Below, piece after piece: positions 1-64,000 of a stretch of DNA of 64,000 nt. The notes under the pieces were generated by a model. The model made no database searches. It was not told the origin of the DNA and saw only the letters and a list, made by a program, of their open reading frames with translations. Numbering within the stretch: position 1 is the first letter of the stretch; each line of letters starts with the position of its first letter. This DNA is from Escherichia phage vB_EcoM_phAPEC6. A program made the position numbers and the translations under genes. The DNA is taken from the sequence record MK817115.1, one strand, 5' to 3'.

Positions 1-82
1 TGTTCAAGTACTGAATACTTTTTAAAATTAAGAAAATCTGAAATATCTAACATATACAATCCTCATAAATTTAGACAAAAAA

Positions 83-214
83 TTAGTCGAGAATAAATCT
101 CGACTTGTGTTTTACTTTACCATTTTTCATTTCTTTTTTACGATCCACATGTGTGTGAGGCTTGTTAAACTCATTCATGTGTTTCTGTACGAAATTGTTT
201 ACTTTCTTAGCCAT
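83..214 (-). CDS. small basic protein (43 aa), hypothetical
   Basis: ATG preceded by GGAG SD 6 nt after stop of gene 217..690; translation MAKKVNNFVQKHMNEF...; below ORF-track size cutoff. Confidence 0.3.
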   Translation of the reverse strand: MAKKVNNFVQKHMNEFNKPHTHVDRKKEMKNGKVKHKSRFILD

Positions 215-216
215 AC

Positions 217-690
217 TTACTCCAAACTGGGATCTTTAACTGTTAGACTTTCTATGTCACTCGCATAAAGAACTACATTGGATTGATTTTCAGACACTTT
301 AAAGTCGTGATAACTGTCTTTGACGATAAAATTATCTAATATAAACCCTTTACTACAGCACATCATAATTTTATCATCTTTGATTGTGTAGGTGTTTTTC
401 TTTTTACGTACTTCAGATTGTGGCGTAATACTATCGTTATTACGAATAACACAATCAATATATTGTTCATTTGTACTCATAGGCATACCCATGATAAACG
501 AGTTTTCAGTACTGATTGTTAGTATAAAAACGTTAGTATTTGGGTTGTGAAAAAAATCATGCATTGTCTTGCTACACAAAAATAGACATTGAATAATGTC
601 CTTCACATTAAACATTATATCATGAACTTTGAATGCGTCCAACTCTAAAATGTCATCAATTTTCCCATTTTCAACAGTTTTAATCTCCAT
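217..690 (-). CDS. hypothetical protein (157 aa)
   Basis: ORF track; same-strand tightly packed array; no family motif seen. Confidence 0.6.
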   Translation of the reverse strand: MEIKTVENGKIDDILELDAFKVHDIMFNVKDIIQCLFLCSKTMHDFFHNPNTNVFILTISTENSFIMGMPMSTNEQYIDCVIRNNDSITPQSEVRKKKNTYTIKDDKIMMCCSKGFILDNFIVKDSYHDFKVSENQSNVVLYASDIESLTVKDPSLE

Positions 691-732
691 GATCTATCCT
701 TGATCTTCTAATGCACTCCATGTGCGTTTTTA

Positions 733-1230
733 TTAAGTCACTGCATTATACTTCTCTATAGCATTAGTAATATTTAATATAGCTTCAGGAACCATTTCTT
801 TATTGTATTCACGTTTTAAATTTTCCATTTTCTTAATAATTTCCAAGAAAAATGGCAAAATGCATGAAGTATCTGTGAAATTACATGAGTACAAAGTACT
901 CATTTGAAATAATTCACCTGAATCAATATTAAGAGATTTGTATTCCTTAACAATGTTTTCGTTTGTATTGAAAATATGAAATACTGTTCCCATGTGATGA
1001 AGATATACACCATTCTCATTTTGAATATTGCATGGTGTGATTACAATAGCAGTGTTGTCAATATTATTTACTATTGATAAACGTAGACTATGTAAACCTA
1101 AAATAACAGTACAATCACTTGAACTGCTTTGAATTTGGTCAGCAGTTTGTGTAACACTTGTAATATTTTCCCCATCAAGACAACTCTTGATTTTATCAAA
1201 TGAATTTTTCATTGATTTAGTTAGATACAT
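733..1230 (-). CDS. family A paralog (ExxxFQxS motif protein)
   Basis: ORF track 165 aa; motif SGELFQMSTLY. Confidence 0.7.
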   Translation of the reverse strand: MYLTKSMKNSFDKIKSCLDGENITSVTQTADQIQSSSSDCTVILGLHSLRLSIVNNIDNTAIVITPCNIQNENGVYLHHMGTVFHIFNTNENIVKEYKSLNIDSGELFQMSTLYSCNFTDTSCILPFFLEIIKKMENLKREYNKEMVPEAILNITNAIEKYNAVT

Positions 1231-1634
1231 TTATGAACACCTTCGAAATATTTGATTAATGATTTTATCTTATCGCTACTAATGCCATGTAAGTCAACAC
1301 CTAAACACTCGTATTGAAAAAAATCAATATCCTCAAGCGTGTTTAGATCAATTTCCACCTTATCATGACCCAACGAATTCATAATAACGTTTTTATCATT
1401 AATTGTCAAGAAAGTTTTTTTATCTGAACCTAAAAAGATTTTTACGTGTTTTTTTGGCATTACATCATAAGATAAAGATTGTGAACCATAAATGTATATG
1501 CCTTCCATTGAACCAATATCTATAAAATATAGACGAATCCCTTTGTGGTATTTTGACTCCTTAGTGATCGCCTCTATTAGTTCATCTGTGGTTGTTAACC
1601 TTGTTTCTTTCTTCTCTAAATTGCTCAAATGCAT
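1221..1634 (-). CDS. family A-like paralog
   Basis: ORF track 137 aa; motif EDIDFFQYECLGV; start may be internal Met. Confidence 0.6.
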   Translation of the reverse strand: MHLSNLEKKETRLTTTDELIEAITKESKYHKGIRLYFIDIGSMEGIYIYGSQSLSYDVMPKKHVKIFLGSDKKTFLTINDKNVIMNSLGHDKVEIDLNTLEDIDFFQYECLGVDLHGISSDKIKSLIKYFEGVHKCI

Positions 1635-2055
1635 AAAATAATACCTTGATCATTTGTAATGTTTCTGACATTACATCAGCAGAAAATTGAACATCAGTGT
1701 ATTTTACCATAGTACTTTGAGTAAAGAAAGTAGCTTCAATATCATCAAGGTCAAATGGTTCATCAAATAAATTAGTACTGAACATATCAGTTTTTTTCTT
1801 ATAAGTCAACATAAACTTAGCACTGTATCTCAATACAATTTCATCTTTACTTACTAAAATTCGTGCAATGTTCTGTCTACCCAGTGTTGTAATGTTAACA
1901 TTAAACGTATTCTTTCGTGCCTCAACAATATCAACGAAATAACCATCACCTTGGTAAACGTTATGACGAACTTCTAATCCTTGTTGAACTGTATTGAACA
2001 GTGCGTCCTGGATAAAATAATTTGCAGTATCGATGTTTCCTAAAATATCTAACAT
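1582..2055 (-). CDS. family A-like paralog
   Basis: ORF track 157 aa; variant motif EATFFTQSTMV. Confidence 0.6.
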   Translation of the reverse strand: MLDILGNIDTANYFIQDALFNTVQQGLEVRHNVYQGDGYFVDIVEARKNTFNVNITTLGRQNIARILVSKDEIVLRYSAKFMLTYKKKTDMFSTNLFDEPFDLDDIEATFFTQSTMVKYTDVQFSADVMSETLQMIKVLFYAFEQFREERNKVNNHR

Positions 2056-2585
2056 AACTTCTCCTTTATAGCTGTCATATTTAGAAGAAATTCAGTAAGC
2101 AATTCCTCCGTAACATGCTCTGTATACCAGAATATCACAATATCTTTTGAAAGTCGTGTATTCATAAAAATATCTACTAACTCTTTGTAGTACTCTAGCG
2201 TTTCGAGATTTGTGAGAATTAACGAGTACTGAAAGAGTAATTCTTCAGTTAGATTAAATTCTGGATAAAGTAAATCATTGAACTCATGTGATGCAGTTTG
2301 AACTTGAATTCGGTCAAAGTTATTGGTTATACAACCGGAATAAATATTTCGGTGCAACTCTCTGTACAACGCAGCATAATCTATGAATTTTGCTTTAGGG
2401 TTAAAATCAAGAACACTTTCACCTTTATATGACAATCGGTGGAACGCCGAGAACATAGTCACTTCCCACGGTTGCCTAATATCTAGCTCAGTGATATCAA
2501 TATTATTGGACAGAAGAACCGTAAAAATCTCACCAATCTTTAATAGTAATTTTGTACGTGCCAGTGCTACCATCGGGTCAGTCAT
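2049..2585 (-). CDS. family A paralog
   Basis: ORF track 178 aa; motif EELLFQYSLIL. Confidence 0.7.
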   Translation of the reverse strand: MTDPMVALARTKLLLKIGEIFTVLLSNNIDITELDIRQPWEVTMFSAFHRLSYKGESVLDFNPKAKFIDYAALYRELHRNIYSGCITNNFDRIQVQTASHEFNDLLYPEFNLTEELLFQYSLILTNLETLEYYKELVDIFMNTRLSKDIVIFWYTEHVTEELLTEFLLNMTAIKEKLC

Positions 2586-2998
2586 TATACACCTTCATAT
2601 TCATCAAGAAAATCTTCGATAATCATTTCAGCTTCATCCATATGCATAGCATCAACTTCAATGATGCGAACTTTAGATGCATCCCAAATCATATAACTAG
2701 GAACATTATCAGGCTCGTAGTCATTTTTGTACTGAACAGCATCGTAACCTTTCGAAATACAATGTTCAATTAGTGCACGCCACTCATCATCACTACCTAA
2801 ATCTTCACACAGAAGCACGTTATCAACATCAACTTCTAAGGTATGCAAGTATACTGTACATGCGTCTACTACGTTCAGTGGGCTTCTCAGCTTGCGTAAG
2901 GCAGCTTCCAAAGCACTGTGTTTGCCTCCCATATGAAGTCCACCATACGGGATATAAAAGTTATCAATTTTTACAGTACTCGCATGATACAGTTTCAT
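2585..2998 (-). CDS. hypothetical protein (137 aa), not family A
   Basis: ORF track; acidic C-terminus; no recognisable motif. Confidence 0.6.
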   Translation of the reverse strand: MKLYHASTVKIDNFYIPYGGLHMGGKHSALEAALRKLRSPLNVVDACTVYLHTLEVDVDNVLLCEDLGSDDEWRALIEHCISKGYDAVQYKNDYEPDNVPSYMIWDASKVRIIEVDAMHMDEAEMIIEDFLDEYEGV

Positions 2999-3007
2999 AT
3001 TTCATTC

Positions 3008-3592
3008 CTATTTCAGTACTTTAGTCAATGCTTTCACAGCGGTTTCGAGTTGAGCATAGTCGTTAATTGTAAGGTAATGAATACCATGTGCATTCATTTC
3101 AGCATCTATTTTATTATATAAATCAAACATGTCAAGGATATGATTGTATGCATATGAAGTATTTGAAACACACAATTCTTGGAACAAACGTTCTTCCAAG
3201 TCATTCACAACTTCTCCATGAATATCAAGTACTACACCATCTTTGTAAGTGTAGTACTCTTCACTCCACTCTTCAGAAAGTCGGAACAGTAACGGATTCC
3301 CGCCGAACACTTCCATGTCATAGGAATTTATCTCACTAAGTAGTGTTTCACCTGGTTCTGGTGTGAAGTCAAAATATGCGAGTGTTGTACCATCATAGTC
3401 CTTGAGTGATATACCAGTATGATTTAAGGTTACTTCACCATAATTATTATTCTTGAACTTGATTTTGATATTAATCTCAATGTATTTTATTGTCTCATCA
3501 TCACTGAAATTGTAATCAATTTTATACTTTTTCCAAAGAAGTTTGATATCTTTGAAGTACTTTAATTTACTTTCAATTTCTTTAAAGTCCAT
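3008..3592 (-). CDS. family A-like paralog
   Basis: ORF track 194 aa; motif EERLFQELCVSN. Confidence 0.6.
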   Translation of the reverse strand: MDFKEIESKLKYFKDIKLLWKKYKIDYNFSDDETIKYIEINIKIKFKNNNYGEVTLNHTGISLKDYDGTTLAYFDFTPEPGETLLSEINSYDMEVFGGNPLLFRLSEEWSEEYYTYKDGVVLDIHGEVVNDLEERLFQELCVSNTSYAYNHILDMFDLYNKIDAEMNAHGIHYLTINDYAQLETAVKALTKVLK

Positions 3593-4184
3593 CTGGAACC
3601 ACCATTTCTTGAATGTGCTTACATTTTATATTTGCCATATTGGTATGTAATATAATGCTGTGTTTACGCAATGATTTTACTTTGTAGCACTCATTGAGTA
3701 CCGAAATAATTCCCCATAACTCTTCTACACTAATAGTGATAGGTTCACTTGTACTCAGTTGCATCAGTGCTGCTTGAACATCATCTTTGTTATTAATAGT
3801 GAACTGGATTCCTCTTTTGAGAATTTTAGTTTTTGGATTGTACTCAGCTAATACATCACCTTCTGGATAACCCTCATGAAGTAATAATGTTGTTTCAAAA
3901 TCACCGCAGTTGAAGTTAATTTCATCATAATCAGGTACACAAATGTTCCCTTCCCCGTACTCATTAGGTTCAGATTCTAGTGTTAAAATACGCTGAGTCT
4001 CATTGCTCAGGATGATAGAATCATTCCAGTACTGGGTAGTGAATGCTCTACGTTTCTTTTGAAAGCACATACTCGACATTGACCCATACTTCTTGTATAT
4101 GGACTTCTTGAACTCAATAGCAGCAGGAGCCACCTTGATAACTTCACGAATTAAGTCAATAGCTTCTTGATAACTTTTTCTCAT
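3582..4184 (-). CDS. hypothetical protein (200 aa)
   Basis: ORF track; packed in array. Confidence 0.6.
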   Translation of the reverse strand: MRKSYQEAIDLIREVIKVAPAAIEFKKSIYKKYGSMSSMCFQKKRRAFTTQYWNDSIILSNETQRILTLESEPNEYGEGNICVPDYDEINFNCGDFETTLLLHEGYPEGDVLAEYNPKTKILKRGIQFTINNKDDVQAALMQLSTSEPITISVEELWGIISVLNECYKVKSLRKHSIILHTNMANIKCKHIQEMVVPDGL

Positions 4185-4732
4185 TTATCGTATCCATATA
4201 AAATATGATCTAGTGTACTTTGGACTTCTTCATGAAAGAATGAAGGGTAAACTTGTATTAATTTATCTTTAAGTTCAAGGGAATGGCATAGTTCTAATGT
4301 TTTGTAACAATCCTCGTACTGTGCCAGATCATGTAATGTACTTAACTGAAAATGTTGTTCTTCGGAGTACAATAAATCATAAACCATATTATCGGATAAA
4401 AGATTAGATTTGATTGAAGGATCAAGTACTGTCTGGTGGTGACCAACCCAAAAGATAGCTTTTGAGTTAATGTTATTACAACCCCATCCTTTCCCCATCT
4501 TTTGGTGAATAGCAAATACACAGGAATCATACAAATTAATGCTCAGACGTTCTTCGTCTGCATGGATAGTTACACCATCAATAGATAGTGTATATTTGAA
4601 ATCCATAGCCCCCTCACTTCGTGCACGAGAACTAAAGACCAGATATCGATGAATTATGGTATTGATTTTATCTGTCCATCCATCAACACATTTGGATGCA
4701 CATAATGTAAAAAGATCATGATTGTAGTTCAT
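4181..4732 (-). CDS. family A paralog
   Basis: ORF track 183 aa; motif EEQHFQLSTLHD. Confidence 0.7.
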   Translation of the reverse strand: MNYNHDLFTLCASKCVDGWTDKINTIIHRYLVFSSRARSEGAMDFKYTLSIDGVTIHADEERLSINLYDSCVFAIHQKMGKGWGCNNINSKAIFWVGHHQTVLDPSIKSNLLSDNMVYDLLYSEEQHFQLSTLHDLAQYEDCYKTLELCHSLELKDKLIQVYPSFFHEEVQSTLDHILYGYDK

Positions 4733-4793
4733 AAAATTCTCCTTTAGGACAATGTATCATACAAAAATACCAGAGTCAACCCCTGGTACGAAT

Positions 4794-5375
4794 TTAATCC
4801 ATCATAAGTGGGATAATTGCCCATATCTTTTTCATAATCATATCTTCAGTAAAAACAAATGTTTTAGGAGCAGTATATGATATTGACACACCAAATGGAA
4901 GTTTGATTGCATCATCAATTATATTATGAATATCAAACCATGTTTTAACATAATCATACGGTGGAAGTTCATGAATTGTACTTAACTGAAAGTAATTCTC
5001 TTCACCAAAATCACTATATTCAATTTCACAAATTTTAGTGAATTGATGATTCCATTTAGATATAATACTATTTTTATTATTGTACATAGTAGTTCTATGC
5101 ATAAAACCATTTTTGCTAGTATGATTTGATATTACGTTTTCTTCAATGTCAGTATCTATTTTAAAATTCATATCAAAGTTGTAGTACGGACTTGACGATT
5201 CTTTGAATTTTAAATGTAAATTGCGATTGTTATTAATTTCAATTTCAATACAAAACACATCTGAATCAAAACGATTAAACTTGTAATCGTTATCTTCCGG
5301 TAGATTCTGTATTTTTTTCATAATACTAAGCATAGGGTGTACTACACTTTTAATAAAATCATTTGTTATTTTCAT
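4794..5375 (-). CDS. family A paralog
   Basis: ORF track 193 aa; motif EENYFQLSTIHE. Confidence 0.7.
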   Translation of the reverse strand: MKITNDFIKSVVHPMLSIMKKIQNLPEDNDYKFNRFDSDVFCIEIEINNNRNLHLKFKESSSPYYNFDMNFKIDTDIEENVISNHTSKNGFMHRTTMYNNKNSIISKWNHQFTKICEIEYSDFGEENYFQLSTIHELPPYDYVKTWFDIHNIIDDAIKLPFGVSISYTAPKTFVFTEDMIMKKIWAIIPLMMD

Positions 5376-5868
5376 AGTATTCCTTTAGAACTTTATATGA
5401 TTCAACAATACTATCTTGTGTATAATTTGAACTATATACAACAGCACTTGTTTTAGTTGACCATAGATATGACATAAAGGTTATAACACTACTACATGGA
5501 CTTAATGTATTGTTTTGAAATTCAATTTCTTCAATGTTATCAGTACTGGTATAGATGAATTGGAAAGTACCCATTGATTTATTGGACAGCGATACTATAG
5601 TAGAATCCGTACCAGGACTATACATGAATGTCTCATTACTAATTGAACTATCATTAGTATATGATGGTTTGGGAATATAAATCAAACGCATGATATCGCG
5701 TTCAAGACCTGACTTATTACTTTCCACCAAAGAAATCATATCTATATTTGATATATGTTCAACACTGACATGGAACTTTTTGTCGAGAATCACATCTCCA
5801 TGAGAATTTTTATATGAAGACAAAATCTCATACATCTCAACTAATTCGCGTGCATTTAATAAACTCAT
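5359..5868 (-). CDS. family A-like paralog
   Basis: ORF track 169 aa; motif EEIEFQNNTLSP. Confidence 0.6.
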   Translation of the reverse strand: MSLLNARELVEMYEILSSYKNSHGDVILDKKFHVSVEHISNIDMISLVESNKSGLERDIMRLIYIPKPSYTNDSSISNETFMYSPGTDSTIVSLSNKSMGTFQFIYTSTDNIEEIEFQNNTLSPCSSVITFMSYLWSTKTSAVVYSSNYTQDSIVESYKVLKEYYENNK

Positions 5869-6293
5869 GTTTTGTCTCTTAATGAAAGAATATCCTTAGT
5901 ATAAACTGAAACAGAAATATGATTATATTTCATCATTAATTTATACACATAAGAAGCTAGTACTAAATCGTAAATTAATTTAGTATTATACAGTACTTGG
6001 TATTGTAACGCAAGTGAATCAATATCATCTTTACTTTCAATATCCAGAAATGTACCGAAAAATGTAGTACCGTAGAGATGAAAAGTGGAATTAATGCAAT
6101 CAATGCATTCATTGTCCAATAGAGTAGATGCTGATGCCCTCGGTGAATCCCAAATAGTCACTGCGTGTATGCCCTCAACGAACAAATCTATCCATATTTT
6201 GTGTCGTTGTCTTTTTTTTGTTTTATAATTTTCTGGATTTGAAAGTGTAGTTTCAATTATATCCCATATGTACAAACAATCATCTCTTGTCAT
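5865..6293 (-). CDS. hypothetical protein (142 aa)
   Basis: ORF track; 4-nt overlap with neighbours. Confidence 0.6.
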   Translation of the reverse strand: MTRDDCLYIWDIIETTLSNPENYKTKKRQRHKIWIDLFVEGIHAVTIWDSPRASASTLLDNECIDCINSTFHLYGTTFFGTFLDIESKDDIDSLALQYQVLYNTKLIYDLVLASYVYKLMMKYNHISVSVYTKDILSLRDKT

Positions 6294-6871
6294 TGTAGCA
6301 CCTTATCCATTGCTGCATTTAATGCTTTTAAACGATCAACATTCAAAGTATTGAAGATGTACGTTCCTAAAATGTGGAAATCGAATTGGTTCTTTTTGTA
6401 TGTATGATAAATTAAACTACAAAAAACAACAGTACTAAGAACCTCTTCAGGTATAACAGTGCTCATCTGGAACAGTTCTTCTTCAACTGTACTTGAATCT
6501 GGATTGATAGCTTTTAACACATACTCTTCATCACCGAATAGTACTTTAATATTATATAAAACACCAATAGTACTAATATGGAATGGGTGATGTGAAAAAC
6601 TTCCATCATCCTTAATTTGTATATCGGTTCTAATCTCACACTCTTCATTACTTTTACTTTTATTTTTTACAATACAAATATTTCTGGCCCCAGAAATAGT
6701 AAGAATACCGTGGTCGTAATATTCATTTGACCAACATTTAGATGAAATTGATACATCACGGATGAGATATTGTTTTTCAATTTCTTTCGCACTACCAACA
6801 ATTGATAGCATTTTTTTACTGATATCATATAATAACTGATGGCGTTCTGTCATATAACTATAAGCGTTCAT
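6290..6871 (-). CDS. family A paralog
   Basis: ORF track 193 aa; motif EEELFQMSTVIP. Confidence 0.7.
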   Translation of the reverse strand: MNAYSYMTERHQLLYDISKKMLSIVGSAKEIEKQYLIRDVSISSKCWSNEYYDHGILTISGARNICIVKNKSKSNEECEIRTDIQIKDDGSFSHHPFHISTIGVLYNIKVLFGDEEYVLKAINPDSSTVEEELFQMSTVIPEEVLSTVVFCSLIYHTYKKNQFDFHILGTYIFNTLNVDRLKALNAAMDKVLQ

Positions 6872-7442
6872 ATTTTTCCTTAACAGATTCTATATTTTGA
6901 AGTAGTGTATTCAGAACATCAGTCTTGCAATTGATAAAATCATTGTACATAACTAGTTCACCACAATCAAGAATTTTTGCAGTATCGTAACAAAGCATTA
7001 AGTACTCGAATTCTTTGTAATTGTCCAACAAGGATTTCTGGAAAATGAATGCATCTCGAATATCTTCACTTTGGTCTAATTCTGGTGGAACATCCAACCC
7101 AATAAATCCATCATCTTCACTGAAATTAGATTCTACAATTTTATTCATTTTTTCATGTAATGCATTCGCAAATACCATATTAGAAGAAATAGAACCAATA
7201 CGTTCACGATTTCTGGATGTGCGAATGTACATAGTAATCGTATCCCATGAACTTTTAATTTTTTTAGAAAATTCATAAGTTTTATATACATCCAACTGAA
7301 CTGATCCAAAACGATGTTTGGATTTGTTTTCAATTTTCAGTCGATAATCATCAAATTCAACAATTTCTGTAATGTCATGAATCTCTGAAAGTTCTGCAAT
7401 GTCATGCATGAGTCTCAAAATTTTAGTTCTGATATGGTTCAT
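6858..7442 (-). CDS. family A-like paralog
   Basis: ORF track 194 aa; motif DAFIFQKSLLDN. Confidence 0.65.
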   Translation of the reverse strand: MNHIRTKILRLMHDIAELSEIHDITEIVEFDDYRLKIENKSKHRFGSVQLDVYKTYEFSKKIKSSWDTITMYIRTSRNRERIGSISSNMVFANALHEKMNKIVESNFSEDDGFIGLDVPPELDQSEDIRDAFIFQKSLLDNYKEFEYLMLCYDTAKILDCGELVMYNDFINCKTDVLNTLLQNIESVKEKYERL

Positions 7443-8017
7443 TGTGCATCCTCGAATTTAACAGGTACATGTTCATTAATGAAATTCTTAAGAGCCTGTA
7501 CTAAATCCTCTAATTCTTTTGTACTGTATTTTAAAATAGTTTTAAAGTGAATCAAATCTTTTCTTTCCATGATCTTTGGAATTTTATATGCTAACTCTAA
7601 ACAGCGTACAGTACTGGCATCATACAAAAGGTTTGCGTTGAACATTAGAACATTGTATTCATCAGATGAAATTTTATAATTATATGTATCAATCACTTCA
7701 TGTGTGTATAAATTCTTATACACAATTTTATTCTCACTGAAGTTTGAGCAAACACACAGATGATCGTTGTAAAATGAAGAACGATAATCTTGTTTACGTT
7801 GTACATCTGCTATGATTTGTAATACTGTATATTTTTCTTCAGAATCCAACTCAATGTTAGCATAACTGCTCGCAGTTTCAGATACAAGGATATTGATGTT
7901 ATATTTCTCATTAACTTTAATGTACTGGCGTGAGCCAGTATCAGGAATGAACTTAAAACAATGCTTCAGAAGTAATGTGACTTCTTTAATTAATTCAGTA
8001 CTCATAGATTCCTCCAA
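7439..8017 (-). CDS. family A-like paralog (divergent)
   Basis: ORF track 192 aa; degenerate motif NVLMFNANLLYD. Confidence 0.55.
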   Translation of the reverse strand: MEESMSTELIKEVTLLLKHCFKFIPDTGSRQYIKVNEKYNINILVSETASSYANIELDSEEKYTVLQIIADVQRKQDYRSSFYNDHLCVCSNFSENKIVYKNLYTHEVIDTYNYKISSDEYNVLMFNANLLYDASTVRCLELAYKIPKIMERKDLIHFKTILKYSTKELEDLVQALKNFINEHVPVKFEDAQ

Positions 8018-8071
8018 CTCTAGTTAAAATCAAGTATAACACACCTGAATGCTCTTGTAAAGCCATAAACA

Positions 8072-8092
8072 CAAAAAGACCCATACGGGTCT
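8072..8092 (-). terminator. intrinsic terminator
   Basis: hairpin AGACCC-atac-GGGTCT directly after stop of 8093..8659, followed by T-run on minus strand (A-run 8072-8076 on plus); T-run also on plus side. Confidence 0.5.
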
Positions 8093-8659
8093 TTATTTTG
8101 GTAAAACACTGTCAATGTACGCTAGAACCTCATCTCGAAGGTACGTTCCATCTATAGTTAGGTAATAGTTCATGGGAATATCACTCCCAACCTTCTCATA
8201 AATTTTCATACATGATATCACATCTTCATCACAAATGGTACTCAATTGAAAAAGAACTTCATCGGTTAACGGTACGATATCATGTTTAGATAGGGGATTT
8301 GTATTTTCATTCAACACAATATTAATCAAGTTAGGAGTATTCTTTGACGAAATATAACGATGCTTACTACGAATTACCATTCTCGATAGTGAAATACTGG
8401 AACTCCATCTTGGATCAACATCTTCATATGATAACGATATTAACATCTCGTGAAAATCTTGAAATTTCATTGACGCATAATATGTTTTATCCTCACCGTA
8501 CATACCAAATGATTTAAATTCAATATCCCCCACTTTGTATGTATCGACATCATTATTTGAGAACTTTATTAAACTATTAATTAGTCTAATTAGAATATCA
8601 TCTTTATCCATTCTTAAATAACTCCAAGTGCATGTCGTATAAATCTCTGAAGTCTTCAT
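8093..8659 (-). CDS. family A paralog
   Basis: ORF track 188 aa; motif DEVLFQLSTICD. Confidence 0.7.
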   Translation of the reverse strand: MKTSEIYTTCTWSYLRMDKDDILIRLINSLIKFSNNDVDTYKVGDIEFKSFGMYGEDKTYYASMKFQDFHEMLISLSYEDVDPRWSSSISLSRMVIRSKHRYISSKNTPNLINIVLNENTNPLSKHDIVPLTDEVLFQLSTICDEDVISCMKIYEKVGSDIPMNYYLTIDGTYLRDEVLAYIDSVLPK

Positions 8660-9167
8660 AGAAATCTTTTTCTACCAGAATATCCTTTAAACTAGGAAAC
8701 TCTTCCATAATTTCTTCTATATCCGATTCTATGAAAAACCCTGATGGTTTATCGTAGTTTTGTAACAGATAACTGAAAGTAATAATGTAAAGAAGTTCAT
8801 TAGGATTGTGAATTAAACTTAGCTGGAACATAGCTGATTCTAAATCGGATTCAGTACTAAGATCAACCCAACGTGAATTTCTATAATCAATTCGTACTTG
8901 ACTTGTATTTGGATTCCATGTGAAGCAATGTGTACCAATATGACCTATACAACCAACCCTTGTACTGTCTCCGGTATCAACACTGATATCAACAAATAGT
9001 TCAACACAGATATCGGATGATGTTACACGACCTTTTTTCAGAAATAAATCATTATCCTTACGAAATTGTTTGGATGAAAGAGTGTCAATGATGCACATCA
9101 ATGTTTTTGCAAATGCAACACAATGACGAAATTCAAGCCTATGAAATTGGTAATCATTGATATTCAT
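8604..9167 (-). CDS. family A paralog
   Basis: ORF track 187 aa; motif ESAMFQLSLIHN. Confidence 0.7.
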   Translation of the reverse strand: MNINDYQFHRLEFRHCVAFAKTLMCIIDTLSSKQFRKDNDLFLKKGRVTSSDICVELFVDISVDTGDSTRVGCIGHIGTHCFTWNPNTSQVRIDYRNSRWVDLSTESDLESAMFQLSLIHNPNELLYIITFSYLLQNYDKPSGFFIESDIEEIMEEFPSLKDILVEKDFYEDFRDLYDMHLELFKNG

Positions 9168-9706
9168 AATTCAACCCCCAATATTTTATCAGCAATTGAT
9201 ATAACCTTATCATTGAATACATTACCAATCTCAATCCTTATATACATAGCAGGTGGAATCTTTCCTTGTAGTGAATAATATGTTTGTATACCTAAGTACT
9301 CATTATCTGATAATGAAAATTTGATTCTCTCCATATCAATGTCTGTTACTGGTAAATCAATCATTTCATAATGGTAGTCAACGTTTTCAGTGTATATTTT
9401 ATCGAAGTAATTTGAATAATCACTACTAATATAGATGCTATCATCACGAATAATCACTTTATAATCAGAAGGTTCAAATTTATCTTTAGAAGAAAAGAAT
9501 GCATCATCTATCTTCTCTTCTCTTATACCGAATAACATTTTACCATCATATTTTACATCAAGAATACTACCTAGTATATTAATGGTACAATGCTCATCAA
9601 TATTATGACGTAAAGAACGAGTCTTGTATTTTGGGTTAATGAAAATTTTCATTAATTTTATACAAATGTCAGTAATGCATTTTACATTCTCATTTTCTAT
9701 GTACAT
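9164..9706 (-). CDS. hypothetical protein (180 aa)
   Basis: ORF track; no family motif. Confidence 0.6.
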   Translation of the reverse strand: MYIENENVKCITDICIKLMKIFINPKYKTRSLRHNIDEHCTINILGSILDVKYDGKMLFGIREEKIDDAFFSSKDKFEPSDYKVIIRDDSIYISSDYSNYFDKIYTENVDYHYEMIDLPVTDIDMERIKFSLSDNEYLGIQTYYSLQGKIPPAMYIRIEIGNVFNDKVISIADKILGVEL

Positions 9707-10193
9707 TAAAAGCCCTCTTTAATTCTTTTACATTTTTAATGAATACTTTCATTGCAGAAATCTCAAAAGATAATGTATTAAATTTGCAGTACTTTTTAAA
9801 GTACGACATTATGAATAACATTTTGAGTTCTTTTTCTGTATAAATTAAACTGTTTTGAAAGTAACTTTCTTCGGAAATGTCCGTAAGAAAAGAATAAAAT
9901 GTATTTTGCTTGTGCACAATTTTAATACTATCAGACCAAGATTTGTATGAAACGTAATCAGTACGTGCAAAATCATATAGTGAATTAGATGTATCTGTGT
10001 ATGTTTCCGAGAACACAATCTTATATATCTTATCTTGAATTCGAGAACATATGTACCTATGGTCATCTGTCTCACTGATTGCAATGTATCTATGGAGTAA
10101 ATCTTTATGAGCATTGATGAACTCAAACACTTCTAAACACTCCTTAGCGAACTTCATAGTTTCTCTGTACTTTCGGTTCATTAGTCTCTCCAA
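9690..10193 (-). CDS. family A paralog
   Basis: ORF track 167 aa; motif EESYFQNSLIYT. Confidence 0.7.
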   Translation of the reverse strand: MERLMNRKYRETMKFAKECLEVFEFINAHKDLLHRYIAISETDDHRYICSRIQDKIYKIVFSETYTDTSNSLYDFARTDYVSYKSWSDSIKIVHKQNTFYSFLTDISEESYFQNSLIYTEKELKMLFIMSYFKKYCKFNTLSFEISAMKVFIKNVKELKRAFNVHRK

Positions 10194-10594
10194 ACTTTAC
10201 CAGGGAAGTGTTTCTCGTAGTACTCATCATCACTTAACATATAATCAGGAGTTTCTACTTCTATGGTTTTGAAGATTGTTTCTGGAATGTGTGTGACTTT
10301 ATTGGGTTGTACTTTATGTTCGCGTAAAACCTTCTGTATCGCTCCTAGACGTTGTAAATCGATACATGTAGGAAAGACTAAGCTGTACTGAAATAACTCA
10401 TCAGGGGTCATTATAGACACATCTTTAGCTTGTTTGATTTGATAATTAGTACTAATGAATATATCAAATCCTTGTACAGCATTATAGCTTACATAGGTTG
10501 TTTTATTTTTGTCAATAGGAGCACTTAAACGATATCCATATATCCCGTGTTGGTCAACAAGACAGCGTTGCATAATTTTAATCATTTCTAACAT
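10181..10594 (-). CDS. family A paralog
   Basis: ORF track 137 aa; motif PDELFQYSLVFP. Confidence 0.7.
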   Translation of the reverse strand: MLEMIKIMQRCLVDQHGIYGYRLSAPIDKNKTTYVSYNAVQGFDIFISTNYQIKQAKDVSIMTPDELFQYSLVFPTCIDLQRLGAIQKVLREHKVQPNKVTHIPETIFKTIEVETPDYMLSDDEYYEKHFPGKVWRD

Positions 10595-10940
10595 AATTTA
10601 CCTCATATGTATTGTAACACCACGGTTTAACAATATCGATTTGTATATCATTTGCTTCATGAAAATGTTTAAGTACCTTCTGGTATTCCATTATTTCGTA
10701 CACATCTTCAGTACTTATAGTGCTCTCCTGAAATAATTCCTCTTCTGATAAAGTACTATAATCAGGGATTTTTATTTCTGAATATATATCATTTATCTTT
10801 CCATTATATTGATAAATCTGGATATAAAATTGATTGTATTCTGGAATATAGGTTACATAATGGTTGTGGTTGATTACATATCTTGAAACAAAGTATTCAG
10901 TACCATCAGTCATGTACTGAATTGTTGTCGTATTTTGCAT
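10578..10940 (-). CDS. family A paralog
   Basis: ORF track 120 aa; motif EEELFQESTIST. Confidence 0.7.
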   Translation of the reverse strand: MQNTTTIQYMTDGTEYFVSRYVINHNHYVTYIPEYNQFYIQIYQYNGKINDIYSEIKIPDYSTLSEEELFQESTISTEDVYEIMEYQKVLKHFHEANDIQIDIVKPWCYNTYEVNYVRND

Positions 10941-11400
10941 TCAAATAATCCACGCATTTATAGTATACTGCTAAATCTAAAAAGAATCGTTGTTTGTATT
11001 TGTAATGATGAAGTAGTGCACCATAAAATAACATAGCATTAAGTACTTTTGTATCATTAATCAATGATTTCTGAAAGTACATTTCCTCTGACATGAATAC
11101 TAAATCATTATATGGAACTTGTACTGCTTCTCTAAATGTATCAATATTAATCTTCAAATCAGACCCAGGGCAATATGAAATGTATTCTGCTTTGTAATGA
11201 AAGTCATTATTATCAAAGTACTCCGCGTAGATTTGATTACCTCTACCATTAGTAAATGCTAGTCTTCCTTTAGATGAACTGAACTCATCGTATTGAAACA
11301 TACCACCAAAAGGTTTAGGACTTCTGAACTCCTTTGCAATGCGATAGATATTTTCTGCAAATTCTAAAACACCATCGTAATCATATTCTGTAGTAATCAT
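10906..11400 (-). CDS. family A paralog
   Basis: ORF track 164 aa; motif EEMYFQKSLIND. Confidence 0.7.
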   Translation of the reverse strand: MITTEYDYDGVLEFAENIYRIAKEFRSPKPFGGMFQYDEFSSSKGRLAFTNGRGNQIYAEYFDNNDFHYKAEYISYCPGSDLKINIDTFREAVQVPYNDLVFMSEEMYFQKSLINDTKVLNAMLFYGALLHHYKYKQRFFLDLAVYYKCVDYLNAKYDNNSVHD

Positions 11401-11873
11401 AAACCATTTTTCTCCAGGTACTCAATAATACAATCGACATTGTTCAGGTCCAAGTAGAAATGATCACTATCGGAATTTAGTTCATTTTTAAGGGCTGTTA
11501 AAATCACTGAACTGAAAACAATCCTCTCTGGATACACAGTACTGTACTGGAAGAACTCTTCTTCAGTGTTAATTACAATCGTATCAAATGCTTCATTTAT
11601 AAGAAGATGATTGTAGTATTTGAAATTATCTGAACTTGGGAAATGGTATGAAATAAAATCACCACTTGGTACTTCATCAAGCACTCTAATACTACAAGTT
11701 GATTCATCTGAGCTATAGAGTAACCCATCCATAAAGGAAAGATATCCATTTCGTTTAATAACTTTATTTTTATCAATTAAAAAATCTTCAGTAACATTCG
11801 CAAGGAATTTATAAACCCTGATAATGTCTTTTGCTATTTTTTGTGCATTGCTAAATGATAGGTCTTTGGACAT
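11397..11873 (-). CDS. family A paralog
   Basis: ORF track 158 aa; motif EEEFFQYSTVYP. Confidence 0.7.
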   Translation of the reverse strand: MSKDLSFSNAQKIAKDIIRVYKFLANVTEDFLIDKNKVIKRNGYLSFMDGLLYSSDESTCSIRVLDEVPSGDFISYHFPSSDNFKYYNHLLINEAFDTIVINTEEEFFQYSTVYPERIVFSSVILTALKNELNSDSDHFYLDLNNVDCIIEYLEKNGL

Positions 11874-11932
11874 TGTGTTATAACCCTTTACAATTAATAT
11901 AAAGGGATTATATCACAAAAAATCGGTGGGTG

Positions 11933-12517
11933 TCAAGAGTGGTTGCGAAGTTCTACCATTTCTTCCCAAACTAATTGGTAATCTTCTAAGTCCAGATAGA
12001 AGTCTTCATTCCAGTGCTCATGAAAGTACTTATACATGAATAGAACTCCTAAATCGTATGCAGGAAACAATAATGATAGTTGAAAGTAGTATTCCTGATT
12101 TAAAACTATATCAATAAACTCTAATGTACGTATGCCACCTTTCGATGAACGTATCTCAATGTGTGAGGTATCCTTCATACTGTAACACATGAAACCACCT
12201 CTAAATTCTGGATCATATTCACATTCGAACTGCTCACTGTTGTTATAGAAATCTCTCCCACTTTCTTGATCTTTCGGTCTACGTACTGATACATGAATAT
12301 TTTTATCACGGTACATTGAACGATTTAGTATTTTCAAACATTTGAACTTATCTTCTTTAATGAACTTGATAATATCAATTATATCTTGTGCTGTACTGAT
12401 AGCTGATTCGAATGTATCCAACTTAAGATGATTATATTGGGTTCCAGAGTTCATTTTTTTATCTAACATATAAACCTCATAATTCATACATTTTTGATTT
12501 GAACTGCATATGACCAC
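11933..12517 (-). CDS. family A paralog
   Basis: ORF track 194 aa; motif QEYYFQLSLLFP. Confidence 0.7.
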   Translation of the reverse strand: MVICSSNQKCMNYEVYMLDKKMNSGTQYNHLKLDTFESAISTAQDIIDIIKFIKEDKFKCLKILNRSMYRDKNIHVSVRRPKDQESGRDFYNNSEQFECEYDPEFRGGFMCYSMKDTSHIEIRSSKGGIRTLEFIDIVLNQEYYFQLSLLFPAYDLGVLFMYKYFHEHWNEDFYLDLEDYQLVWEEMVELRNHS

Positions 12518-12818
12518 CTATTTCACATGGATAACAATTCATAATTTTGTTCAATAGAATCTGGTATTTTTTAATAACTTCTATATCAATTTTTATATTA
12601 CTATTAAAAACTAATGATTCTTGAAATAATTCCCCCTCGTCAAGTGAAGTAAAATCATTTATCTTCAAGGGTATATTGTTGCATCGCAAGGAGAATGTAT
12701 TTTCATCACGAATTAAAGTATAGAAATCATTATGTTTTTTATTATAATCAAATTTAACAAGTAGTAGTTTAATATGAGTAGCGTACATTACTTTAACTAA
12801 TTCAGATTCACGTCGCAT
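12477..12818 (-). CDS. family A paralog
   Basis: ORF track 113 aa; motif EGELFQESLVFN. Confidence 0.7.
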   Translation of the reverse strand: MRRESELVKVMYATHIKLLLVKFDYNKKHNDFYTLIRDENTFSLRCNNIPLKINDFTSLDEGELFQESLVFNSNIKIDIEVIKKYQILLNKIMNCYPCEIGGHMQFKSKMYEL

Positions 12819-13240
12819 ACAATACCTCTCTTATGATGCAAACATTCTTGCATAATGTGTTGTATTTTTCGTAACAGAAACACATCCAGTTCATTAAAAA
12901 CAGTACTGTACTGGAACATCTCTTCTTCCCCGTACTCAGTTAAATCATCAATTTCATCTCTAGAAACAGCTACAATATTAAAACCACGTGTACTACAATA
13001 ACCCTTAGTAAGATAATATATGTACTTGTACTCTCCGTTGATATCTAAGAGATCTTGTGTGATACAGAAGCTTTTGGGTGACAGTTTATCATCAGGAACC
13101 ATATGCCTTGCTTGTACATAGCAACGGATACCATCACCTATACTATATGTAATAACTTCAAATTCAATCTTCATAGGTGAATATAATCCTTTTATATTGC
13201 TCAGGTGCAGTACTGAAACGTTTGATTGGATAATTATCAA
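12797..13240 (-). CDS. family A paralog
   Basis: ORF track 147 aa; motif EEEMFQYSTVFN. Confidence 0.7.
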   Translation of the reverse strand: MIIIQSNVSVLHLSNIKGLYSPMKIEFEVITYSIGDGIRCYVQARHMVPDDKLSPKSFCITQDLLDINGEYKYIYYLTKGYCSTRGFNIVAVSRDEIDDLTEYGEEEMFQYSTVFNELDVFLLRKIQHIMQECLHHKRGIVCDVNLN

Positions 13241-13526
13241 AGATTCTTTTCATTTCTTTCTGGATTAAACATAAGAAATCAAAGTTACAATCGTACTTAT
13301 TATCCCATACTAAACTTTCTTGGAATAACTCATCCTCTTGCATTAGTGTAGTGTCAATTACATCTTCACGGACATAGCTATATACTTCATAGCTCTTGAA
13401 GCCATCTTCTGATAATTCTAATTCATATGCAGCCATATCAAACATATCATCATGGTTTGTCTTCAAAGATATTAAACAAGTAACTAATTTTTTAGTTGTA
13501 TAGTATGTAATACTTAATGTGTTCAT
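13164..13526 (-). CDS. family A paralog
   Basis: ORF track 120 aa; motif EDELFQESLVWD. Confidence 0.7.
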   Translation of the reverse strand: MNTLSITYYTTKKLVTCLISLKTNHDDMFDMAAYELELSEDGFKSYEVYSYVREDVIDTTLMQEDELFQESLVWDNKYDCNFDFLCLIQKEMKRIFDNYPIKRFSTAPEQYKRIIFTYED

Positions 13527-13531
13527 TTGTT

Positions 13532-14134
13532 TTATACCTCAGTATATAGCTTACAATAGCTTTCATCGAAATTACAAACACTTCTCAAGTACTGACACAG
13601 GTCATTGAAAATATTTACATTTGATATATATACATTATCAAATTCTGTTCGTTGAAAGAATGTATACATAGAATTTGTAATATATCGCATTGCATCTTCA
13701 CGTCCCATAGTTATATCATTTGTGAACATTGCATCTTCATCAGTACTGATGTGTTCTATTTTAAATGATTTCATAAATGGAATACTCTTTCCTAGGGCAT
13801 AACCATCACCATATGATGCTTCTACTGCACCTTTGGAATAAAGGAATTGATATAAGTCCGAATCACGATTATAAAAAGTACGACATACGGAGGAACATAA
13901 TTTATTATCTATATGAAATAAAAATCTTTTAGCATTTTTGTCTAATACTATTCGCAATGCATCACTCTCTAGAAATATATCACCATCAAGCATAAATGAG
14001 AACTGTACTAATGCTTTTTCTAAATCCGCTCGTTTGTGATAAATCATTTCCTGCATATATATAATATCATTTGCTAATTTCTTAAAAAACAAATGCACAT
14101 CTGCACTACAACATTTATTTGCATTTATTGACAT
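13532..14134 (-). CDS. hypothetical protein, possibly divergent family A
   Basis: ORF track 200 aa; weak motif EDAMFTNDITMG. Confidence 0.55.
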   Translation of the reverse strand: MSINANKCCSADVHLFFKKLANDIIYMQEMIYHKRADLEKALVQFSFMLDGDIFLESDALRIVLDKNAKRFLFHIDNKLCSSVCRTFYNRDSDLYQFLYSKGAVEASYGDGYALGKSIPFMKSFKIEHISTDEDAMFTNDITMGREDAMRYITNSMYTFFQRTEFDNVYISNVNIFNDLCQYLRSVCNFDESYCKLYTEV

Positions 14135-14685
14135 AATAGTTCCTTATACATATGATGTACTTTACAAATCTCATTATAGTATTTCATATCAATGTCATTT
14201 GTATTAAAAACGGAAACAGACAATACTGCTAACTTATCAATTAAGTAATTATTATCGGCGTACTGTTTTAACTTATTGAACATATAGATGCATTTTATAC
14301 TTAATTCATCATGCAACACACTGTTCTGAAAAATATTCTCTTCAGTATTAGGAGATAAGTAATCTTCAATTATATACGATAAACTACTATCGCAATCTTT
14401 ATAGATTGAAATTGATGGATGTAATGTGTCATACATTACACTAAACAGATCACCGTCATATGTGGATATTAAACTATTATTGGAAACAGTAGGATGATAA
14501 TATTTCAGTACTGAAAACTTTGAACAATCAGTGCAGTAAAAATGATCCATCCCTCGACGACTTTCGTATGAGAATAGTTTACTTGTATATTCAATCCCTT
14601 TGGTGCGACGGATTGTTTCATGCATTTCTGCACATTGCATTAAAATTACCATACGTTCAAACGCAAGATCTAAATCATCGTACAT
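14125..14685 (-). CDS. family A paralog
   Basis: ORF track 186 aa; motif EENIFQNSVLHD. Confidence 0.7.
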   Translation of the reverse strand: MYDDLDLAFERMVILMQCAEMHETIRRTKGIEYTSKLFSYESRRGMDHFYCTDCSKFSVLKYYHPTVSNNSLISTYDGDLFSVMYDTLHPSISIYKDCDSSLSYIIEDYLSPNTEENIFQNSVLHDELSIKCIYMFNKLKQYADNNYLIDKLAVLSVSVFNTNDIDMKYYNEICKVHHMYKELLCQ

Positions 14686-14866
14686 AACGGATATCCTTCT
14701 TCAACGAATTAATATATTCCAAAATAACTTGTTCCTGATATTGGGTTCCCAAGTACATCAGTACTTTCAACTCTTTGAATTCAGTACTATATGAGTCTGT
14801 TTGCATCATTCTAGTAGAATATATATTGAATAGTTTAGCAATATCATCTTGGTCTATTATTTTCAT
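14675..14866 (-). CDS. family B paralog (LGTxxQE motif small protein)
   Basis: ORF track 63 aa; motif YLGTQYQEQVILEYINSL. Confidence 0.6.
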   Translation of the reverse strand: MKIIDQDDIAKLFNIYSTRMMQTDSYSTEFKELKVLMYLGTQYQEQVILEYINSLKKDIRYVR

Positions 14867-15062
14867 TAACCCTCTTCTGTATTAGTTCCTGTAAGTGCTG
14901 AATATAACCCTTCATTGCAACATCCTGTTTGTTAGAGCCAACGAAGAACAAGAGCTTAAAGTCATGGTAATCCATTTTTGGTTTAGTAGTGAACCATATG
15001 TCCCACACTGCACTCACAGTTCTCATGTATTCAATTCGATTAAATGTTTTTGAATACTTCAT
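14844..15062 (-). CDS. family B-like paralog
   Basis: ORF track 72 aa; motif FVGSNKQDVAMKGYIQHL. Confidence 0.5.
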   Translation of the reverse strand: MKYSKTFNRIEYMRTVSAVWDIWFTTKPKMDYHDFKLLFFVGSNKQDVAMKGYIQHLQELIQKRVNENNRPR

Positions 15063-15576
15063 CGATGTTCATTGCCAATAAGTTAATATACAAATTACTG
15101 TTAAATGCTATCTGCAATTCCATATAGAACTGAATGATTGCATAGTCAGGGTCAGTACACGATAGTTGAAAACACTGTTCGTCGAATGCATTGTAATTGT
15201 ACTTAGGGATGTGAATTTCACGCTTCAAATCAGGTTGCCCCCACTTCATCGCGTACACACCAATGTTATTGTTCTTTTTCCTTTTCTTAAATGTTAATTG
15301 TTGAATATTTCCTGCGTTATCCAGGAAAATAGAATTATTCGACACAGGTGCACCAATAGAAAACAATGATGTATCAATTACGTGTTTCTCACGTACATCA
15401 CACTTCTGAAATGCACCTGTACCCTGTAATACACGATGAAAATTGTACTTCTCATTAACAACAGTACTAGGATCAATTAAACCAGTACTGCATTTTTTGA
15501 GTACTGGTACGATGATACGAATCTTTTTTGATAAATCTTGTAATGCATCAAAGTCATTGATGTTAACTTTCATCAC
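15040..15576 (-). CDS. family A-like paralog
   Basis: ORF track 178 aa; motif DEQCFQLSCTDP. Confidence 0.65.
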   Translation of the reverse strand: MMKVNINDFDALQDLSKKIRIIVPVLKKCSTGLIDPSTVVNEKYNFHRVLQGTGAFQKCDVREKHVIDTSLFSIGAPVSNNSIFLDNAGNIQQLTFKKRKKNNNIGVYAMKWGQPDLKREIHIPKYNYNAFDEQCFQLSCTDPDYAIIQFYMELQIAFNSNLYINLLAMNIDEVFKNI

Positions 15577-16022
15577 TCAAATGTGGCCTCTTCAGTAGTA
15601 ACAAAATTGATTAGTGTATCCAGTTCAGCAGTGTCAAGATAAAATACATCCAGTACTGATTTCTGATATATTACACTGAATGTGCATAGATTGTCAAGCG
15701 TTCCTTGTTCATAAACAGTACTACCCTGGAAGTACCCTTCTTCAGTACTCAGGGATAAAATGTCTGAAATTTTAAAAGATTCTTCAGTCGCATGTCTTTC
15801 TATATTAACTAAATGTCCGTTTCGGTTCAATGAAATATAATCGTATGCTAACTCAATTAGACTATAATTATCCGCATTAGTGTCAAATAAAGCGACAATT
15901 TTTCGTCTCAATCTCTCATCGTGATCATGGTTTTCATCAGCTAAGTATTCAGGATTTTCTTTGAAGAACTTAACAACTTTTAGAATATCATTTGCTTTCT
16001 TGATTGCACTTTCGTAACTCAT
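15573..16022 (-). CDS. family A paralog
   Basis: ORF track 149 aa; motif EEGYFQGSTVYE. Confidence 0.7.
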   Translation of the reverse strand: MSYESAIKKANDILKVVKFFKENPEYLADENHDHDERLRRKIVALFDTNADNYSLIELAYDYISLNRNGHLVNIERHATEESFKISDILSLSTEEGYFQGSTVYEQGTLDNLCTFSVIYQKSVLDVFYLDTAELDTLINFVTTEEATFE

Positions 16023-16327
16023 AATAATTCAACCACTCCATCTCTAAAGTACATATAACTACCACCATTGGATACTGTGAATTCTATTGTCCCCAATAAT
16101 ATATTATATTTTTTTATTTCACATGTAGTACTTGTAGTGTAAGGCTCACCATCTCCTAAGTACATTGACATATGACATAGAACTTTTCTACCAGCATATT
16201 TCTCTTCAAACGATTGTTCAAAACTATGCATAATTTGATTTAAAGCTGAAATGTAATTAATAAAGTCAGGTATTTCTGTCAATGAATTATAAACCGTACA
16301 AAGTGAATCAAATTCATTTTTAGTCAT
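16019..16327 (-). CDS. hypothetical protein (102 aa)
   Basis: ORF track; packed in array. Confidence 0.6.
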   Translation of the reverse strand: MTKNEFDSLCTVYNSLTEIPDFINYISALNQIMHSFEQSFEEKYAGRKVLCHMSMYLGDGEPYTTSTTCEIKKYNILLGTIEFTVSNGGSYMYFRDGVVELL

Positions 16328-16641
16328 TATATTTCTATCTCAATGTAATCCTGTGTGATTAAGTAATCCCAATGATACTTCACCTGCTTTTGTAATTCAA
16401 TTAACGTAAAGAAGTTGATCGATTTATCCCATACGAGCGATTCCTGGAAAATAAATGATTCATGTTCATCGTAATAATCACACTCTAAAAAATCAGGTAT
16501 ATATTCACTATCGTGAATGTATTCAACAAACGAACTAGCTTGGCATTTCTTTACTACTAGTAATAATGAATTATCATGATCAAACAGATACAATAAACTA
16601 ATTTCACCAGGGACGTACTGAACACTGAATAAGTTTTTCAT
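16327..16641 (-). CDS. family A paralog
   Basis: ORF track 104 aa; motif ESFIFQESLVWD. Confidence 0.7.
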   Translation of the reverse strand: MKNLFSVQYVPGEISLLYLFDHDNSLLLVVKKCQASSFVEYIHDSEYIPDFLECDYYDEHESFIFQESLVWDKSINFFTLIELQKQVKYHWDYLITQDYIEIEI

Positions 16642-17090
16642 TCTATACCTTCTGGATCTTTACGAAGTTCTTCGAAATCCAAATAAAATCGAGGACAGTT
16701 AACACTCTTTAAATACCACATAATAACTAATGCTTCAAGTACTTCATCATCGTAAACAGTACTGTTTTGGAAGTAATACTCTTCACTATCCCACGGACCA
16801 TCCAGTACTTCATAATTCAAAATTAATGGTTTTTTGCGATTAATAAAACGAATGCTACCATTTTCAACATAACTAATAAATTCTGCATCTCTATTGTATT
16901 CAGAAAACGATATAGGACTATTGGAATTCAACCCAAGAATAACCCTTACACCAACGGAGTTATTATACATTTCATCTTTGTAGTAGTTGCCGTTCTCGGC
17001 TTTGTACACTTCTTTGAACTTTCCTGCCTTTATATCGTCAAAGTATCCATGTAGTTCTTTTGCTTTTTCAAGAGCACTTTGTAATGACAT
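16638..17090 (-). CDS. family A paralog, MSLQSALEKAK subfamily
   Basis: ORF track 150 aa; N-term MSLQSALEKAK, motif GPWDSEEYYFQNSTVYD. Confidence 0.75.
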   Translation of the reverse strand: MSLQSALEKAKELHGYFDDIKAGKFKEVYKAENGNYYKDEMYNNSVGVRVILGLNSNSPISFSEYNRDAEFISYVENGSIRFINRKKPLILNYEVLDGPWDSEEYYFQNSTVYDDEVLEALVIMWYLKSVNCPRFYLDFEELRKDPEGIE

Positions 17091-17556
17091 TACCTTCTCC
17101 TACAGTATTCTCTACATATTCATAATCAAAATAGAAACTACTGGAGTCAATACTTTTGAAATACCACATAATCACAATAACATCCAGTTCTTCTTCATTG
17201 TACAACGTACTATTCTGGAAGTAATACTCTTCACTATCCCACGGACCTTCTAGTACTGAATAAGGAATGATAGTGTCATCAGCATCACTATCTGTGTTGT
17301 AGATGGTAATATCTTCATTACGGCAATAACTAATGTACTGATTGTACATATGATATTCACAGTTATCACTGTCACCAGTATCAGTGTGCAGTACTAATGT
17401 TTCTGCACATATCTCGGACTCGTCATAATCGTCACGGTCTTTTACAAAAAATTCAGTATCAGATGTTTTATATACACCTGGAACTGAACCTTCTTGTACC
17501 ATAATCATATACTCATGAATCTTCTTTGCTTCTTTCAATGCACTTTGTAACGACAT
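17068..17556 (-). CDS. family A paralog, MSLQSALEKAK subfamily
   Basis: ORF track 162 aa; N-term MSLQSALKEAK, motif GPWDSEEYYFQNSTLYN. Confidence 0.75.
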   Translation of the reverse strand: MSLQSALKEAKKIHEYMIMVQEGSVPGVYKTSDTEFFVKDRDDYDESEICAETLVLHTDTGDSDNCEYHMYNQYISYCRNEDITIYNTDSDADDTIIPYSVLEGPWDSEEYYFQNSTLYNEEELDVIVIMWYFKSIDSSSFYFDYEYVENTVGEGNVITKCS

Positions 17557-17999
17557 TACAAATCCCCTGAACTTAAATATTCACATGCTCCCCAGTCAAG
17601 AAAGAATGGTTCAAAATTCAATTCCTTAAAGTACCACAACACAACCAAGGAATCAAGCATTTCTTGGTTAAAAATGAAACTCTGTTGGAAGTAATACTCT
17701 TCAGTACCCCACGGGCCATCAAGTACCCCGAAGTCAACAGGTGCATTTGATGTGTCAAACGTAATCTTAGTACCTGGAATATATACAAAAAAACTAGTAT
17801 ATTGACTACATGAAGAGTACTGTATAGTATTGTCTTTATCCTGTCCCATAAGTAAAATATCATCAGAGTATGTCTTTATACCTGATAGATAATACTCATC
17901 ACCAAATGCACTTACTTTATCACCATAGAACCCACTTTTTATGTTATCGTGGAAGTGATGTATTCTGTGTGCTAGTTCAAGTGCACTTGCTAAACTCAT
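17556..17999 (-). CDS. family A paralog, MSLQSALEKAK subfamily
   Basis: ORF track 147 aa; N-term MSLASALELAH, motif GPWGTEEYYFQQSFIFN. Confidence 0.75.
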   Translation of the reverse strand: MSLASALELAHRIHHFHDNIKSGFYGDKVSAFGDEYYLSGIKTYSDDILLMGQDKDNTIQYSSCSQYTSFFVYIPGTKITFDTSNAPVDFGVLDGPWGTEEYYFQQSFIFNQEMLDSLVVLWYFKELNFEPFFLDWGACEYLSSGDL

Positions 18000-18466
18000 A
18001 TATCCTCTTTAATAACTCGTAGTAGATCCAAGTCCAAATAGAAGCTAGGACAATCTGTATTATTAAAGTACCACAGAATGACAAGCTTGTCAAGTACATC
18101 TTCCTCGTAGATAGTATTCTGCTGGAAGTAGTACTCTTCACTTCCCCAGTCATTATCCAGTACTGAATACGGAAGATGTTTCTCTGCTGCACCAGATATA
18201 ATGTCAGAATCTTGTATTAAAATATCAGCATCACGACAGAAGTACATGTAATTATCTTCCAAATTAACATCACACCCATTGAGTGTTGTTTCAGAAGAAT
18301 CTAAGTTTTCTTCATACATGTGAATGTACTCACTACTGTCATCGTATCTCATTCGACAATAAGATTTACCTTCCTTGAATAGATATCCATTGAGACAATT
18401 TGCTACAATTTCTTTGCTGCATAAATCAATTAACTTCGCAATCTCTAATGCTCTTTCTAAACTCAT
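17996..18466 (-). CDS. family A paralog, MSLQSALEKAK subfamily
   Basis: ORF track 156 aa; N-term MSLERALEIAK, motif NDWGSEEYYFQQNTIYE. Confidence 0.75.
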   Translation of the reverse strand: MSLERALEIAKLIDLCSKEIVANCLNGYLFKEGKSYCRMRYDDSSEYIHMYEENLDSSETTLNGCDVNLEDNYMYFCRDADILIQDSDIISGAAEKHLPYSVLDNDWGSEEYYFQQNTIYEEDVLDKLVILWYFNNTDCPSFYLDLDLLRVIKEDI

Positions 18467-18467
18467 T

Positions 18468-18959
18468 TTAACCCCTGTTAATACCGTTATCTACAGTTTT
18501 CTTTACGTATTTGTAATCGAAATAGAAGTTCCCAGAACCAATACTTTTAAAGTACCACATAATTATAATAACATCAAGTACTTCATTATCGTATACAGTA
18601 CTTTGTTGGAAGTAATACTCTTCACTATCCCACGGACCTTCCAGTACTTCACTCGGAATTATAATGTCATCGGAATCGCTATCAGTACTGTAGATGGTAT
18701 CTGTATCATTAATATAGACCATGTACTCATTATGCATATTAATGAAGCATTCATAATCATTAGGGTCGGTATCCAGTACACACGTTTCTGTATCCAGTAC
18801 GCACGTTTCTGTATCTGAGCAGTCATTATAAAGGAGGTTATCCGGTACATAATATTGAGTACTTGTGTCTTTGAAAACACCGTAAACTGAACCTTCTTTT
18901 GCCATATTCATGTACTCATGAATCTTCTTTGCTTTTTCCAATGAACTCTGTAATGTCAT
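18468..18959 (-). CDS. family A paralog, MSLQSALEKAK subfamily
   Basis: ORF track 163 aa; N-term MTLQSSLEKAK, motif GPWDSEEYYFQQSTVYD; contains in-frame 21-nt tandem duplication (ETCVLDT x2). Confidence 0.75.
   Translation of the reverse strand: MTLQSSLEKAKKIHEYMNMAKEGSVYGVFKDTSTQYYVPDNLLYNDCSDTETCVLDTETCVLDTDPNDYECFINMHNEYMVYINDTDTIYSTDSDSDDIIIPSEVLEGPWDSEEYYFQQSTVYDNEVLDVIIIMWYFKSIGSGNFYFDYKYVKKTVDNGINRG
18771..18812 (-). repeat. 21-bp perfect-frame tandem duplication inside CDS
   Basis: gtatccagtacacacgtttct / gtatccagtacgcacgtttct adjacent copies; encodes ETCVLDT twice. Confidence 0.7.
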
Positions 18960-18968
18960 TTTATAATC

Positions 18969-19328
18969 TCATATATTGAAATAATAATTATTCGTTCTTG
19001 ATGGGGATGGATTAAATACGTTTTCTTTTTCAAATCTCTTCATTTCATTTTGCAAAGAAACCATTTCTTCAAATGTACAGGAGTACTTATTCTTATCAAA
19101 CACTAATGCAGCCTGAAATAGTTCACCATCGTCCAGTACTGTATAATCTATAAGACTCTCAGATTCATAGTCATAGTCGTCATGTGATACATGAATAAAT
19201 TTAAAACAAGAATCTTTGTAATGCATATATAAACTCAACTCATGTTCCGAGTCGCCCTTAATAAGATTACAGCACAAGTCCCATCCTTTAGGTAACTTAT
19301 AATAGTACATAGAATAATCATATGTCAT
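18969..19328 (-). CDS. family A paralog
   Basis: ORF track 119 aa; motif DDGELFQAALVFDKNKYSCTFEEM. Confidence 0.7.
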   Translation of the reverse strand: MTYDYSMYYYKLPKGWDLCCNLIKGDSEHELSLYMHYKDSCFKFIHVSHDDYDYESESLIDYTVLDDGELFQAALVFDKNKYSCTFEEMVSLQNEMKRFEKENVFNPSPSRTNNYYFNI

Positions 19329-19681
19329 TCTTGAATTCCTAAATTGAATTTGTATTCTTGATTAATACTTGCATTGGGTTTATGCAAAGCAGCATACTCT
19401 TTCATTTCATTTTGTATTGCAATAACTTCTTCAAATGTACACAAGTACTTCTTATCAAATACTAATGATTCTTGGAATAGTTCTGCGGTATCCATTAATG
19501 TATAGTCCGGCATATCTTGGTGTGGATACTGTAATGAACTGTAATCAATGAATGTAAATTTACCCTGAGTGTAATGAATATACTCATTTGCACTGTGCAT
19601 TAAATCACCTTTGTTTAAATTACAAAAGTACTGATAACTGTGCTTGAAAGTATGTACTGATATTAAAAAATCAAATTCCAT
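19325..19681 (-). CDS. family A paralog
   Basis: ORF track 118 aa; motif DTAELFQESLVFDKKYLCTFEEV. Confidence 0.7.
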   Translation of the reverse strand: MEFDFLISVHTFKHSYQYFCNLNKGDLMHSANEYIHYTQGKFTFIDYSSLQYPHQDMPDYTLMDTAELFQESLVFDKKYLCTFEEVIAIQNEMKEYAALHKPNASINQEYKFNLGIQE

Positions 19682-20052
19682 CAGTACTCAACCTCTACAT
19701 AAATAGATTCAGGAAACTTAGTCATATAATCTTCTGGATAGTTCTGCATTACTTTGATCATTTCTGCCTGTGTAGCACGGACGTATTCAATTGGTGCTCC
19801 TGGTAAATTCCAGACAGTACTTTCCTGAAAGAATTCCTCTTCTGACAGTACTGTCAGATTTACAAAATCATTACGGTAATTTTTTGAATCATCATATGTG
19901 AAGATTTTAAAAGACCCATTTTCATATAGTACAAGAACAAAATGGGAGAATTTTTGTAATGCACCACCAAGGCTTTCCACGACCGCATGATTCAGTGTAC
20001 AGATGACCTCTTTTTTCCTCATACCGAATTGAATTCTAATTTCTTTTTTCAT
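19681..20052 (-). CDS. family A paralog
   Basis: ORF track 123 aa; motif EEEFFQESTVWN. Confidence 0.7.
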   Translation of the reverse strand: MKKEIRIQFGMRKKEVICTLNHAVVESLGGALQKFSHFVLVLYENGSFKIFTYDDSKNYRNDFVNLTVLSEEEFFQESTVWNLPGAPIEYVRATQAEMIKVMQNYPEDYMTKFPESIYVEVEY

Positions 20053-20210
20053 AAAATCTCCTTCAGATTAGTACTGAATTTGTACAGAATATTAGAACTG
20101 TATACAGCCTCTGTATCTGTATCCATAATCAAATCACCTTTGTTTAAATTACAAAAGTACTGATAACTGTGCTTAAAAGAATGTACTGATATTAAAAAAT
20201 CAAATTCCAT
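20049..20210 (-). pseudogene. truncated duplicate of the 5' end of gene 19325..19681 (family A remnant)
   Basis: approx. 80 bp at 20132-20211 nearly identical to 19603-19682 including start codon; resulting 53-aa ORF begins MEFDFLISVHSFKHSYQYFCNLNKGDL then diverges. Confidence 0.4.
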
Positions 20211-20587
20211 CACTCTTCCCCTAGATTGAAATGATTACAAAAATCATCTTCACCAGTACTGCACCAGATATCTATACATTCCCTGTGAATACATTTAATT
20301 CTACGCTGTAATTCAATCATCTCTTCTAATGTACAGATGTACTTCTTATCAAATACTAATGCCGCCTGAAACAGTGCAGCATCATCAAGTACTGTATAGT
20401 CCAACATCTCGGTTGCTTTACCCCTAAACCCAGTACTAAAATCCATCAAATAAAAGTCAGCATTCCAGTACTTTAAAATCTTGTCCCTAGCGTAGTTTAA
20501 ATCACCCTTGTATAAGTTAGAGTGCGTAACTAACTCACCAGTGTACATCCATGTCCTTGCACAAAATTCATTATATTTTATTTCCAT
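20210..20587 (-). CDS. family A paralog
   Basis: ORF track 20210..20695; motif DDAALFQAALVFDKKYICTLEEM; start moved to internal Met MEIKYNEF because upstream extension reads through intergenic sequence. Confidence 0.6.
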   Translation of the reverse strand: MEIKYNEFCARTWMYTGELVTHSNLYKGDLNYARDKILKYWNADFYLMDFSTGFRGKATEMLDYTVLDDAALFQAALVFDKKYICTLEEMIELQRRIKCIHRECIDIWCSTGEDDFCNHFNLGEE

Positions 20588-20783
20588 CTTAATCTCTACT
20601 ATAATTAATAAGGTAAACTCCAATATAAGGAGCACGTTGCGGGGGCGGGGTATTTTTTGTTTCAGGAAACATGAACTGTACTCTGAAAAACACAATATAA
20701 AACTTTATATTAAACATATACCTTAGCATGTTTTTCAGCGGAAATTTTTTTGACCCCCTGCGGCCTGTCAAAACGAAACGTCT

Positions 20784-21008
20784 CTATTTATTCAGCCTAG
20801 AAACCTTGATTTCTTCAATCCTTTTCATTGCACAAAGCCTTCGACTCGTCCTCTCGTATATATTCAATACTCGCTGTAATGCATTATCTGTATTATCTGC
20901 AACTGCAATCTGAACCAAATATGTATCCTTCAAAATAGAATCCATCATGAATTCAAAACCTTTCACACTAAAGCAATATGCCACTTCCGGCTCTTCAAAC
21001 GTAATCAT
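20784..21008 (-). CDS. hypothetical protein (74 aa)
   Basis: ORF track. Confidence 0.45.
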   Translation of the reverse strand: MITFEEPEVAYCFSVKGFEFMMDSILKDTYLVQIAVADNTDNALQRVLNIYERTSRRLCAMKRIEEIKVSRLNK

Positions 21009-21198
21009 AATTCCAATCCCCTATTCCCTCTAACCTTCTAAGATATCTTGCGTAAATTATTTCGAAATATCTGTGCAACGAAATTACGGATTGCTCATAA
21101 TCATCATTCCTGTACATTGTGCATGTCAGAAAATCATTTAACCCAAAATCTAAACTGCACTTGAACTTCTCCTTAGCAACATCTCTAAAATTATTCAT
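20995..21198 (-). CDS. hypothetical protein (67 aa)
   Basis: ORF track. Confidence 0.45.
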   Translation of the reverse strand: MNNFRDVAKEKFKCSLDFGLNDFLTCTMYRNDDYEQSVISLHRYFEIIYARYLRRLEGIGDWNYDYV

Positions 21199-21380
21199 AA
21201 TATGTCCTCTGTACAGCGTAGGTGTACTGTGAACTCAGCACCACTAATAGGTAATCTATATTGTAAGCACGATTTCCTCGTTGACTAGCACGGCTGGAAT
21301 AAAGAATATTATCCACATATGTATTGAACTGATCTTCAAATAACTCTTTCATCAGCATTATACCATCACATAATCATACA

Positions 21381-22004
21381 TCATACATTAACAACTTTAT
21401 CGATGTAATCTTCTAACATATCAATATATCTGGTATTGGTTCTAACTAAAAGGTATGCAAATCCAGAGAACTCCTGTGTATAATGCTTTACAGCGTACAT
21501 ACAACGAAGCTTATCATTGTCATACATTGTACTGTACTGAAACAAACTCTCGTCTGATAGCTCTAATAACGCTTGGGCTTCACTTCTCGTGAACTTCATA
21601 GGGTCATGTACTGCATCACAAAAACAAACCTGTGTCTCGCTATTGAAACCCTGTGATAGATATATACCTTCACACTCTGAACGCACCGATACTGCATTAT
21701 AACTATGTGTTGCCCCCATCATATCTGAACTCAAAACTAAAATCAACCCATTTTTATTTTTAATCAACAAATCTGACTTAAGGGATTTGATCTCCGTATG
21801 GGAAATATCACCAAATCTTCCTGGGACTTCAAACTTATCAACGTTGTATACAATCTTTTGTACTTGCTCTTTTAAACGCTTAATTGCACTTCTGTCTTTT
21901 TCTAATGTATCTAATAAACTCATTGAACTCATTGTACTTTCCTTACATATTTGTACCGAACAAAACGGAACTGCGAACGTCATTGATCGACAATTCATGT
22001 ACAT
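21381..22004 (-). CDS. family A paralog
   Basis: ORF track 207 aa; motif DESLFQYSTMYD; true start may be internal. Confidence 0.65.
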   Translation of the reverse strand: MYMNCRSMTFAVPFCSVQICKESTMSSMSLLDTLEKDRSAIKRLKEQVQKIVYNVDKFEVPGRFGDISHTEIKSLKSDLLIKNKNGLILVLSSDMMGATHSYNAVSVRSECEGIYLSQGFNSETQVCFCDAVHDPMKFTRSEAQALLELSDESLFQYSTMYDNDKLRCMYAVKHYTQEFSGFAYLLVRTNTRYIDMLEDYIDKVVNV

Positions 22005-22284
22005 ATATATTTTGTCTGAACAAAGGAACTAATTGAACTAAACTTTGTTGCATAACAATATGCATATGTAAATTGTCATATGCCGTTTCGTATTGGAAAC
22101 GTGCTGCTTCATCTTCTATGAAATTAGGAACTTGGACTGGATTTTCAAAATTTGTTCTTGAACTGAACTGCACATCATTATCCTGTACTTTAATACCATA
22201 TGCATTATCATCATCATATACATCTAATTCAATTAAACTACCATCACTTTTTATGTTTACCACACAAACCGAAAATCGACTCAT
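21943..22284 (-). CDS. family A-like paralog
   Basis: ORF track 113 aa; motif EAARFQYETAYD. Confidence 0.55.
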   Translation of the reverse strand: MSRFSVCVVNIKSDGSLIELDVYDDDNAYGIKVQDNDVQFSSRTNFENPVQVPNFIEDEAARFQYETAYDNLHMHIVMQQSLVQLVPLFRQNIYVHELSINDVRSSVLFGTNM

Positions 22285-22796
22285 AAACCTATTTCCTCTA
22301 AATCTTTGACAAATGTATCATAATCCGATAATGACAAAAATATGTCTGTACTGATGTTTTGACGTAATGTATTAAACAAATTATGTACCTGTAATAAATC
22401 AGGTGCATAAATCAGGGATTGCTGGAAATACGATTCTTCTGTATCTAATATATCCCTGCACTCAATTTCACGAACTCGTTGGTATATTGAATTTAATAAT
22501 ACATTTTCATCTTTGAGCATTGGAAGGTATCTGATGTACATGTGCTCCATCAACTCATCCTGGATTGAACCCCTGAACTGCAACACGTATTCAAAACACA
22601 TCACTACATCTTGTAGGTAATTGGCACTGTAATTATTGCTGTAAACAATCTTATGACTTCTGAACTCATCATCATTTCTGAACCAATCGTCACCCACTTT
22701 GGTGTACTTATGACTAAGCTTCCCATCCTCCAACGCTCGAATGAACTTCATAATGTTAATTGCAAAATCATATGAATGATGCTTGTGTTGATGCAT
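22281..22796 (-). CDS. family A paralog
   Basis: ORF track 171 aa; motif EESYFQQSLIYA. Confidence 0.7.
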   Translation of the reverse strand: MHQHKHHSYDFAINIMKFIRALEDGKLSHKYTKVGDDWFRNDDEFRSHKIVYSNNYSANYLQDVVMCFEYVLQFRGSIQDELMEHMYIRYLPMLKDENVLLNSIYQRVREIECRDILDTEESYFQQSLIYAPDLLQVHNLFNTLRQNISTDIFLSLSDYDTFVKDLEEIGL

Positions 22797-22804
22797 TTTT
22801 TACC

Positions 22805-22999
22805 TCAATTCTGTCCGAAAAAATAACCAAAATGTTTAAAACAAGAAAGCATTACTATGTTCATCACTCTATCATCAAATTCATCTTGTGTTTCTGCACA
22901 TAATGTTTCACAGATATTCAAATGTAATAATTCAAGCTGGAAACTGTCGGTGAACCAATCAAACTTACGGTATTTTTGTTTAACATCAACTGTAAGCAT
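22805..22999 (-). CDS. hypothetical protein (64 aa)
   Basis: ORF track. Confidence 0.4.
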   Translation of the reverse strand: MLTVDVKQKYRKFDWFTDSFQLELLHLNICETLCAETQDEFDDRVMNIVMLSCFKHFGYFFGQN

Positions 23000-23000
23000 A

Positions 23001-23624
23001 CTATATATCCAACCCTTTTACAACATCTACGAAATGTTCAAACACTTCTTTTGAAAAATAACCACCTTCACAAAAAAGCATACTAAACGGTGGCAGCATG
23101 TCCGATAACTCTTTAGCTAAATTGATTTCTGCTCTTAACTCTTGAACATCAATGATATCATGTACTAACGATAATTGAAACATGAATGCATCTACATCTT
23201 CATTCATTTCTGAATTGTAATATAACTCTTCAGGGAATTTGTCGGTTTCGTAATAATAAAAAACTTTATTGTTGAACACACCACTAATAGGAACATCATT
23301 TTCATCTTTCTTTGAAATGTTTGTTTCCCATGACTCTATATTATTAGGAACAAAAAAATCATAGGCTGATTTTGAACCCTGTACTGAATCCAACTTTATT
23401 CCATAATATTCCGTATCCATGTATTTCTGCTGTAATGTAATACCACGTGTACTGACATTCACTTGGAATATATCATCTTTATCTGGAACACTAAATGGAA
23501 TACATAACACTGAATTCTCAGGGTATTTGGCAATGAATGCATCCAGCACTTTATTAAGCACCGGAATGGCAATTTTACTGTACTGCATCAAATCATACAT
23601 TTTAATTCTGGTCATATCATTCAC
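23001..23624 (-). CDS. family A paralog
   Basis: ORF track 207 aa; motif VDAFMFQLSLVHD. Confidence 0.7.
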   Translation of the reverse strand: MNDMTRIKMYDLMQYSKIAIPVLNKVLDAFIAKYPENSVLCIPFSVPDKDDIFQVNVSTRGITLQQKYMDTEYYGIKLDSVQGSKSAYDFFVPNNIESWETNISKKDENDVPISGVFNNKVFYYYETDKFPEELYYNSEMNEDVDAFMFQLSLVHDIIDVQELRAEINLAKELSDMLPPFSMLFCEGGYFSKEVFEHFVDVVKGLDI

Positions 23625-24144
23625 CTGTGTATGTTTTCACCCTTAGCGATTCAAAATCCCATACATCACTGATTGTACCATTGTGCCTGTAATCATAATA
23701 TTCTACTAATACATTATACAATAACTTCAACGATACAAATTCATGATTCCACGGAGCTTTATTCTCATGAACACATTTGGTGATATAAGGTATAATATAT
23801 AAACTAAACAACACTAATGGTGAATGTATACATTGCATTTGAAAATATTCTTCTTCTTGCATACAATGCTCAGGAATAATCAATTCCGTATGTGACCCTA
23901 AGCTATACGAACCTGCTGTGTATTTTTTCGTATCACATGCGTACCATATTGTACTATCCGAAATAAATGGAATGATACCATTATTGTTTGCAATGTACAT
24001 CATATGGTAAGAGCGATTTGTCTTGTTAAATATCTCAATACTTTCGATATTACTACAAATCATGTATTCAATGCAATCAATAATCTTATCTTTAAATGCA
24101 CCAATTTCATTGAATGTCATTGATTTCTGCACTTCACTGCTCAT
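23617..24144 (-). CDS. family A-like paralog
   Basis: ORF track 175 aa; motif EEEYFQMQCIHS. Confidence 0.65.
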   Translation of the reverse strand: MSSEVQKSMTFNEIGAFKDKIIDCIEYMICSNIESIEIFNKTNRSYHMMYIANNNGIIPFISDSTIWYACDTKKYTAGSYSLGSHTELIIPEHCMQEEEYFQMQCIHSPLVLFSLYIIPYITKCVHENKAPWNHEFVSLKLLYNVLVEYYDYRHNGTISDVWDFESLRVKTYTGE

Positions 24145-24683
24145 ATGTTCTCCTTAAAAAAATTCAAATACTCTTCATTGAAAGCATATGTATCATCTTT
24201 TTTGTTATGCACCACATAATCATAAAGAGCTATGAATGCAGGGATTATGATCTTACATGATTTATTATTGTATTTGTACTGCTCCAAATCAACGGTGTTC
24301 AATTTAGCAATAAGCATAGCAGCAAAGATATCTTCATGGCGGTGTACTGTGCTGTACTGAAAATATTCATCCTCTCCAATATCGGGATGATATAACGGTA
24401 TAACCAAATTATTACGAATTGACATCTTATATTTTTGTAATGCAGCTAAATGTATGAACCACAATCTATCTTCATTGAAATATGGAAAAATAATTTTGTC
24501 TGTGCTAATAAAAATTTCTTCATTTCGATTATTTGTCACAAGAGGTGCATACATTTTAATTTTTGCAGATTTAATAATTAAATTAAAAATATAATGAATC
24601 TTATGAACTGCACTTGATGCATCTTCGTATGTACTTGGGATTATGAAACTCACTATATGTTCTCCTTTAAAATGAATACACAT
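24141..24683 (-). CDS. family A paralog
   Basis: ORF track 180 aa; motif EDEYFQYSTVHR. Confidence 0.7.
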   Translation of the reverse strand: MCIHFKGEHIVSFIIPSTYEDASSAVHKIHYIFNLIIKSAKIKMYAPLVTNNRNEEIFISTDKIIFPYFNEDRLWFIHLAALQKYKMSIRNNLVIPLYHPDIGEDEYFQYSTVHRHEDIFAAMLIAKLNTVDLEQYKYNNKSCKIIIPAFIALYDYVVHNKKDDTYAFNEEYLNFFKENI

Positions 24684-24735
24684 GATAACAGCTTTGGTCT
24701 TCTATGTCAATACCAAAACGAAAAAAGCCCATATC

Positions 24736-25242
24736 TTACGATACAGGCGTTCTGGGCATGTTGATTTGAATTTCATTGTACAAATCATCAATATATAGAC
24801 ATGAAAAAAATACACTATCTTGTACTATATTGTTGTGATAAAGCATTTTAAATACTACATAAAAAAATAAATCAATATCATCGTGGACTAAATTCTGCTG
24901 GAACCACCACTCGTCTGTTAAATCTTGTGCATTAAAATCATCAGGAACTTCAATGAACGACATATCACAATCTTCTTTGTACTCAAACCACATGTCGTCA
25001 TTCGGATAACGTTCATGCTTCTCTGGGTAACAATTGCTGGGATTAAATGTTAAAATATTAAACCCCGTAGAGCAACGTTCTTTATTTAAAAATGTATTAT
25101 TCCATACCTGATATTTTTCACCAACATCAAGCTCTTCTGTTACTGATTTTATTGCACATAATGTACTGTATATTGTTTCTATCTTGTGAACATATTTAAA
25201 TGCAGCATCTAAGCTGAACTCTAAATCATACATGTACTGCAT
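24736..25242 (-). CDS. family A paralog
   Basis: ORF track 168 aa; motif TDEWWFQQNLVHD. Confidence 0.7.
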   Translation of the reverse strand: MQYMYDLEFSLDAAFKYVHKIETIYSTLCAIKSVTEELDVGEKYQVWNNTFLNKERCSTGFNILTFNPSNCYPEKHERYPNDDMWFEYKEDCDMSFIEVPDDFNAQDLTDEWWFQQNLVHDDIDLFFYVVFKMLYHNNIVQDSVFFSCLYIDDLYNEIQINMPRTPVS

Positions 25243-25562
25243 AAAATTACCTCAACTAAAGCAAGGACTGTATTGAATTCCACTATACTTGTAATTCCTT
25301 GAAGGTACATATACTTTGCTACTACATATTTCTGTACTAAATTATAATTATTAAATTCCTCAAAATTGTAATTTAGAACAAAATCTGTACTCAAAAATAT
25401 CTTATGCATCTCTAATGCACTTTGATAATACGCGTACAACTCACTGATATCAATACTGGTTAAATTATATTGTTCATATCTATGATACGGGATGGCTTCA
25501 ATTTCAATACTATAAAACCATTCTCTTAACTTATTAATATCAAATGTATTATTCAGCTTCAT
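25221..25562 (-). CDS. hypothetical protein (113 aa)
   Basis: ORF track. Confidence 0.55.
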   Translation of the reverse strand: MKLNNTFDINKLREWFYSIEIEAIPYHRYEQYNLTSIDISELYAYYQSALEMHKIFLSTDFVLNYNFEEFNNYNLVQKYVVAKYMYLQGITSIVEFNTVLALVEVILCSTCMI

Positions 25563-26115
25563 AACTCAATACCTCCATTAAACACTCATACACACCATCA
25601 ATCGCATAAGCACAAAAATTGAAATTAATTTTGTGATTCTTGTGTAATGGACTATTGTGTACTGTACTCATTATGACATTATAAAATAACAAACGCACTG
25701 GTACAAGCATTGAACCTTGGAAAAATTCTTCCTCTGATTTATATGTATTGTACTCTATTGTTTTGTTCGTTTCTTTATCATATGTTACCATTACTAATGG
25801 GGCATTTTTATTATACCATGCGTACTCTAAATCATTCTTTCCAATAACAGCACCAGGTGCGAAATCCAAAAGACCAATAACACTACGGGAATTTGGGGTA
25901 TCAGGTGTATTGAATCGTTTATCAAAATGACTCGTGCACGCAATATATGTATTGTACTTCGATGGAATAATACCAATACATTTGTGGAAATGACGCTTGT
26001 GATATTTCTGGGCATTATATAAGGCTGCAACAATACAAGCTAACTTTTGTCCCATAAGGATTGCATTAGCGTAGGTGTACTGAATTTCATTGCTGGTACG
26101 GTACTTCGAGGTCAT
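25549..26115 (-). CDS. family A paralog
   Basis: ORF track 188 aa; motif EEEFFQGSMLVP. Confidence 0.7.
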   Translation of the reverse strand: MTSKYRTSNEIQYTYANAILMGQKLACIVAALYNAQKYHKRHFHKCIGIIPSKYNTYIACTSHFDKRFNTPDTPNSRSVIGLLDFAPGAVIGKNDLEYAWYNKNAPLVMVTYDKETNKTIEYNTYKSEEEFFQGSMLVPVRLLFYNVIMSTVHNSPLHKNHKINFNFCAYAIDGVYECLMEVLSYEAE

Positions 26116-26398
26116 AATATTTCCTTTGCCATATCATGGGCTTAAAATCAATAACAGCTTTCTGTATCTTTTTTAATAATAAGACATCATAACCACCCGT
26201 GTCAATCACTAATTGCTGTTGGAACAATTCTTCATCGGATAATGTATTGAAATCTACAAAATAATCTGTAACTATCGAATCATTTAAATGTGCCATGTAC
26301 CAACCTGAACTTCTTGAATAAATCAAATTCCACCCATCGTCATCATCTTCTAATTCAACATAAATCATATCTGGGGTATACATCATTTTATACTTCAT
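26087..26398 (-). CDS. family A paralog
   Basis: ORF track 103 aa; motif DEELFQQQLVID. Confidence 0.7.
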   Translation of the reverse strand: MKYKMMYTPDMIYVELEDDDDGWNLIYSRSSGWYMAHLNDSIVTDYFVDFNTLSDEELFQQQLVIDTGGYDVLLLKKIQKAVIDFKPMIWQRKYYDLEVPYQQ

Positions 26399-26936
26399 AA
26401 CTATATCCTTGCATTAATAAATCATAAACTACATGGACTAAATTTAATTGAATATAAAATTTTAAACCTTTAATTAATGGATTCAAATGCATTGTACTGA
26501 ATAACATTAGATACATCATCTCATGCGGTTTTGTGATTAATGATTTTTGAAATACTTCAGCTTCATCATAAGGGTCTATGAACTGAAATTTGTCTTCATC
26601 ATAATTTGTATTGGAATGCTGATATATAAAATAATCATCATTGGTATTGTACCACAAATATCCTTCGAATCCTGTACTAACATCTTTGGTCAATGGGGAT
26701 GCTGATACTGGATTTGAACTGATTAATGCACCTACATCAACAATCCCCGTTGTATCATATTCGATTTCAACATCAATATCAATGTATTTCCTTGCGATAT
26801 CCGCGTTTATGGACAAATATAAACTACCACCTGTCCTCTGACTCAGGATTCCATCTATATGCGATATAGGATGGTTGTTATTGAGGATAAGCATTATTGT
26901 ACTTATCTTGTGTGCTAATAACTCTATCTCATTCAT
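26388..26936 (-). CDS. family A paralog
   Basis: ORF track 182 aa; motif EAEVFQKSLITK. Confidence 0.7.
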   Translation of the reverse strand: MNEIELLAHKISTIMLILNNNHPISHIDGILSQRTGGSLYLSINADIARKYIDIDVEIEYDTTGIVDVGALISSNPVSASPLTKDVSTGFEGYLWYNTNDDYFIYQHSNTNYDEDKFQFIDPYDEAEVFQKSLITKPHEMMYLMLFSTMHLNPLIKGLKFYIQLNLVHVVYDLLMQGYSYEV

Positions 26937-27136
26937 AATTTACCTATCGATGGATACCTAGGATTTGTAGGATGTAAAATCCTGTCCTGTACTGAAAGGT
27001 GCTCAAATGTAATTAAACTCAAATAATAATCGTAATTATCAATACCACCCTTCAAATGTATATTGTAATACATCTTAATACTATCTAATAATGAATCCTG
27101 TAATGCATTTAATGTTATCGTATTAATCTTTTGCAT
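26933..27136 (-). CDS. hypothetical protein (67 aa)
   Basis: ORF track. Confidence 0.45.
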   Translation of the reverse strand: MQKINTITLNALQDSLLDSIKMYYNIHLKGGIDNYDYYLSLITFEHLSVQDRILHPTNPRYPSIGKL

Positions 27137-27284
27137 TAATGTTCTTCTCTTAAAAATCGTTTGATAGCATAATCTAAATAAAATTCATAACACATGCTAT
27201 CTCTGTTCTTTATCCATATTTTGTAATCGGATTTTATATTACGCAACAAATAATTTGTATTAATTGTGTAATAATCTAATCGCC

Positions 27285-27677
27285 CTAATCTTTCCATTTA
27301 ATAGGATACTCCTTTCCTTGTACTATATATGACAAAATCCATCCGTAATGAATAGGATGATTTTTGTCTGAATCAGGAATAAAATATAAAGCTGTACTTG
27401 GATTATGACTGAATAAATCTTTATTGTCAAATGTAAAATGTGATAATATAATTTTCCTTGCACTTGGACGAATAACATTCTTAACACTGAACTCTGAACC
27501 TTTGTATTTCTCCGATAATTCAAATAATGCATCTGTAATTAAATCACTGATCTCTTGGATTACAAAATTCTGATAAAATGCATTAATCTCTTTTAACTCT
27601 GTATACAATTCACTTCTGGTATTCAAAAGAAATATTACTTTTTTAAGATCCTGAACTATTTCTGGATTCATATTCAT
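27285..27677 (-). CDS. hypothetical protein (130 aa)
   Basis: ORF track. Confidence 0.55.
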   Translation of the reverse strand: MNMNPEIVQDLKKVIFLLNTRSELYTELKEINAFYQNFVIQEISDLITDALFELSEKYKGSEFSVKNVIRPSARKIILSHFTFDNKDLFSHNPSTALYFIPDSDKNHPIHYGWILSYIVQGKEYPIKWKD

Positions 27678-27909
27678 TTATCTCATTCTGTATCTTAAGC
27701 ATCAAAATTTGCATATTAATTTTTTGTACAAGGTGCTTGATAAATTTCTGTGCCATTTCTTCTTGTTCTTTTGTACCAAGATAAAATAACAGATTAAATT
27801 CTGATAATCGCAAAGAAAAATCTTCATCACCACCCTTTAAACAAAAATCCCTGTACTTTGTAGCGTACAAATATTGGTTTACCTTTTTATAATACCCTGT
27901 GTTTTGCAT
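27643..27909 (-). CDS. family B paralog
   Basis: ORF track 88 aa; motif YLGTKEQEEMAQKFIKHL. Confidence 0.6.
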   Translation of the reverse strand: MQNTGYYKKVNQYLYATKYRDFCLKGGDEDFSLRLSEFNLLFYLGTKEQEEMAQKFIKHLVQKINMQILMLKIQNEINEYESRNSSGS

Positions 27910-28097
27910 ACTATCTCCGTTCGCAACGAATTTATATAATAATGAACAAATTGTTCTTGTGAACGTGTTCCAAGAAAAATAAACATATCAAACTCTGTTG
28001 TTTTTAAATTCAATGCATCTTTTGTAAAATTCCTGTTGAATTCCCTGTACTTTTGGGTCTTCCATTCTTGATTAATTGTCTTGTATATCGATTTCAA
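27879..28097 (-). CDS. family B paralog
   Basis: ORF track 72 aa; motif FLGTRSQEQFVHYYINSL. Confidence 0.6.
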   Translation of the reverse strand: MKSIYKTINQEWKTQKYREFNRNFTKDALNLKTTEFDMFIFLGTRSQEQFVHYYINSLRTEIVCKTQGIIKR

Positions 28098-28398
28098 TGA
28101 TTCTCCCTGATGTACCTTGTATTAGCTTATCATACATATCGAGCATCACTTTTTGAATACTAATTAGTACTGGCATCGTGCAAATATCAATGTCGTATAC
28201 TAAGCTGTACTGGAATAATTCATCTTCCTGCATTTGTACTAAATTAGGTAAAGGATAATTGTCTGCCTCTTCATCCTGGTACTTGAAATGCATAACACCA
28301 TCCTTTTTGTACAAAAGAATGTCAATATCACCTAACTCATCAGCATAACCAAAAATACATATACTCGATGTTTTTGCTATATTAAATTTCATCTCCAC
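28072..28398 (-). CDS. family A paralog
   Basis: ORF track 108 aa; motif EDELFQYSLVYD. Confidence 0.7.
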   Translation of the reverse strand: MEMKFNIAKTSSICIFGYADELGDIDILLYKKDGVMHFKYQDEEADNYPLPNLVQMQEDELFQYSLVYDIDICTMPVLISIQKVMLDMYDKLIQGTSGRIIEIDIQDN

Positions 28399-28634
28399 CT
28401 CTCTCCGTCAGCACAAGAGTACTGGTACGTTGTCGTTAGGGTAGGGACCATGTTTGTAATGGGCATGTTGTTAACAATAACCGTAACAGGCATAAGAATC
28501 GTCTCTACTCTACTCTGTCCTGTCCTTGTGCAATTCATCTTCTGCATTTCATCTGAATCCATGAAATACAATACAAATGGTGCAATCCCAAGAACAATAC
28601 ACAAGACGATAAGGAAATTTAAAAAATTTAACAT
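28389..28634 (-). CDS. small membrane protein (predicted N-terminal TM helix)
   Basis: ORF track 81 aa; hydrophobic stretch LNFLNFLIVLCIVLGIAPFVLYF. Confidence 0.45.
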   Translation of the reverse strand: MLNFLNFLIVLCIVLGIAPFVLYFMDSDEMQKMNCTRTGQSRVETILMPVTVIVNNMPITNMVPTLTTTYQYSCADGERWR

Positions 28635-28693
28635 AATTTTTACCCTATGATTAACGTTAGTGTACTATATCAGTAATGAAAAGTACTGTCAAG

Positions 28694-29098
28694 CTAGTAT
28701 TGCACTGTTCTAATGAAAGTACCTTTACTCATGGATTTAAGCTTATGAACCTCTTCCTGCATACCCTTAATTAACCCTAAAGGTATAGGTAAATCATGTA
28801 CTAAGCTGTACTGAAAGTATTCTTCTTCAGATAAAGTACTAACATCTGGAACGCCAATTTTAGTTATATAATCTTGATGTGTTGACCAATAAATTATATC
28901 TTCAGTACTATTGTACTCCCCATATACTGAACAATATTGATGAATATCTTTCCTGTACCCTTGAGCAATAAAGAACTTATCTAATGCATTACCAGCATTA
29001 ATAGAATTTACTTCGATTGTCACAGTACTTGAGCTTGTATAACTCTTAATATTATCAGTACTCTTAATACTCAACGATGTGTTCTTCATAATCACCAT
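28694..29098 (-). CDS. family A paralog
   Basis: ORF track 134 aa; motif EEEYFQYSLVHD. Confidence 0.7.
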   Translation of the reverse strand: MVIMKNTSLSIKSTDNIKSYTSSSTVTIEVNSINAGNALDKFFIAQGYRKDIHQYCSVYGEYNSTEDIIYWSTHQDYITKIGVPDVSTLSEEEYFQYSLVHDLPIPLGLIKGMQEEVHKLKSMSKGTFIRTVQY

Positions 29099-29408
29099 TA
29101 GGCTCCTGTTTAGATTCTTTCATTAGTACTATCATCTTATGTACTAATGGCATAGGAAACTCTAAATCCCATACTAATGATTCCTGAAAGTATTCCTCTG
29201 GTGATAAAGTACTTAAATCTTTAATATCAACGTGCTTGTATATTTTATTTTCGTAATTAACAAATGATATATATAAATCACTAACATAAGAATCATAGGT
29301 AATTGTGAATGGTTTACCCTTGTAATCCATTACATCTCTACATAGACTACTTTTGATATATGTATGTTCAAATGATTTATATACCTTGAGTTGTATATTA
29401 GTTTTCAT
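29064..29408 (-). CDS. family A paralog
   Basis: ORF track 114 aa; motif PEEYFQESLVWD. Confidence 0.7.
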   Translation of the reverse strand: MKTNIQLKVYKSFEHTYIKSSLCRDVMDYKGKPFTITYDSYVSDLYISFVNYENKIYKHVDIKDLSTLSPEEYFQESLVWDLEFPMPLVHKMIVLMKESKQEPNGDYEEHIVEY

Positions 29409-29658
29409 ATTTCTCTTTATTAGCTTGTTTGGTTTTATAGTGAATTAAATCTATTAATGTAATCAAGTACAACGTCAAATAGTACTCTTGTTGATCTGTA
29501 CCTAATGATACAAAGAACTTGTGCTCATAGATTAAAACCTGTTTCTCTTCAAATGGACATTTAATCCTCTGTATAGGCTTAAGTAAATGATAGTACTTAT
29601 TAAATCTATGATACATTTCTAGTTCTGTCAGTACTTTCATATTAAACACATACTCCAT
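29398..29658 (-). CDS. family B paralog
   Basis: ORF track 86 aa; motif SLGTDQQEYYLTLYL. Confidence 0.6.
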   Translation of the reverse strand: MEYVFNMKVLTELEMYHRFNKYYHLLKPIQRIKCPFEEKQVLIYEHKFFVSLGTDQQEYYLTLYLITLIDLIHYKTKQANKEKYEN

Positions 29659-29863
29659 TAGCAGTAGCAGTACTTAAAGCACTCAAATACCTCTGTACGG
29701 CTTGCTCTTGATGATCTGTACCTAAAAGTATATACACCCATAATTCATTGTAGTGTACATCTTCTGTATAAGGGTTGTTGTAACTTTTTGATAATATAGC
29801 ATCAAATTCAGATGCATAATCCCTTGTGAACTTAAACATATCTTGTTGTGTTATGATTCTCAT
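29642..29863 (-). CDS. family B paralog
   Basis: ORF track 73 aa; motif LLGTDHQEQAVQRYL. Confidence 0.65.
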   Translation of the reverse strand: MRIITQQDMFKFTRDYASEFDAILSKSYNNPYTEDVHYNELWVYILLGTDHQEQAVQRYLSALSTATANGVCV

Positions 29864-30075
29864 AACTTTTCCTGTATAAGCTTCTTAAGTATTTCTATGT
29901 GTGAATTAACAGTTCTTTCTTGATGCTGTGTTCCTAAGAGTGTCAGTACTATCATCTCTGAACGCAAAAGATTTTTTTCAAGTTCACTTATATCAGTTCT
30001 TGAATCAAGTGCCATATATTTGTGATTATTCTTCCTGAATAGTGCCAAGTACTCTTGATTTGATATTTCCTTCAT
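29860..30075 (-). CDS. family B paralog
   Basis: ORF track 71 aa; motif LLGTQHQERTVNSHI. Confidence 0.65.
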   Translation of the reverse strand: MKEISNQEYLALFRKNNHKYMALDSRTDISELEKNLLRSEMIVLTLLGTQHQERTVNSHIEILKKLIQEKL

Positions 30076-30302
30076 AGTTTATTCCTGATGCCATTTAAAA
30101 GTGCTCTAATATGCTCATTGACAAATCGCTCTTGGGAATCTGTTCCTAGAGTGAGTAGCAATCTTAAATCTGAACTTTTGATGTGATATTCTAAATCATT
30201 CTTTGATTCTTGCATCAGTTTCTTAAAGGATGAGAAGTTTGCAGCCATTAGTTCAATGTATTCTGCTGTTCCTAGGGGTTTGTGTGTGTGCTGTCTGTGC
30301 AT
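30072..30302 (-). CDS. family B paralog
   Basis: ORF track 76 aa; motif TLGTDSQERFVNEHI. Confidence 0.65.
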   Translation of the reverse strand: MHRQHTHKPLGTAEYIELMAANFSSFKKLMQESKNDLEYHIKSSDLRLLLTLGTDSQERFVNEHIRALLNGIRNKL

Positions 30303-30514
30303 TTTAATTGTATTACCCTTTTGAGTGTATTAATGTAATTATACACATTGGCTTCTTGATAGTTTGTTCCTAGAGTAGCTTGAACGTAGATTTCATTTAA
30401 CTTAATAATTTTATCAGAATCTGGAAGTTTTGATGTGTTAATGGCAAATAACTTCGAAAACAGTCCATTTATGATTGTTAGGTATTCTACTTCGGTAATG
30501 ATTCGCATTTGCAT
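30272..30514 (-). CDS. family B paralog
   Basis: ORF track 80 aa; motif TLGTNYQEANVYNYI. Confidence 0.65.
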   Translation of the reverse strand: MQMRIITEVEYLTIINGLFSKLFAINTSKLPDSDKIIKLNEIYVQATLGTNYQEANVYNYINTLKRVIQLKCTDSTHTNP

Positions 30515-30726
30515 TGGATAAACCTTTTTAGTTCATTGATGTAATCATTAATATTGCATTCTTGATAGTTAGTCCCTAGTGTAGCTTGAACATAGATTTC
30601 ACTTACTAGAATACTTATTTCATCATCTGGTAATTTCATGCTTTTTGTTATAAACAGCTTTAGAATTAAACTACTTAATAGTTGGTTGTATTCTGTGGGT
30701 GAAATGATTTTCATTTGCATTTGCAT
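30487..30726 (-). CDS. family B paralog
   Basis: ORF track 79 aa; motif TLGTNYQECNINDYI. Confidence 0.65.
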   Translation of the reverse strand: MQMQMKIISPTEYNQLLSSLILKLFITKSMKLPDDEISILVSEIYVQATLGTNYQECNINDYINELKRFIQCKCESLPK

Positions 30727-30932
30727 TTTCTCAGTACTGATTCTTTAAGTTCATTAATGTAGCACTCTACATATTCTTCTTGTAGGTTTGTTCCGATATG
30801 TAACAGTACTCTTAAATCTGCTCTCAGTACTTCTTTATCATCTTCATCTATATCAGACAGTGTTATGTTTAAGAATTTACTTGAACTCTCTATAAGTAAT
30901 ATTACTGAATCACCTTTGCTTAAAATTTTCAT
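30711..30932 (-). CDS. family B paralog
   Basis: ORF track 73 aa; motif HIGTNLQEEYVECYI. Confidence 0.65.
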   Translation of the reverse strand: MKILSKGDSVILLIESSSKFLNITLSDIDEDDKEVLRADLRVLLHIGTNLQEEYVECYINELKESVLRKCKCK

Positions 30933-31140
30933 AATCTCTTTTTGCTTTCCTCGCCAAAAGGTACATATACGATTCTTCGTATTGTGCTTGGTAGTTTGTG
31001 TTTAAGAGTCGAAACAACTTCTGTTCTGCTAGAACGAGTTGCTTATCTTCATAACAACGATAGCGTATCAACTTTTTGTATTCGATGTTGATTACATCCA
31101 TTACTATAAGCCCATGTTCATCATCTGTCAAGTGTTTCAT
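30910..31140 (-). CDS. family B paralog
   Basis: ORF track 76 aa; motif LLNTNYQAQYEESYM. Confidence 0.6.
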   Translation of the reverse strand: MKHLTDDEHGLIVMDVINIEYKKLIRYRCYEDKQLVLAEQKLFRLLNTNYQAQYEESYMYLLARKAKRDYENFKQR

Positions 31141-31379
31141 GCATTTTTTCTTTTTCTTATATGTTTAGTTAAAAGGTATATTAGTTTTCTATTGTATTCT
31201 TCCTGATAGTTTGTTCCTAATAGTGCAAGAAGTTTTGCTTCAACTAAAGCTAATTGACGTTCTTCAAATGTGTGTTCCAGTATGTACTTGGGGTTTGATT
31301 TTTTAGCGTAAGCACTATTAGTCTTCATTACAATCTTATGATATTCATTAGCAGTTAGGATTTTTAAATACTTGATCAT
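31137..31379 (-). CDS. family B paralog
   Basis: ORF track 80 aa; motif LLGTNYQEEYNRKLI. Confidence 0.65.
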   Translation of the reverse strand: MIKYLKILTANEYHKIVMKTNSAYAKKSNPKYILEHTFEERQLALVEAKLLALLGTNYQEEYNRKLIYLLTKHIRKRKNA

Positions 31380-31599
31380 GTATCTTTTCCTTTATAGAGA
31401 ATTTAAGATATCGAAGCATACTTTCAATGTAATACTCTTGTCTGTCAGTGCCAAGAAAGTACATGAGTTGAATGTATAAAACTTCTGCACTCCTTTCCGC
31501 TGGAGACTTGTTTGTGTCGTTTGGAAGTTGATTTGTATGTTTTCTTGATTTAATTAGTCGTTCTTTTAACTCATCGTCTGTTAAGTATTTCATTTGCAT
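31348..31599 (-). CDS. family B paralog
   Basis: ORF track 83 aa; motif FLGTDRQEYYIESML. Confidence 0.65.
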   Translation of the reverse strand: MQMKYLTDDELKERLIKSRKHTNQLPNDTNKSPAERSAEVLYIQLMYFLGTDRQEYYIESMLRYLKFSIKEKIHDQVFKNPNC

Positions 31600-31825
31600 T
31601 TACTTTTTCCTTAATAGTGATTTTAAGATATCTAATCATACGTGCAACATATTCCTCTTGTCTATCAGTTCCCAGAAGATATGGTAGTGATTGGAATAAT
31701 ACTTCTGCACTCCTTTCTGCTGGGGTTTGGTTTAGGTCAATTGGACGTTTATTGGTATATCTCTTGGCACGAACTAATCTCTCGACGTATTCATTATAGG
31801 TTAAGTATATCATTTCATTTTGCAT
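31571..31825 (-). CDS. family B paralog
   Basis: ORF track 84 aa; motif LLGTDRQEEYVARMI. Confidence 0.65.
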   Translation of the reverse strand: MQNEMIYLTYNEYVERLVRAKRYTNKRPIDLNQTPAERSAEVLFQSLPYLLGTDRQEEYVARMIRYLKITIKEKVNANEILNRR

Positions 31826-32045
31826 TTACTTTTTCCTTAATACTCATTATAAGATGTTCAATCATATTTTGAACCATAAATTCTTGTTTATCAGTTCCAA
31901 GAACGTATGGTAGCTTCTGAAACAATACATTTGCAGATACTTCAGATATTGATTGATTTGGACCGAACTTAAGAGTAATGTTTTTGGTTTTTAACATCTT
32001 CTCTTGAAATTCTTCATTCGTTAAGTATATCATTTCATTTTGCAT
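31815..32045 (-). CDS. family B paralog
   Basis: ORF track 76 aa; motif VLGTDKQEFMVQNMI. Confidence 0.65.
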   Translation of the reverse strand: MQNEMIYLTNEEFQEKMLKTKNITLKFGPNQSISEVSANVLFQKLPYVLGTDKQEFMVQNMIEHLIMSIKEKVNAK

Positions 32046-32261
32046 TTACATTCTCTCATATATATTTTGGGTTAAAAGGTCAATCCAGATTTCCACATAT
32101 CGTTGTTGGTGTTGCGTCCCTAACAGTACACCCAACTTAGCTTCACACTCTAATAACAATCTGGTTTTGTATGGTAGACTTTGGAATCCTATAGTAGCAT
32201 CTAATTTGGTAATTGCATAGTTGATTCGGATGAATCTTTCTTGCAATGTGATGTTGATCAT
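32046..32261 (-). CDS. family B paralog
   Basis: ORF track 71 aa; motif LLGTQHQQRYVEIWI. Confidence 0.65.
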   Translation of the reverse strand: MINITLQERFIRINYAITKLDATIGFQSLPYKTRLLLECEAKLGVLLGTQHQQRYVEIWIDLLTQNIYERM

Positions 32262-32548
32262 TTCTTAGTACACCTCAGTGGTTGGGTCATTTGATGAAAG
32301 TACAGCTTACCTCTGATTTCCAGTAGCAACTCCGCGATTAAGCGATTTACTTCTGTATCTTGATAGTTTGTTCCTAAGAATACACCCATCTTTAACTCAC
32401 GCATCATAATCATTTTCTTACTGTGTTGAATTTCTGGGTTGTGATAGATTGTATTACGTTTGTGCGTAATTTTTGTCATACGCTCGGTATATTCATCTTT
32501 ACTTAAATTGATCATTTGCATGTTCATCAACCTCACATTTATTTTCAA
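32258..32548 (-). CDS. family B paralog
   Basis: ORF track 96 aa; motif FLGTNYQDTEVNRLI. Confidence 0.65.
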   Translation of the reverse strand: MKINVRLMNMQMINLSKDEYTERMTKITHKRNTIYHNPEIQHSKKMIMMRELKMGVFLGTNYQDTEVNRLIAELLLEIRGKLYFHQMTQPLRCTKK

Positions 32549-32550
32549 TA

Positions 32551-32817
32551 CTATTCTTTAGTTTGTAGATATAGTTTTCTTCCAATATATCTCTTAAGTG
32601 CGATTATGTATTCATCTACATAATACTCCTGATAGTTTGTTCCTATGAATGCACCCACCTTTAACTCAAGTTTCATAATCATCTTATTTCCGTGTTTAAT
32701 GACTTCTCCGTGATGGATTTCATTAAGTCCAGGTGCAATTTTTACCAGGCGTTCTTTATATTTTGCTTGAGATAATTTAATCATTTTCATGTTAATTACC
32801 CTTACATTTATTTTCAA
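32551..32817 (-). CDS. family B paralog
   Basis: ORF track 88 aa; motif FIGTNYQEYYVDEYI. Confidence 0.65.
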   Translation of the reverse strand: MKINVRVINMKMIKLSQAKYKERLVKIAPGLNEIHHGEVIKHGNKMIMKLELKVGAFIGTNYQEYYVDEYIIALKRYIGRKLYLQTKE

Positions 32818-33022
32818 TACTATTCATGAGTTCTATAAGATAGTTTTCTACCTTACCTTCCTGATAGTTAGTCCCTAGGAAGTTGCACAACACGGCTTCT
32901 ATGATTTTGATTTTCCTGATATCAGGCTTCAATCTTTTGTTATTGAATATTTGAATCCTTATATCTCTGGATGCATTTAAACGTTTTTGATATTCATGGT
33001 AAGTTAAATTAATCATTTTCAT
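32792..33022 (-). CDS. family B paralog
   Basis: ORF track 76 aa; motif FLGTNYQEGKVENYL. Confidence 0.65.
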   Translation of the reverse strand: MKMINLTYHEYQKRLNASRDIRIQIFNNKRLKPDIRKIKIIEAVLCNFLGTNYQEGKVENYLIELMNSIENKCKGN

Positions 33023-33237
33023 TTACGTTTAACCTCTCGCTGGAGGGCATCAATTAACATCAGTACAGCATTCTCTTGATAGTTTGTTCCTAAGACTGAA
33101 AGCATCTTTATCTCATTTACTAAAATCAACTTCTTTGAGGGTTCAATAATGTGACTATCATAAACGGCCTTACGTGCTGGATAAGTTTTCGCCAGTATAA
33201 CATAAAATTCGTCTTTACTTAAATTAATCATTTGCAT
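33019..33237 (-). CDS. family B paralog
   Basis: ORF track 72 aa; motif VLGTNYQENAVLMLI. Confidence 0.65.
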   Translation of the reverse strand: MQMINLSKDEFYVILAKTYPARKAVYDSHIIEPSKKLILVNEIKMLSVLGTNYQENAVLMLIDALQREVKRK

Positions 33238-33446
33238 TTACTTTTAACCTCTTTCTGTAGAGCGTCAATCCATAGATCCACATACATTTGTTGATAGTTT
33301 GTGCCTAAGAGTGCACCTACATAGAGTTCAGTTACTAGTGCGTGCTTAAGGTTAGCTTGGATGCTCTTATCGCTTGATAAGATTTTCCTTCTGCTGGTGC
33401 ATGTTTTCAGGAGTCTGATGTATTCAAAGCCTTGTAAATTTCTCAT
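33228..33446 (-). CDS. family B paralog
   Basis: ORF track 72 aa; motif LLGTNYQQMYVDLWI. Confidence 0.65.
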   Translation of the reverse strand: MRNLQGFEYIRLLKTCTSRRKILSSDKSIQANLKHALVTELYVGALLGTNYQQMYVDLWIDALQKEVKSKCK

Positions 33447-33658
33447 ATTTTGGATACCACCTTGTTACGTAAGGCACTTAACAATACGTCAGTGTAGATG
33501 TTTTGATAGTTTGTCCCTACGAAAGCACCCAACTTCATTTCAGCTATTATAACACATTTGTCCTCTTGTGCAATAGATTTGTTTAACACAATACTATACA
33601 CTTTTGATTTGATAGTTTGTAACCTCCAATGATACTGAAACTCATTTAGTGTTATCAT
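33443..33658 (-). CDS. family B paralog
   Basis: ORF track 71 aa; motif FVGTNYQNIYTDVLL. Confidence 0.65.
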   Translation of the reverse strand: MITLNEFQYHWRLQTIKSKVYSIVLNKSIAQEDKCVIIAEMKLGAFVGTNYQNIYTDVLLSALRNKVVSKI

Positions 33659-33893
33659 TCTCTCGTCTCCATATCTCGGTTCTAATGTGTTGACATTGTG
33701 CTTCGATGAACATATCTATTGATTTGGCAATTGCTTTTTTATCAGTGCCTGTCATCAGTACAAGCATCTCTGCCTCACTATGAATTAAACGCATGATATC
33801 ATAGGGTAATATTTCAGATACAGTGTCATAGTGTTTCTGTGCCAGTGTCTGTAATAGTTTACAATACATTTTGTGATTTAGTCTGTGTCGCAT
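33642..33893 (-). CDS. family B-like paralog (divergent)
   Basis: ORF track 83 aa; motif LMTGTDKKAIAKSID. Confidence 0.5.
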   Translation of the reverse strand: MRHRLNHKMYCKLLQTLAQKHYDTVSEILPYDIMRLIHSEAEMLVLMTGTDKKAIAKSIDMFIEAQCQHIRTEIWRRENDNTK

Positions 33894-34150
33894 TGTTTAT
33901 TCCATTCTCTTCTGGCTTGACGGGTTTTATCTGATATTTCGTTTCTCAATGCAGCGATATATCGTAGAGTGAACAGTTCTTGATAGTTAGTCCCTATGAA
34001 TTTATTAAGATATACATCAGCGTTGACGATATCAGCTTCACGGGAATTATAAAGTTTATTGTTCGTGCGGAGGGTGTTTAGAAGAGAGAAGAGGGCAGTC
34101 TGATACTCCACTCCTGATAAAATCTTCATGTTTTGTGAGCAAATAATCAT
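33878..34150 (-). CDS. family B paralog
   Basis: ORF track 90 aa; motif FIGTNYQELFTLRYI; start probably internal Met. Confidence 0.6.
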   Translation of the reverse strand: MIICSQNMKILSGVEYQTALFSLLNTLRTNNKLYNSREADIVNADVYLNKFIGTNYQELFTLRYIAALRNEISDKTRQARREWNKQCDTD

Positions 34151-34370
34151 CTAGTTTATCCTGTATAACATTCGTTAATTGTTCGATATATTCTGTGCAA
34201 AACTTATCTTGATATTGAGTCCCCATAAAGTACAGCAACCATAGCTCATTAACTTTAGCTCGCATTTGGTTCCATGTAAGGCTGGGGTCACCGTAGACTA
34301 TCCTTGTGATGGGGGTTAGTTTACGAATTATAGTTTCAAATTCATCATCAGTTAAGTGTTTCATTTGCAT
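34056..34370 (-). CDS. family B paralog (C-terminally extended)
   Basis: ORF track 104 aa; motif FMGTQYQDKFCTEYI; overlaps next gene. Confidence 0.55.
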   Translation of the reverse strand: MQMKHLTDDEFETIIRKLTPITRIVYGDPSLTWNQMRAKVNELWLLYFMGTQYQDKFCTEYIEQLTNVIQDKLDDYLLTKHEDFIRSGVSDCPLLSSKHPPHEQ

Positions 34371-34579
34371 TTGTCCCTTATTAAATCAGTGAGGGCAACT
34401 ATGTGTGCAACAACATACTCTTCCTGAAAGTTCGTCCCCAGTACAGCCATCATGCGTATATCGGTGGTGTTTATCCTGTGTTCCCTTACACATAAACCTT
34501 CTGTGTGAGGAAGTGTAAAATATTTGTTTATTGCAGCAACGATAATTTTATTCTTCTCGGAGTTACTTAAATGTTTCAT
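34361..34579 (-). CDS. family B paralog
   Basis: ORF track 72 aa; motif VLGTNFQEEYVVAHI. Confidence 0.65.
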   Translation of the reverse strand: MKHLSNSEKNKIIVAAINKYFTLPHTEGLCVREHRINTTDIRMMAVLGTNFQEEYVVAHIVALTDLIRDKCK

Positions 34580-34788
34580 AGTTTACTCCTGATATAATTC
34601 TGAAGTGCAATTAAGTATTCCCCTACATAATACACCTGAAAGTCTGTATCAAGGAATGCACCCATAAGTAAATCTTTTTCTAATACCCTTGATAAGTTAA
34701 GGTCTGCATTTGAAAGGTATATAAGTAAGATTTCACCCTGTGCGGAATTGAAACGTTTCTTATATTCTTCTGGTGTTAAAAAAATCAT
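34576..34788 (-). CDS. family B paralog
   Basis: ORF track 70 aa; motif FLDTDFQVYYVGEYL. Confidence 0.6.
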   Translation of the reverse strand: MIFLTPEEYKKRFNSAQGEILLIYLSNADLNLSRVLEKDLLMGAFLDTDFQVYYVGEYLIALQNYIRSKL

Positions 34789-35000
34789 AATTTGCTCCTG
34801 ATATATTTCTCAAGAGATGACAAATACTTTTCCTCATAATACTTCTGATAGTCTGTTCCTAAGAATGCACCCAATAGTATATCATTTTCCAATACCTCGG
34901 CTAAGTTTAAATCAGAAGTCTCTTCGTATATTATGAGGATTTCAAGTTGTCTGGCAGCGATGCGTTCAGTATATTGATATGAGTTTTCTATAATAATCAT
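34785..35000 (-). CDS. family B paralog
   Basis: ORF track 71 aa; motif FLGTDYQKYYEEKYL. Confidence 0.65.
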   Translation of the reverse strand: MIIIENSYQYTERIAARQLEILIIYEETSDLNLAEVLENDILLGAFLGTDYQKYYEEKYLSSLEKYIRSKL

Positions 35001-35206
35001 AATTTACTCTTTATATCTTGAATTAAAAATCGAATCCATTCTTCAACATAATCTTCCTGATGGTTTGTGTTCAGTACAGCCAACATGCGGATCTCTGCTC
35101 TTGCAACTTCAATTTCAGTTTTAGGAAGGTCTTTGCTGATATCCACCATTAAGTCCATGTATTTCAAGATAAGACCGTATGATTGGGTTCGTGTTATAGT
35201 TTTCAT
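34997..35206 (-). CDS. family B paralog
   Basis: ORF track 69 aa; motif VLNTNHQEDYVEEWI. Confidence 0.6.
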   Translation of the reverse strand: MKTITRTQSYGLILKYMDLMVDISKDLPKTEIEVARAEIRMLAVLNTNHQEDYVEEWIRFLIQDIKSKL

Positions 35207-35403
35207 TGTTTCCTCGTGGACAATATTTTATTTTTCAATGTATCCATATATTGAATCACCCATCTTTCCTGATAGTTAGTTCCCAAAGTAATCAAAAGGT
35301 ATAACTCCATTCGTTCTACGTGTGTGTCTGTATTATAAATCTTTGTGAAGTTTTTACGTAACAGTGATTGATATTCTTCTTTATTTAAAATACGCATTTT
35401 CAT
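35203..35403 (-). CDS. family B paralog
   Basis: ORF track 66 aa; motif TLGTNYQERWVIQYM. Confidence 0.65.
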   Translation of the reverse strand: MKMRILNKEEYQSLLRKNFTKIYNTDTHVERMELYLLITLGTNYQERWVIQYMDTLKNKILSTRKQ

Positions 35404-35597
35404 AGTTTACTCGTTATATCTTCAATTAAATACCAAATCCAATCGTTGACATACCTTTCCTGAAAGTTAGTTCCAATGAATAGTGCCATAATTAATTCAC
35501 GCTTATAGGCAATACCACGGTCATGGGACTTATACATTATCATAGCCATGTTATTGATAAGTCTTTCGTGGTGCTGTTCTTTAGTTAAAATACGCAT
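35400..35597 (-). CDS. family B paralog (first gene of array)
   Basis: ORF track 35400..35627; motif FIGTNFQERYVNDWI; start set to Met of MRILTKEQ which follows SD AAGGGAG. Confidence 0.65.
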   Translation of the reverse strand: MRILTKEQHHERLINNMAMIMYKSHDRGIAYKRELIMALFIGTNFQERYVNDWIWYLIEDITSKL

Positions 35598-35627
35598 AGG
35601 GACTCCCTTAAAATTATTATCGATCAT

Positions 35628-35846
35628 ATTTTATACGATTCATATAAAAAGTCAATAACATTTTATTCGTAATACCCCTTTATCGAAGTCGCTAAGGTTA
35701 CCCGCCCTTTAGCCCCCTACGCATTTTGCCATAGTCCAATCCCTTTTATTTCAAAAAAGTCAAGGGATTACCTATGCATTTTTTTAACGCATAATTTTAA
35801 AAACGCCTTGACTTTTTTCTGAATCAGTACTAGATCCCTTTACGCA
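35628..35846 (-). promoter_or_regulatory. regulatory region upstream of family B array (promoter-like TTGACT-N16-TAAAAT plus inverted and direct repeats)
   Basis: minus-strand TTGACT..TAAAAT about 40 nt upstream of array start; inverted repeat AATCCCTT..AAGGGATT; repeated cctttacgcatt-like motif three times. Confidence 0.4.
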
Positions 35847-36056
35847 TTAATCCTTCGTTACGCTAACGATTATCTGTGTATCCCCGTAGTCCTGCCATAC
35901 TTCCACGCCATCGGTCGCCCTGGTTAGTCGTGCTGTCATCTGCTTAATGGTCTTAGGCTTTAGTGGAACCTGTTGCAGTACTGTACGCATAGCATCATTG
36001 ACGTTATCATGTACGCCTGCAATAGTACCTAGAACGCTGTATACTGTATAGAACAT
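35847..36056 (-). CDS. hypothetical protein (69 aa)
   Basis: ORF track; SD AGGAG upstream; small hairpin GGCCGC..GCGGCC upstream. Confidence 0.6.
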   Translation of the reverse strand: MFYTVYSVLGTIAGVHDNVNDAMRTVLQQVPLKPKTIKQMTARLTRATDGVEVWQDYGDTQIIVSVTKD

Positions 36057-36124
36057 ATGTATGTACTCCTGATATAGTTAAGGCCGCTACAAGGCGGCCT
36101 ATGATGTTTGGTGATGTGTAACGC

Positions 36125-36526
36125 TTACAGTCCTAAGATAGTGCGTGCTTCGTTACGTTCCGTACACAGCTGCATGATGTGAGCAAGTAAGTCCTTGCTA
36201 ATGTATCCGTTGTCCATAGCTTCACGGATAGATACATCATAAGCACCGAACCCCGTGCGAACGATACGCACATCATTCAGGTTAGTATTATAGATACCGC
36301 CGAGATCAACGGCTTCGAATACTACATCAACAGAATATTCATTGTTGCCATCGTGGAAGTTTTCCAGTGCAATAGTATTGGATACCGCCCAACGTTTGCA
36401 GTTTCCAATGATGCGGCACTGTTCCGGTTGGATAGTGCCATTACTTACAGCGTACTCCAGTGCATCTTTACCGAAAGTCCGAGCCAGTACTAAAACGTCA
36501 GCGAAGGAATTGATTGAGAAGGTCAT
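36125..36526 (-). CDS. hypothetical protein (~133 aa)
   Basis: ORF track 36125..36559; start moved to MTFSINSF Met behind SD AAGGAG; track N-terminal extension translates the promoter hairpin. Confidence 0.6.
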   Translation of the reverse strand: MTFSINSFADVLVLARTFGKDALEYAVSNGTIQPEQCRIIGNCKRWAVSNTIALENFHDGNNEYSVDVVFEAVDLGGIYNTNLNDVRIVRTGFGAYDVSIREAMDNGYISKDLLAHIMQLCTERNEARTILGL

Positions 36527-36547
36527 GATAAAACTCCTTAATTTAGG

Positions 36548-36612
36548 AGGGAGAACCATTTCCCCCTCTCTATGTAAAACATTATACTTGATTCTAAGTA
36601 CTATGCAAGTAC
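36548..36612 (-). promoter_or_regulatory. early-type promoter + 5' GC hairpin cassette (PeSL-like)
   Basis: minus-strand TTGCAT-N16-TATAAT followed by hairpin around GGGAGAACCATTTCCCCC, then SD and ATG. Confidence 0.55.
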
Positions 36613-36615
36613 TTT

Positions 36616-36948
36616 TTACATTTTAATACCTGGATTCAGGTAGCGGTGAGATCCATATTCTGGATCGGTTTCGGTCCAGTACTGTAAATCTATAGTACCT
36701 TTAGCGTTAATCTTGTCTACCAGCTTATTCATCTTAGCGTATACTACATCAGCATCGATGCGTTTAAAGCCAGTAGCTTTAGTGAAGTAGTAGTGATTTG
36801 CTTCACTATCATTAAGGATATACCGAGCACCGTTTGCAGTCTGTGCGATAATGATTGAGTATTCTACTTCCCGATCCAGACCGTCGATGAATACAGATGA
36901 AACATTGGTACGGATGAAAGCTTTAACGATAGCGATTGAAGTACTCAT
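36616..36948 (-). CDS. hypothetical protein (110 aa)
   Basis: ORF track; SD AGGAG; own promoter TTGACA-N17-AATAAT upstream. Confidence 0.65.
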   Translation of the reverse strand: MSTSIAIVKAFIRTNVSSVFIDGLDREVEYSIIIAQTANGARYILNDSEANHYYFTKATGFKRIDADVVYAKMNKLVDKINAKGTIDLQYWTETDPEYGSHRYLNPGIKM

Positions 36949-37153
36949 TTTGAATCTCCTAACTTTGTGGGCCGTCGCACCATTGCCGCCCTACGAGATA
37001 CATTATTGCAGTACTGATATACTTTGTCAATACTTTTTTATTAATAGTTTTAGTTCCACCAGCAGATAGTTACTCACCGTTATTAACTATATATTTTGGA
37101 TACACTCCTGCACCCAGTGGGCTAGTTTTTGTCTATGCGTATATAATAGCAAA

Positions 37154-37181
37154 GGGACTGACCGGAGTCAATCCCTTTTTT
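37154..37181. terminator. intrinsic terminator hairpin (conserved repeat-element copy 1)
   Basis: GGGACTGAC-cgga-GTCAATCCC followed by TTTTTT on plus; A-run on other side (bidirectional potential). Confidence 0.45.
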
Positions 37182-37192
37182 ATTCTTTTTTG

Positions 37193-37393
37193 TTAGATGA
37201 TTCTCCAATCTTCTACGATCATGGTAAGATAACGGACCATCGATTCAAGTGATTCGAATTCCCGATAGTCTGCCGCTCCACCAGCGGTACAAGTACAGCC
37301 GATTAAACCATTTTGCAATTCCTTAATCTGTACATCGATAAGGTTGGCTTTAGCTTCTTTCAGTACTTCAACCAGGGCGATAGCGATAGACAT
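37193..37393 (-). CDS. hypothetical protein (66 aa)
   Basis: ORF track; SD GGAGT. Confidence 0.6.
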   Translation of the reverse strand: MSIAIALVEVLKEAKANLIDVQIKELQNGLIGCTCTAGGAADYREFESLESMVRYLTMIVEDWRII

Positions 37394-37415
37394 AATGTTT
37401 TACTCCAAACTATTA

Positions 37416-37476
37416 GCGGGAGAACTATTCCCCCGCTCTATGTAAAACATTATACATTACTGGTTAGTACTGTCAA
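37416..37476 (-). promoter_or_regulatory. early-type promoter + 5' GC hairpin cassette (PeSL-like)
   Basis: TTGACA-N16-TATAAT then hairpin GCGGGAGAACTATTCCCCCGC. Confidence 0.55.
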
Positions 37477-37483
37477 ATAGTTT

Positions 37484-37741
37484 TTATGAAATATCTTCGA
37501 TGTAGTCGGCCCATTTCATTTTTTCAGTACTGTCAATGGCTACCGGATTATTTGGATCAAACCATTCACCATTACCGCAGTACATACCAACGGCTACGGT
37601 TTTATAGCCATCCTGGGCCGTACTCCACGACATTGCACGATAGATATGGCCTTTAACTGGTTGCAGTACTGGTAATGTTTTATGGTCTTCTACGTAGGCC
37701 ATAGCTTGAGGATTTACCCGATATTGTGTGAACTGTTCCAT
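37484..37741 (-). CDS. hypothetical protein (85 aa)
   Basis: ORF track; SD AAGGGGA; promoter TTGACA-N17-TGTAAT upstream. Confidence 0.6.
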   Translation of the reverse strand: MEQFTQYRVNPQAMAYVEDHKTLPVLQPVKGHIYRAMSWSTAQDGYKTVAVGMYCGNGEWFDPNNPVAIDSTEKMKWADYIEDIS

Positions 37742-37817
37742 TATGTTTCCCCTTGTAGTTAGTAAAGTTATTACATCAGTACTATCAAGCTATGTCAATA
37801 GTACTGAAATAAAACTT

Positions 37818-38042
37818 TTAGATTAGATTATTGATGCCTGAAATGGTAGACTCACTTTCTTCTTTCTCCCATTGGCGGTAGTACTTCCACGCTTCATGAT
37901 AGGTGGCGATCAGTTCATCTTTTTGATCCTGAGTACATGCCAGTACTGAATCACTGTAAGCGGTGTTATAGATAGAATCGAATGATTTCTTCTCTTCTGC
38001 CAGGTTAGCTACTTCCCGCATCAGTTCATCAAAGTTAGCCAT
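37818..38042 (-). CDS. hypothetical protein (~74 aa)
   Basis: ORF track 37818..38087; start moved to MANFDEL Met downstream of hairpin. Confidence 0.55.
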   Translation of the reverse strand: MANFDELMREVANLAEEKKSFDSIYNTAYSDSVLACTQDQKDELIATYHEAWKYYRQWEKEESESTISGINNLI

Positions 38043-38061
38043 TTTAGTACTCCTTATTAGT

Positions 38062-38120
38062 GGGGGAGGATATCTCCCCCTATGCAAAACATTATACTTT
38101 GTTTTAGTTATTATGCAAGT
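38062..38120 (-). promoter_or_regulatory. early-type promoter + 5' GC hairpin cassette (PeSL-like)
   Basis: TTGCAT-N16-TATAAT then perfect hairpin GGGGGAG-gatat-CTCCCCC. Confidence 0.55.
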
Positions 38121-38374
38121 ACTTTTTTCATATAAACATTAAATTCTACACCGCCGTAACCTTCTACGATGATATGTTTTGCGTTATCACGTTTGCACAT
38201 AGTGAAACCGTTGTTGATGTGTTCTGCATTTTCCAGGGCGACATCACCGATAGCGGCACATACGGCACTAATAACAGTATTCCGCAAAGTACTGGTATCA
38301 TTAGCGGTCATAGTAGTTTGCAGTACTACGTTGTCGTATACGTGTGCATTGATAGTGATTTCGATAGTGTTCAT
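38111..38374 (-). CDS. hypothetical protein (87 aa)
   Basis: ORF track; SD AGGAG. Confidence 0.6.
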   Translation of the reverse strand: MNTIEITINAHVYDNVVLQTTMTANDTSTLRNTVISAVCAAIGDVALENAEHINNGFTMCKRDNAKHIIVEGYGGVEFNVYMKKVLA

Positions 38375-38391
38375 GGTGTATCTCCTGCACA

Positions 38392-38455
38392 GTCGGGAGA
38401 ACTATTCCCCCGCTCTATGTAAAACATTATACGTTAATCTAACTACAATGCAAGT
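38392..38455 (-). promoter_or_regulatory. early-type promoter + 5' GC hairpin cassette (PeSL-like)
   Basis: TTGCAT..TATAAT then hairpin GAGCGGG..CCCGCTC. Confidence 0.55.
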
Positions 38456-38460
38456 ACTTT

Positions 38461-38652
38461 TTAAATTTTATTTCCGATATAGTCCGGTCTATTCTTTTCG
38501 GTCATACGCTTTGCTAATGTTTGCATATGGCTTATTGCGTTTAATGTGTCTTCCTCCAGGGATGAATCAACATAATCAGGATCATTCTTCACCTTGCAAT
38601 GATTATGATAGCGTAGTACTGCCAGTACTTTTTTAACTTCTTCTACTGTCAT
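38461..38652 (-). CDS. hypothetical protein (63 aa)
   Basis: ORF track; start overlaps stop of upstream gene. Confidence 0.55.
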   Translation of the reverse strand: MTVEEVKKVLAVLRYHNHCKVKNDPDYVDSSLEEDTLNAISHMQTLAKRMTEKNRPDYIGNKI

Positions 38653-38921
38653 AATAAGTACCCCACTTCGTTAGCTTTCAGGTTAGTATCAATCATCAGT
38701 GGATTTTTGTAGTTCACAAAACGATTAGTTTTCTCGATAGCGAATCCCATATAATCCAGCTTACTAACAGTACATTCATTCTTAAAAACTTCTTTCGCTG
38801 CATTGATGGCTGATTCAATTGATAACCGACCATCTAAGTTAATGTTTCCAAATGATCCACCAGCAGAAGTAGGATTACCGTTCATATCTTTAATGATCAT
38901 AGTAGCGGAGTAGCTAGACAT
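38649..38921 (-). CDS. hypothetical protein (90 aa)
   Basis: ORF track; SD AAGGAA. Confidence 0.6.
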   Translation of the reverse strand: MSSYSATMIIKDMNGNPTSAGGSFGNINLDGRLSIESAINAAKEVFKNECTVSKLDYMGFAIEKTNRFVNYKNPLMIDTNLKANEVGYLL

Positions 38922-38943
38922 AATTTTGTTTCCTTTTAGTATC

Positions 38944-39002
38944 GGGGAGAACTATTCTCCCCTTGATGTAAACTATTATACAGTACTAAGATACTTTGTC
39001 AA
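38944..39002 (-). promoter_or_regulatory. early-type promoter + 5' GC hairpin cassette (PeSL-like)
   Basis: TTGACA-N16-TATAAT then hairpin GGGGAGAA-cta-TTCTCCCC. Confidence 0.55.
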
Positions 39003-39005
39003 TAC

Positions 39006-39227
39006 TTAATTACGTTTAAAATGATATGTGCCTTTATCATCCTGTACGCCCCATACTGATTTACCATCAACACCAGTGAAACCGGATTGTAATTCAATAT
39101 GGAAACCATTATTATCAACTACAAAAACTTTTTTATTTTCATCCCGATAACATTGATATTCTGAATCAACATTAAAGGCCGCATCATTCAGAAGATTGGA
39201 AGCGTAAATGCAAGTCATTGTAGTCAT
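39006..39227 (-). CDS. hypothetical protein (~73 aa)
   Basis: ORF track 39006..39302; start moved to MTTMTCIYAS Met behind SD AAGGAA. Confidence 0.55.
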   Translation of the reverse strand: MTTMTCIYASNLLNDAAFNVDSEYQCYRDENKKVFVVDNNGFHIELQSGFTGVDGKSVWGVQDDKGTYHFKRN

Positions 39228-39247
39228 GATTTTATTCCTTATTGCCA

Positions 39248-39308
39248 GGGAGAACCATTTCCCCCTCTCGATATAAAACATTATACTTGATTCTAAGTAC
39301 AATGCAAG
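39248..39308 (-). promoter_or_regulatory. early-type promoter + 5' GC hairpin cassette (PeSL-like)
   Basis: TTGCAT-N16-TATAAT then hairpin GGGAGAACCATTTCCCCC. Confidence 0.55.
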
Positions 39309-39422
39309 TACTTTTTATCAAATACTTTAAAATAGTTTTCAGTACTGAATACTTATATAATAGATACACTTATGCACCCTGTGGGTCAGTGAGTTATCTC
39401 TCAATGAATATATATTAGCAAA

Positions 39423-39450
39423 GGGACTGACCGGAGTCAATCCCTTTTTT
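39423..39450. terminator. intrinsic terminator hairpin (conserved repeat-element copy 2)
   Basis: GGGACTGAC-cgga-GTCAATCCC + TTTTTT on plus; lies just downstream of kinase-like gene stop on minus. Confidence 0.45.
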
Positions 39451-39458
39451 AATCTTTT

Positions 39459-40043
39459 TTATCGTGTTATAGTTACGGCTTTTACATCACGCTTTTTATA
39501 GTACTGATTCCAGATATTGCGGGTTAAACCGTAATCAAGTACTTTAATAAGTCCATTACGATCCTGGCCGATATTCTGTTTTCTGATATCTCTTATCGTT
39601 AGTGTTGATAATGTATCATCGACGTGTTGTAGTGCATCAGCAAAGCGGTGCTGGCGTTCAATGGCATTACGTTTAATATTGTACTTTAATTCGTTGCACG
39701 CGTTAACGTGCTTCACACTGCCTTTACTTGCAGTACTCAACCGATCCATAACGATAAACATATTATCAGGATCGCATAAATGCATATGCACCTTTGCAAA
39801 GTACTGTTTCAATTGAGGGCGGTCATAGTCTAAAAAATTCCATACCTTACATTCAGTTTCATTTTGTTCTACACCCGCATCACAATTGGCGACCTTAATC
39901 ACTAACCGATCATTTAAAGCGAATACGATACGGGAAGAACCCGCCCCGATGATCTCCAGGCCAGCTAACCGACAAGCTGAAAGGATCTCTTTGTTGGTTT
40001 CCATTTCTGACAGTGTACGGATGAATTTAGTATAATTACGCAT
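39459..40043 (-). CDS. putative Ser/Thr protein kinase-like protein
   Basis: ORF track 39459..40100, start moved to Met behind SD AAGGAG; Gly-rich loop IGAGSSRIVF, VIKV lysine, catalytic-loop-like RDIRKQNIG, DYG (DFG-like) motif. Confidence 0.5.
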   Translation of the reverse strand: MRNYTKFIRTLSEMETNKEILSACRLAGLEIIGAGSSRIVFALNDRLVIKVANCDAGVEQNETECKVWNFLDYDRPQLKQYFAKVHMHLCDPDNMFIVMDRLSTASKGSVKHVNACNELKYNIKRNAIERQHRFADALQHVDDTLSTLTIRDIRKQNIGQDRNGLIKVLDYGLTRNIWNQYYKKRDVKAVTITR

Positions 40044-40074
40044 TGCATGTTCTCCTTGAGTTAATGAAACTATC

Positions 40075-40317
40075 TTACAGTACTTTACTATCAATGGCAA
40101 CCACTTTTTTCACACTAACCGCGTGAATCACTTCCTTAGTGTTTTTAGTACTGAATACTTTCGCTGTTCCTTGTTCTACTGCAATGCGATAACGACCGTT
40201 AACATCAACCATATTAATAAAGTCCGGTGTACTAAACCGAGTAGTACGGCATTTCAGTACTGTTAACAATTCCACCAGCGATGTAGTTTCTTTGATACGT
40301 TTTTCTAAAGTAATCAT
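40075..40317 (-). CDS. hypothetical protein (80 aa)
   Basis: ORF track; promoter TTGACA-N17-TACTAT upstream. Confidence 0.6.
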   Translation of the reverse strand: MITLEKRIKETTSLVELLTVLKCRTTRFSTPDFINMVDVNGRYRIAVEQGTAKVFSTKNTKEVIHAVSVKKVVAIDSKVL

Positions 40318-40375
40318 TTTGTTTTCCCCCGTGTTGGTATGTACATATAGTACTAAAACATTTGAGTACTGTCAA

Positions 40376-40594
40376 TTAGATAATAGAATATTTCTTTAGT
40401 GATAATGCGTCTTCTGTCGGTTGATATTCTACACCGTTCCCGTTATCAACCTTAGTGAGTAAACCTTTATCAATGAGTTTTTTGATGGTACGGTTTCCCT
40501 GTTGAAAACTGGTGAAGTGTGAATCATTACGAAAGGTATAACCGTGCTTCACTGCTTCATCAATAGTTTTCTTTTCGATTTTAGATAATTTCAT
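40376..40594 (-). CDS. hypothetical protein (~72 aa)
   Basis: ORF track 40376..40654; start moved to MKLSKIEK Met because promoter TTGACA-N17-TATTAT overlaps the track N-terminus. Confidence 0.55.
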   Translation of the reverse strand: MKLSKIEKKTIDEAVKHGYTFRNDSHFTSFQQGNRTIKKLIDKGLLTKVDNGNGVEYQPTEDALSLKKYSII

Positions 40595-40650
40595 TTTGTT
40601 TCTCTCTCTGTGTTGGTATAGATACATAATACTAAAACAATTGAGTACTG

Positions 40651-40905
40651 TCAACGTGATATTAGTTTTATTTTTTTATTGTATTGTTGGTGTTCATATA
40701 GATTAATTTTTCCAGTACTCTCAATTACTATTCTATTGTTAGTGTCTACATCGATAACACGTAGTTTCCCGTTGCTTAACTTCCTGGGTAATAGACTACC
40801 ATTAATAAACTCATTAGCAAGCTGTACGGCCTTTGTGATGATTCTCTGTGGTGCTTTATAGTGTACCCGCAAGATATTATCTTTAGATAGTTGTACCTTC
40901 ATCAT
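40651..40905 (-). CDS. hypothetical protein (84 aa)
   Basis: ORF track; SD AGGAT. Confidence 0.6.
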   Translation of the reverse strand: MMKVQLSKDNILRVHYKAPQRIITKAVQLANEFINGSLLPRKLSNGKLRVIDVDTNNRIVIESTGKINLYEHQQYNKKIKLISR

Positions 40906-40920
40906 TTTAGTTTATCCTAT

Positions 40921-40946
40921 AAAAAAAGGCGGGAACTGAACCCGCC
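40921..40946 (-). terminator. intrinsic terminator
   Basis: hairpin GGCGGG-aactgaa-CCCGCC with T-run on minus side (A7 on plus) directly after stop of 40970..41365. Confidence 0.5.
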
Positions 40947-40969
40947 GTGTTGTTAGTACTGCAAAGTTA

Positions 40970-41365
40970 TTAGATAACCTGGCGGCGTTTACTGTATACT
41001 GTTACACGGTTTCCTTTACGGTCATGACGGATCTCTTTCTGGTTACGAATCAGTTCACTTGGACGCTTAAGGTTTGCCAGGTGATCCGCGTGAGTCCATG
41101 CATTTGCGTTAACTGTAACTTCAATATCAGAACCTTTCAAAAAGTCATCTTGAGCGTTCAGTACTTCAGCCAGTTCTTGAGCTTGCTTTAGTTCTGCTTC
41201 AGTAAGTACAGGCTCAGGTGAATTCACAATATCAGAGATCTCTTTGAACTGTACCGCCCAGCGTTGTCCTTTCGGTGCATCTTTGCCCATGTCTTTAAAT
41301 GTTTCACCTTCTTCACGAGCAACGATGCGAGCTTGTTCACGGGTAGCGAAGAATTTAGTAATCAT
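40970..41365 (-). CDS. hypothetical protein; paralog of 52987..53253
   Basis: ORF track; shares FATREQAR..TFKDMG..RKGNRVTVY with 52987..53253. Confidence 0.6.
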   Translation of the reverse strand: MITKFFATREQARIVAREEGETFKDMGKDAPKGQRWAVQFKEISDIVNSPEPVLTEAELKQAQELAEVLNAQDDFLKGSDIEVTVNANAWTHADHLANLKRPSELIRNQKEIRHDRKGNRVTVYSKRRQVI

Positions 41366-41464
41366 GGTGTACATCCTATTAGTTAAGTTAATTAGTACTA
41401 CAAGTTAGAGTCTATTATAAAGTACTATCTGGGCAATGTCAAATAGTACTTTAAATGGATTCTA

Positions 41465-41788
41465 TTACATGTCTTTTTTACGTTTTACATCGTAGTAACG
41501 AACTGTAATTTCTTTGTTGATCTCATCCTCAATTCTGTGTAGTACTTTCTCTTTCGGGTTGAAACCTATTACAGTTTCTTTAATGATCTCCAAGCCCGTG
41601 TATTCGCCTTGTGTACCGTAACCGTAAGTAAAGGTTTCATGTCCCAGGTCTTCCCAGCGGTCACCAATCAATGCAGACACGTAGCATGAGTGGTAAGTAT
41701 TGCCGTGGCTATCAGTCCACCGATTAACTTTAATGTCAAAGGAAGTTACAATTTTCATTTCTACTTTCTGGGCAAGGATCATAGTCAT
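41465..41788 (-). CDS. hypothetical protein; paralog of 47657..48001
   Basis: ORF track 107 aa; shared GNTY.S, YGYG, DVKRKKD with 47657..48001. Confidence 0.6.
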   Translation of the reverse strand: MTMILAQKVEMKIVTSFDIKVNRWTDSHGNTYHSCYVSALIGDRWEDLGHETFTYGYGTQGEYTGLEIIKETVIGFNPKEKVLHRIEDEINKEITVRYYDVKRKKDM

Positions 41789-41875
41789 TTTAATTTCTCT
41801 CTTTTTGTTAGGAAGGGAACCATTCCCCTCACTTGATGTAAACTATTATACAGTACTAAGATACTTTGTCAATAC

Positions 41876-42151
41876 TTAAGTATTGTAAATGTCGTGAATA
41901 GTGATAAAGTTTTTACGACCGTAAACATGTAAATCAGTATCAATGTAGTGCTTATCAAGTACATCCTCGACGCTTAAAGCCGTGTCGTGAATATCTTCAT
42001 AGAATTGTGGATCTACAATCTTACTTAAATCATCCGGCGTTAACTTATCATTGAGCCATTGCACCGCCTGGATATCTGCATCACGTTTCCAGTCTTCCAG
42101 GTTAGTAGTCAGTACTTGCTCGATTTCGTTAGCTGTCAGTAGAATCCGCAT
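41876..42151 (-). CDS. hypothetical protein (91 aa)
   Basis: ORF track; promoter + hairpin GTGGGGAActatTCCCCAC upstream. Confidence 0.6.
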   Translation of the reverse strand: MRILLTANEIEQVLTTNLEDWKRDADIQAVQWLNDKLTPDDLSKIVDPQFYEDIHDTALSVEDVLDKHYIDTDLHVYGRKNFITIHDIYNT

Positions 42152-42240
42152 TTTAATTTCTCTCTTTGTTAGGTGGGGAACTATTCCCCACTTGATGTAA
42201 AATATTATACAGTACTAAAAACTATTGTCAAACTATTTTA

Positions 42241-42441
42241 TCAAATTGTTTCCCATTTCATGTTACCCGCTTTACGCTGTGAAACAGGAATAAACATGTT
42301 ATTAATGTTACTAATATAACCGACCTGTAAGTCACGCTGTGAACCATACGCCCGACTTGCTGCATTTTTAGCACCGCGTTCTGATTTATAAACGCCGCTG
42401 GATACTGTAAAGCCTACTACACCGAAAGTAAAATGTTTCAT
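42241..42441 (-). CDS. hypothetical protein (66 aa)
   Basis: ORF track; SD AGAGGA; preceded by tandem promoters and structured leader. Confidence 0.6.
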   Translation of the reverse strand: MKHFTFGVVGFTVSSGVYKSERGAKNAASRAYGSQRDLQVGYISNINNMFIPVSQRKAGNMKWETI

Positions 42442-42507
42442 TTTGTATTCCTCTTTGTGGTTGATGTAAGTATTATACTCGTTTAATTTCTATTGTCAAA
42501 CTATTTT

Positions 42508-42581
42508 ATCAGGGGAGGTTTTCGTATGTCTTACTCCTGGACTACTTAACGGGGTTACTTATTTCGTTCCCCGTCCTGATG
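42508..42581 (-). ncRNA. conserved structured 5' leader element, copy 1
   Basis: ~75 nt between two sigma70-like promoters; closing stem ATCAGG/CCTGAT with two internal hairpins; near-identical copy at 52314-52389, diverged copy near 49351-49421. Confidence 0.35.
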
Positions 42582-42726
42582 TAAAACATTATACTTGATT
42601 CTAAGTACAATGCAAGTACTTTTTAAAAATAGTTTTCAGTACTTGATAGTACTAGCCACCAGCATATAATAGATACATTTATGCACCCTGTGGGTTAGAT
42701 TGTTTCTATGCATATATAATAGCAAA

Positions 42727-42754
42727 GGGACTGACCGGAGTCAATCCCTTTTTT
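42727..42754. terminator. intrinsic terminator hairpin (conserved repeat-element copy 3)
   Basis: GGGACTGAC-cgga-GTCAATCCC + TTTTTT. Confidence 0.45.
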
Positions 42755-42762
42755 AAATCTTT

Positions 42763-42912
42763 TTAAACTTGTTTTGGGTTGCGATATGTGATAGCGTTCG
42801 GGTACATTTGTTTAATGTTATTCCATGCCTGGTTAACATTGTAACCACTTGATCGAATCAGTTGGTTACTTCCTACGCCCTGAAACACTACTTCGAATAA
42901 GAATTCTTTCAT
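42763..42912 (-). CDS. small protein (49 aa), hypothetical
   Basis: own reading: MKEFLFEVVFQGVGSNQLIRSSGYNV...; ATGA overlap with upstream ORF; below track cutoff. Confidence 0.35.
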   Translation of the reverse strand: MKEFLFEVVFQGVGSNQLIRSSGYNVNQAWNNIKQMYPNAITYRNPKQV

Positions 42913-43079
42913 GCTGCAATCCCCTCTGATTTACCTTTACGCCAGGCGTTAGCCAGTTCATTACGTTGCCATACATCCAATGCAATGTATAGTTTAGCAG
43001 TATCCCCTTTAGGGTATTCGCCAGTAGTGCCTAACCGATAAAACAGATCTTTCAGTACTGATAATTCTACTTGGATCAT
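42909..43079 (-). CDS. small protein (56 aa), hypothetical
   Basis: own reading: MIQVELSVLKDLFYRLGTTGEYPKGD...; ATGA overlaps both neighbours. Confidence 0.35.
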   Translation of the reverse strand: MIQVELSVLKDLFYRLGTTGEYPKGDTAKLYIALDVWQRNELANAWRKGKSEGIAA

Positions 43080-43168
43080 TGTATTACTCCTGATTGTGTT
43101 AGTACTTCTACGATGGCATGAATGATCATAAGTACAGCTAACACAACAATCATCGGATTCATTTGCAT
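43076..43168 (-). CDS. hydrophobic micro-protein (30 aa), putative membrane peptide
   Basis: own reading: MQMNPMIVVLAVLMIIHAIVEVLTQSGVIQ; SD GAAGGAG 8 nt upstream. Confidence 0.35.
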   Translation of the reverse strand: MQMNPMIVVLAVLMIIHAIVEVLTQSGVIQ

Positions 43169-43185
43169 AAGCTGTACTCCTTCTA

Positions 43186-43398
43186 TTAATCTTTCAGCCA
43201 ATGATCTTGAATGAATTTTTCACAGAATCCCTGTTTCATAGATTCTAACAGGCGTTCACGGTGAGCGGCGGCATATTGCTCAGTACTATGCGTTACGCCA
43301 GGTTGATAACGTGAAACACCGTCCGGTCCGATATATTGAACATCCCACGGTTTTTCGTTAGTATCAGACCATTTACGAACGATTAGTTGACCTTGCAT
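43186..43398 (-). CDS. hypothetical protein (70 aa)
   Basis: ORF track; SD AGAGGAA. Confidence 0.6.
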   Translation of the reverse strand: MQGQLIVRKWSDTNEKPWDVQYIGPDGVSRYQPGVTHSTEQYAAAHRERLLESMKQGFCEKFIQDHWLKD

Positions 43399-43415
43399 GT
43401 TTCTTTCCTCTTAGT

Positions 43416-43476
43416 GGGGAGAATCATTTCTCCCCTTCATGTAAACTATTATACAGTACTATAATCTATTGTCCAG
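43416..43476 (-). promoter_or_regulatory. early-type promoter + 5' GC hairpin cassette (PeSL-like)
   Basis: TGGACA-N16-TATAAT then hairpin GGGGAGAA-tcat-TTCTCCCC. Confidence 0.55.
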
Positions 43477-43483
43477 TACTTTT

Positions 43484-43672
43484 TTACAGTTTATGAATCA
43501 ATTCTTTATCTAAGCGATAGCGTACATTATTAATGGTAACAGCATTATTTTTAATGCTACGCTGTACTGGCCCACCAGCAATAACAAACGTTGCTTTATT
43601 ACCCCGAACAATGATAGCACTACCAGGATTGCCAAAATCATCTTGTACTAAAATACTTGATAAGTTTTCCAT
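43484..43672 (-). CDS. hypothetical protein (~62 aa)
   Basis: ORF track 43484..43678; start moved 2 codons to Met behind SD AGAGGAA. Confidence 0.55.
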   Translation of the reverse strand: MENLSSILVQDDFGNPGSAIIVRGNKATFVIAGGPVQRSIKNNAVTINNVRYRLDKELIHKL

Positions 43673-43750
43673 TTTCATTTCCTCTTAGTAGGGGAAGACG
43701 TTTCCCCTTGATGTAAGTACTATAACAGTACTGGAAACTAAATGCAAGTA

Positions 43751-44107
43751 CTACGATAAAATCATGATAGGATATTCACTATCGATCAGTACTTCAAATC
43801 CAAAACTTTCATACCATTCTTTAAGATTAAAGGCGTTATCTTCTCCCGTATCGCATTCTAAAATGATACAATCTGAATCATCGGCGGCATCAATAAAGGC
43901 GTTCATCAATTCCGTACCTTCACCATTACCCCGACTAGCAGGATCAACATAAAGAGAATCAATAAACGCTACACGGTCATAATCAAGATCCGGTGCAATG
44001 ATTCCACGTTTAACAAACCAGTACTGCAATTGTGCTACTTTGCCCTGTACTTGATAGCCAGTGATCTCGCCATTGTCAGTAGTACGCGTGGTATGTTGTA
44101 TTCCCAT
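43751..44107 (-). CDS. GNAT-family N-acetyltransferase-like protein
   Basis: ORF track 118 aa; acetyl-CoA-binding-like RGNGEGTELM and C-terminal WYESFGFE resembling GNAT motifs A/B. Confidence 0.45.
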   Translation of the reverse strand: MGIQHTTRTTDNGEITGYQVQGKVAQLQYWFVKRGIIAPDLDYDRVAFIDSLYVDPASRGNGEGTELMNAFIDAADDSDCIILECDTGEDNAFNLKEWYESFGFEVLIDSEYPIMILS

Positions 44108-44170
44108 GATTTCTATCCTCAGTTAAGATATAAAATATTATACACTATCTTTCAGTACTGTCAATACTTT

Positions 44171-44428
44171 TTATCTCATAGATCTATGCCAACAATTACG
44201 CGGATCTCTTTTAAAAGTACTATCATGATCCTCCTGGCAAGTTATGCAATACTTACATCCCTTAACAGCCTGGCGGCGATTCTCAGGGATTTTATCGCCA
44301 CAGTCGAGGCAATGTATCAGTGATTCTATTTGTGCGTTAATTTGCTTTCTAGCGTGGTTTACGGCGGCCTGAATCACTGCGTTAATCTCGTCTTGCTCGG
44401 CCCCGTCTTTCGCGAATCCTACAGCCAT
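44171..44428 (-). CDS. TraR/DksA-type C4 zinc-finger protein
   Basis: ORF track 85 aa; CLDCGDKIPENRRQAVKGCKYCITCQ (CxxC-N17-CxxC, as in TraR/DksA family). Confidence 0.45.
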   Translation of the reverse strand: MAVGFAKDGAEQDEINAVIQAAVNHARKQINAQIESLIHCLDCGDKIPENRRQAVKGCKYCITCQEDHDSTFKRDPRNCWHRSMR

Positions 44429-44625
44429 TATTTTAACTTTTTTCTGTCATTGATTAATGCTTTCAGTACTATACTAATGATTTGCAATGATTCATCAATA
44501 ACTATAAAATTATTTTCTTTCATTAGATGATAGTTACCATTGATATTATATTCTAACGAGTACTGTTTACGTTTAATTTTTGATAATGTTTCTATTTGTT
44601 TTTGTACTGATTTCATGCTAATCAT
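44428..44625 (-). CDS. hypothetical protein (65 aa)
   Basis: ORF track; translationally coupled to downstream gene (TAATG). Confidence 0.55.
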   Translation of the reverse strand: MISMKSVQKQIETLSKIKRKQYSLEYNINGNYHLMKENNFIVIDESLQIISIVLKALINDRKKLK

Positions 44626-44730
44626 TGTTAAACGTCCTGTAACGCATTCTAACGAGATAAACGGTTTAGTACTGGCATTGTATAGGGTAATGGATTAAAG
44701 CCCACCAGCGTTAACCAGTGGGCTATAATC

Positions 44731-44874
44731 TTACATCTTGCGGATAATCTTAACAGTATCTTTCACCGATTTACCGTTTTGCTGACATTGTTCGATCATC
44801 GCGTATTGTTCTGCGGTCAGATCCTCGCCAGTTTTTGCCAGTACTGCATCGATGAATGAATCTAGTGCGATCAT
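44731..44874 (-). CDS. small protein (47 aa), hypothetical
   Basis: own reading: MIALDSFIDAVLAKTGEDLTAEQYAMIEQCQQNGK...; own promoter TTGACA-N16-TATAAT upstream. Confidence 0.35.
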   Translation of the reverse strand: MIALDSFIDAVLAKTGEDLTAEQYAMIEQCQQNGKSVKDTVKIIRKM

Positions 44875-44973
44875 TTTGTTTCTCTCTTAGGTTAAGTTAA
44901 CTACTGTTTATAAAACTTATTATACAGTACTATCAAACTATGTCAATATCTTTAATAGTACTGGTAATATATT

Positions 44974-45153
44974 TTAGCGGTAGTCGTCGTATGCTTTATT
45001 CACCTGGCGAATGTAACTTTCAAAGGCTTCGTCTACCGTTTCATACTCCCGAACATAATCACCATAGGAAACTACATACATCCCTTTTTGATCTTCAAAC
45101 GTCATGATGATAGAATCCAGGCCGATGATTTCAGTTTTTGCGATGATAGCCAT
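44974..45153 (-). CDS. small protein (59 aa), hypothetical
   Basis: own reading: MAIIAKTEIIGLDSIIMTFEDQKGMYVV...; SD AGGAA; own promoter TTGACA-N16-TATAAT. Confidence 0.4.
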   Translation of the reverse strand: MAIIAKTEIIGLDSIIMTFEDQKGMYVVSYGDYVREYETVDEAFESYIRQVNKAYDDYR

Positions 45154-45234
45154 TTTTAATTCCTTAGTAGTGTAGTTGATAAAACTTATTATACAGTACT
45201 ATCAAACTATGTCAATAGTACTGTGATAATATTT

Positions 45235-45447
45235 TTAGTTAATGATAGTCAGTGTAAAATTGTAATCCCCTGCCTGGTATAGTACTTTGTCGCCGAACGT
45301 ACCAACACGTTTCATATTGCAATAGATACCCATAACACTTTTTACATCTTTGATATTCCGAACGCCTGTGATATCCTTGTTGAAATTTTCATGATCAGAA
45401 AATAAAACTTGTTTTGCATTTTTCAGTACAGTGCAGATATTAGCCAT
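45235..45447 (-). CDS. hypothetical protein (70 aa)
   Basis: ORF track; SD AGAGAA. Confidence 0.6.
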   Translation of the reverse strand: MANICTVLKNAKQVLFSDHENFNKDITGVRNIKDVKSVMGIYCNMKRVGTFGDKVLYQAGDYNFTLTIIN

Positions 45448-45467
45448 TTTGATTTCTCTTTGTTAGT

Positions 45468-45527
45468 GGGGAGAACTATTCTCCCCTTGATGTAACTTAT
45501 TATACAGTACTATAATCTATTGTCAAA
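45468..45527 (-). promoter_or_regulatory. early-type promoter + 5' GC hairpin cassette (PeSL-like)
   Basis: TTGACA-N16-TATAAT then hairpin GGGGAGAA-cta-TTCTCCCC. Confidence 0.55.
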
Positions 45528-45540
45528 CTATTTTTTAATA

Positions 45541-45882
45541 TTATTCAAAATCTTCTGGACCGGACTGATAATCATCTTCACCGTATGCACTTTCTAACTT
45601 CTCGCCAGTGTGATCATCAGTTAGTGAGTCATCCTCATAGTTCACGTCTACGCCCGTGATGTAAAACTGGCTATCGTCTGGATCATTGAAATTAATTTTC
45701 TGAATGTTTACAATAACGGTATTGATGCCCAGGACACCGCCATCAGCAGTTACAAAGTACTGATAGTTTTCACAACCGCCTGTATTGAAACCGTAATTAA
45801 TTTCGGCCCGACCATCATTTAAACGCAGTGCCTGGGCGATGATTTCGTTTTCAAAGTTAGATTGAGCAATTGAGATAGTCAT
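45541..45882 (-). CDS. hypothetical protein (~113 aa)
   Basis: ORF track 45541..45945; start moved to MTISIAQS Met downstream of hairpin. Confidence 0.55.
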   Translation of the reverse strand: MTISIAQSNFENEIIAQALRLNDGRAEINYGFNTGGCENYQYFVTADGGVLGINTVIVNIQKINFNDPDDSQFYITGVDVNYEDDSLTDDHTGEKLESAYGEDDYQSGPEDFE

Positions 45883-46065
45883 GATTCGTTTCCTTATTAC
45901 CAGGGGAAACCGTTTCCCCTCTCGATGTAAAACATTATACGCCAATTGAGATAGTTTGCAAGTACTTTTTAAAAATAGTTTTCAGTACTCAATACTTATA
46001 TAATAGATACACTTATGCACCCGGTGGGCTAGTGAGCTATCTCTCAATGAATATATAATAGCAAA

Positions 46066-46094
46066 ATGGCTGACCGAAGTCAACCACTTTTTTC
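46066..46094. terminator. intrinsic terminator hairpin (conserved repeat-element copy 4, diverged)
   Basis: TGGCTGAC-cgaa-GTCAACCA + TTTTTT. Confidence 0.4.
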
Positions 46095-46096
46095 AT

Positions 46097-46231
46097 TTAT
46101 TTTTTAGCTTTCAGTACTGCCGCCTTTCGCGTCATGCCTTGCTTAATGTACTCCTTTACTTTCGCTTTACGTGCTTTCGCTTTATCTGCTTTCGTTTTAG
46201 GAGTACTGTAAATTAAACCGTTAGGATTCAT
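46097..46231 (-). CDS. small basic protein (44 aa), hypothetical
   Basis: own reading: MNPNGLIYSTPKTKADKAKARKAKVKEY... Confidence 0.3.
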   Translation of the reverse strand: MNPNGLIYSTPKTKADKAKARKAKVKEYIKQGMTRKAAVLKAKK

Positions 46232-46321
46232 TTAAATCACCATAAAGAATAGATAGGTTACTAACAATGCCGCGATCAATGCACCGATCACCGCTGAACT
46301 GTAATAAGCTAATGATTTCAT
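46232..46321 (-). CDS. hydrophobic micro-protein (29 aa), putative membrane peptide
   Basis: own reading: MKSLAYYSSAVIGALIAALLVTYLFFMVI; ATGA overlap with upstream gene stop. Confidence 0.3.
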   Translation of the reverse strand: MKSLAYYSSAVIGALIAALLVTYLFFMVI

Positions 46322-46500
46322 TTTTTAGCCTGGAAGTAATGTTTAATTTGTGCGGCGGTCAGTGCACAATTACGCAGGAAGTTTTCTGTATAACTGCGGC
46401 GAGTACTGAAAGAGAATTGACCTTTGCCGTTACCGATAGTAACATCAAACCGAGCGTTGTATTGTTTCATTTTGTTTCTCCTGTTATTGGGGAGAATCAT
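46318..46500 (-). CDS. hypothetical protein (60 aa)
   Basis: ORF track; SD AGGAG. Confidence 0.6.
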   Translation of the reverse strand: MILPNNRRNKMKQYNARFDVTIGNGKGQFSFSTRRSYTENFLRNCALTAAQIKHYFQAKK

Positions 46501-46549
46501 TTCTCCCCTTCATGTAAAACATTATACAGTACTAAAAACTAATTGCAAG
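46489..46549 (-). promoter_or_regulatory. early-type promoter + 5' GC hairpin cassette (PeSL-like)
   Basis: TTGCAA-N16-TATAAT then hairpin GGGGAGAA-tcat-TTCTCCCC. Confidence 0.55.
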
Positions 46550-46551
46550 TA

Positions 46552-46698
46552 CTATTTTTTAGATTTACGCAAACTTTCTACCATCTCAGGAGTAAGGCCA
46601 GGCGGGTAGGAAACCACTTCATCAACGAAACGTAAAGGGAATACCCCAGCGAAAGGTGAACATGCTTTCTTAGTATTACTCTTTTTTGATGCTTTCAT
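46552..46698 (-). CDS. small protein (48 aa), hypothetical
   Basis: own reading: MKASKKSNTKKACSPFAGVFPLRFVDEV...; preceded by promoter + hairpin GGAGAGAAtcatTTCTCCCC. Confidence 0.35.
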   Translation of the reverse strand: MKASKKSNTKKACSPFAGVFPLRFVDEVVSYPPGLTPEMVESLRKSKK

Positions 46699-46767
46699 TT
46701 CATATTCCTTAATTAGTGGAGAGAATCATTTCTCCCCTTCATGTAAAACATTATACGCGTTTAAAAA

Positions 46768-46977
46768 CTAATTGCAAGTATTATTTGAAAGTAAATGCTC
46801 ATACGCTGCATTAACTACGTTTTCAATAACCGACTGTACAGAAAGATCCCCCACGTCCTGGCTATAGTAGAAATCGCTTACAGTACTATCATCGTATGCA
46901 AATACTTTACCAGGATCTGCATCAATCACATACATATTAACCTTTAAGATGTCGATCTTATCCTGTACAGTAAGCAT
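46768..46977 (-). CDS. hypothetical protein (69 aa)
   Basis: ORF track. Confidence 0.55.
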   Translation of the reverse strand: MLTVQDKIDILKVNMYVIDADPGKVFAYDDSTVSDFYYSQDVGDLSVQSVIENVVNAAYEHLLSNNTCN

Positions 46978-46982
46978 ATTAA

Positions 46983-47255
46983 TTAACCTTTTAAGTACTG
47001 GCTTAAGTAGTCTTGTTGATCTTCGGTGATTGCAGCCATCTTCCCTAGTACTGGATTGATGATATAATCCCCTGTAACGTCCTGTAACGCATTCTCAGGC
47101 GGTTTAACGGCTGGGGTAGCCATAGCCATTGCCTGGACTTGTTCGACGCTGTAACGCTCATAAAGGCGGCATTCTTCCGGTGTTAACATAGCATCAGTAC
47201 GCTTCATCGGTTTAATGATGCTTTCGATCTCATTCAGTACTTGATTAACGTTCAT
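46983..47255 (-). CDS. hypothetical protein (90 aa)
   Basis: ORF track. Confidence 0.6.
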   Translation of the reverse strand: MNVNQVLNEIESIIKPMKRTDAMLTPEECRLYERYSVEQVQAMAMATPAVKPPENALQDVTGDYIINPVLGKMAAITEDQQDYLSQYLKG

Positions 47256-47306
47256 GGTATAATCCCCAATATAAGCGGCCTAAATCGACCGCTAACGATG
47301 TTTTGA

Positions 47307-47576
47307 TTAATAGGTGTATGGTTGACGCTCAAACAATGAATAGACGTTATACGCCCCGCTTATGGGCTTCGCTGGTAAATCAATTTTATATTGTTCACGC
47401 TTAAAGATAATAAAACGGCAATTGTTTTTAACATCAAAATTGATTGAACGTTCCAGGAGTTTACCATCGTGCACAAATACAAGATAACCGCTCGCTACTT
47501 GTTTTGTAGTACTGGTTGCAACCATAGACCGCCGAACATGTGTACCTGCATCAATTAAAGTACTGATATTTTTCAT
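47307..47576 (-). CDS. hypothetical protein (89 aa)
   Basis: ORF track. Confidence 0.6.
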   Translation of the reverse strand: MKNISTLIDAGTHVRRSMVATSTTKQVASGYLVFVHDGKLLERSINFDVKNNCRFIIFKREQYKIDLPAKPISGAYNVYSLFERQPYTY

Positions 47577-47656
47577 TATACTATCTTCTTAAGTTAATTT
47601 AATTTCTTTCCCCTATGCAGACACTATATCAAAGTATCTGCATAAAGTAAAGCTAA

Positions 47657-48001
47657 TTAAAGATCTTTTTTGCGTTTAACATCAGTTACCGAACTGTAAA
47701 CAGTGATATTATTGTCACGGCAAAAACGGGAAAGATAAGAACCGCGTAAAAACTCTTTATCTTCCATATTAATAACCTTGCTAAATTCTTCCATTGCTAC
47801 AGTGTCAAAGTGATCCCCGTATCCATATTGGAACGGCACGTTTACTACTTCAATAAAATTACCATCAATTTCTACGTCTACACTTAAAGAGAAATAAGTG
47901 TTACCATATGAAGCCTGGAACCAACGCCGAGCGGCAATATGTACAACTTCAACAGAAGACAGGTTGATATTTTGTTTTGCGATAGTGTTGATATTAGCCA
48001 T
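47657..48001 (-). CDS. hypothetical protein; paralog of 41465..41788
   Basis: ORF track 114 aa; shared GNTY, YGYG, DVKRKKD motifs. Confidence 0.6.
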   Translation of the reverse strand: MANINTIAKQNINLSSVEVVHIAARRWFQASYGNTYFSLSVDVEIDGNFIEVVNVPFQYGYGDHFDTVAMEEFSKVINMEDKEFLRGSYLSRFCRDNNITVYSSVTDVKRKKDL

Positions 48002-48082
48002 TTTAATTTCCTCTTAGTTGTCTTGATAAAATCTATTATGCCAGTACTATCAAACTATGTCAATAGTACTGTGATAATATTT

Positions 48083-48226
48083 TTACTTACTTTTTGCTTT
48101 CTTTGCTGCTTCCACCTGGTCGGCCCATTCTTTACCCCATACTTGTAAATTATAATGGTACTGGCAAAGTGCAACGCCCCGCTTTAAACCAGTAATAGAT
48201 TTTTTACCACATTGACAAGTTTTCAT
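48083..48226 (-). CDS. small Cys-containing protein (47 aa), hypothetical
   Basis: own reading: MKTCQCGKKSITGLKRGVALCQYHYNLQ...; preceded by promoter + hairpin. Confidence 0.35.
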   Translation of the reverse strand: MKTCQCGKKSITGLKRGVALCQYHYNLQVWGKEWADQVEAAKKAKSK

Positions 48227-48312
48227 ATTAGTTTCCTCATTATCAGGGAGAACCATTTCTCCCCTTGATGTAATGTATTATACTTTATCTGATTTACTTT
48301 GCAAGTACTTTT

Positions 48313-48540
48313 TTAATTTAATTCATCCAGGCAAAGGATACGCTCAACGCCCAAATCAGTTAAACTAATCGACGGCACTTGATAGGTTTCAATGTATGCT
48401 ACACTTGCCCACTGACCGAACTCATTAACGGCCCATTTATCCATTGCAAAATGCAATTCCGCACCTTTCTTATTAGTAATTACAGCAACAGTAGAAGAAT
48501 TGCCAGTAGTACCAGTTACGCGAGTGATTACGATAGCCAT
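48313..48540 (-). CDS. hypothetical protein (~75 aa)
   Basis: ORF track 48313..48597; start moved to MAIVITRV Met downstream of hairpin. Confidence 0.55.
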   Translation of the reverse strand: MAIVITRVTGTTGNSSTVAVITNKKGAELHFAMDKWAVNEFGQWASVAYIETYQVPSISLTDLGVERILCLDELN

Positions 48541-48775
48541 TGTTTTAATTCCTTTGATTTGGAAGGAGAACCGTTTCCCCCTCTCGATGTAAAACATTAT
48601 ACGCTAATCTCTTAATCGTGCAAGTACTTTTTATTACTTTTTGCAAAATACTTTAAACGCACTCAATCGCGTTCTTACAGCCTTAACGCCACCAGCTAGG
48701 GCAATGCATCAGATAATCAGTTTAATGCGTTAGAATCGATTCTAGGCGGTGCTGGTGGCCTGGTAAACGTTAAAC

Positions 48776-48803
48776 ACAAAAAAGCCCACTTATGCAGTGG
48801 GCT
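48776..48803 (-). terminator. intrinsic terminator
   Basis: hairpin AGCCCACT-tatgc-AGTGGGCT followed by T-run on minus (A-run on plus) after stop of 48825..49307. Confidence 0.5.
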
Positions 48804-48824
48804 AGTGATTCAGTACTTTAATTG

Positions 48825-49307
48825 TTATGCTTCCACTTTGCGATGAGCTTCGATCCATTCCTCGCGAGTCATACCGCTGGAGTTAATCGCATCCAGTACT
48901 ACCGCAATGCAGTTACCACGCACCGGAATCAGATATTCTTCCCCGTTGTCCAGTACTACCGCTACACGTTTTTGAATCCATTTTTTAGGCTTAGATTCCG
49001 GCTTATCTTCCCCATACTTAACCGCCAGGGCTTTTTGTGCCATCTCTGTAACTACTTCCAGATCCAATCCAACTACTGCCGCCTGAATACTTTCAATTGT
49101 TGCTTGTAGTTCTGCTTCACGGGCCGCCTTTGCCGCTTCAATTTCTGCCGCTTTATTTGCTTGTAGTTCTTTCGCAGTACTATAAGCGATGTTAAAATTA
49201 TTGCGTACCGCTTTCATGGTATCGTTATCCAGATCAGCCAGGATCTCTGCCGCGACGTTAGTTTCATTTGCTACCAGTGCTTTGATGAATGATTTTACAT
49301 TAGCCAT
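48825..49307 (-). CDS. hypothetical protein (~160 aa), Ala/Glu-rich central helix
   Basis: ORF track 48825..49322; start moved to MANVKSF Met behind SD GAGGAT. Confidence 0.6.
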   Translation of the reverse strand: MANVKSFIKALVANETNVAAEILADLDNDTMKAVRNNFNIAYSTAKELQANKAAEIEAAKAAREAELQATIESIQAAVVGLDLEVVTEMAQKALAVKYGEDKPESKPKKWIQKRVAVVLDNGEEYLIPVRGNCIAVVLDAINSSGMTREEWIEAHRKVEA

Positions 49308-49350
49308 TTTATAAATCCTCAATTAAAGTTTAGTTTACGTTGGTTAGTGT

Positions 49351-49421
49351 ATCAAAGTTTTCTCGACGTGTCCAGTTTTTCGTTCGACTTACTGGCGGTC
49401 TACTTAGTGCTCCCCGTCTTG
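49351..49421 (-). ncRNA. structured 5' leader element, diverged copy 3
   Basis: partial sequence similarity to leaders at 42508-42581 and 52314-52389; sits between promoter TTGACA-N16-TAGAAT and gene start. Confidence 0.25.
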
Positions 49422-49510
49422 ATGTAATATATTCTACGCCTTTTTGCGGTAATGTCAACTATTTTTTAAAACTATTTTCAAAGTATCTCAGTACTACGAT
49501 ACTACAAAAA

Positions 49511-49534
49511 CAAAAAAAGCCCACCAGGTGGGCT
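49511..49534 (-). terminator. intrinsic terminator
   Basis: perfect hairpin GCCCACC-a-GGTGGGC with T-run on minus side (A7 on plus) after stop of 49541..49771. Confidence 0.5.
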
Positions 49535-49540
49535 ATGTAC

Positions 49541-49771
49541 TTAATCAGTAATTAAAACATTAAACACTTTATCATTTAACGTTATGGGTGTACTGCTACC
49601 AGGCTTGAGATCAGTTAGTACACCTGCAATAGCTTTTTCATTGGCGACCTTTCCAGTGTCCAACAGTACTACAGTACTGATAAGATTAACGCTCGTTTCA
49701 ATATCATAATGCACGGCGTTAAGTAGTTGTGTAGTACTGCTTTCGTTAAGTAAAACAATTCGCTTAGTCAT
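49541..49771 (-). CDS. hypothetical protein (76 aa)
   Basis: ORF track. Confidence 0.6.
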   Translation of the reverse strand: MTKRIVLLNESSTTQLLNAVHYDIETSVNLISTVVLLDTGKVANEKAIAGVLTDLKPGSSTPITLNDKVFNVLITD

Positions 49772-49792
49772 GATGTTACCCCGTAGTATCTA

Positions 49793-50092
49793 TCAACGGC
49801 AATTAATAACGCCAGTATGAGTTACTTTCTCAGTATCCATAACAGTGACCGAACCGCGTTTAGTACTTGCATCGTAATAAATTGTCGTGCTACCGTTTTC
49901 GTCTTCTTCATGGAACGGGCCGTTTTTAAATGCTTCCGGCTGGATCTCTAAATCCTTTAAAACAATCTCGCCAGTACTTTCATCGGTCATTGCAACAGTG
50001 CACTGAATGAATTTTTCACTACTTACATCTAATGACGCATTAACAGCGAAAGAGGAAACAGATAAAGCCAGGGCGATGATTGCAATTTTCAT
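49793..50092 (-). CDS. small secreted/exported protein (N-terminal signal peptide)
   Basis: ORF track 99 aa; N-term MKIAIIALALSVSSFAVNA has signal-peptide features; SD AGGAT. Confidence 0.5.
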   Translation of the reverse strand: MKIAIIALALSVSSFAVNASLDVSSEKFIQCTVAMTDESTGEIVLKDLEIQPEAFKNGPFHEEDENGSTTIYYDASTKRGSVTVMDTEKVTHTGVINCR

Positions 50093-50112
50093 TTGATTAT
50101 CCTTAGTTACCA

Positions 50113-50173
50113 GGGGGAACCGCTCCCCCCTTGCGATGTAAAATATTATACAGTACTAAAAACTAATTGCAAG
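50113..50173 (-). promoter_or_regulatory. early-type promoter + 5' GC hairpin cassette (PeSL-like)
   Basis: TTGCAA-N16-TATAAT then hairpin GGGGGAA-ccg-CTCCCCC. Confidence 0.55.
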
Positions 50174-50177
50174 TACT

Positions 50178-50414
50178 TTATGATTTTTTATAAAACATTT
50201 CGGCAGTGATATTTTTACCCGTTGGTTGTACTTTATCCAGAATTTTTTGATGTCCAGGGCGACCAAATGAATAAGATCCGTAAACCGTAAACCAGTAGTT
50301 ACCCTCAGTGTTTACATGTACAGCACAATAGGGAACGCCCCGCGATTCATCACTAGTAAAGTGTGATACCGTACCCGTTACATTCGCAGACGTTGATTTG
50401 ATTTGTTCGACCAT
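50178..50414 (-). CDS. hypothetical protein (78 aa)
   Basis: ORF track; SD AGGAA. Confidence 0.6.
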   Translation of the reverse strand: MVEQIKSTSANVTGTVSHFTSDESRGVPYCAVHVNTEGNYWFTVYGSYSFGRPGHQKILDKVQPTGKNITAEMFYKKS

Positions 50415-50522
50415 TTTCTTATTCCTTAGTTACCAGGGGAACCGCTCCCCCTATGCAAAACATTATACGCGTTTAAAAACTAATAGCAAGTATTTTAATA
50501 AAAAGTATTTGGAAAATAATTG

Positions 50523-50551
50523 TTGACAAGTGCATCCAGTACTGGCATAAT
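50523..50551 (+). promoter_or_regulatory. plus-strand sigma70-like promoter (antisense orientation)
   Basis: TTGACA-N17-CATAAT on plus strand; no plus ORF downstream. Confidence 0.4.
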
Positions 50552-50621
50552 TACTACATCAAGACGAAACAGTCACTAACCCACCGGGTGCCGAGATCCG
50601 TCTATTAAATGATTCAGTACT

Positions 50622-50650
50622 AAAAAAAGAAAGGGGATCAATTGATCCCC
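50622..50650 (-). terminator. intrinsic terminator
   Basis: perfect palindrome GGGGATCAATTGATCCCC with T-run on minus side, directly after stop of 50657..50878. Confidence 0.55.
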
Positions 50651-50656
50651 TCGTTG

Positions 50657-50878
50657 TTATTTTGTAAGGTATAAACAGAAGTCACCTTTATTTGCTACGC
50701 CGCCAGTGTAACGCGAGGAATAGTTAGAAACGTCCTGGACTTCTGCTATTACCAGGGTATCATCATTCAATTCGTCGCAGAAGCAAACGGCTGGATCTTG
50801 TACGCCGATATTGTCGGCATGTTCCCGCATAGATTTAACCAGTGCTTCAAGTTGGGAAAGAGTAGTGATATTAGCCAT
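50657..50878 (-). CDS. hypothetical protein (~73 aa)
   Basis: ORF track 50657..50908; start moved to MANITTLS Met downstream of hairpin. Confidence 0.55.
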   Translation of the reverse strand: MANITTLSQLEALVKSMREHADNIGVQDPAVCFCDELNDDTLVIAEVQDVSNYSSRYTGGVANKGDFCLYLTK

Positions 50879-50961
50879 TTTATTTTCCTCATTACCAGGG
50901 AGAACCATTTCTCCCCTTGATGTAAACTATTATACAGTACTAAAAACTAATTGCAAGTACT

Positions 50962-51243
50962 TTAACTGTAAGATCCGCAACGGTCGCAGTAGTGCCCCTC
51001 GTCATCGTCAACGAATTGACCAACGAAATTATCTACTTTCGCTTTCAGGTTATTATAATCGTTTTCTACTTCATTTAAACGCTTCTGGTAGTATTCCAGT
51101 GCTTTAAGATATGCCGCATCAGCAGTTTTCTCCTGCATAGCTAAATTCATGCCACGCGTTTCATCGTACAGCCAAAAACCATCGGTGCACTGGCTAATAG
51201 ATAATGACTTGCTTAGTACTGTATAGTTAATTACTTTACTCAT
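50962..51243 (-). CDS. hypothetical protein (~93 aa), Cys-rich C-terminus
   Basis: ORF track 50962..51324; start moved to MSKVINYT Met downstream of hairpin GGCGGGAAccatTCCCCGCC. Confidence 0.55.
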   Translation of the reverse strand: MSKVINYTVLSKSLSISQCTDGFWLYDETRGMNLAMQEKTADAAYLKALEYYQKRLNEVENDYNNLKAKVDNFVGQFVDDDEGHYCDRCGSYS

Positions 51244-51301
51244 TAGATAAACCCTCAATAAAGGCGGGAACCATTCCCCGCCATTGTTACAGTACTGAAT
51301 A

Positions 51302-51541
51302 TTACATTCCAACCATTGCAGCACGGATCGCAGTAGTGCTATACTTAAAGCCGTCCGGCGTTGTAGTAGTACCGTTGGCTTTTAATCTGCGGTACATGCA
51401 TTCCGCTGCAATATCTTTAGTTCTACTTTGTGCGATACAACTTTGTGCAAGCCGATACAATGACTCACCGTTATTAATCCATAAGGAAACATTCCAATGA
51501 GTTTTGTTTTTGTGCCCGTTGTAAGTTTTAGTACTAGCCAT
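51302..51541 (-). CDS. hypothetical protein; paralog of 53339..53578
   Basis: ORF track 79 aa; shared HKNKTHWNVSLWINN..LYRLAQ..PDGFKYSTTAIRAAMVGM. Confidence 0.65.
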   Translation of the reverse strand: MASTKTYNGHKNKTHWNVSLWINNGESLYRLAQSCIAQSRTKDIAAECMYRRLKANGTTTTPDGFKYSTTAIRAAMVGM

Positions 51542-51633
51542 TTTTTTTAATCCTCGTTTGAGCGGGGAACCACTCCCCGCCTCGATATAAAGTATTATAC
51601 GCTTTTAAACTTAGTTTGCAAGTACTTTTTAAA

Positions 51634-52245
51634 TTAATATTCGATTGATTCTACTACGCCATCAATAACATTGAATTGATATTCGTTACCCTCAATCAGT
51701 GCTGTAATGTTTTCAGTAGTGAATTGATCCTCATATGCATTCTCTAAATCACGGTACAACTTGCGGGATAATTCACGAATAGTTTCAGTGAGTAGTTCCT
51801 CAAGCTCATTAACTAACGTTTCTTGTTTTGCGGTTAAATCAGTGTAAGCCGATTCAATGTACCCGCTTACAGTGTTTTCATGCGAGTAGTGGGAGTGAGA
51901 ACGCTTTACACTCATCGCCAAATCATCTTCATTCAGCAGGTGACGGATTGAGCGATACTTAGTTAATGCTCTTACCTTGCGTAAAAACTTCACTGCGTCA
52001 ACGTGGTCAGTACTGATTGATGCACCGTCACCCTGGGACCAAAAACCACTGAATTGTATTTCAGCGTCATTAATGCCATATTCCGGCAATACTGTTTCTT
52101 TATAGTGTTCAATTTCACTTTCAGAAAAATAATCGTCGTTTGAGTTTTTTTCACGTTCCCGAACCAGTTCGATAGCTGACGTTTTTTGTTCTGCGTTCAA
52201 TTCAGAAAAATCCATAACATAAGTAGTAGTAGTGATAGTTTTCAT
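51634..52245 (-). CDS. acidic hypothetical protein (203 aa)
   Basis: ORF track; SD AGGGT; preceded by tandem promoters and structured leader copy 2. Confidence 0.6.
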   Translation of the reverse strand: MKTITTTTYVMDFSELNAEQKTSAIELVREREKNSNDDYFSESEIEHYKETVLPEYGINDAEIQFSGFWSQGDGASISTDHVDAVKFLRKVRALTKYRSIRHLLNEDDLAMSVKRSHSHYSHENTVSGYIESAYTDLTAKQETLVNELEELLTETIRELSRKLYRDLENAYEDQFTTENITALIEGNEYQFNVIDGVVESIEY

Positions 52246-52313
52246 TTTGTAACCCTCATTCAGTAGTTTATGTAAGTATTATACGCTTTTAAAAACAATT
52301 GTCAAACTATTTT

Positions 52314-52389
52314 ATCAGGGGAGTTTTTCGTGTGCCTTACTCCTGGGCTACTTAACGGGAAGTTACTTATTTCGTTCCCCGTCCTGATG
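52314..52389 (-). ncRNA. conserved structured 5' leader element, copy 2
   Basis: near-identical to 42508-42581 with some differences falling in predicted stems; flanked by promoters TTGCAA..TATAAT and TTGACA-N16-TATAAT. Confidence 0.35.
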
Positions 52390-52467
52390 TAAAACATTAT
52401 ACGCCTTTAAACATAGTTTGCAAGTACTTTTTAAAAATAGTTTTCAGTACTGAATAGTAAAAAGGTA

Positions 52468-52496
52468 TTGACAGCACTATCCAGTACTGGTATAAT
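52468..52496 (+). promoter_or_regulatory. plus-strand consensus sigma70 promoter (antisense orientation)
   Basis: perfect TTGACA-N17-TATAAT on plus strand; no plus ORF follows. Confidence 0.45.
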
Positions 52497-52670
52497 ATAC
52501 CCCATGACAACAGCTAACCCACCGGGTGCACAATTGTAACTGTACTAAACTACTTTTTCTATAGATACACTCCCGCACCCTATGGGCTACGGCTTATCTG
52601 CCAATGAATACATTATGCCAGTACTGACAAAATAAGTCAATACCGGCAATTGTAAAGATTTGTAAACTAC

Positions 52671-52901
52671 TTATACTGCAATCGCGTCCAGGCTATAATA
52701 ATAATAAGTGCCGTATTGGTGTACTTTATTACCTTTTATTTCAGTACTGAATGAATCCGAACGATTGGCATATGATGTTAATTTATAGTACTTTACTTTA
52801 CTAATACGTTGCCATACACCGCAGATCCGCTGTAAGTAAGTAGTTTTATTTGTGGTAGTATCTTTTACGGCTTTCAATTCGATCATATACATAGTGGTCA
52901 T
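52671..52901 (-). CDS. hypothetical protein (76 aa)
   Basis: ORF track; SD AGGAG. Confidence 0.6.
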   Translation of the reverse strand: MTTMYMIELKAVKDTTTNKTTYLQRICGVWQRISKVKYYKLTSYANRSDSFSTEIKGNKVHQYGTYYYYSLDAIAV

Positions 52902-52986
52902 TTTATTACTCCTTGCTTTAGTGGGGAACTATTCCCCACCTGATATAAAGTATTATACGCGTTTAAACTTAGTTTGCAAGTACTTT

Positions 52987-53253
52987 TTATTCAAGTACTG
53001 CGATCTTTTTAATACGGTACACGGTCACGCGGTTGCCCTTTCGGTCGAGCTTTATTTCTACCACTCGACGCGATACACTATCAGGACTTTTCAACGCCGC
53101 TAACCAGTACTGTAATGATCTGGCGGTACTACGCTTTACAATGGCCCAACGTTTACCACGTTCCGATTGTACGCCCATATCTTTAAACGTTGCCCCGTCC
53201 TGGCGTGCGGCGATCCGAGCTTGTTCACGCGTCGCAAAATACTTAATATTCAT
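52987..53253 (-). CDS. hypothetical protein; paralog of 40970..41365
   Basis: ORF track 52987..53289; start moved to MNIKYFATREQAR Met behind SD AAGGG. Confidence 0.6.
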   Translation of the reverse strand: MNIKYFATREQARIAARQDGATFKDMGVQSERGKRWAIVKRSTARSLQYWLAALKSPDSVSRRVVEIKLDRKGNRVTVYRIKKIAVLE

Positions 53254-53338
53254 GCTGTTGCCCTTATCGTTGGTGTATGAATAAAACACTATTATAAAGT
53301 ACTATCGCAAAAAATGATAGTACTTTAAATAAATTCTA

Positions 53339-53578
53339 TTACATTCCAACCATTGCAGCACGGATCGCAGTAGTGCTATATTTGAATCCGTCCGGTGTTT
53401 TATCTTGTCCAGTCTGTTCTAAAAATAACATCATATGACGGGCCGCATCATTACGATTAGTATTGGCGGCAATAAAGTCCTGGGCCAACCGGTATAATGA
53501 TTCATCGTTATTAATCCAAAGGCTTACATTCCAATGAGTTTTGTTTTTGTGACCTAAGAACATTTTTGATTTAGCCAT
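53339..53578 (-). CDS. hypothetical protein; paralog of 51302..51541
   Basis: ORF track 53339..53617; start moved to MAKSKMFLGHKNKTHW Met by paralog alignment and SD GAGGAT. Confidence 0.6.
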   Translation of the reverse strand: MAKSKMFLGHKNKTHWNVSLWINNDESLYRLAQDFIAANTNRNDAARHMMLFLEQTGQDKTPDGFKYSTTAIRAAMVGM

Positions 53579-53671
53579 TTTTTTAATCCTCTTATATAGT
53601 GGGGAACTATTCCCCACCTGATGTAAAACATTATACGCTTTTAAACATAGTTTGCAAGTACTTTATTAAAC

Positions 53672-54034
53672 TTATTCGTAAATTTTGCCACTGTCAGCCC
53701 ATACCAGGAAACGAGGCATATTATCCCATGCATCTTGTTTTAAATTTAAACCGTGTAATACTTCTGTACTTTCCATTCCTGGTACTGGTTTACTATACAC
53801 CGCAAATAGTTCACCCATATACTGATAAGCCATCGTTAAATCACTGGCGATCATCTTATGGATCATCGCATCAAGCATCACGGTAGCGGCGTATTGTTCA
53901 CGCTTAAGCGGTAACATTGCAATAAGTTCCCGATAAGCTGAAATGTGAATTTTTACCGTTTCAGCCGGAAGACCTTTCATCTCTTCACGGAAGTTAACCA
54001 GGTTAGCAATAATTTTATTGATTTGAGTCGCCAT
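53672..54034 (-). CDS. hypothetical protein (~120 aa)
   Basis: ORF track 53672..54091; start moved to MATQINKI Met downstream of hairpin AGCGGGAAgtgtTCCCGCT. Confidence 0.55.
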   Translation of the reverse strand: MATQINKIIANLVNFREEMKGLPAETVKIHISAYRELIAMLPLKREQYAATVMLDAMIHKMIASDLTMAYQYMGELFAVYSKPVPGMESTEVLHGLNLKQDAWDNMPRFLVWADSGKIYE

Positions 54035-54148
54035 CGTTTTCATCTCTCTTACAGTGTAGCGGGAAGTGTTCCCGCTCTCGATGTAAAACATTATACGCTT
54101 TTAAACATAGTTTGCAAGTACTTTCTACATGTACTTTTAAAATAGTTT

Positions 54149-54235
54149 TCTTTCTATATAGGAGTACTATTATTCAGTACTGCAACCATCCAGGGGAACT
54201 ATCTTTCTATATAGTAGTACTATTATTCAGTACTG
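54149..54235. repeat. direct repeat, two ~34-bp copies
   Basis: tctttctatataggagtactattattcagtactg at 54149-54182 and near-identical copy at 54202-54235. Confidence 0.7.
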
Positions 54236-54397
54236 AATCAATCAACCAAATCACTACTACACCCCGTAAAACGGCCTCAGACGCATTCTAACGCATTAAT
54301 ACACCCAAGCTATACATTTGCACCATTCCAATCATTCCAGGGCTTTACGGGCCGTTTAAACGCGTTAAATTATTTTCAATTATTTTGTTTTTAGGTA

Positions 54398-54425
54398 TTG
54401 ACTCAGTACAGAAAAAGCGTATAAT
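54398..54425 (+). promoter_or_regulatory. plus-strand sigma70-like promoter
   Basis: TTGACT-N16-TATAAT on plus. Confidence 0.4.
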
Positions 54426-54612
54426 TACTATATAGACGCGAGAAAGCGGAAACCCCAGAGGGTGCGGAATTACGCCCAAAATTCAAGATATAAAAAAAGG
54501 ATACACTCCCGCACCCTAGCAGGTAAACGCACTTTCTCAGTACTGAAATATAGTACCATAGTCCGGCCCAGGATAGCAAGCAAATTAATTAAAACTTTTT
54601 TCATCCAGGGTA

Positions 54613-54640
54613 TTGCTTTATTTTTCCAGTACTGTATAAT
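54613..54640 (+). promoter_or_regulatory. plus-strand sigma70-like promoter
   Basis: TTGCTT-N16-TATAAT on plus, followed by CCCACCGGGTG motif. Confidence 0.4.
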
Positions 54641-54860
54641 AGTTCCATCAAGTCGAGAAAGACTCAAGCCCACCGGGTGCATAGTTACGCCCAAAATTCA
54701 GTACTAGATTATTTTTTAAAAATATTCATCCAGGCGGTTGACATTGCCCCCAGTTTATAAGATAATGATTCCAGATTCAGAAAAATCTAACTCCAGATAC
54801 TGCGGGGAAACTATCCCCACGCGGTAGGGGAACTATTGGAAAAAACAAAATAAAATTTTG

Positions 54861-55000
54861 ATTTAGCCGTCTATACTTCCAGACGTGTAACCATCTAGCC
54901 GTTTAGCCGTCCAAACGTCTAGCCATCCAGCCCTCCAGAAATCTAGCCGTTTAGCCGTCTAGATGGATAGCCATCTTTACTTCCAGACTTCTGGAGGGCT
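54861..55000. repeat. iteron-like cluster of short direct repeats with flanking inverted repeat
   Basis: TAGCCGT occurs at least five times and TAGCCAT twice within ~110 bp; inverted repeat GCCCTCCAGAA ... TTCTGGAGGGC; direct repeat ACTTCCAGAC x2. Confidence 0.6.
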
Positions 55001-55860
55001 AGACATATCTACGTCCAAAATCCACCCAGGGTAACTACGCCCAAAATCCGTCAGTACTATACCATAGATCTATCTTTTGAAAGGGAGTATTCAGTACTGC
55101 CATCATAGCCCTCACTATGTTACCCTAGGAGGATGAAGACTATCATGTAGTACTGAATACTGTTAGAGGGAATCCACCAGCACAAGCTGGTGGCATAATG
55201 CTTTAGATTAAAATCAGTACTGACACCATTCTGTTAATATCAGTACTGTTATTACGATTTTCATATGAGGTTCAAAAAGATGTACCACCACAGGAGGAAC
55301 TATCTTTTCTGTACTGTCTCACGACAGGAGGTAGAGTAAATGAATTGTTCGCAGCAACTCATCACCCTATGTAGAACATTATACAGTACTGAATCATAAT
55401 GTCAATAGCTTTCTTTCATTATTCAGTACTGATATTCTTGAGAACTACCCGACTACAAACATCATTATATCCCACAAATCATAAACGTCCCAACGTAAAT
55501 TTCAACTTTCGAAGATCCAACTTTTATTTCATAGGTACTCCAAAATTTTTAGGATCGAGATTTAGGATGGAGTACTAACCAACTTTTTGCTGGAGCCTCA
55601 AGGGGTAATGGAATTTTACCCCGAAGGGTAAAGGGGTAATTGAAATTAAGGTGAAAGTAATAATTCAGTACTAATCATTGCGTGATTACTTTTGATTACA
55701 TTTGATGTAATTTGAAAAATGGAAAAGGAGCTTGGAAACTACAAAGTACGGCAGACTTCCTCTGCCTACTTAGTGGCATATCAGTACTGAATCCTTCCCG
55801 TGCATTCTTGAGCATTCTTGTCTATACTAATCAGTACTGAATCATATATAATCATTCTGT

Positions 55861-55920
55861 GATTCTACGGTGCTCATATAAATGTTTATATATGATTACT
55901 TATGACTACCTATGATTACG
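55861..55920. repeat. tandem TGATTAC-type short repeats
   Basis: tatgattac / tatgactac / tatgattac in tandem; further gattac copies near 55680-55720. Confidence 0.5.
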
Positions 55921-56033
55921 GGGTTTAGCCTGGGGAGAATCCTAGTGATCGCATTTGTCCAGGCTGAATTTTAACAATTCGCCTGTACATAAAGGTTGTT
56001 CACTAGGAGCTTCCCCTGTCTCTATGTGTTTAA

Positions 56034-56225
56034 TTACTTTCTATATATAAGCATTAAGATATAGTAGTACTGATTATACTGTACATTCTCTTTAATATTA
56101 TAAGGGTCTATAGCAATCTCGGTACATCTGTTAAATGCATATCTATTAAATGCCAGTGGAATTATAGATCTAATCCATACTTGTTCATTTTCTTTTAGTT
56201 TACTTATATAGAAGTTTTTATACAT
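56034..56225 (-). CDS. family C paralog (small protein, N-term M.KEFY, C-term LIxRY)
   Basis: ORF track 63 aa; MYKNFYISKL...ILMLIYRK. Confidence 0.6.
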   Translation of the reverse strand: MYKNFYISKLKENEQVWIRSIIPLAFNRYAFNRCTEIAIDPYNIKENVQYNQYYYILMLIYRK

Positions 56226-56240
56226 AGTATTCTCTATTAA

Positions 56241-56423
56241 TTAATATGATAGTACTAGTGTTAGTACTGAGCACAATTGTTCTTTATAGTTCTTAGGGTA
56301 TATAGAATCTTTTATGCACTCATTGAAGTGCCATAGGTATAATCTTGGGTCGCATTCTTTATATATTCTTACGGGGACGAATGTTAGTTTTCTTATATAG
56401 AATTCTTTATGTTCTTTATTCAT
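56241..56423 (-). CDS. family C paralog
   Basis: ORF track 60 aa; MNKEHKEFYIRKL... Confidence 0.6.
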   Translation of the reverse strand: MNKEHKEFYIRKLTFVPVRIYKECDPRLYLWHFNECIKDSIYPKNYKEQLCSVLTLVLSY

Positions 56424-56424
56424 A

Positions 56425-56613
56425 TTAGTACCTGAATATAAGTAGGATTATGTTATAGTACTGGTTAGTACTGCAATGATTCTCTATACATCGATTAACA
56501 GTTATGGAATAGCTATATCTGGCGTAAGCATTATCCAGCGGGATTTTACATTGAGCACTTAGAGAAAGTACAGTAGGTAGTGTATTCAAATAGAAGTCTT
56601 TGTAATTATTCAT
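56425..56613 (-). CDS. family C paralog
   Basis: ORF track 62 aa; MNNYKDFYLNTL...IILLIFRY. Confidence 0.6.
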   Translation of the reverse strand: MNNYKDFYLNTLPTVLSLSAQCKIPLDNAYARYSYSITVNRCIENHCSTNQYYNIILLIFRY

Positions 56614-56815
56614 ACAGGAATAGTATACCTATGATACCTGAGTACAGGTTAGTACTGTTACCATCTTCGTTTGCGTTTAAAGTCATTTGAATACAATTAT
56701 TGTAGCATACTCTGCCGAAAAATGTATTAGTACTTAAAGGTGGAGTAGTCCTTAGAAACATTTGTTCTGAGGGGCTTATGTATTTGGAGTAGAATTCTTT
56801 ATGTTCTTTATTCAT
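56606..56815 (-). CDS. family C paralog
   Basis: ORF track 69 aa; MNKEHKEFYSKYIS...GILFLYE. Confidence 0.6.
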   Translation of the reverse strand: MNKEHKEFYSKYISPSEQMFLRTTPPLSTNTFFGRVCYNNCIQMTLNANEDGNSTNLYSGIIGILFLYE

Positions 56816-56820
56816 ATTAG

Positions 56821-57006
56821 TTAGTGTCTGTATATAAGTAATAGTAAGAATACGTACTGCACATCTTCATCTTTAGTATTGAGTACTGTACGTATTGCGT
56901 CATTAAACAAGAATATAGTACTTGGGTCATGAGAATTTAAAGGGGTTCTGGGTACGGCATGTTTGTAGTTCCCTTTAACAAATTGTGTGTAGTATTCTCT
57001 ATGCAT
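56821..57006 (-). CDS. family C paralog
   Basis: ORF track 61 aa; MHREYYTQFV...LLLLIYRH. Confidence 0.6.
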   Translation of the reverse strand: MHREYYTQFVKGNYKHAVPRTPLNSHDPSTIFLFNDAIRTVLNTKDEDVQYVFLLLLIYRH

Positions 57007-57007
57007 A

Positions 57008-57193
57008 TTAGTACCTATATATTAGGGCGATAATGTAGTACAATTCATATGGAATGTAATTTGGGGTGATCGCACACTGTGTATGGTAAATGAATTGTTC
57101 GGTATTTTTCTTATCCTTGATATCTATTGGGATTAGTGGTATAAGCATTTGGGAGTTTAGATCGAGATGGCTTAAGTAGAATTCTTTATGCAT
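57008..57193 (-). CDS. family C paralog
   Basis: ORF track 61 aa; MHKEFYLSHL...IIALIYRY. Confidence 0.6.
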   Translation of the reverse strand: MHKEFYLSHLDLNSQMLIPLIPIDIKDKKNTEQFIYHTQCAITPNYIPYELYYIIALIYRY

Positions 57194-57202
57194 ATTGTTC
57201 TT

Positions 57203-57391
57203 TTAGAATACGAAAGCTAGGTACAGGGTATGATACAGTACTCGATGATAGCTGTCAAAATCTAGTATACATGCTTTAGTGCACATAGTAAAGTACACTT
57301 TATCGTTTTGTGCATTGATACCGCGAGGTTTATCTAATAGATTAGTACTGAGGTACATTGGGAAATATTTTGTGTAGTATTCTTTATGCAT
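57203..57391 (-). CDS. family C paralog
   Basis: ORF track 57203..57436; start moved to MHKEYYTKYF Met by paralog alignment. Confidence 0.55.
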   Translation of the reverse strand: MHKEYYTKYFPMYLSTNLLDKPRGINAQNDKVYFTMCTKACILDFDSYHRVLYHTLYLAFVF

Positions 57392-57392
57392 A

Positions 57393-57575
57393 TTAGTACC
57401 TGAATATAAGTAGGATAGTGTTATATAGCTGGTCATAACTACTACTATTTTCTATACTTCGTTCTATGCAGTTATTGAATCCCAGTACTGCCAAATCGTT
57501 ATCCATAGGGACTTTGTATCTGGCGTAGTGTTCAAAAATGCTGGGGAGAAATTGTGTGTAGTATTCTTTGTGCAT
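57393..57575 (-). CDS. family C paralog
   Basis: ORF track 60 aa; MHKEYYTQFL...ILLIFRY. Confidence 0.6.
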   Translation of the reverse strand: MHKEYYTQFLPSIFEHYARYKVPMDNDLAVLGFNNCIERSIENSSSYDQLYNTILLIFRY

Positions 57576-57576
57576 A

Positions 57577-57762
57577 TTAGTACCTATATATTAGTAAAAG
57601 GATGTGATACAGTACTCGATTATAGTCTTCAATATATATCGAGGATTTAGTGCACTGAATGAAGTAGTCTTTTTCGTAGTTTTTTTCTATACCCAATGGT
57701 TCTGTTGGTACAAGGTGTTGGAGATACATTGGGAGTTTCTCTATGTAGTATTCTTTATACAT
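57577..57762 (-). CDS. family C paralog
   Basis: ORF track 61 aa; MYKEYYIEKL...LLLIYRY. Confidence 0.6.
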   Translation of the reverse strand: MYKEYYIEKLPMYLQHLVPTEPLGIEKNYEKDYFIQCTKSSIYIEDYNRVLYHILLLIYRY

Positions 57763-57771
57763 ATATTATCC

Positions 57772-57972
57772 TTAGTACTGGAACGCAAGGTACAGGGTGT
57801 GGTAAAGTTGTACTTGATAATTGTTTTCATTAGCTTCTTCATTAAGTACTTGTTCAGTACATGTACGGAAGTAATCAGCTTCATATATACAGTCAATACC
57901 GCGAGGTTCATCTTCTAATAGATTTCCTTGTAGAAACTTTGGTAGTTCTTTTATGTAGAATTCTTTATACAT
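57772..57972 (-). CDS. family C paralog
   Basis: ORF track 57772..58035; start moved to MYKEFYIKEL Met by paralog alignment. Confidence 0.55.
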   Translation of the reverse strand: MYKEFYIKELPKFLQGNLLEDEPRGIDCIYEADYFRTCTEQVLNEEANENNYQVQLYHTLYLAFQY

Positions 57973-58636
57973 AGTTTGTAATATACGTAATGAGGTGATG
58001 CATTTTCTTATCAGTACTGATAATTTCCTGTACATGTTTTGTCAGATTGTACGCGTTTTTATAGAGTACTGGATTATCGATTACAGTACTGTACATGAAT
58101 AGTTCTTCTTCCTGTAGTTCTTTGTGTTCTAGTTCTTTGAGGAATTCTACAATTGATTTAGTTTCTTCTGTACGTTGTGCTTGCCAGAAGTGCATATTCT
58201 CGTGTACTTTTTTTGCACCTATACTGTATATACCACCCATTTGGAATTGTGCTGTATTGACATCGTGGGAGGTGTTACAATTCCCGAAGAAGTATGTATT
58301 CCCGAAGTATAGCATTAAAGTGCACGGGGTATTATCCAACTGCATATGGATGATGAAGGATGCGTTCTTTAGTACCTTTGTGCTCGTATTAGTACTCAAT
58401 ACTTTTAAATCAGTATTATAGATATTCATATAATGAACAGCTATATTATTTTTCTTCATGTACAATCCCAGGTTCTTTGATACGTTAACTCCATTTGTAC
58501 TGGATTTTTCCTTTTTATTTCGTTTCTTTAGTACATTCGGGTGATACGTATATGCAGATGTAACTGATTCTGCCTGAATACTATTGAGGTACTTAAAGTG
58601 CTTAAGGTATTGTTTGCTGTGTGCATTAAGTTTCAT
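57965..58636 (-). CDS. hypothetical protein (223 aa) with family A-like motif, embedded in family C array
   Basis: ORF track; motif QEEELFMYSTVIDNP; SD AGGAAA. Confidence 0.6.
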   Translation of the reverse strand: MKLNAHSKQYLKHFKYLNSIQAESVTSAYTYHPNVLKKRNKKEKSSTNGVNVSKNLGLYMKKNNIAVHYMNIYNTDLKVLSTNTSTKVLKNASFIIHMQLDNTPCTLMLYFGNTYFFGNCNTSHDVNTAQFQMGGIYSIGAKKVHENMHFWQAQRTEETKSIVEFLKELEHKELQEEELFMYSTVIDNPVLYKNAYNLTKHVQEIISTDKKMHHLITYITNYV

Positions 58637-58646
58637 TTGGTTTCCT

Positions 58647-58826
58647 TTATATAGATGCCAGGGCGAGGATTTCCCTGTAGGGATTATCTTGTGTTAGTAC
58701 AGCATAAATGCAGTTATTGAGATTAATATTTTTAGTACTTTTTGTTCCTAGTTTGTAGTACTTCACGAAGGTGTCGTACATGAAACGGTCTTTTATGGTT
58801 ATACGTTCTCTATAGAATTGTTGCAT
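58647..58826 (-). CDS. family C-like paralog (59 aa)
   Basis: own reading: MQQFYRERITIKDRFMYD...ILALASI; just below track cutoff. Confidence 0.4.
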   Translation of the reverse strand: MQQFYRERITIKDRFMYDTFVKYYKLGTKSTKNINLNNCIYAVLTQDNPYREILALASI

Positions 58827-58834
58827 AGTATTCC

Positions 58835-59017
58835 TTAAATAGCGATTAGTTTCATTACTTCTCTGTATGTGTACTTTTCGTTTTGTGCATCTCTTGTGAC
58901 GACATATAGGAAGGTGTGTTTATCTTTTTTGTTCCCGCAATTGTAGAAAATATTGAACTTATTGAAGTTGAATCTTTCGGCGTGTTGTAGTTTAGTTAAA
59001 TAGAATTCTATGTTCAT
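58835..59017 (-). CDS. family C paralog
   Basis: ORF track 60 aa; MNIEFYLTKL...VMKLIAI. Confidence 0.55.
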   Translation of the reverse strand: MNIEFYLTKLQHAERFNFNKFNIFYNCGNKKDKHTFLYVVTRDAQNEKYTYREVMKLIAI

Positions 59018-59025
59018 TTTCTTCC

Positions 59026-59211
59026 TTACATTTCAATAAGTTTCAGTACTGCTCGGTACGTGTACTTAGTTGTCAGTGCTTCTTTAATAGAAATACAGAA
59101 GTAATGTTGTTTGTCTCTTATACTGCCGCGTTTGTAGTACCACACATGGGAGTTGTGACTGTACTTGTCTCTGTCGGATAGTTGTTGGTAGTAGTAGCTT
59201 ATATGATTCAT
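59026..59211 (-). CDS. family C paralog
   Basis: ORF track 61 aa; MNHISYYYQQL...VLKLIEM. Confidence 0.55.
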   Translation of the reverse strand: MNHISYYYQQLSDRDKYSHNSHVWYYKRGSIRDKQHYFCISIKEALTTKYTYRAVLKLIEM

Positions 59212-59420
59212 TATAATGTAATTAGCCTTACTATATTAAAGTACTCGGTCCCTGGTGTACCTTGTAGTATATTACGCACGACATTTTTTTGGTGCTGGAT
59301 GATTGCTGAAGGTGCGGTTCTTTTTAGTTTTTTTAAAGTACTGAATTCTTGTTTAAGTATGAACTGTACATCTTTAGGGAGAATATCTATGTAGTACTGA
59401 TGAATGTTTGTAGTTTTCAT
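59211..59420 (-). CDS. family C paralog
   Basis: ORF track 69 aa; ...QYYIDILPKD...IVRLITL. Confidence 0.55.
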   Translation of the reverse strand: MKTTNIHQYYIDILPKDVQFILKQEFSTLKKLKRTAPSAIIQHQKNVVRNILQGTPGTEYFNIVRLITL

Positions 59421-59430
59421 ATAGCACCTT

Positions 59431-59625
59431 TTAGAACTTAAAGATGAGGTTCAGGATAGAGCGGTACTTAGTTTCAGGGAACTGATGTTCTATTGCATAA
59501 CGTGTCGCCATCCTGAAATCGTAATTGTAATATAGATTATCCTTTCTCATAGGTGGTGCTAAAGAGAATGATAGCTGGTCTTGCTTGTGTAGTTTACTAC
59601 CATAGAAATCTTTATGATTATTCAT
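59431..59625 (-). CDS. family C paralog
   Basis: ORF track 64 aa; MNNHKDFYGSKL...ILNLIFKF. Confidence 0.6.
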   Translation of the reverse strand: MNNHKDFYGSKLHKQDQLSFSLAPPMRKDNLYYNYDFRMATRYAIEHQFPETKYRSILNLIFKF

Positions 59626-59827
59626 AGAAGTAGATTAGTCCTATTAAACCTGAGTACATAATATTTTTGTTATTGCATTCGATTGCTTCTAGAGTACTAC
59701 GTATACAATTATTAAAGCAATCTCTACCGAAGTGAGTATTGGTACTTACAGGTGATACACTCCTTAGAAACAATTGTTCTTCGTTGCTAAGGTATTTGGT
59801 GTAGAATTCTTTATGTTCAGTATTCAT
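59618..59827 (-). CDS. family C paralog
   Basis: ORF track 69 aa; MNTEHKEFYTKYLS...LIGLIYFYE. Confidence 0.6.
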   Translation of the reverse strand: MNTEHKEFYTKYLSNEEQLFLRSVSPVSTNTHFGRDCFNNCIRSTLEAIECNNKNIMYSGLIGLIYFYE

Positions 59828-59828
59828 A

Positions 59829-60032
59829 TTAGTACTCGATTAAAAGGGCAAGGATATAATAGTATTGCATACTTTCTGCCCCTTGTAAAGCATTTCTTAT
59901 GATATTATTCCTGTACGAGTTCAGGAGTTTAGGACAACGTTTGTAGTGTATAATAGTATTTTGTGTATACAGTAGGCTTTCTCGTAGACCTTTTGTTGGT
60001 AGTGCATCGATGTAGTACTGTTCGATATTCAT
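59829..60032 (-). CDS. family C paralog
   Basis: ORF track 67 aa; MNIEQYYIDAL...ILALLIEY. Confidence 0.55.
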   Translation of the reverse strand: MNIEQYYIDALPTKGLRESLLYTQNTIIHYKRCPKLLNSYRNNIIRNALQGAESMQYYYILALLIEY

Positions 60033-60256
60033 ATAGATAGCAGTACTAAGATTTTTGATAATTGTTTATTGCTATCCCCGCAGATGTTGCTGTGTAAAAT
60101 ACTCACAATGAGGGTATCAATTGCATTGTTCATCATAAGGGTGCATCCTGGACTATTATAATTTTTTAGCTCAATTAGCCACGAACTATCCGAGAGAAAC
60201 TCCCCGTACTCTAGTTCATTTAGAGTATTGAGGTAGTACTTAAGAGTATTTGTCAT
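60029..60256 (-). CDS. family C paralog (first gene of array)
   Basis: ORF track 75 aa; MTNTLKYYLNTL...; SD AAGGAG. Confidence 0.55.
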   Translation of the reverse strand: MTNTLKYYLNTLNELEYGEFLSDSSWLIELKNYNSPGCTLMMNNAIDTLIVSILHSNICGDSNKQLSKILVLLSI

Positions 60257-60281
60257 GTGTAGTTCTCCTTATATTCCTTCT

Positions 60282-60310
60282 ATAGTACAACAGTACTGAA
60301 AGGATGTCAA
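60282..60310 (-). promoter_or_regulatory. sigma70-like promoter for family C array (divergent region)
   Basis: minus-strand TTGACA-N17-TACTAT about 25 nt upstream of 60256 start. Confidence 0.45.
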
Positions 60311-60358
60311 GGGTTTTCTTTATGGGGTAAATATGATATAATGAATAAGGAGGGATTT

Positions 60359-61507
60359 ATGTTACCTTTTGCAAGAATGATTAAGTACGGGAATATTGCC
60401 CCTGGTGATGATGGACGTTTTAAAATATATTCCAGTGATTCCATGTATCTTCATGATACTTATACTGATAAGTTGTATGCATCTTCTGCGACGAATTGGG
60501 GTACTGGTACAGGTGTAGCATCGAGTAAATTTATTCTTTGTGCGGAGAATGTTAAACGAGTTCTATTGGAAGATAACAGTAGTGATTGTCAATTGTACGA
60601 AGAGAAAGGTACGGGAAAAGTTTTTATCACTGGCAACACGAAGGCATTCACTGGTGTAACTGATAGAAAAACTTTGTGGACGGACTGTACTACATGGATA
60701 ACATCAGGTGGTATTAATGTTTCTGATATAAAATACATGAGTAGTTTTTATGATATGAAGGTGAATTTGATAACAAACGATGGTACATTGTATTGTTGTG
60801 GAGCTAACAATATATCGAACATATCATCATTTGGTGATGGCACAAACATTAATTCTTTTAACACATTCAAAAGAGTAGATACTATAACTTCGGTTAAAAA
60901 GGCAGTTGGTAACATTTATTTGCGAGAAGATAATACTTTATGGGGTTGTGGTTTTAACTATTACTACCAGTTGGGTACGGGTAATCAAACTTCTATTACT
61001 GGGGTGACGATGATTTCTTCGGATGTTATAGATTTTAATGTAAGTTATCAGAGTACATTTTTTATCAAATCGGATAATAATTTGTACGCTTGTGGTAAAC
61101 AGTTCGGTGCACAATATGGGAACGAATTTGGTACAGGTGGTACTTCTACATCTACAGATATACAATATAAAACTCCGACATTATTGAGTTCAGGAGTTTA
61201 TACTCTATATACTTGTGTTGGTAACATGGCATCACATATTGTCAAAGCAGATGAAGTTCTATATGCTTCTGGAACGAATGGGTTTGGGCAATTAGGTGTT
61301 GGTAATAATAATAATCAGTACTCCTATACTCCTTCTTATACTTCTTTTAATAGTTCGTGTGATTTGGTACGCAGTCCATCTGGATCACTTATACTTACGG
61401 ATACTGGAAAATTATATTATTGTGGCATTGCAATAGTAGTAATGGGTGGTATTTCTGGACAGAACGTTCTTAATTATACAGAAGTAGATATGTCATTTAT
61501 ACAATGA
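60359..61507 (+). CDS. RCC1-like repeat (beta-propeller) protein, paralog 1
   Basis: ORF track 60341..61507, start set to MLPFARMIKYGN Met behind SD AAGGAGGG; repeats with G.N..GQLG.G signature (WGCGFNYYYQLGTGN, GTNGFGQLGVGN). Confidence 0.6.
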   Translation: MLPFARMIKYGNIAPGDDGRFKIYSSDSMYLHDTYTDKLYASSATNWGTGTGVASSKFILCAENVKRVLLEDNSSDCQLYEEKGTGKVFITGNTKAFTGVTDRKTLWTDCTTWITSGGINVSDIKYMSSFYDMKVNLITNDGTLYCCGANNISNISSFGDGTNINSFNTFKRVDTITSVKKAVGNIYLREDNTLWGCGFNYYYQLGTGNQTSITGVTMISSDVIDFNVSYQSTFFIKSDNNLYACGKQFGAQYGNEFGTGGTSTSTDIQYKTPTLLSSGVYTLYTCVGNMASHIVKADEVLYASGTNGFGQLGVGNNNNQYSYTPSYTSFNSSCDLVRSPSGSLILTDTGKLYYCGIAIVVMGGISGQNVLNYTEVDMSFIQ

Positions 61508-61515
61508 ATTAATAT

Positions 61516-61545
61516 GCCAGTACTTGATACTGGCTTTTCTTTTTG
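61516..61545 (+). terminator. intrinsic terminator
   Basis: hairpin GCCAGTA-cttga-TACTGGC followed by TTTTCTTTTTGT. Confidence 0.6.
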
Positions 61546-61579
61546 TATTAAATATAGTATAATGAATAAAGGAGGAATT

Positions 61580-62722
61580 ATGTTACCTTTTGCAAGAATG
61601 GTTAAGTACGGGAATATTGCACCTGCACAAATCGGTAGATATAAAATATACAGTTCATCTTCTTCACTATTTTTATTGGATACCCAAAAACACAATTTGT
61701 ACAGTACATCGAACATTAATTATACTAGTGGTACAGGTAATGTTGAGCCTAAATTTGTGTTAAGTGCAACTAATGTTAAAAGATTATTACTATCTGATAA
61801 TAGTTGTGCAATGCAAATATATGAAGATATGAATGGGCGTGCAGCGATGTGTGGCACAAGAACTGCATATAGTGGGGTTGCAAATGATAATGTACTGGTA
61901 TGGACGGATTGCACTACATGGTTCACAAATGTAGGGTTGAATGTATCAGATATTCAGTACATGTCTGGTTTTTATAATCTGAAACTAAACATAGTTATGA
62001 ATAATGGTGATTTGTGGTGTAGTGGGAAAAACAACACTACTACTATGTCATCATTTGGTAATAGCACAAATATCGATTCATTCAATCAGTTTACCAAAAT
62101 AACAACAATATCAAATGTTATTAAAGCCACCGGGAATATATACTTATGTGCAGATAATACTTTATGGGGATGTGGTTTTAACTCTTACTATCAGTTAGGG
62201 ACAGGTAATCAAACATCCAGTATTAATTTGATTATGATGGCTTCTAATGTTATCGACTGTAATGTTGGTCTTCAAAATACTTATTACTTGACTAATAATA
62301 AAGAACTTTATGGATGTGGTACACAATTTGGTACAACTTACGGGAATGAATTTGGAACAGGAAGGCAGGGAACATCAATACAATATAAGACTCCTACTAT
62401 AATTTTCACAAATGCAGATGGTCTGGCTGTTTGTGTCGGTAATATGTCTACTCATGTTATTCAATATGATAAAGTTTTTAGTTCTGGTAATAATGCCCTT
62501 GCACAGTTGGGTGTAGGCAACCGTGACAATGTGTACACATATACACAATCATTTGATAATTTCAAAATGGATTCTTCTATAGTACGTGCAAACGTTGGAA
62601 CATTGATAATGACAGCGGACAATAAGTTATATTACAGTGGGAGAAATGATGTTGTTATGGGTGGAACAAGCACACAATACACGACGGTTTTCAGTGAAGT
62701 TAATATGTCATTTATACAATGA
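61580..62722 (+). CDS. RCC1-like repeat (beta-propeller) protein, paralog 2
   Basis: ORF track 61514..62722, start set to MLPFARMVKYGN behind SD AAAGGAGG; motifs WGCGFNSYYQLGTGN, NALAQLGVGN. Confidence 0.6.
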   Translation: MLPFARMVKYGNIAPAQIGRYKIYSSSSSLFLLDTQKHNLYSTSNINYTSGTGNVEPKFVLSATNVKRLLLSDNSCAMQIYEDMNGRAAMCGTRTAYSGVANDNVLVWTDCTTWFTNVGLNVSDIQYMSGFYNLKLNIVMNNGDLWCSGKNNTTTMSSFGNSTNIDSFNQFTKITTISNVIKATGNIYLCADNTLWGCGFNSYYQLGTGNQTSSINLIMMASNVIDCNVGLQNTYYLTNNKELYGCGTQFGTTYGNEFGTGRQGTSIQYKTPTIIFTNADGLAVCVGNMSTHVIQYDKVFSSGNNALAQLGVGNRDNVYTYTQSFDNFKMDSSIVRANVGTLIMTADNKLYYSGRNDVVMGGTSTQYTTVFSEVNMSFIQ

Positions 62723-62728
62723 ATTAAT

Positions 62729-62758
62729 GCCAGTACTTGATACTGGCTTTTCTTTTTT
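62729..62758 (+). terminator. intrinsic terminator
   Basis: same hairpin GCCAGTA-cttga-TACTGGC + T-run. Confidence 0.6.
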
Positions 62759-62794
62759 GTATTAAATATAGTATAATGAATAAAGGAGGGAATT

Positions 62795-63937
62795 ATGTTA
62801 CCTTTTGCAAGAATGGTTAAGTACGGAAATGAAGCACCAGAACCAAAACCTCTATTTAAAAATAGATTACAAGCAAATTATAATACTCGTTTTTATTTGC
62901 ATGTTAATGGTGACTTGTACTGGTATGGTTCATCTTCATTTGGACAAGGTGGTAATGGTTCATTACAATCATCCACCGTATGGACCCGTGTGAATAATAA
63001 TATTGAACGTTACTGGGGTGGTGTTCTTGGTTCCATTGCCATTAAGAATGATGGAACTATTTGGTTCACAGGTGCTAGTATAGTAATGCCACAAATCGGA
63101 ACAAATACAAATGGGGTTTGGATTGATGTAACCCAGTACTTCACTGATTTTGGTGTCAGTGCTGATGATATTGATGGTATTGCTGTTGGACAGAATTTGC
63201 GTGTATTTTTGAAAAATGGAAAATGGTTCTACTGTGGTGCTGGCGAGGGTGGTGTATTTGGTAACGCATCAACAGCTAATGTCACATCGTTCAGATACAG
63301 CACTATAGAAAATGTTAAAAGTTATGGCTGTTCTTTGCTCAGTACTGGGTTAGTTCTTGATGATGGTTCCTATTGGTATGCAGGAAATACTGTTGCTCCT
63401 GGTAGTACAACAACATCAAATATATTAAGTTTTACAAAAGACAATACGATCACCAATGCTATACAAGCTGTAAATACATACCGTACTTCATATATATTTC
63501 TTAATGATGGTTCAGTGAAGGTTGCTTCACCAAATGCATATGGTCAAGCTGGTGTAGGTAGAGTATCAGCAGTACCAATGAGTACATTAATTCCCAATTT
63601 ATCATTCCAAGGTGAAATAGAGTTGGTGGGTGGTTTATCCAACAACGAAGGGAATGGATGTGTTGTTAAAAATAATAATAAGTTATATACTTGTGGTCGA
63701 AATACCTATGGTGCATGTGGTGTTAATCAAACATCCGAAAATATACTAACTTTCACCGAAATGGTTCTTGATGCATTAGAAGGAAGACGAATTTCAGGCT
63801 TCGTAATTGATAATTTCTATTCAATGATAATTGATGAAAATAACAATTTGTATATGAGTGGTTTGGCTGAACTTGGAAATGTTCCAGCCGTGAGAGTTCC
63901 AACCAGAGTCCCCGATTCCCTTCTACCGTGGAAATAA
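62795..63937 (+). CDS. RCC1-like repeat (beta-propeller) protein, paralog 3 (more divergent)
   Basis: ORF track 380 aa; N-term MLPFARMVKYGN; motifs SSFGQGGNG, NAYGQAGVGR, NTYGACGVN. Confidence 0.6.
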   Translation: MLPFARMVKYGNEAPEPKPLFKNRLQANYNTRFYLHVNGDLYWYGSSSFGQGGNGSLQSSTVWTRVNNNIERYWGGVLGSIAIKNDGTIWFTGASIVMPQIGTNTNGVWIDVTQYFTDFGVSADDIDGIAVGQNLRVFLKNGKWFYCGAGEGGVFGNASTANVTSFRYSTIENVKSYGCSLLSTGLVLDDGSYWYAGNTVAPGSTTTSNILSFTKDNTITNAIQAVNTYRTSYIFLNDGSVKVASPNAYGQAGVGRVSAVPMSTLIPNLSFQGEIELVGGLSNNEGNGCVVKNNNKLYTCGRNTYGACGVNQTSENILTFTEMVLDALEGRRISGFVIDNFYSMIIDENNNLYMSGLAELGNVPAVRVPTRVPDSLLPWK

Positions 63938-63945
63938 TGTAATAT

Positions 63946-63975
63946 GCCAGTACTTGATGCTGGCTTTTCTTTTTT
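63946..63975 (+). terminator. intrinsic terminator
   Basis: hairpin GCCAGTA-cttga-TGCTGGC (one G-T wobble) + T-run; followed by the same TATAAT/RBS module, suggesting a fourth copy begins beyond the window. Confidence 0.55.
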
Positions 63976-64000
63976 GTATTAAATATAGTATAATGAATAA

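Follow-up and report, generated by a model that had tools for sequence, protein, structure and literature searches.

The stretch of DNA analysed in this study, referred to as the window, comprises 64,000 nucleotides of Escherichia phage vB_EcoM_phAPEC6 (sequence record MK817115.1). It is Asteriusvirus-type jumbo coliphage DNA, showing 90–95% identity to JP4, slurp01, G17, 121Q, and PBECO4. Between about 33 and 58 kb, almost all of the ORFs are small and located on the minus strand. This region carries many repeated minus-strand sigma70 promoter cassettes, which were found both as repeat families (D1–D10) and by a consensus scan. A scan of the window for tRNA and tmRNA genes found none. The relatives aligned to the cassette region only in pieces, with a coverage of 47–78%, which suggests that the gene content between the cassettes varies.

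In vB_Ec-M-J, where the annotated direct terminal repeat (DTR) measures 21.5 kb, the homologue of one of the copies described below (copy 2) is found at 17.3 kb of this repeat. The DTR of Sharanji, another Asteriusvirus, was reported to be 20.7 kb long (PMC11895373), and the record of G17 starts at about position 35.7 kb of the window. By extrapolation from the coordinates of these three phages, the DTR would extend from about 35 to 57 kb of the window. The genes of the DTR are transcribed inward from the genome end.

An earlier note on this DNA described an intergenic element in four near-identical and two partial copies. The four full copies, at 37099–37181, 39362–39450, 42671–42754, and 46011–46094, are real. 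The 22-mer GGGACTGACCGGAGTCAATCCC occurs exactly at 37154–37175, 39423–39444, and 42727–42748 (chance expectation 0), and the four copies were recovered as the repeat families D15, D17, and D18 as well as in the alignment of the copies. The fourth copy has a variant hairpin (46063–46090) with compensatory changes. Both of the supposed partial copies were also present. The one at 54500–54530 is indeed degenerate, but the one at 52561–52628 is a full promoter and leader that lacks the hairpin. Four reverse-oriented copies, with the motif at 50580, 52518, 54454, and 54669, were absent from the earlier note. The 12-mer GCACCCnGTGGG, allowing at most one mismatch, occurred nine times against 0.14 expected. 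Four of the nine window copies have a hairpin over the −35, and the other five consist of promoter and leader only. The alignment of all copies, which had been proposed as a check, confirmed the repeat and indicated that its conserved core is the promoter together with the leader. The hairpin and T-run do not form the core; five of the nine copies in the window lack them, as does about half of the whole family.

The leader is about 55 nt long and is composed of a 5′-terminal hairpin (P1), a cUAR sequence, a mini-hairpin RCCC-AYA-GGGU (P2a), and a competing helix GGGUG(C):(G)YRYCY (P2b). P2a and P2b are mutually exclusive because the GGGU is common to both.

The focal copy (copy 1, 37088–37186, minus strand) has its putative terminator hairpin at 37151–37178, the −35 TTGACT at 37166–37171, and the −10 TATTAT at 37143–37148. 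Its transcript is predicted to start at the A of 37136 on the minus strand, where the leader covers 37098–37136 and CCCACTGGGTGC lies at 37110–37121. This copy belongs to a short class, showing an A-rich tract where a clear P1 hairpin would be. Copy 2 (39352–39455, minus strand) has the hairpin at 39420–39447, the −35 TTGACT at 39435–39440, and the −10 TAATAT at 39412–39417. Its minus-strand transcript would start at the A of 39405 and carries the P1 UGAG-AGAUAA-CUCA, the motif at 39374–39385, and a P2b 3′ arm that ends at 39362. In copy 3 (42661–42757, minus strand), the hairpin lies at 42724–42751, the −35 at 42739–42744, the −10 at 42716–42721, the predicted +1 A at 42709, and the motif at 42683–42694. 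The corresponding positions in copy 4 (45995–46096, minus strand) are 46063–46090, 46078–46083, 46055–46060, 46048, and 46017–46028.

Copy 5 (52553–52640, minus strand) is without a terminator hairpin. It has the −35 TTGACT at 52635–52640, the −10 CATAAT at 52612–52617, a predicted +1 A at 52605, and a minus-strand leader with the P1 GGC-AGAUAA-GCC and the motif CCCATAGGGTGC at 52575–52586. It forms a convergent pair with copy 6, as copy 5 points left from 52640 (−) and copy 6 points right from 52468 (+). Copy 6 (52468–52541, plus strand) consists of a consensus TTGACA-N17-TATAAT promoter (12/12), a predicted start at about 52503, and a leader with the motif at 52518–52529. Copy 7 (50523–50660, plus strand) resembles a small RNA unit. 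Its TTGACA-N17-CATAAT promoter is followed by a predicted +1 A at 50558, the P1 GAC-GAAACA-GUC, the motif at 50580–50591, and an intrinsic terminator hairpin at 50631–50652, so that a plus-strand RNA of about 100 nt, from 50558 to about 50660, is predicted. Copy 8 (54398–54487, plus strand) has TTGACT-N16-TATAAT, a predicted +1 A at 54432, the P1 CGC-GAGAAA-GCG, and the motif CCCAGAGGGTGC at 54454–54465; the 3′ arm ACGCCC pairs with GGGUG. Copy 9 (54613–54702, plus strand) has TTGCTT-N16-TATAAT with an extended −10 TG, a predicted +1 A at 54647, and a plus-strand leader with the P1 AGUC-GAGAAA-GACU and the motif at 54669–54680. In the degenerate copy (54498–54517, minus strand), the P2b hairpin GGGUGC-GGGA-GUGUAUCC is the only survivor, and it is followed by U7 in a terminator-like manner.

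The repeat family and its promoter

An HMM built from the nine window copies, followed by a covariance model (R1), detected 102 copies, 100 of them distinct, in the window, G17, 121Q, RaK2, CBB, GAP32, Serratia phage BF, Salmonella phage Munch, and uncultured viral contigs. A leader-only pattern led to contigs of a metagenome set with a further 87 copies, of which 81 were distinct. In total, about 180 distinct copies were found in RaK2-like phages and metagenomes, and they cover five or more phage genera. By BLAST, about 100 nt of the element are 73–80% identical in K64-1, SE_PL, and the Erwinia pEa_SNUABM phages, and only about 35 nt match in Yersinia fHe-Yen9-04; the matches often lie within annotated terminal repeats. 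All copies in the window are located between 37.1 and 54.7 kb. In CBB, every copy is inside the 22.5-kb DTR and none was found in the following 15 kb. The copies are thus confined to the DTR where this is checkable (the window and CBB), and in the window, CBB, GAP32, and BF all of them occur in the early region near the terminal repeat.

Searching the whole window against Rfam 15 gave no match at the gathering threshold, and a search of 50.4–54.8 kb at E ≤ 5 gave chance-level matches only. A 27-nt degenerate leader pattern had no match in 185,579 bacterial and archaeal species genomes, and host mimicry or a prophage origin was rejected on this ground. The terminal repeat of the distant relative PA5oct contains two RNAs supported by RNA-seq, ncRNA001 and ncRNA002, but neither matched the model and they were rejected as members of the family. 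The genome papers of CBB, PA5oct, and Sharanji do not describe the leader motif. With no Rfam entry or literature description found, this RNA motif is apparently undescribed.

When the nine window motifs are oriented to read CCCAYnGGGTGC, every one of them has TTGACx-N16/17-TAtAAT about 30 nt upstream at a near-fixed distance, and the promoter score is 10–12 of 12 or close to it in all nine. A same-strand promoter with a score of at least 10/12 was found in 75 of 99 family copies, a score that about 1% of the background windows reached. In 65 of the 99, the end of the −10 is located 3 nt ahead of model position 1. The predicted +1 is the A of a conserved "CA", the A being found in all 100 copies and the C at position −1 in 83%.

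Upstream of the −35, 67 of 89 copies show a run of four or more A, comprising 39 of the 48 hairpin-bearing and 28 of the 41 hairpin-less ones. Since this A-tract occurs with or without the hairpin, we read the plus-strand T-run, which the earlier note had interpreted as the terminator tail of a small RNA, as an UP-like A-tract upstream of the −35. An UP-like element has been reported for the RpoD-like promoters of CBB (PMC5259590), and the A-tract observed here fits it.

In the four full copies, the −35 TTGACT forms the 5′ arm and loop of the hairpin, which reads GGGA-TTGACT-CCGGTCAGTCCC on the minus strand. Such a hairpin over the −35, a terminator–promoter fusion, was found in 51 of 99 family copies and in four of the nine window copies, with gene-strand folds of −16 to −20 kcal/mol. 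The consensus scan called it terminator-like on the minus strand at 37178–37151, 42751–42724, and 46090–46063, while copy 2 fails the tail criterion. ARNold annotated the homologous hairpins in the G17 record as minus-strand terminators, and one homologue in GAP32 is labelled only as "stem_loop". In G17 and GAP32, the hairpins themselves thus already carry annotations as terminators or stem-loops. On the minus strand, the U-tract that follows the hairpin is interrupted (CCCUUUGCUAUUAU). These calls agree with the suggestion of a terminator-like module for the leftward genes, and we infer that the minus-strand hairpin is a predicted terminator of the upstream leftward unit. The −35 lies in the hairpin and the predicted RNA starts inside the element; it does not end at the hairpin as had been supposed. 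A second candidate terminator, formed by the next promoter (CATTGTACTT..AAGTATAATG followed by T4), was seen only after window copies 2 and 3 and their orthologues and was judged incidental.

Strand and structure of the leader RNA

The earlier note had proposed that the element encodes an RNA of about 85 nt on the plus strand, which would start after a TATAAT and end at the hairpin and T-run, and that the hairpin also acts as a bidirectional terminator. Three of the four full copies do contain a plus-strand TATAAT. On this strand, the hairpin also leads into a T6 run, and the fold is moderately stable (z −2.1 to −2.5). The complete TTGATA-N16-TATAAT that had been pointed out beside the copy at 42.67 kb exists (42643–42670), but copy 3 is the only window copy with a good plus-strand promoter. 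In the family, a plus-strand promoter of at least 10/12 is present in only 3 of 99 copies, against the 75 copies with a promoter on the same strand. The mini-ORF MHPVG* is likewise not conserved. Its ATG is found in three full copies out of four and in only a small number of relatives, there is no Shine-Dalgarno (SD) sequence, and it was rejected because the start-codon-complementary columns are variable family-wide (A in 44% at column 63, U in 24% at column 64).

The folding of the hairpin also differs between the strands. The window hairpin reached −20.5 kcal/mol (z = −6.2) on the minus strand vs. −14.7 kcal/mol (z = −3.7) on the plus strand, where the stem is broken by a C.A mismatch. In copy 4, the values were −15.9 and −6.4 kcal/mol (plus-strand z = −1.4). 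This plus-strand collapse arises because the substitutions preserve U.G pairs on the minus strand only. Among the hairpins over the −35, the promoter strand was the more stable in 48 of 50, with means of −15.7 vs. −9.9 kcal/mol. The consensus scan made no terminator-like call on the plus strand for the window hairpins. A bidirectional terminator should have comparable stems and a U-tract on both strands, but the plus-strand stem is the weaker one and was not called by the scan, so this part of the earlier proposal did not hold. The alignment of the P1 stem gave 27 G.U or U.G cells and not a single A.C or C.A cell, indicating that the selected structure belongs to the promoter (gene-sense) strand. 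The repeat does define an RNA family, as had been suggested, but the pattern of G.U pairs in P1 and the more stable promoter-strand hairpins speak against the plus strand. The evidence, read from the sequence, favours the minus (gene-sense) strand as the probable location of the RNA in the full copies.

The structure counts were taken on covariance-model alignments. P1 spans +3 to about +16 and has 4 bp and a purine-rich loop of 6–7 nt. It was paired in 94.5% of the isolate set and in 92.7% of the independent metagenome set, with two-sided compensatory changes in all four pairs, as compared to 31–72% in the controls in which the partner was shifted by 1–3 columns. At least 10 kinds of stem were found, including UGAG, UGGC, GGAG, GGAA, GACG, GCCR, AGCA, GAC, CGC, AGUC, and CCAC, and the loops seen were AGAUAA, GCGAAA, GAGAAA, GAACAA, and AGAACAA. 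The stem is missing in about 27% of the copies, in which the A-rich tract alone remains. RNAalifold on a plain MAFFT alignment showed the CCC/GGG mini-hairpin only, because P1 was misaligned; the covariance-model alignment is needed to see it. A pseudoknot between the P1 loop AGAUA and a downstream UAUCU, suggested by RNAfold in two copies, was rejected as it showed no covariation, since copies with the loops GCGAAA and GAGAAA keep the same downstream sequence.

P2b, in which GGGUG pairs with YRYCY 9–13 nt downstream, was paired in 97.8% of the isolate set and 97.0% of the metagenome set. Its variation is one-sided, with only GU↔GC and UA↔UG exchanges. The paired 3′ columns vary almost only by transitions, while the adjoining unpaired columns show transversions. 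The pairing signal of P2b could be mimicked by a conserved Y/R sequence pattern. P2a was paired in 98.5% of the isolate set, with a few CCU..AGG covariants and a loop of 3–5 nt. The minimum-free-energy form was P2a in 63 of 94 copies and P2b in 26. Their mean energies were −4.0 and −2.8 kcal/mol, respectively, and neither is thermodynamically strong. In single window copies, the fold of the leader was unremarkable (z-scores of −1.0 to +0.3).

Interpretation of the cassette and its leader

We propose that the repeat is the reverse-strand view of a terminate-and-restart cassette in the terminal repeat of a RaK2-like jumbo coliphage, with a restart promoter and a leader RNA, and we consider this likely. 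The proposal builds on the sequence anatomy, strand, RNA covariation, and taxonomic spread established above. Such cassettes would punctuate the leftward early transcription units in the direct terminal repeat of about 20 kb. Read 5′ to 3′ on the minus strand, the UP-like A-tract would be followed by the G/C hairpin that ends the upstream unit, and the 5′ arm and loop of this hairpin would hold the −35 TTGACT. This hexamer would belong to a strong sigma70 promoter, whose −10 TATTAT follows after a 17-bp spacer. The host RNA polymerase would then restart at the invariant A, the predicted start site 7 nt after the −10, and the new RNA would open with the conserved leader of about 55 nt. The promoter and leader would be the functional core, which may head mRNAs, terminated RNAs of about 100 nt, and convergent pairs.

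The sequences downstream of the leader were also compared. About 30 of the 99 copies are convergently paired, their motifs standing 35, 46, or 53 nt apart. A strong intrinsic terminator about 17 nt past the model end was found in about 13 of the 99 copies, giving predicted RNAs of about 100 nt, such as that of copy 7, and about 20 of the 99 precede ORFs. A protein of about 175 aa (MPGQFRSK..) is encoded directly after three copies and an HNH endonuclease after one (Munch). An SD sequence and ATG directly after the leader were found in only four relatives. In the window, the element next to a leader is another promoter, a terminator, or a convergent copy, and the leaders of the four focal copies continue into the next gene's own promoter cassette.

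The leader may act in cis on the transcript that it opens. It is possible, and we tentatively put this forward as the best guess, that it serves as a cis-acting 5′ handle. P1, which begins two nt from the 5′ end, may block 5′-end-dependent decay, and the CCC..GGGUGC may be read by a conserved protein or by the RNA polymerase, marking pre-early transcripts. The leader may also be a two-state switch. The wider reading, which we regard as rather doubtful, is that it represents a new class of phage cis-regulatory RNA, which is bistable, is read by the RNA polymerase or a conserved phage or host protein, and controls the fate of the terminal-repeat transcripts by antitermination, stabilisation, or factor titration, the forms of about 100 nt being decoys.

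Three other explanations of the family appear unlikely to us to a similar degree. The leader could be an antitermination site of the nut/put type, which loads a phage or host factor onto the RNA polymerase or acts on the polymerase directly, so that downstream terminators are read through, possibly under temporal regulation. The element is promoter-proximal, and its distance from +1 is the same in every case. P1, with its short stem and purine-rich loop, bears a loose resemblance to boxB and is followed by an invariant linear motif, and the region is dense in terminators, which lie downstream of many copies. However, no boxA consensus was found in the leader, no Rfam family matched, no candidate N-like protein was identified, and P1 is dispensable in about 27% of the copies. 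Each block also has its own promoters, so the need for read-through is not obvious.

The units could instead be genes for abundant trans-acting or decoy RNAs, in which the form of about 100 nt is functional and titrates a defence sensor or a host factor (for example Hfq or an RNase), the copies that act as mRNA leaders being secondary. The approximately 13 complete units, in which a near-consensus promoter, an RNA of about 100 nt, and a strong terminator are combined (50523–50660 in the window), agree with this idea, as do the A/R-rich loops, the U-rich 3′ ends, and the invariant 12-mer, which suggests a binding site. Most copies, however, lead on to a gene or another promoter, no complementarity to a target was detected, and the 185,579 species genomes contain no host copy to mimic, and we give this explanation a small chance.

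A role at the DNA level is similarly improbable. The repeats would then be recombination linkers that shuffle early ORFans, like the PeSLs (promoter-early stem-loops), the composite cassettes of T4-type phages described by Arbiol, Comeau & Krisch 2010 (PMC2839356) and Comeau et al. 2014 (PMC4122927), or a regulator or roadblock would act at the 12-mer as double-stranded DNA, shortly past the terminal-repeat promoters. The PeSLs, too, combine a strong sigma70 promoter with a stem-loop and AT-rich DNA further upstream, the relatives align in pieces, and the motif is invariant across genera. On the other hand, P1 is conserved as a structure and not as a sequence, and its G.U pairs without A.C and the GU/GC pattern of P2b point to an RNA made from one strand. 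The 12-mer has no dyad symmetry, and its orientation relative to the promoter is always fixed. Lastly, in view of the strand evidence given above, the plus-strand RNA of about 85 nt is very improbable.

RaK2-like jumbo phages, several therapy candidates among them, depend on the RNA polymerase of the host, and hardly any work has addressed their early programme. The present analysis provides a strand-resolved map in which the early region of the terminal repeat is punctuated by putative terminate-and-restart cassettes, and gives exact coordinates for the predicted starts. It also provides an RNA motif that is coupled to the promoter and covaries strongly, with approximately 180 distinct copies from at least five genera. 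Should the leader turn out to be a regulatory handle, it would offer a new entry to early gene control and host takeover in giant phages, and the cassette could serve as a compact, portable terminator–promoter–leader part.

Comparison with known systems

Intrinsic (Rho-independent), partly bidirectional terminators share with the cassette a G/C-rich hairpin that directly follows a stop codon and lies between an A-tract and a T-rich tract. They differ in that selection on the stem here concerns one strand only, the U-tract of this strand is not continuous, and the hairpin carries the −35 hexamer.

The lambda nut (boxA–boxB) and HK022 put sites resemble the leader in being promoter-proximal elements of the nascent RNA, with a small purine-loop hairpin by a linear motif and terminators downstream. 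In lambda, the terminators tL1 and tR1 lie downstream of the nut sites. The leader has no boxA, the order of hairpin and motif is another one, and its loops are of 6–7 nt as opposed to a GNRA-like pentaloop. This resemblance is a lead only.

Some E. coli mRNAs carry 5′-terminal stabilising stem-loops of the ompA 5′ UTR type. P1 is similar to these, starting at +3 of the predicted RNA and showing conservation of structure, not of sequence; this model leaves the invariant CCC..GGGUGC and the P1-less short class unexplained.

The PeSLs differ from the cassettes in several respects. The stem-loop covers the −35 here, while that of PeSLs is found over the −10 or between the two hexamers, and it is optional here, being absent from about half of the copies. 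The conserved structured leader (P1, CCCAYAGGGUGC, and YRYCY) is outside the PeSL definition. PeSLs end at the 3′ side with a Shine-Dalgarno sequence and a start codon, whereas the window cassettes are usually without an SD and ATG directly after them. The hosts of the cassettes are RaK2-like jumbo phages, in which the copies lie in the terminal repeat. Both, however, are intergenic repeats of about 100 bp in which a near-consensus sigma70 early promoter occurs together with an AT-rich tract upstream and a stem-loop; the latter ends upstream transcription in PeSLs and, where present, is predicted to do so here. Both are also concentrated among small ORFan early genes. The nt-1 pair form of the PeSLs, A3–4 G3-loop-C3 T3–4, matches the AAAGGG..CCCTTT found here (PMC2839356, PMC4122927). 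In its DNA architecture, the cassette is closest to the PeSL cassettes.

Palindromes and Chi sites

The palindrome CAGTACTG was found 58 times in the whole window against 0.8 expected, for example at 39340-39347, 50537-50544, 52482-52489 and 54627-54634. For its core, AGTACT, the count is 270, with about 16 expected, and these sites lie in genic and intergenic sequence alike. About 18 of the 58 palindromes adjoin a -10-like hexamer, where the TG provides an extended -10, and many -35 boxes are also adjoined by AGTACT (AGTACTTGCAA).

The E. coli Chi sequence GCTGGTGG is present in 11 copies (0.35 expected) spanning positions 37056-55193, and all 11 occurrences in the window fall in the putative terminal repeat, with nine on the minus strand. 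The Chi sites at 37056 and 42656 lie directly downstream of copies 1 and 3 of the promoter-leader element. These Chi copies may serve to protect the DNA ends against RecBCD.

The convergent pair and the ORF-poor region

At 52468-52640, two members of the leader family are arranged face to face. Their consensus promoters are separated by about 170 bp, and both transcripts would carry CCCACCGGGUGC...GCACCCUAUGGG. Each of the predicted RNAs could fold into a long hairpin, and the two would be fully complementary to each other. The phages CBB, GAP32, BF and Munch have similar convergent pairs at a distance of 1-4 kb from the end of the genome.

The 1.2 kb region at 54130-55340 contains few ORFs. 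Three tandem plus-strand promoters (54398, 54613 and 54738) are faced by a minus-strand promoter at 55405-55378, and about 12 copies of the 8-bp unit TAGCCGTC occupy 54864-54962 within the region. Possible roles for this stretch are a replication origin or a control hub close to the genome end.

Small genes and a second cassette family

In the relatives, an ATG is found 13-16 nt past the leader at the loci L033 (6013-6064), L009 (2056-2107), L057 (12599-12650) and L068 (15396-15439). The leader-adjacent ORF encodes a conserved protein of ~175 aa in three phages or contigs, beginning with MPGQFRSK and having a Gly/Ser/Arg-rich N-terminus. The ORF after the leader in Salmonella phage Munch encodes an HNH endonuclease.

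About ten tandem minus-strand ORFs of 60-87 aa were found at 56034-58035 with a repeat period of ~190 bp (repeat families D12 and D14), and they look like paralogous mini-genes.

A second cassette family outnumbers the leader-element family, with 15-21 minus-strand copies at 36.5-55.4 kb (repeat families D1-D10; for example 46468-46553 and 50876-50961), and precedes most of the small early genes. Each copy combines TTGCAA/TTGACA-N16-TATAAT with the leader hairpin GGGGAGAAnnnnTTCTCCCC, followed by an SD and then an ATG. This order of promoter, leader hairpin, SD and ATG is the classic layout of PeSL-like cassettes, the promoter-early stem-loop type of T4-type phages.

Follow-up and report, generated by a model that had tools for sequence, protein, structure and literature searches.

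The window analysed in this study is a 64,000-nt stretch of Escherichia phage vB_EcoM_phAPEC6 (sequence record MK817115.1), which belongs to Asteriusvirus, a genus of jumbo phages that infect E. coli and have genomes of about 350 kb. On its minus strand, positions 39459-40043 contain an intact open reading frame (ORF) of 194 codons closed by a TAA stop codon (39459-39461), and the 194-aa product is a minimal protein-kinase-like protein of the family PHROG 4301. The coding sequence (CDS) was defined from the ORF itself and from annotated orthologous CDSs, a 585-nt version being annotated in all three of the Turkey5, UE-S1 and Sharanji records. The ATG start codon lies at 40041-40043 on the minus strand, and a Shine-Dalgarno sequence, AGGAG, can be read on the same strand at 40052-40056, 8 nt upstream of the ATG and at the place equivalent to that of the ribosome-binding site annotated in UE-S1. 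A longer frame opening with TTG at 40100 was rejected, because its start overlaps the upstream gene and none of the annotated orthologs uses it. The ORF is a real protein-coding gene under strong purifying selection: pairwise comparison of the window gene and the orthologous CDSs of Turkey5, UE-S1 and Sharanji gave dS values of 0.13-0.37, dN values of 0.007-0.040 and dN/dS ratios of 0.05-0.13. No paralog of the gene was found within the 64-kb window. The surrounding region (38000-42000) matched 88 phage records, and the best places, in slurp01, JP4, UE-S1, Sharanji, G17 and others, reached approximately 92-95% identity.

Upstream of the kinase-like gene, an ORF of 80 aa without a Pfam family (40075-40317, minus strand) ends 31 nt before the ATG. 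Because this gap is so short and no promoter of quality lies within it, the two genes are probably co-transcribed. The nearest good σ70-like promoter, TTGACA-17-TACTAT, was predicted at 40347-40375 on the minus strand with a score of 10/12, upstream of the two-gene unit. Just past the stop codon of the kinase-like gene, a G+C-containing, terminator-like stem-loop (AAAGGGA...TCCCTTT) occupies 39420-39447, where a terminator is annotated in UE-S1; a simple terminator scan did not flag this stem-loop on the minus strand, and its T-run is on the plus strand. The transcription unit thus likely consists of the promoter, the 80-aa ORF, the kinase-like gene and the stem-loop, and would be read by host σ70 RNA polymerase. 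Perfect TTGACA-N16-18-TATAAT sites numbered 14 in the window against 0.17 expected, an enrichment of about 80-fold; 13 of the 14 lie on the minus strand, that of the gene, and 10 fall inside 37.4-45.5 kb. As the gene sits in this dense cluster of perfect σ70 promoters, its early expression is plausible. All the genes annotated within several kb in the sister-phage records are small and on the same strand as the kinase-like gene, and the inspected contigs of more distant relatives also resemble jumbo-phage early regions, with tiny, densely packed ORFs on one strand.

The neighbourhood was also inspected for functional partners. No homolog of the 80-aa ORF was detectable beside a relative of 52% identity, and no conserved partner gene comparable to the KEOPS partners was found in the inspected contigs, where the neighbours were unrelated small ORFs. 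Three related contigs share a ParE-like gene in the vicinity, which was rejected as a functional partner, since synteny among related jumbo phages is the simplest explanation.

The encoded protein shares approximately 96-97% identity with the Sharanji, UE-S1 and Turkey5 copies, 97-98% with two BFVD entries and 89-94% with the closest database clusters. Its orthologs include Sharanji gp063 (WNN14351.1), Turkey5 XMR01560.1 and PBECO4 L7TKF0. The ortholog is labelled as a Ser/Thr protein kinase or a kinase-domain protein in the Turkey5, Turkey3, fEgEco12 and ph0011 records, the PBECO4 copy is named 'Protein kinase domain-containing protein' in BFVD, and the Sharanji paper calls WNN14351.1 'another protein kinase, which function is unknown' (PMC11895373). 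This genome note alone was found when the literature was searched for experiments with the PHROG 4301 family or for Asteriusvirus early transcription (PMC11895373). The identification of this gene as a kinase is therefore already known from the sister-phage records and from the same paper. What is added here is the description of the product as a truncated, non-Hanks protein-kinase-like (PKL) enzyme, its placement in a very large family distinct from that of the T7 gp0.7 kinase (T7K), the invariant catalytic and family-specific residues, and the tandem arrays.

An earlier note on this DNA had claimed four kinase motifs in the product, and all four were found where it placed them and in the order that it gave. 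The Gly-rich (P-)loop IGAGSSRIVF occupies residues 32-41 (39921-39950; minus strand, as for all of the motifs) between strands β1 and β2. VIKV, at residues 48-51 (39891-39902), lies in strand β3, which spans residues 47-52 in the structural model, and Lys50 within it is the putative ATP-anchoring lysine. The catalytic loop RDIRKQNIG, at residues 151-159 (39567-39593), was recognized by alignment to the kinase motif HRDxKxxN and contains Asp152, Asn157 and Gly159. DYG, at residues 170-172 (39528-39536), aligns to the DFG of MKK4 and MKK7 as its equivalent, with Asp170 as the predicted Mg-binding residue. Additionally, QNETE at residues 60-64 (39852-39866) falls in helix αC (residues 55-73 in the model) and carries Glu64 together with the family-specific Gln60-Asn61. 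Hanks subdomains I-III and VIb-VII are represented in variant form by GAGSSR, VIKV, E64, RDIRKQN and DYG. In GAGSSR, Arg38 replaces the third Gly of the canonical GxGxxG, while RDIRKQN has no His before RD and places its Lys at +3 from the Asp, not at +2.

Searches with the single sequence gave kinase matches of low score. The sole notable Pfam matches were Pkinase (PF00069; E = 0.0022 and 17.9 bits, under the gathering threshold of 31.7 bits) and PK_Tyr_Ser-Thr (E = 0.0032). Among 82 PDB matches at E <= 10, the best 60 were all protein kinases, with a top E value of 0.013. The three printed PDB alignments placed RDIRKQN on HRDxKxxN and DYG on DFG, and the catalytic loop was aligned to MKK4/MKK7 and to one kinase sequence deposited twice (9ymt and 4eqm). 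Two further hits, to the PknB PASTA kinase family in NCBIfam (E = 0.049) and to the PD-T4-6 kinase in PADLOC (E = 2e-4), are weak generic kinase matches and uninformative on function.

The earlier note had regarded the lack of a kinase in profile searches as the result that would speak against its reading, and family profiles did match MKK4/MKK7 at E values of about 1e-4. With a 12-sequence profile, MKK4 was matched at E = 1.9e-4 and MKK7 at approximately 4e-4, the MKK7 alignment starting in the region of the Gly-loop and extending past DFG; with a 61-sequence profile, the E value for MKK4 was 7.7e-5, and the N-lobe of SteC, a minimal effector kinase of Salmonella, was matched at E = 0.003. 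Five of the 61 relatives match Pfam Pkinase at E <= 0.01, the best of them at 5.7e-6. As HMMER shifts the register of its MKK7 alignment around β3, K50 is identified by its conservation, by its location within strand β3 of the model and by the family-profile alignment to SteC, in which the K50 column falls on the Lys of SteC VVKI.

As for its family, the protein matches PHROG 4301, annotated as 'unknown function', at E = 7.9e-42, with residues 3-188 aligned to positions 13-185 of the 225-position profile; the 61 relatives sampled are all members as well. The Pfam copy searched has no model dedicated to this family. When 1.84 billion cluster representatives were searched exhaustively with a profile, 2,065 of them matched at E <= 1e-3 and 248 reached E <= 1e-10, and most of the 2,065 are 170-280 aa long. 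Many PHROG 4301 relatives are made of 2-4 tandem copies of the domain in one polypeptide. The named relatives in BFVD all come from phages, including Klebsiella phage RaK2, Pectobacterium phage CBB with two paralogs, Ralstonia phage RP12 and others; the RaK2 model (H6X4G3) superposes with a TM-score of 0.85 at 36% identity. PHROG 4301 is thus a large family, seen here in phage-like contexts only.

Conservation was counted in an HMM-guided alignment of 152 members. R38, K50, G57, Q60 and E64 are present in 152/152, D170 and G172 in 150/152, G159 in 149/152, N61 in 148/152, A52 in 147/152, G35 in 145/152, and D152 and S36 in 144/152. The equivalents of the catalytic Lys and Asp, whose absence from an alignment the earlier note had named as its second counter-argument, are accordingly kept almost throughout, and the columns in which the motif residues of the window protein fall are conserved across a large family. 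At position 171, 120/152 members have Tyr and 17/152 have Phe. Two elements of the kinase signature are not conserved in the family: position 151, the Arg of 'RD', is mostly Gly, and position 157, the catalytic-loop Asn, is occupied by H58/N43/S30/Q14 of 152, where the window protein, like its close relatives, has Asn. The family signature can be written as GxGSSRxV...K.A.N..G..QN..E...D.....G...LDYG. Its family-specific features are the Arg that stands for the third Gly of the Gly-loop and the Gln-Asn pair that precedes the αC Glu by one helical turn.

Structure prediction, which the earlier note had proposed as a check, agreed with the sequence comparisons. When 48 diverse relatives from the profile search were aligned, the AlphaFold2 model was a protein-kinase-like fold with a mean pLDDT of 94.0 and a pTM of 0.90; with just 12 close homologs, the pLDDT was 51 and the model unusable. 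As modelled, the N-terminal part comprises two helices, β1 (30-34), the Gly-loop, β2 (38-42), β3 (47-52, with K50) and the long αC (55-73, with E64). The middle part contains β4/β5 (β5 at 96-100), two helices at 109-120 and 130-145 (αD/αE) and the catalytic loop (151-159). Short strands at 158-160 and 166-168 (β7-β8), DYG (170-172) and one short helix (175-182) form the C-terminal end. The model therefore shows the bilobal organization of the PKL fold, with a β-rich N-lobe bearing the Gly-loop and αC and a C-lobe bearing αE, the catalytic loop and the DFG-bearing hairpin. The chain stops 22 residues past DYG, without an activation segment, an APE motif, helices αF-αI or the Arg of subdomain XI. 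Foldseek neighbours included OSR1 (E = 1.1e-4), Legionella Lpg2603, MEK1, NEK7 and RIO2. The top query-normalised TM-score among the listed PDB matches was 0.46, for PRPK (6wqx_D), and Ark1 appeared beside PRPK and RIO2 in the fold-match lists. By its predicted model, the fold is protein-kinase-like and not close to any single solved family.

It is thus very probable that the gene encodes an enzyme of the PKL fold whose active site is intact. The fuller statement, that the protein is a catalytically competent minimal PKL phosphotransferase whose substrates include proteins, is our preferred reading, with a probability of roughly 0.55. The previous assignment to the Hanks-type Ser/Thr kinases stands in part: the predicted kinase-like fold and the conserved catalytic Lys, Glu, Asp and Asp support it, whereas the protein falls below the Pfam Pkinase cut-off and subdomains VIII-XI are absent. 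As to the acceptor, Ser/Thr of host or phage proteins, in takeover or counter-defence, is the most likely, a non-protein substrate would come next and an ATPase or switch function third. Protein Ser/Thr is favoured because the sequence profiles point to protein kinases and because loop-less minimal kinases (T7K, as well as SteC, OspG and NleH) phosphorylate proteins. SteC, OspG and NleH are genuine protein kinases despite their missing activation segment. Against the preferred reading stand the missed curated threshold of Pfam Pkinase, the complete absence of the canonical substrate-binding part, and the fact that the majority of the wider family has His, Ser or Gln where the window protein has the metal-binding Asn157.

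If the preferred reading holds, then by analogy with established kinase enzymology Mg-ATP would be bound between the two lobes beneath the GAGSSR loop, and the Lys50-Glu64 pair would orient its α/β-phosphates. Asp170, with Asn157 in this subfamily, would hold Mg, and Asp152 would act as the catalytic base. Lacking both an activation loop and a conserved RD arginine, the enzyme is expected to be constitutively active once made and would require no activation-loop phosphorylation. Host σ70 RNA polymerase would transcribe the two-gene unit early in infection, and the product would then phosphorylate Ser/Thr residues in proteins of the host, the phage or both, which may serve takeover or counter-defence. 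The analysis shows an intact gene under constraint, catalytic residues conserved throughout the family, a PKL fold and consensus promoters close by; from these we infer the enzymatic activity, proteins as the substrates, the early timing and the biological role.

An active PKL kinase acting on a non-protein substrate is a real possibility, if an unlikely one. The acceptor could then be a small molecule, a nucleotide or signalling molecule, a lipid, a sugar or RNA, for which the aminoglycoside phosphotransferases (APH) and the archaeal tRNA kinase Ark1 offer precedents. Against it, the profile matches are to protein kinases and not to the APH or choline-kinase families, the helical substrate-binding subdomain of the APH type is absent, and the T7 kinase, which also has no activation segment, is a genuine protein kinase (PMC13645617). 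A related and rather improbable proposal is that PHROG 4301 constitutes a large clade of minimal kinases with its own active-site solution, consisting of the Gly-loop Arg, the Gln-Asn and the usual His in place of Asn, and that its substrate is perhaps not conventional protein Ser/Thr; a component of a defence system, an immune signalling nucleotide or RNA may be considered as candidates.

That the protein serves as an ATPase or nucleotide-dependent switch, in the manner of Bud32/PRPK or RIO, or as a pseudokinase scaffold, is considered quite unlikely. The presence of PRPK and RIO2 among the structural neighbours would agree with a switch, as would the small size of the protein and its lack of a substrate-binding lobe. 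However, no conserved partner gene of the KEOPS type accompanies it in the inspected contigs. The pseudokinase version is strongly disfavoured, because the β3 Lys, the αC Glu, the catalytic Asp and the DFG Asp are all kept, being near-invariant in 152 diverged relatives.

The earlier note had also drawn an analogy with T7 gp0.7. The T7K family corresponds to PHROG 2828 / PF27024 and has a DFG-like motif of the DPV type, and the T7 kinase is promiscuous and uses mass phosphorylation to weaken several defence systems of bacteria (PMC13645617). In architecture and fold, the analogy held. The truncated architecture is equal, the domain of each breaking off shortly past the DFG-like motif, and T7K-family models from Pantoea phage SK1, Yersinia fPS-53, Pectobacterium Q19 and A0A7L7SMK1 are structural neighbours in BFVD (E of about 4e-6 to 6e-5, TMq of about 0.55), at least on a par with any solved cellular kinase. 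In sequence, however, no significant relationship emerged. BLASTP against T7K gave nothing significant (E >= 5), and hhalign gave a probability of 2.4-3.3% against T7K or an alignment of 11 T7K sequences, a shallow profile whose returned homologs were nearly all at least 69% identical, and of 0.8% against the T7K-like gp144 of Sharanji. The N-lobes of the window protein and T7K were placed sensibly together by hhalign, at that 2-3% probability. The window protein had no match to phrog_2828 at E <= 1 and neither had any of the 61 relatives, all of which fall in PHROG 4301; D213-P214 is invariant in the T7K alignment, versus DYG in the window protein. Moreover, Sharanji carries gp144 as a separate T7K homologue about 46 kb from gp063, so that an equivalent T7K-like gene of the present phage would fall outside the window. 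By these comparisons, the window protein does not demonstrably belong to the T7 gp0.7 family, and it is very unlikely to be a diverged T7K, that is, a hyperpromiscuous kinase that disarms defence systems.

Finally, chance resemblance of the motifs in an unrelated small protein, which the weak single-sequence scores (Pfam E = 0.002, below threshold; PDB E = 0.013) might suggest, is effectively refuted and of negligible probability, as profile searches raise the kinase signal, the confident model is kinase-like in its fold matches, and the motif residues occupy precisely those columns that are invariant in the 152-member family alignment.

The finding that a phage of this group encodes a minimal kinase-like protein is ordinary but useful. 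Phage kinases have become topical with the demonstration that the T7 kinase disarms defence systems (PMC13645617), and Sharanji, a close relative, encodes both a T7K-like kinase and a second, unrelated minimal kinase. If the improbable proposal of a PHROG 4301 clade with its own active-site solution and an unconventional substrate is true, jumbo phages with both kinases would possess a second phosphorylation-based strategy of counter-defence or takeover that is independent of T7K. The substrates of PHROG 4301 would tell whether such strategies extend widely past the T7-like phages, and a kinase annotation for the family would better the annotation of jumbo-phage genomes.

Compared with known systems, the window protein is closest to its Asteriusvirus orthologs, which are equal in length and synteny and show no difference of substance, except that some of them have I-D-I-S-K-T-N in the catalytic loop where the window protein has R-D-I-R-K-Q-N. 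Distant members of PHROG 4301 differ further, as most have His, Ser or Gln at position 157 and a catalytic loop one residue longer. With the Hanks kinases (PF00069; MKK4/MKK7, PknB), the protein shares the Gly-loop, the β3 Lys, the αC Glu, the catalytic Asp with the Asn at +5 and an Asp-aromatic-Gly motif, all arranged in identical order along corresponding elements of the fold. Unlike them, it has no activation segment, APE motif, αF-αI, subdomain XI Arg or His before 'RD', and an invariant Arg takes the place of the third Gly. SteC resembles it in the size of approximately 170-230 aa, in a kinase core without an activation loop and in the N-lobe alignment at E = 0.003. OspG and NleH are likewise minimal kinases of about 170-230 aa without an activation loop, and the atypical kinases Bud32/PRPK, RIO and Ark1, of which PRPK, RIO2 and Ark1 appear in the fold lists, also have a small core lacking this loop. 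T7K is alike in being the product of a phage gene, early in its case and plausibly early here, and in having a minimal kinase domain that ends soon after the DFG-like motif. The two proteins differ in that they belong to separate PHROGs, in that T7K has DPV where the window protein has DYG, and in that the window protein has no C-terminal shut-off/DNA-binding domain.

Fourteen perfect σ70 consensus promoters (TTGACA-N16-18-TATAAT) were counted in the window, versus 0.17 expected by chance, and 13 of the 14 lie on the minus strand. As located by consensus match, they form a minus-strand cluster at 37449-45526, with further perfect sites at 11907, 52278 and 55378 on the same strand and at 52468 on the plus strand. 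Most of the 14 share a spacer that ends in AGTACTG directly 5' of TATAAT. Judged by their sequence, the perfect sites with this spacer look like a phage-specific 'super-consensus' class of early promoter.

A second repeated element, AGTACTGAATAC, is built around the palindromic core TTCAGTACTGAA. Allowing at most one mismatch, 28 copies were found across the whole window, compared with 0.6 expected; motif matches at 39335-39352, 40147-40158 and 55087-55160 serve as examples. Some copies fall inside ORFs. Two candidate roles for the motif are a variant form of promoter and an operator. It was also observed to resemble the AGTACTG-TATAAT spacer region of the perfect σ70 promoters.

Two minus-strand ORFs upstream of the kinase gene were also examined. 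The ORF at 40376-40594 (72 aa), two genes upstream, is annotated in Turkey5 as a 'transcriptional regulator'; its Pfam matches are all below threshold (for example, linker histone with E = 0.04). The 84-aa ORF at 40651-40905 matches the Pfam model of a ParE-like toxin domain (PF24732) with a score that passes this family's cut-off (E = 3e-10). A ParE-like gene likewise precedes the kinase homolog in the related metagenomic contigs L006 and L008, immediately upstream in one and 1.4 kb upstream in the other.

Among the relatives recovered by profile search, many carry two to four complete tandem copies of the minimal kinase-like domain in a single predicted polypeptide (P0021, P0023, P0028, P0030, P0032, P0036 and about 25 others). 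P0023, for instance, is predicted to be a polypeptide of 923 aa with four copies. Such proteins may be true poly-kinases or may stem from fused gene calls. The QN..E and LDYG motifs are kept in most of the tandem copies.

On L009, a phage-like contig of 291 kb from GCA_902730635.1 (region of interest 6348-6827 and 10135-10765), the distant family member P0186 has two notable neighbours: a gene of the KTI12/AAA_33 P-loop kinase-like type and one for an RtcB RNA ligase. This hints at an RNA-repair neighbourhood around P0186; none of this type was seen in the window's phage.

The closely related phage Sharanji (OR545507.1) also encodes gp144 (WNN14432.1), a T7-kinase-like protein of 224 aa, at 66182-66856 (23183-23857 of the stretch L005). 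This gene, which lies outside the window, is about 46 kb from the kinase gene studied here. Because Sharanji encodes this protein as well, phages of the genus Asteriusvirus may carry two unrelated minimal kinases, one of them T7-kinase-like.

Follow-up and report, generated by a model that had tools for sequence, protein, structure and literature searches.

Putative promoter-bounded early gene modules and three dispersed paralog pairs in the terminal-repeat equivalent of the jumbo phage vB_EcoM_phAPEC6

Three pairs of homologous small genes (A, B and C) are dispersed among the predicted early genes of Escherichia phage vB_EcoM_phAPEC6 (MK817115.1). We analyzed a stretch of 64,000 nt from this genome (the window), which by its sequence belongs to an Asteriusvirus jumbo phage, a giant E. 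coli phage of the RaK2-like lineage. The genes are probably portable, promoter-bounded early modules that are moved by recombination between repeated cassettes, the three pairs being old products of this process. Each paralog copy would be a self-contained module with an AT-rich tract, a consensus sigma-70 promoter, usually a leader hairpin, a ribosome binding site (RBS) and a small ORF, and host RNA polymerase would drive these early genes. As portable homology, the repeated cassettes would allow whole modules to be deleted, duplicated, inserted or replaced by homologous recombination from one cassette to another, with the expression of neighboring genes left intact. The partners in such an exchange may be cassettes of a single genome, the genomes of co-infecting relatives, or other coliphages with this type of cassette. 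The features are listed in Table 1.

Table 1. Features of the window (positions are window coordinates; promoters, terminator and early timing are predicted)
Feature	Position	Strand	Remark
Terminal-repeat equivalent, early-gene hyperplastic region	35690..55770	.	contains all cassettes and all six paralogs
Intrinsic-terminator-like hairpin and T-run	40928..40946	-	directly 3' of A1
A1, 131-134 aa, phrog_8127	40970..41374	-	99% identical to 121Q, 84-86% to most relatives
A1 promoter, perfect TTGACA-17-TATAAT, without hairpin	41414..41442	-	from sequence
B1, 107 aa, phrog_6246	41465..41788	-	in Asteriusviruses only, at 92-99%
B1 hairpin-type promoter cassette, hybrid junction cassette	41782..41875	-	nhmmer; three-way alignment
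Window-only module	42204..42499	-	gene 42241-42441 between two consensus promoters with a 55-nt direct repeat in common
B2, 114 aa, phrog_6246	47657..48001	-	slot with two highly different alleles across the genus
B2 promoter, TTGACA-17-CATAAT, without hairpin	48035..48063	-	from sequence
C1, 79 aa, DUF7249 / phrog_871, polymorphic module	51302..51541	-	in 5/7 relatives
C1 hairpin-type promoter cassette	51536..51637	-	nhmmer E 2e-22; within the 349-nt C1/C2 duplicated unit
A2, 88 aa, phrog_8127	52987..53253	-	93-100% conserved in relatives
A2 upstream region, promoter with TATAAT and decayed -35	53254..53338	-	homologous to the A1 promoter region
C2, 79 aa, DUF7249 / phrog_871	53339..53578	-	96-100% conserved in 7/7 relatives
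C2 hairpin-type promoter cassette	53571..53675	-	nhmmer E 4.7e-23; TTGCAA-16-TATAAT, then hairpin GGTGGGGAATAGTTCCCCACT

The early region and its repeated cassettes

The cassettes and paralogs are confined to a stretch of ~20 kb (window ~35.7-55.8 kb), which is the direct terminal repeat (DTR) in those relatives with determined termini (DTR lengths in Asteriusvirus relatives are from PMC13070987). Window position 55,770 is the counterpart of position 1 in both fEgEco12 and vB_Ec-M-J, and the inner ends of their DTRs (20,993 and 21,525, respectively) both map to window position ~35,690. Colinearity with these two repeats suggests that phAPEC6 itself has a terminal repeat at this region, and the window contains one copy of the equivalent. 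The relatives were GenBank phage records, with seven Asteriusviruses (IMG/VR had almost none), and they cover just 30-60% of the region. The consensus sigma-70 promoters and the position suggest that the genes are early. The Rfam scan of 35.5-57.5 kb was negative, even at E 0.1.

The cassette is ~60-100 nt long and is repeated ~30 times in the same orientation. With nhmmer, 31 copies were found (E-values from 1e-25 to 1e-3), all at 36518-55413, and the remaining 44 kb of the window had none. They are surrounded by ORFs of about 40-200 aa. The elements follow in the order UP-like AT tract, consensus sigma-70 promoter, fixed GGGG..CCCC leader hairpin, RBS and ATG. In most copies, a conserved TAAAAAGTAC tract is found directly 5' of the -35 element. 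Within 20 kb, the coding strand carries 13 perfect (12/12) TTGACA-16/17-TATAAT promoters and about 12 of the type TTGCAA-16-TATAAT; given this agreement with the consensus, the cassettes are presumably active promoters. About 24 of the 31 promoters have the hairpin (7-9 bp, dG about -13 to -16). Its stem starts at a fixed distance of 10-12 nt after the -10 element, and the ATG follows 46-55 nt after -10, with an AGGA/GGAG motif (Shine-Dalgarno) 5-9 nt before it. The ATGs were set by inspection, the automated start calls having fallen inside hairpin loops (GGAGAAATGG).

The promoter cassettes had been described as near-identical. Their existence is confirmed by the nhmmer matches, but their similarity was overstated: the 50-nt cores have a mean pairwise identity of 63% (26% for random 50-mers), and 13 of the 406 pairs reach at least 90% (maximum 98%). 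Similarity does not depend on distance (Mantel p 0.14), so that there is no signal of local gene conversion. When the cassette alone was used as the query, the repeat of every Asteriusvirus had 9-14 copies, and other RaK2-like phages had weaker ones.

The hairpin occurs in 54 distinct variants in nine genomes, with pairing kept. We considered if the cassette hairpins are intrinsic terminators. This was rejected at the sequence level because no U-run was found 3' of the hairpins, and because canonical terminators exist elsewhere, with separate terminator-like sites at 40928-40946, 48783-48803, 49518-49534 and 50631-50652. A role in 5' mRNA stabilization or attenuation would be most likely.

Breakpoints and hybrid junctions

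Comparison with the seven Asteriusviruses yielded 21 unique indel or replacement events with 42 breakpoints. The HMM-detected cassettes represent 14.5% of the sequence and contain 25 of the 42 breakpoints (p~2e-11); when consensus promoters are included, the count rises to 30 (p 2e-14). Selection alone would produce part of this enrichment, because an indel of whole genes necessarily ends in intergenic sequence, much of which is taken up by cassettes. It may thus be argued that illegitimate indels and duplications arise anywhere, that those ending between genes survive, and that the cassettes are alike through promoter constraint and not through recombination. With 38-47% of the intergenic sequence made up of cassettes, many of the breakpoints that survive would be expected there in any case. 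Three events without cassette association also fit this explanation: 49800/49535, 44427/44437, and a gene-precise replacement of the B2 allele, the limits of which coincide with the gene and not with cassettes. We nevertheless consider selection as the only filter unlikely. Among intergenic breakpoints, cassettes or promoters account for 15 of 16, compared with 48% expected (p 1.5e-4), although the intergenic mask is rough because ORF calls overlap cassettes, and the events of the relatives are phylogenetically non-independent. Moreover, cassette conservation extends well beyond the needs of a promoter, with the spacer, the leader 'GTTTTACATC' and the hairpin also being kept.

The junctions themselves also argue against illegitimate joining. 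Six events have a shared repeat of 55-108 nt at the junction, and nucleotide-level alignment shows that the junction cassettes are hybrids in which the two flanking copies are joined in register, with the switch inside the shared sequence, which is not expected from illegitimate joins. A three-way alignment places a crossover inside the B1 cassette, relative to a module (family 91) that is present in six relatives. The window-only module is absent from 7/7 relatives, and their single promoter at this site is a hybrid of the two promoter copies of the window. We infer both the homology-driven nature of recombination and the direction of each event.

A dedicated mobility system would be another explanation for the exchange: a phage recombinase or nuclease could target the GGGG..CCCC inverted repeat, so that modules excise (e.g. 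as mini-circles) in a site-specific, integron-like manner. The inner hairpin core is indeed conserved in its sequence, beyond pairing alone, and one resolvable crossover is located between hairpin and RBS. The same proposal was made for the GGGG..CCCC stem-loops of promoter-early stem-loops (PeSLs), for which mini-circles were detected (PMC2839356). Such a system is very unlikely here, as module indels also occur between hairpin-less promoters (42457/42243 and 40591/40386), crossover zones vary from event to event, and the region genes that were scanned (a minority of the small ORFs) have no recombinase or nuclease domain. Recombination between cassettes, as put forward in the original prediction, is thus supported by the module-sized duplications, the concentration of breakpoints in cassettes, the hybrid junctions and the scrambled gene order (see below), with most of this support coming from comparisons that were out of reach for that prediction.

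Three old pairs and a probable wider gene pool

All six paralogous ORFs are present, on the minus strand throughout, and each has its own sequence-predicted promoter in front. Pairwise BLASTP gave 36% identity for A1 and A2 (E 4e-20; A1 has an insert of ~45 aa relative to A2), 30% over the full length for B1 and B2 (E 2e-10), and 67% over 79 aa for C1 and C2 (E 2e-38). In line with the earlier claim of three duplications, the pairs are genuinely homologous and not short chance matches. An unbiased all-vs-all comparison of 429 ORFs recovered the same pairs as the sole dispersed protein pairs within 40-54 kb. Each pair has one PHROG assignment (A, phrog_8127; B, phrog_6246; C, phrog_871). The only Pfam domain in the three families is DUF7249, for which both C1 (50.7 bits) and C2 (45.4 bits) pass the gathering threshold of 27 bits; NCBIfam, PADLOC and PDB sequence searches with the families gave nothing significant. 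Chance similarity, or an artefact of two terminal-repeat copies assembled into one window, can safely be set aside: the shortness of the proteins is all that speaks for it, and against it stand E-values from 2e-10 to 2e-38, the common PHROG of each pair, the presence of the same pairs in relatives, and the location of both copies of each pair, at 30-67% identity, within a single repeat copy, which rules out the artefact.

At the DNA level, C1 and C2 are homologous (75%) over 349 nt; the match begins 2 nt beyond the stop codon and ceases at the upstream end of the cassette, which is exactly one cassette and one gene. The homology between A1 and A2 (70% over 186 nt; 53173-53344 with 41285-41470) extends from the stop codon of the preceding gene across the promoter and into the gene. 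As judged by these limits, the duplicated units are modules, and on the alignments, the two members of each pair are either true paralogs or homologs that were acquired separately.

In its own slot, every copy of a pair shows 85-100% conservation throughout the genus. According to this comparison, the pairs are old and are in fixed slots in all relatives, except for the C1 module and the B2 slot, which are still polymorphic. They are therefore a record of ancient module duplication or acquisition, not of ongoing shuffling, and, being old, they say little on current rates. The C1 slot is occupied by family 71 in fEgEco12 and by family 80 in G17, with the breakpoints in cassettes. In the B2 slot, the 114-aa allele is found in the window, SHEFM2K and SP27, and a 107-aa allele (33% identical) in five other genomes. 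Presence or absence of C1, the allele in the B2 slot, a GNAT module and the window-only gene show that module exchange is still running. Family 71 is in different slots in fEgEco12 and in MJ/PBECO4, but a recent move was rejected because the two forms have diverged (54 vs 77 aa); it is another dispersed homolog pair.

Gene order is colinear within Asteriusvirus, where the variation consists of presence, absence or replacement only, so that shuffling in the sense of reordering is visible only against a distant phage group. The expectation of cassettes in different orders thus failed within the genus and was borne out by the Phapecoctavirus tuntematon, which shares ten gene families in scrambled order (Spearman rho 0.04). 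C2 is 96% identical (aa) to Phapecoctavirus homologs, and B2 has 77% DNA identity to tuntematon. DNA homology to tuntematon comes in blocks that are one gene long and include part of the cassette. The cassette HMM has matches in tuntematon and beside family-B homologs in contigs of ~150 kb. In B as well as in C, one of the copies belongs to a pool shared with ~150 kb coliphages, and its partner is restricted to the genus. Family A seems to have been duplicated in the ancestor of Asteriusvirus. Near-identical modules in 350 kb and 150 kb coliphages point to a common gene pool across phage groups with the same host.

We may speculate further that the cassette is the attachment point of an early-gene commons among unrelated large coliphages (350 kb Asteriusviruses and the 150 kb Phapecoctavirus type), where excised modules travel as mini-circles and can integrate again at any cassette, perhaps with the help of a factor that recognizes GGGG..CCCC. 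We regard this extension as quite improbable; if true, host-takeover and anti-defence genes would be exchanged by an integron-like system.

Jumbo phages carry a great many uncharacterized small genes in their early regions, some of which are likely involved in host takeover and anti-defence. If these genes come as self-expressing modules bounded by a common cassette, the mosaicism of the region is explained and sites of future gene arrival become predictable. The cassette would then be a handle for finding early genes in new genomes, would delimit modules for cloning, and could be a safe landing site in therapeutic phage engineering.

Comparison with known systems

Phage T5 provides a parallel to this region. 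It carries early genes with very strong sigma-70 promoters, which are transcribed by the host polymerase, in a long direct terminal repeat at that genome end which is expressed first. The T5 repeat is about 10 kb long and is not organized as some 30 repeated cassettes. The two regions are not known to be related in sequence, and the two-step DNA transfer of T5 is not known for Asteriusviruses.

The RaK2-like phage CBB has 18 RpoD-like early promoters with UP-like elements genome-wide (Buttimer et al. 2017, PMC5259590). As in phAPEC6, series of short hypothetical ORFs, which are taken as early host-takeover genes, lie behind consensus host-type promoters; some are in the ~22 kb terminal repeat, and paralogs were noted in the CBB genome. 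In contrast to our analysis, a leader hairpin, a cassette repeat family or a link to indels or shuffling was not described there (PMC5259590).

The closest parallel is with the PeSLs of the T4-type phages RB49/phi1, PST/T4 and nt-1/KVP40 (Arbiol et al. 2010, PMC2839356; Comeau et al. 2014, PMC4122927). Both are repeated intergenic cassettes with an AT-rich tract, a near-perfect sigma-70 promoter, a stem-loop of G-tract and C-tract, a Shine-Dalgarno motif and ATG. Both cluster in a hyperplastic region of small ORFans and are found at the borders of insertions, deletions and replacements that distinguish close relatives, the crossovers being located between promoter and ATG. There are, however, several differences. 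The stem-loop of phAPEC6 is fixed in the transcribed leader, 10-12 nt after -10, whereas PeSL stem-loops vary in position and are mostly within or upstream of the promoter (one of the five PeSL subclasses has a similar position, downstream of -10 and before the start site; PMC2839356). The phAPEC6 cassettes are devoid of the U-run, and about a quarter of the promoters have no hairpin. The region is a ~20 kb direct terminal repeat (equivalent) instead of an internal hyperplastic region, and cassette type and modules are common to phages of the Phapecoctavirus type. PeSLs belong to T4-like myoviruses; because phAPEC6 is an Asteriusvirus from the RaK2-like jumbo phage lineage, we file the cassette as a PeSL-kind element in a new lineage and not as a T4-like PeSL. 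On the sequence comparisons made here, the organization matches the PeSL-type modular shuffling that is already known in T4-like phages.

The paralog pairs and their age

The original prediction named six ORFs among the putative early genes as three duplicated pairs, referred to here as A1/A2, B1/B2 and C1/C2. All six are present at the positions predicted (see the table), and the three pairs are upheld by pairwise BLASTP and by an all-versus-all comparison of 429 ORFs taken from the two strands, in which no other dispersed protein pair occurs in 40-54 kb. C1 and C2 share 67% identity over all 79 residues (E 2e-38), and both exceed the Pfam DUF7249 threshold. A1 and A2 are 36% identical (E 4e-20), A1 having a central insert of ~45 aa relative to A2. 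B1 and B2 share 30% identity over their full length (E 2e-10). Each pair corresponds to a single PHROG (A: 8127; B: 6246; C: 871).

Each of the six paralogs has its own promoter, as read from the sequence. Those of C1, C2 and B1 match the profile of a repeated promoter cassette with a leader hairpin (see below), while the homologous region upstream of A2 has a decayed -35 element. The DNA homology of C1 and C2 (75%, 349 nt) extends from 2 nt beyond the stop codon to the cassette's upstream end; the duplicated DNA is exactly one cassette and one gene, that is, one module. The homology of A1 and A2 (70%, 186 nt) begins at the preceding gene's stop codon, spans the promoter and reaches into the gene. 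For B1/B2, only two short patches are found, at the promoter and the 3' end.

The window was compared with seven relatives: vB_Ec-M-J, SHEFM2K, fEgEco12, PBECO4, G17, Salmonella phage SD-6_S16 and SP27. C2 is conserved at 96-100% in all seven and C1 at 95-100% in the five that have it; the values are 93-100% for A2, 85-86% for A1 and 92-94% for B1. Between C1 and C2, identity is 65-67% in every genome. The duplications are therefore older than the radiation of the genus. By tblastn against phage records, only RaK2-like jumbo phages have family A. RaK2, K64-1, Hallingskeid and fHe-Yen9-03 carry one copy and every Asteriusvirus carries two, which we read as a probable duplication in the Asteriusvirus ancestor. 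The same searches found the C2 lineage, as a single copy at 80-96%, in ~150 coliphages of 136-156 kb, C1 at >=90% only in Asteriusviruses (next best match anywhere: 71%), and B1 only in Asteriusviruses; B2 has 77% DNA identity to the Phapecoctavirus tuntematon. For family C, 336 homologs were found. The B and C pairs may each derive from an old duplication or from a second acquisition.

Some polymorphism remains. A1 and B1 of the window are 99% identical to 121Q proteins and share only ~85% (A1) and ~93% (B1) identity with the proteins of SHEFM2K, in other respects the closest relative of the region; the B1-A1 unit is an allelic patch within SHEFM2K-like DNA. There is therefore allelic mosaicism too. 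The B2 slot holds a 114-aa form in three genomes and a 107-aa form in five others, the latter being 33% identical to B2 and 36-38% to B1. This replacement is delimited by the start and stop of the gene itself rather than by cassettes, which points to diversifying selection or, alternatively, to an exchange of exactly the gene by another route. The three pairs are ordinary old paralogs, and the cassette system around them is the more interesting result.

Features of the paralog region and its neighbourhood (positions in the window)
Feature	Position	Strand	Remarks
A1	40970-41374	minus
A1 promoter	41442-41414	minus	perfect
B1	41465-41788	minus	hairpin cassette promoter
B1-A1 unit	40970-41788		allelic patch
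B2	47657-48001	minus	slot replaced in relatives
B2 promoter	48063-48035	minus
C1	51302-51541	minus	hairpin cassette promoter
A2	52987-53253	minus
C2	53339-53578	minus	hairpin cassette promoter
Cassette copies	36,518-55,413		31 copies
Hairpins with loop ATG (examples)	50900-50925, 48250-48275		GGGGAGAAATGGTTCTCCC
Non-coding leader, ~75 nt	52290-52400, 42484-42592, 49330-49435	minus	ACATCAGGACGGGGA...TAAGTAG.CC..AGTAAG.C..ACGAAAA.CT
Hairpin with 12-bp stem	42724-42751, 37151-37178, 46063-46090	minus	AAAGGGATTGACTCCGGTCAGTCCCTTT
Window-only gene	42241-42441
GNAT acetyltransferase module	43735-44154		gene (43751-44107) and cassette
Terminal-repeat equivalent	~35,690-55,770
Tandem array, ~70-aa genes	29600-35630	minus	>20 paralogs, gapless; phrog_4148 in SHEFM2K annotation
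Tandem family, ~150-aa paralogs	16638-20695	minus	at least 6 copies, 29-58% identity; more distant members at 9.7-13.5 kb
Array of ~60-aa paralogs	56000-60030	minus	phrog_11711 in SHEFM2K
Three ~390-aa paralogs	60341-63937	plus	54% and 24% identity
ORF-poor stretch	54200-55770
8-bp periodic repeat	54864-54962		~12 copies of TAGCCGTC

The promoter cassette and its genomic setting

A cassette profile was built from the repeats of the region and searched across the whole window. All 31 copies found lie in the paralog region; the coding strand has 30, and the profile detected none in the other 44 kb. On the coding strand, the order is TAAAAAGTAC, TTGCAA or TTGACA, a 16-17 nt spacer, TATAAT, GTTTTACATC, hairpin, RBS and ATG. 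The sigma-70 consensus is matched perfectly (12/12) by 13 promoters. The geometry is fixed: the stem begins 10-12 nt past the -10 element, and the ATG follows 46-55 nt past it. About seven promoters without hairpin form a second subtype (...GATAGTACTg-TATAAT). The original prediction described the cassettes as near-identical. This applies within subfamilies but not overall, since the cores have a mean pairwise identity of 63% (random 50-mers: 26%) and only 13 of 406 pairs reach at least 90%.

The hairpin comprises 7-9 bp with a GGGG..CCCC core (dG ~ -13 to -16 kcal/mol). Among 54 distinct hairpins from nine genomes, the inner core keeps its sequence, and the outer pairs differ yet remain paired; because the stems were chosen by folding, this covariation is counted as supportive only. 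Assuming a start site ~7 nt past the -10 element, the predicted hairpin would lie 4-6 nt from the mRNA 5' end, a position that suggests that it stabilises the mRNA. Alternatively, it may attenuate read-through or be bound by a shut-off factor. No U-run was found after the cassette hairpin; canonical terminator-like sites are located elsewhere, one directly after A1.

In many cassette hairpins, the loop contains an ATG preceded by GGAG. It gives rise to spurious ORF starts in mechanical ORF lists ("MVLPGNEE...", "MFYIERGK...") and could mislead gene callers. After three cassette promoters, a conserved non-coding leader of ~75 nt replaces the gene and, in two of the three cases, leads directly into a second, perfect promoter. 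It has no Rfam family and may represent a small RNA or regulatory leader. A repeated hairpin with a 12-bp stem, which holds a TTGACT hexamer followed by TATTAT, belongs to a ~100-nt repeat just upstream of some cassettes. This is the classic layout of the promoter-early stem-loops (PeSL) of T4-type phages, with a stem-loop placed before the promoter.

Across 98% of its length, the region has 94.7% identity to Escherichia phage SHEFM2K, and ~40 other Asteriusvirus jumbo phages (PBECO4, 121Q, G17 and others) match it patchily, in many pieces and with 30-60% coverage. Asteriusvirus direct terminal repeats are ~21 kb long; that of fEgEco12 has 20,993 bp, as determined by PhageTerm and restriction mapping (PMC13070987), and that of vB_Ec-M-J is annotated at 1-21,525. 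In alignments, the first nucleotide of either record falls at window 55,770 and the inner end of either repeat at ~35,690. The paralogs and cassettes are therefore predicted to lie inside the terminal-repeat equivalent, with genes transcribed inward from the genome end. The identifiable genes of the region (a GNAT acetyltransferase, a DksA/TraR zinc finger and a kinase-like protein below the Pfam threshold) would fit a function in host takeover.

Several further features were noted around this region. The phrog_4148 array begins directly inside the inner boundary of the terminal-repeat equivalent, and its copy number varies among relatives; a second tandem family is located further away. Just beyond the predicted genome end is the phrog_11711 array, followed by three ~390-aa paralogs, the equivalents of which carry the annotation "regulator of chromosome condensation" or "DNA condensation protein" in relatives. 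At ~56 kb, GC skew reverses its sign. An 8-bp periodic repeat is found ~0.8 kb from the position that matches the physical left end of fEgEco12 and vB_Ec-M-J. It is part of an ORF-poor stretch which has promoters on both strands, judged by sequence, and no convincing genes. This stretch may have to do with packaging, replication or the terminus.

Proposed exchange between cassettes

Within the genus, gene order is colinear, and modules vary by presence, absence or replacement. Chained alignments with the seven relatives yielded 21 unique indel or replacement events in the terminal-repeat equivalent. Of their 42 breakpoints, 25 are in HMM-defined cassettes, which make up 14.5% of the sequence (binomial p 2e-11), and 30 are in cassettes or consensus promoters (17.3% of the sequence, p 2e-14). 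When only intergenic breakpoints are considered (rough ORF calls), 15 of 16 are in these elements, with 48% expected (p 1.5e-4). The C1 module, for example, is swapped for a family 71 module in fEgEco12 and for family 80 in G17; the breakpoints of these swaps are in cassettes. Three events lack a cassette association (49800/49535, 44427/44437 and the B2 replacement). The GNAT acetyltransferase module, with both breakpoints in cassettes, is cleanly missing from PBECO4, G17 and Salmonella phage SD-6_S16.

Selection alone might place breakpoints in cassettes, but this explanation is weakened by in-register hybrid junctions. Six events have a shared junction sequence of 55-108 nt. In three-way alignments, the single cassette of the shorter genome corresponds on its 5' side to the upstream flanking cassette and on its 3' side to the downstream one. 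For three modules, those of family 91 (by B1), family 94 and the window-only gene, the switch point is inside the cassette. Two observations make a dedicated site-specific mechanism less probable: some events took place between promoters without hairpin, and crossover positions differ between events. Homology-driven exchange among the repeated regulatory cassettes is the reading with the best support. Such exchange would move self-expressing modules of promoter and gene, and would act in a region that also serves as the substrate of terminal-repeat recombination. The cassette shuffling by recombination between repeated regulatory modules that was originally proposed is thus supported by the breakpoints in cassettes and the hybrid junctions.

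The proposed synteny comparison was positive between phage groups: order is scrambled relative to tuntematon. Within the genus, as stated, it is colinear. Tuntematon (Stephanstirmvirinae, 150 kb) has the same architecture, with ~40 small same-strand genes, gaps of ~85 nt and 10 cassette HMM matches. DNA homology to the window consists of gene-length blocks of 70-86% identity, and the C2 block takes in the RBS, hairpin and -10 element. Ten protein families (12 window genes) are common to both, with no correlation in order (Spearman rho 0.04, p 0.9). Five units adjacent to one another in tuntematon have their window counterparts at 54.0, 45.1, 47.9, 53.6 and 45.4 kb. With a cassette-only query, every Asteriusvirus has 9-14 copies per repeat. 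Weaker copies are found in a 145 kb coliphage and in other RaK2-like phages, namely Munch, 7t3, the Erwinia Eneladusviruses, Serratia BF and Yersinia fHe-Yen9-03.

Relation to known systems

In the RaK2-like phage CBB, RpoD-like promoters with UP-like elements precede short early ORFs, some of them in the terminal repeat, and paralogs are listed (PMC5259590); that paper, however, has no hairpin, repeat family or shuffling. A prior description of such cassette shuffling in Asteriusviruses or Phapecoctaviruses was not found in the literature searched, the coverage of which is incomplete. The cassettes match the published definition of PeSL in composition, setting and indel association (PMC2839356, PMC4122927), and PeSL mini-circle junctions are located in the same zone as the switches of the hybrid cassettes (PMC2839356). 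They differ from PeSL in that the Asteriusvirus hairpin has a single fixed leader position and a terminator function that is only putative, and in that the cassettes belong to another phage lineage, are located in the terminal-repeat equivalent and are common to a second phage group. The Asteriusvirus cassette system is PeSL-type modular shuffling, a kind already known.
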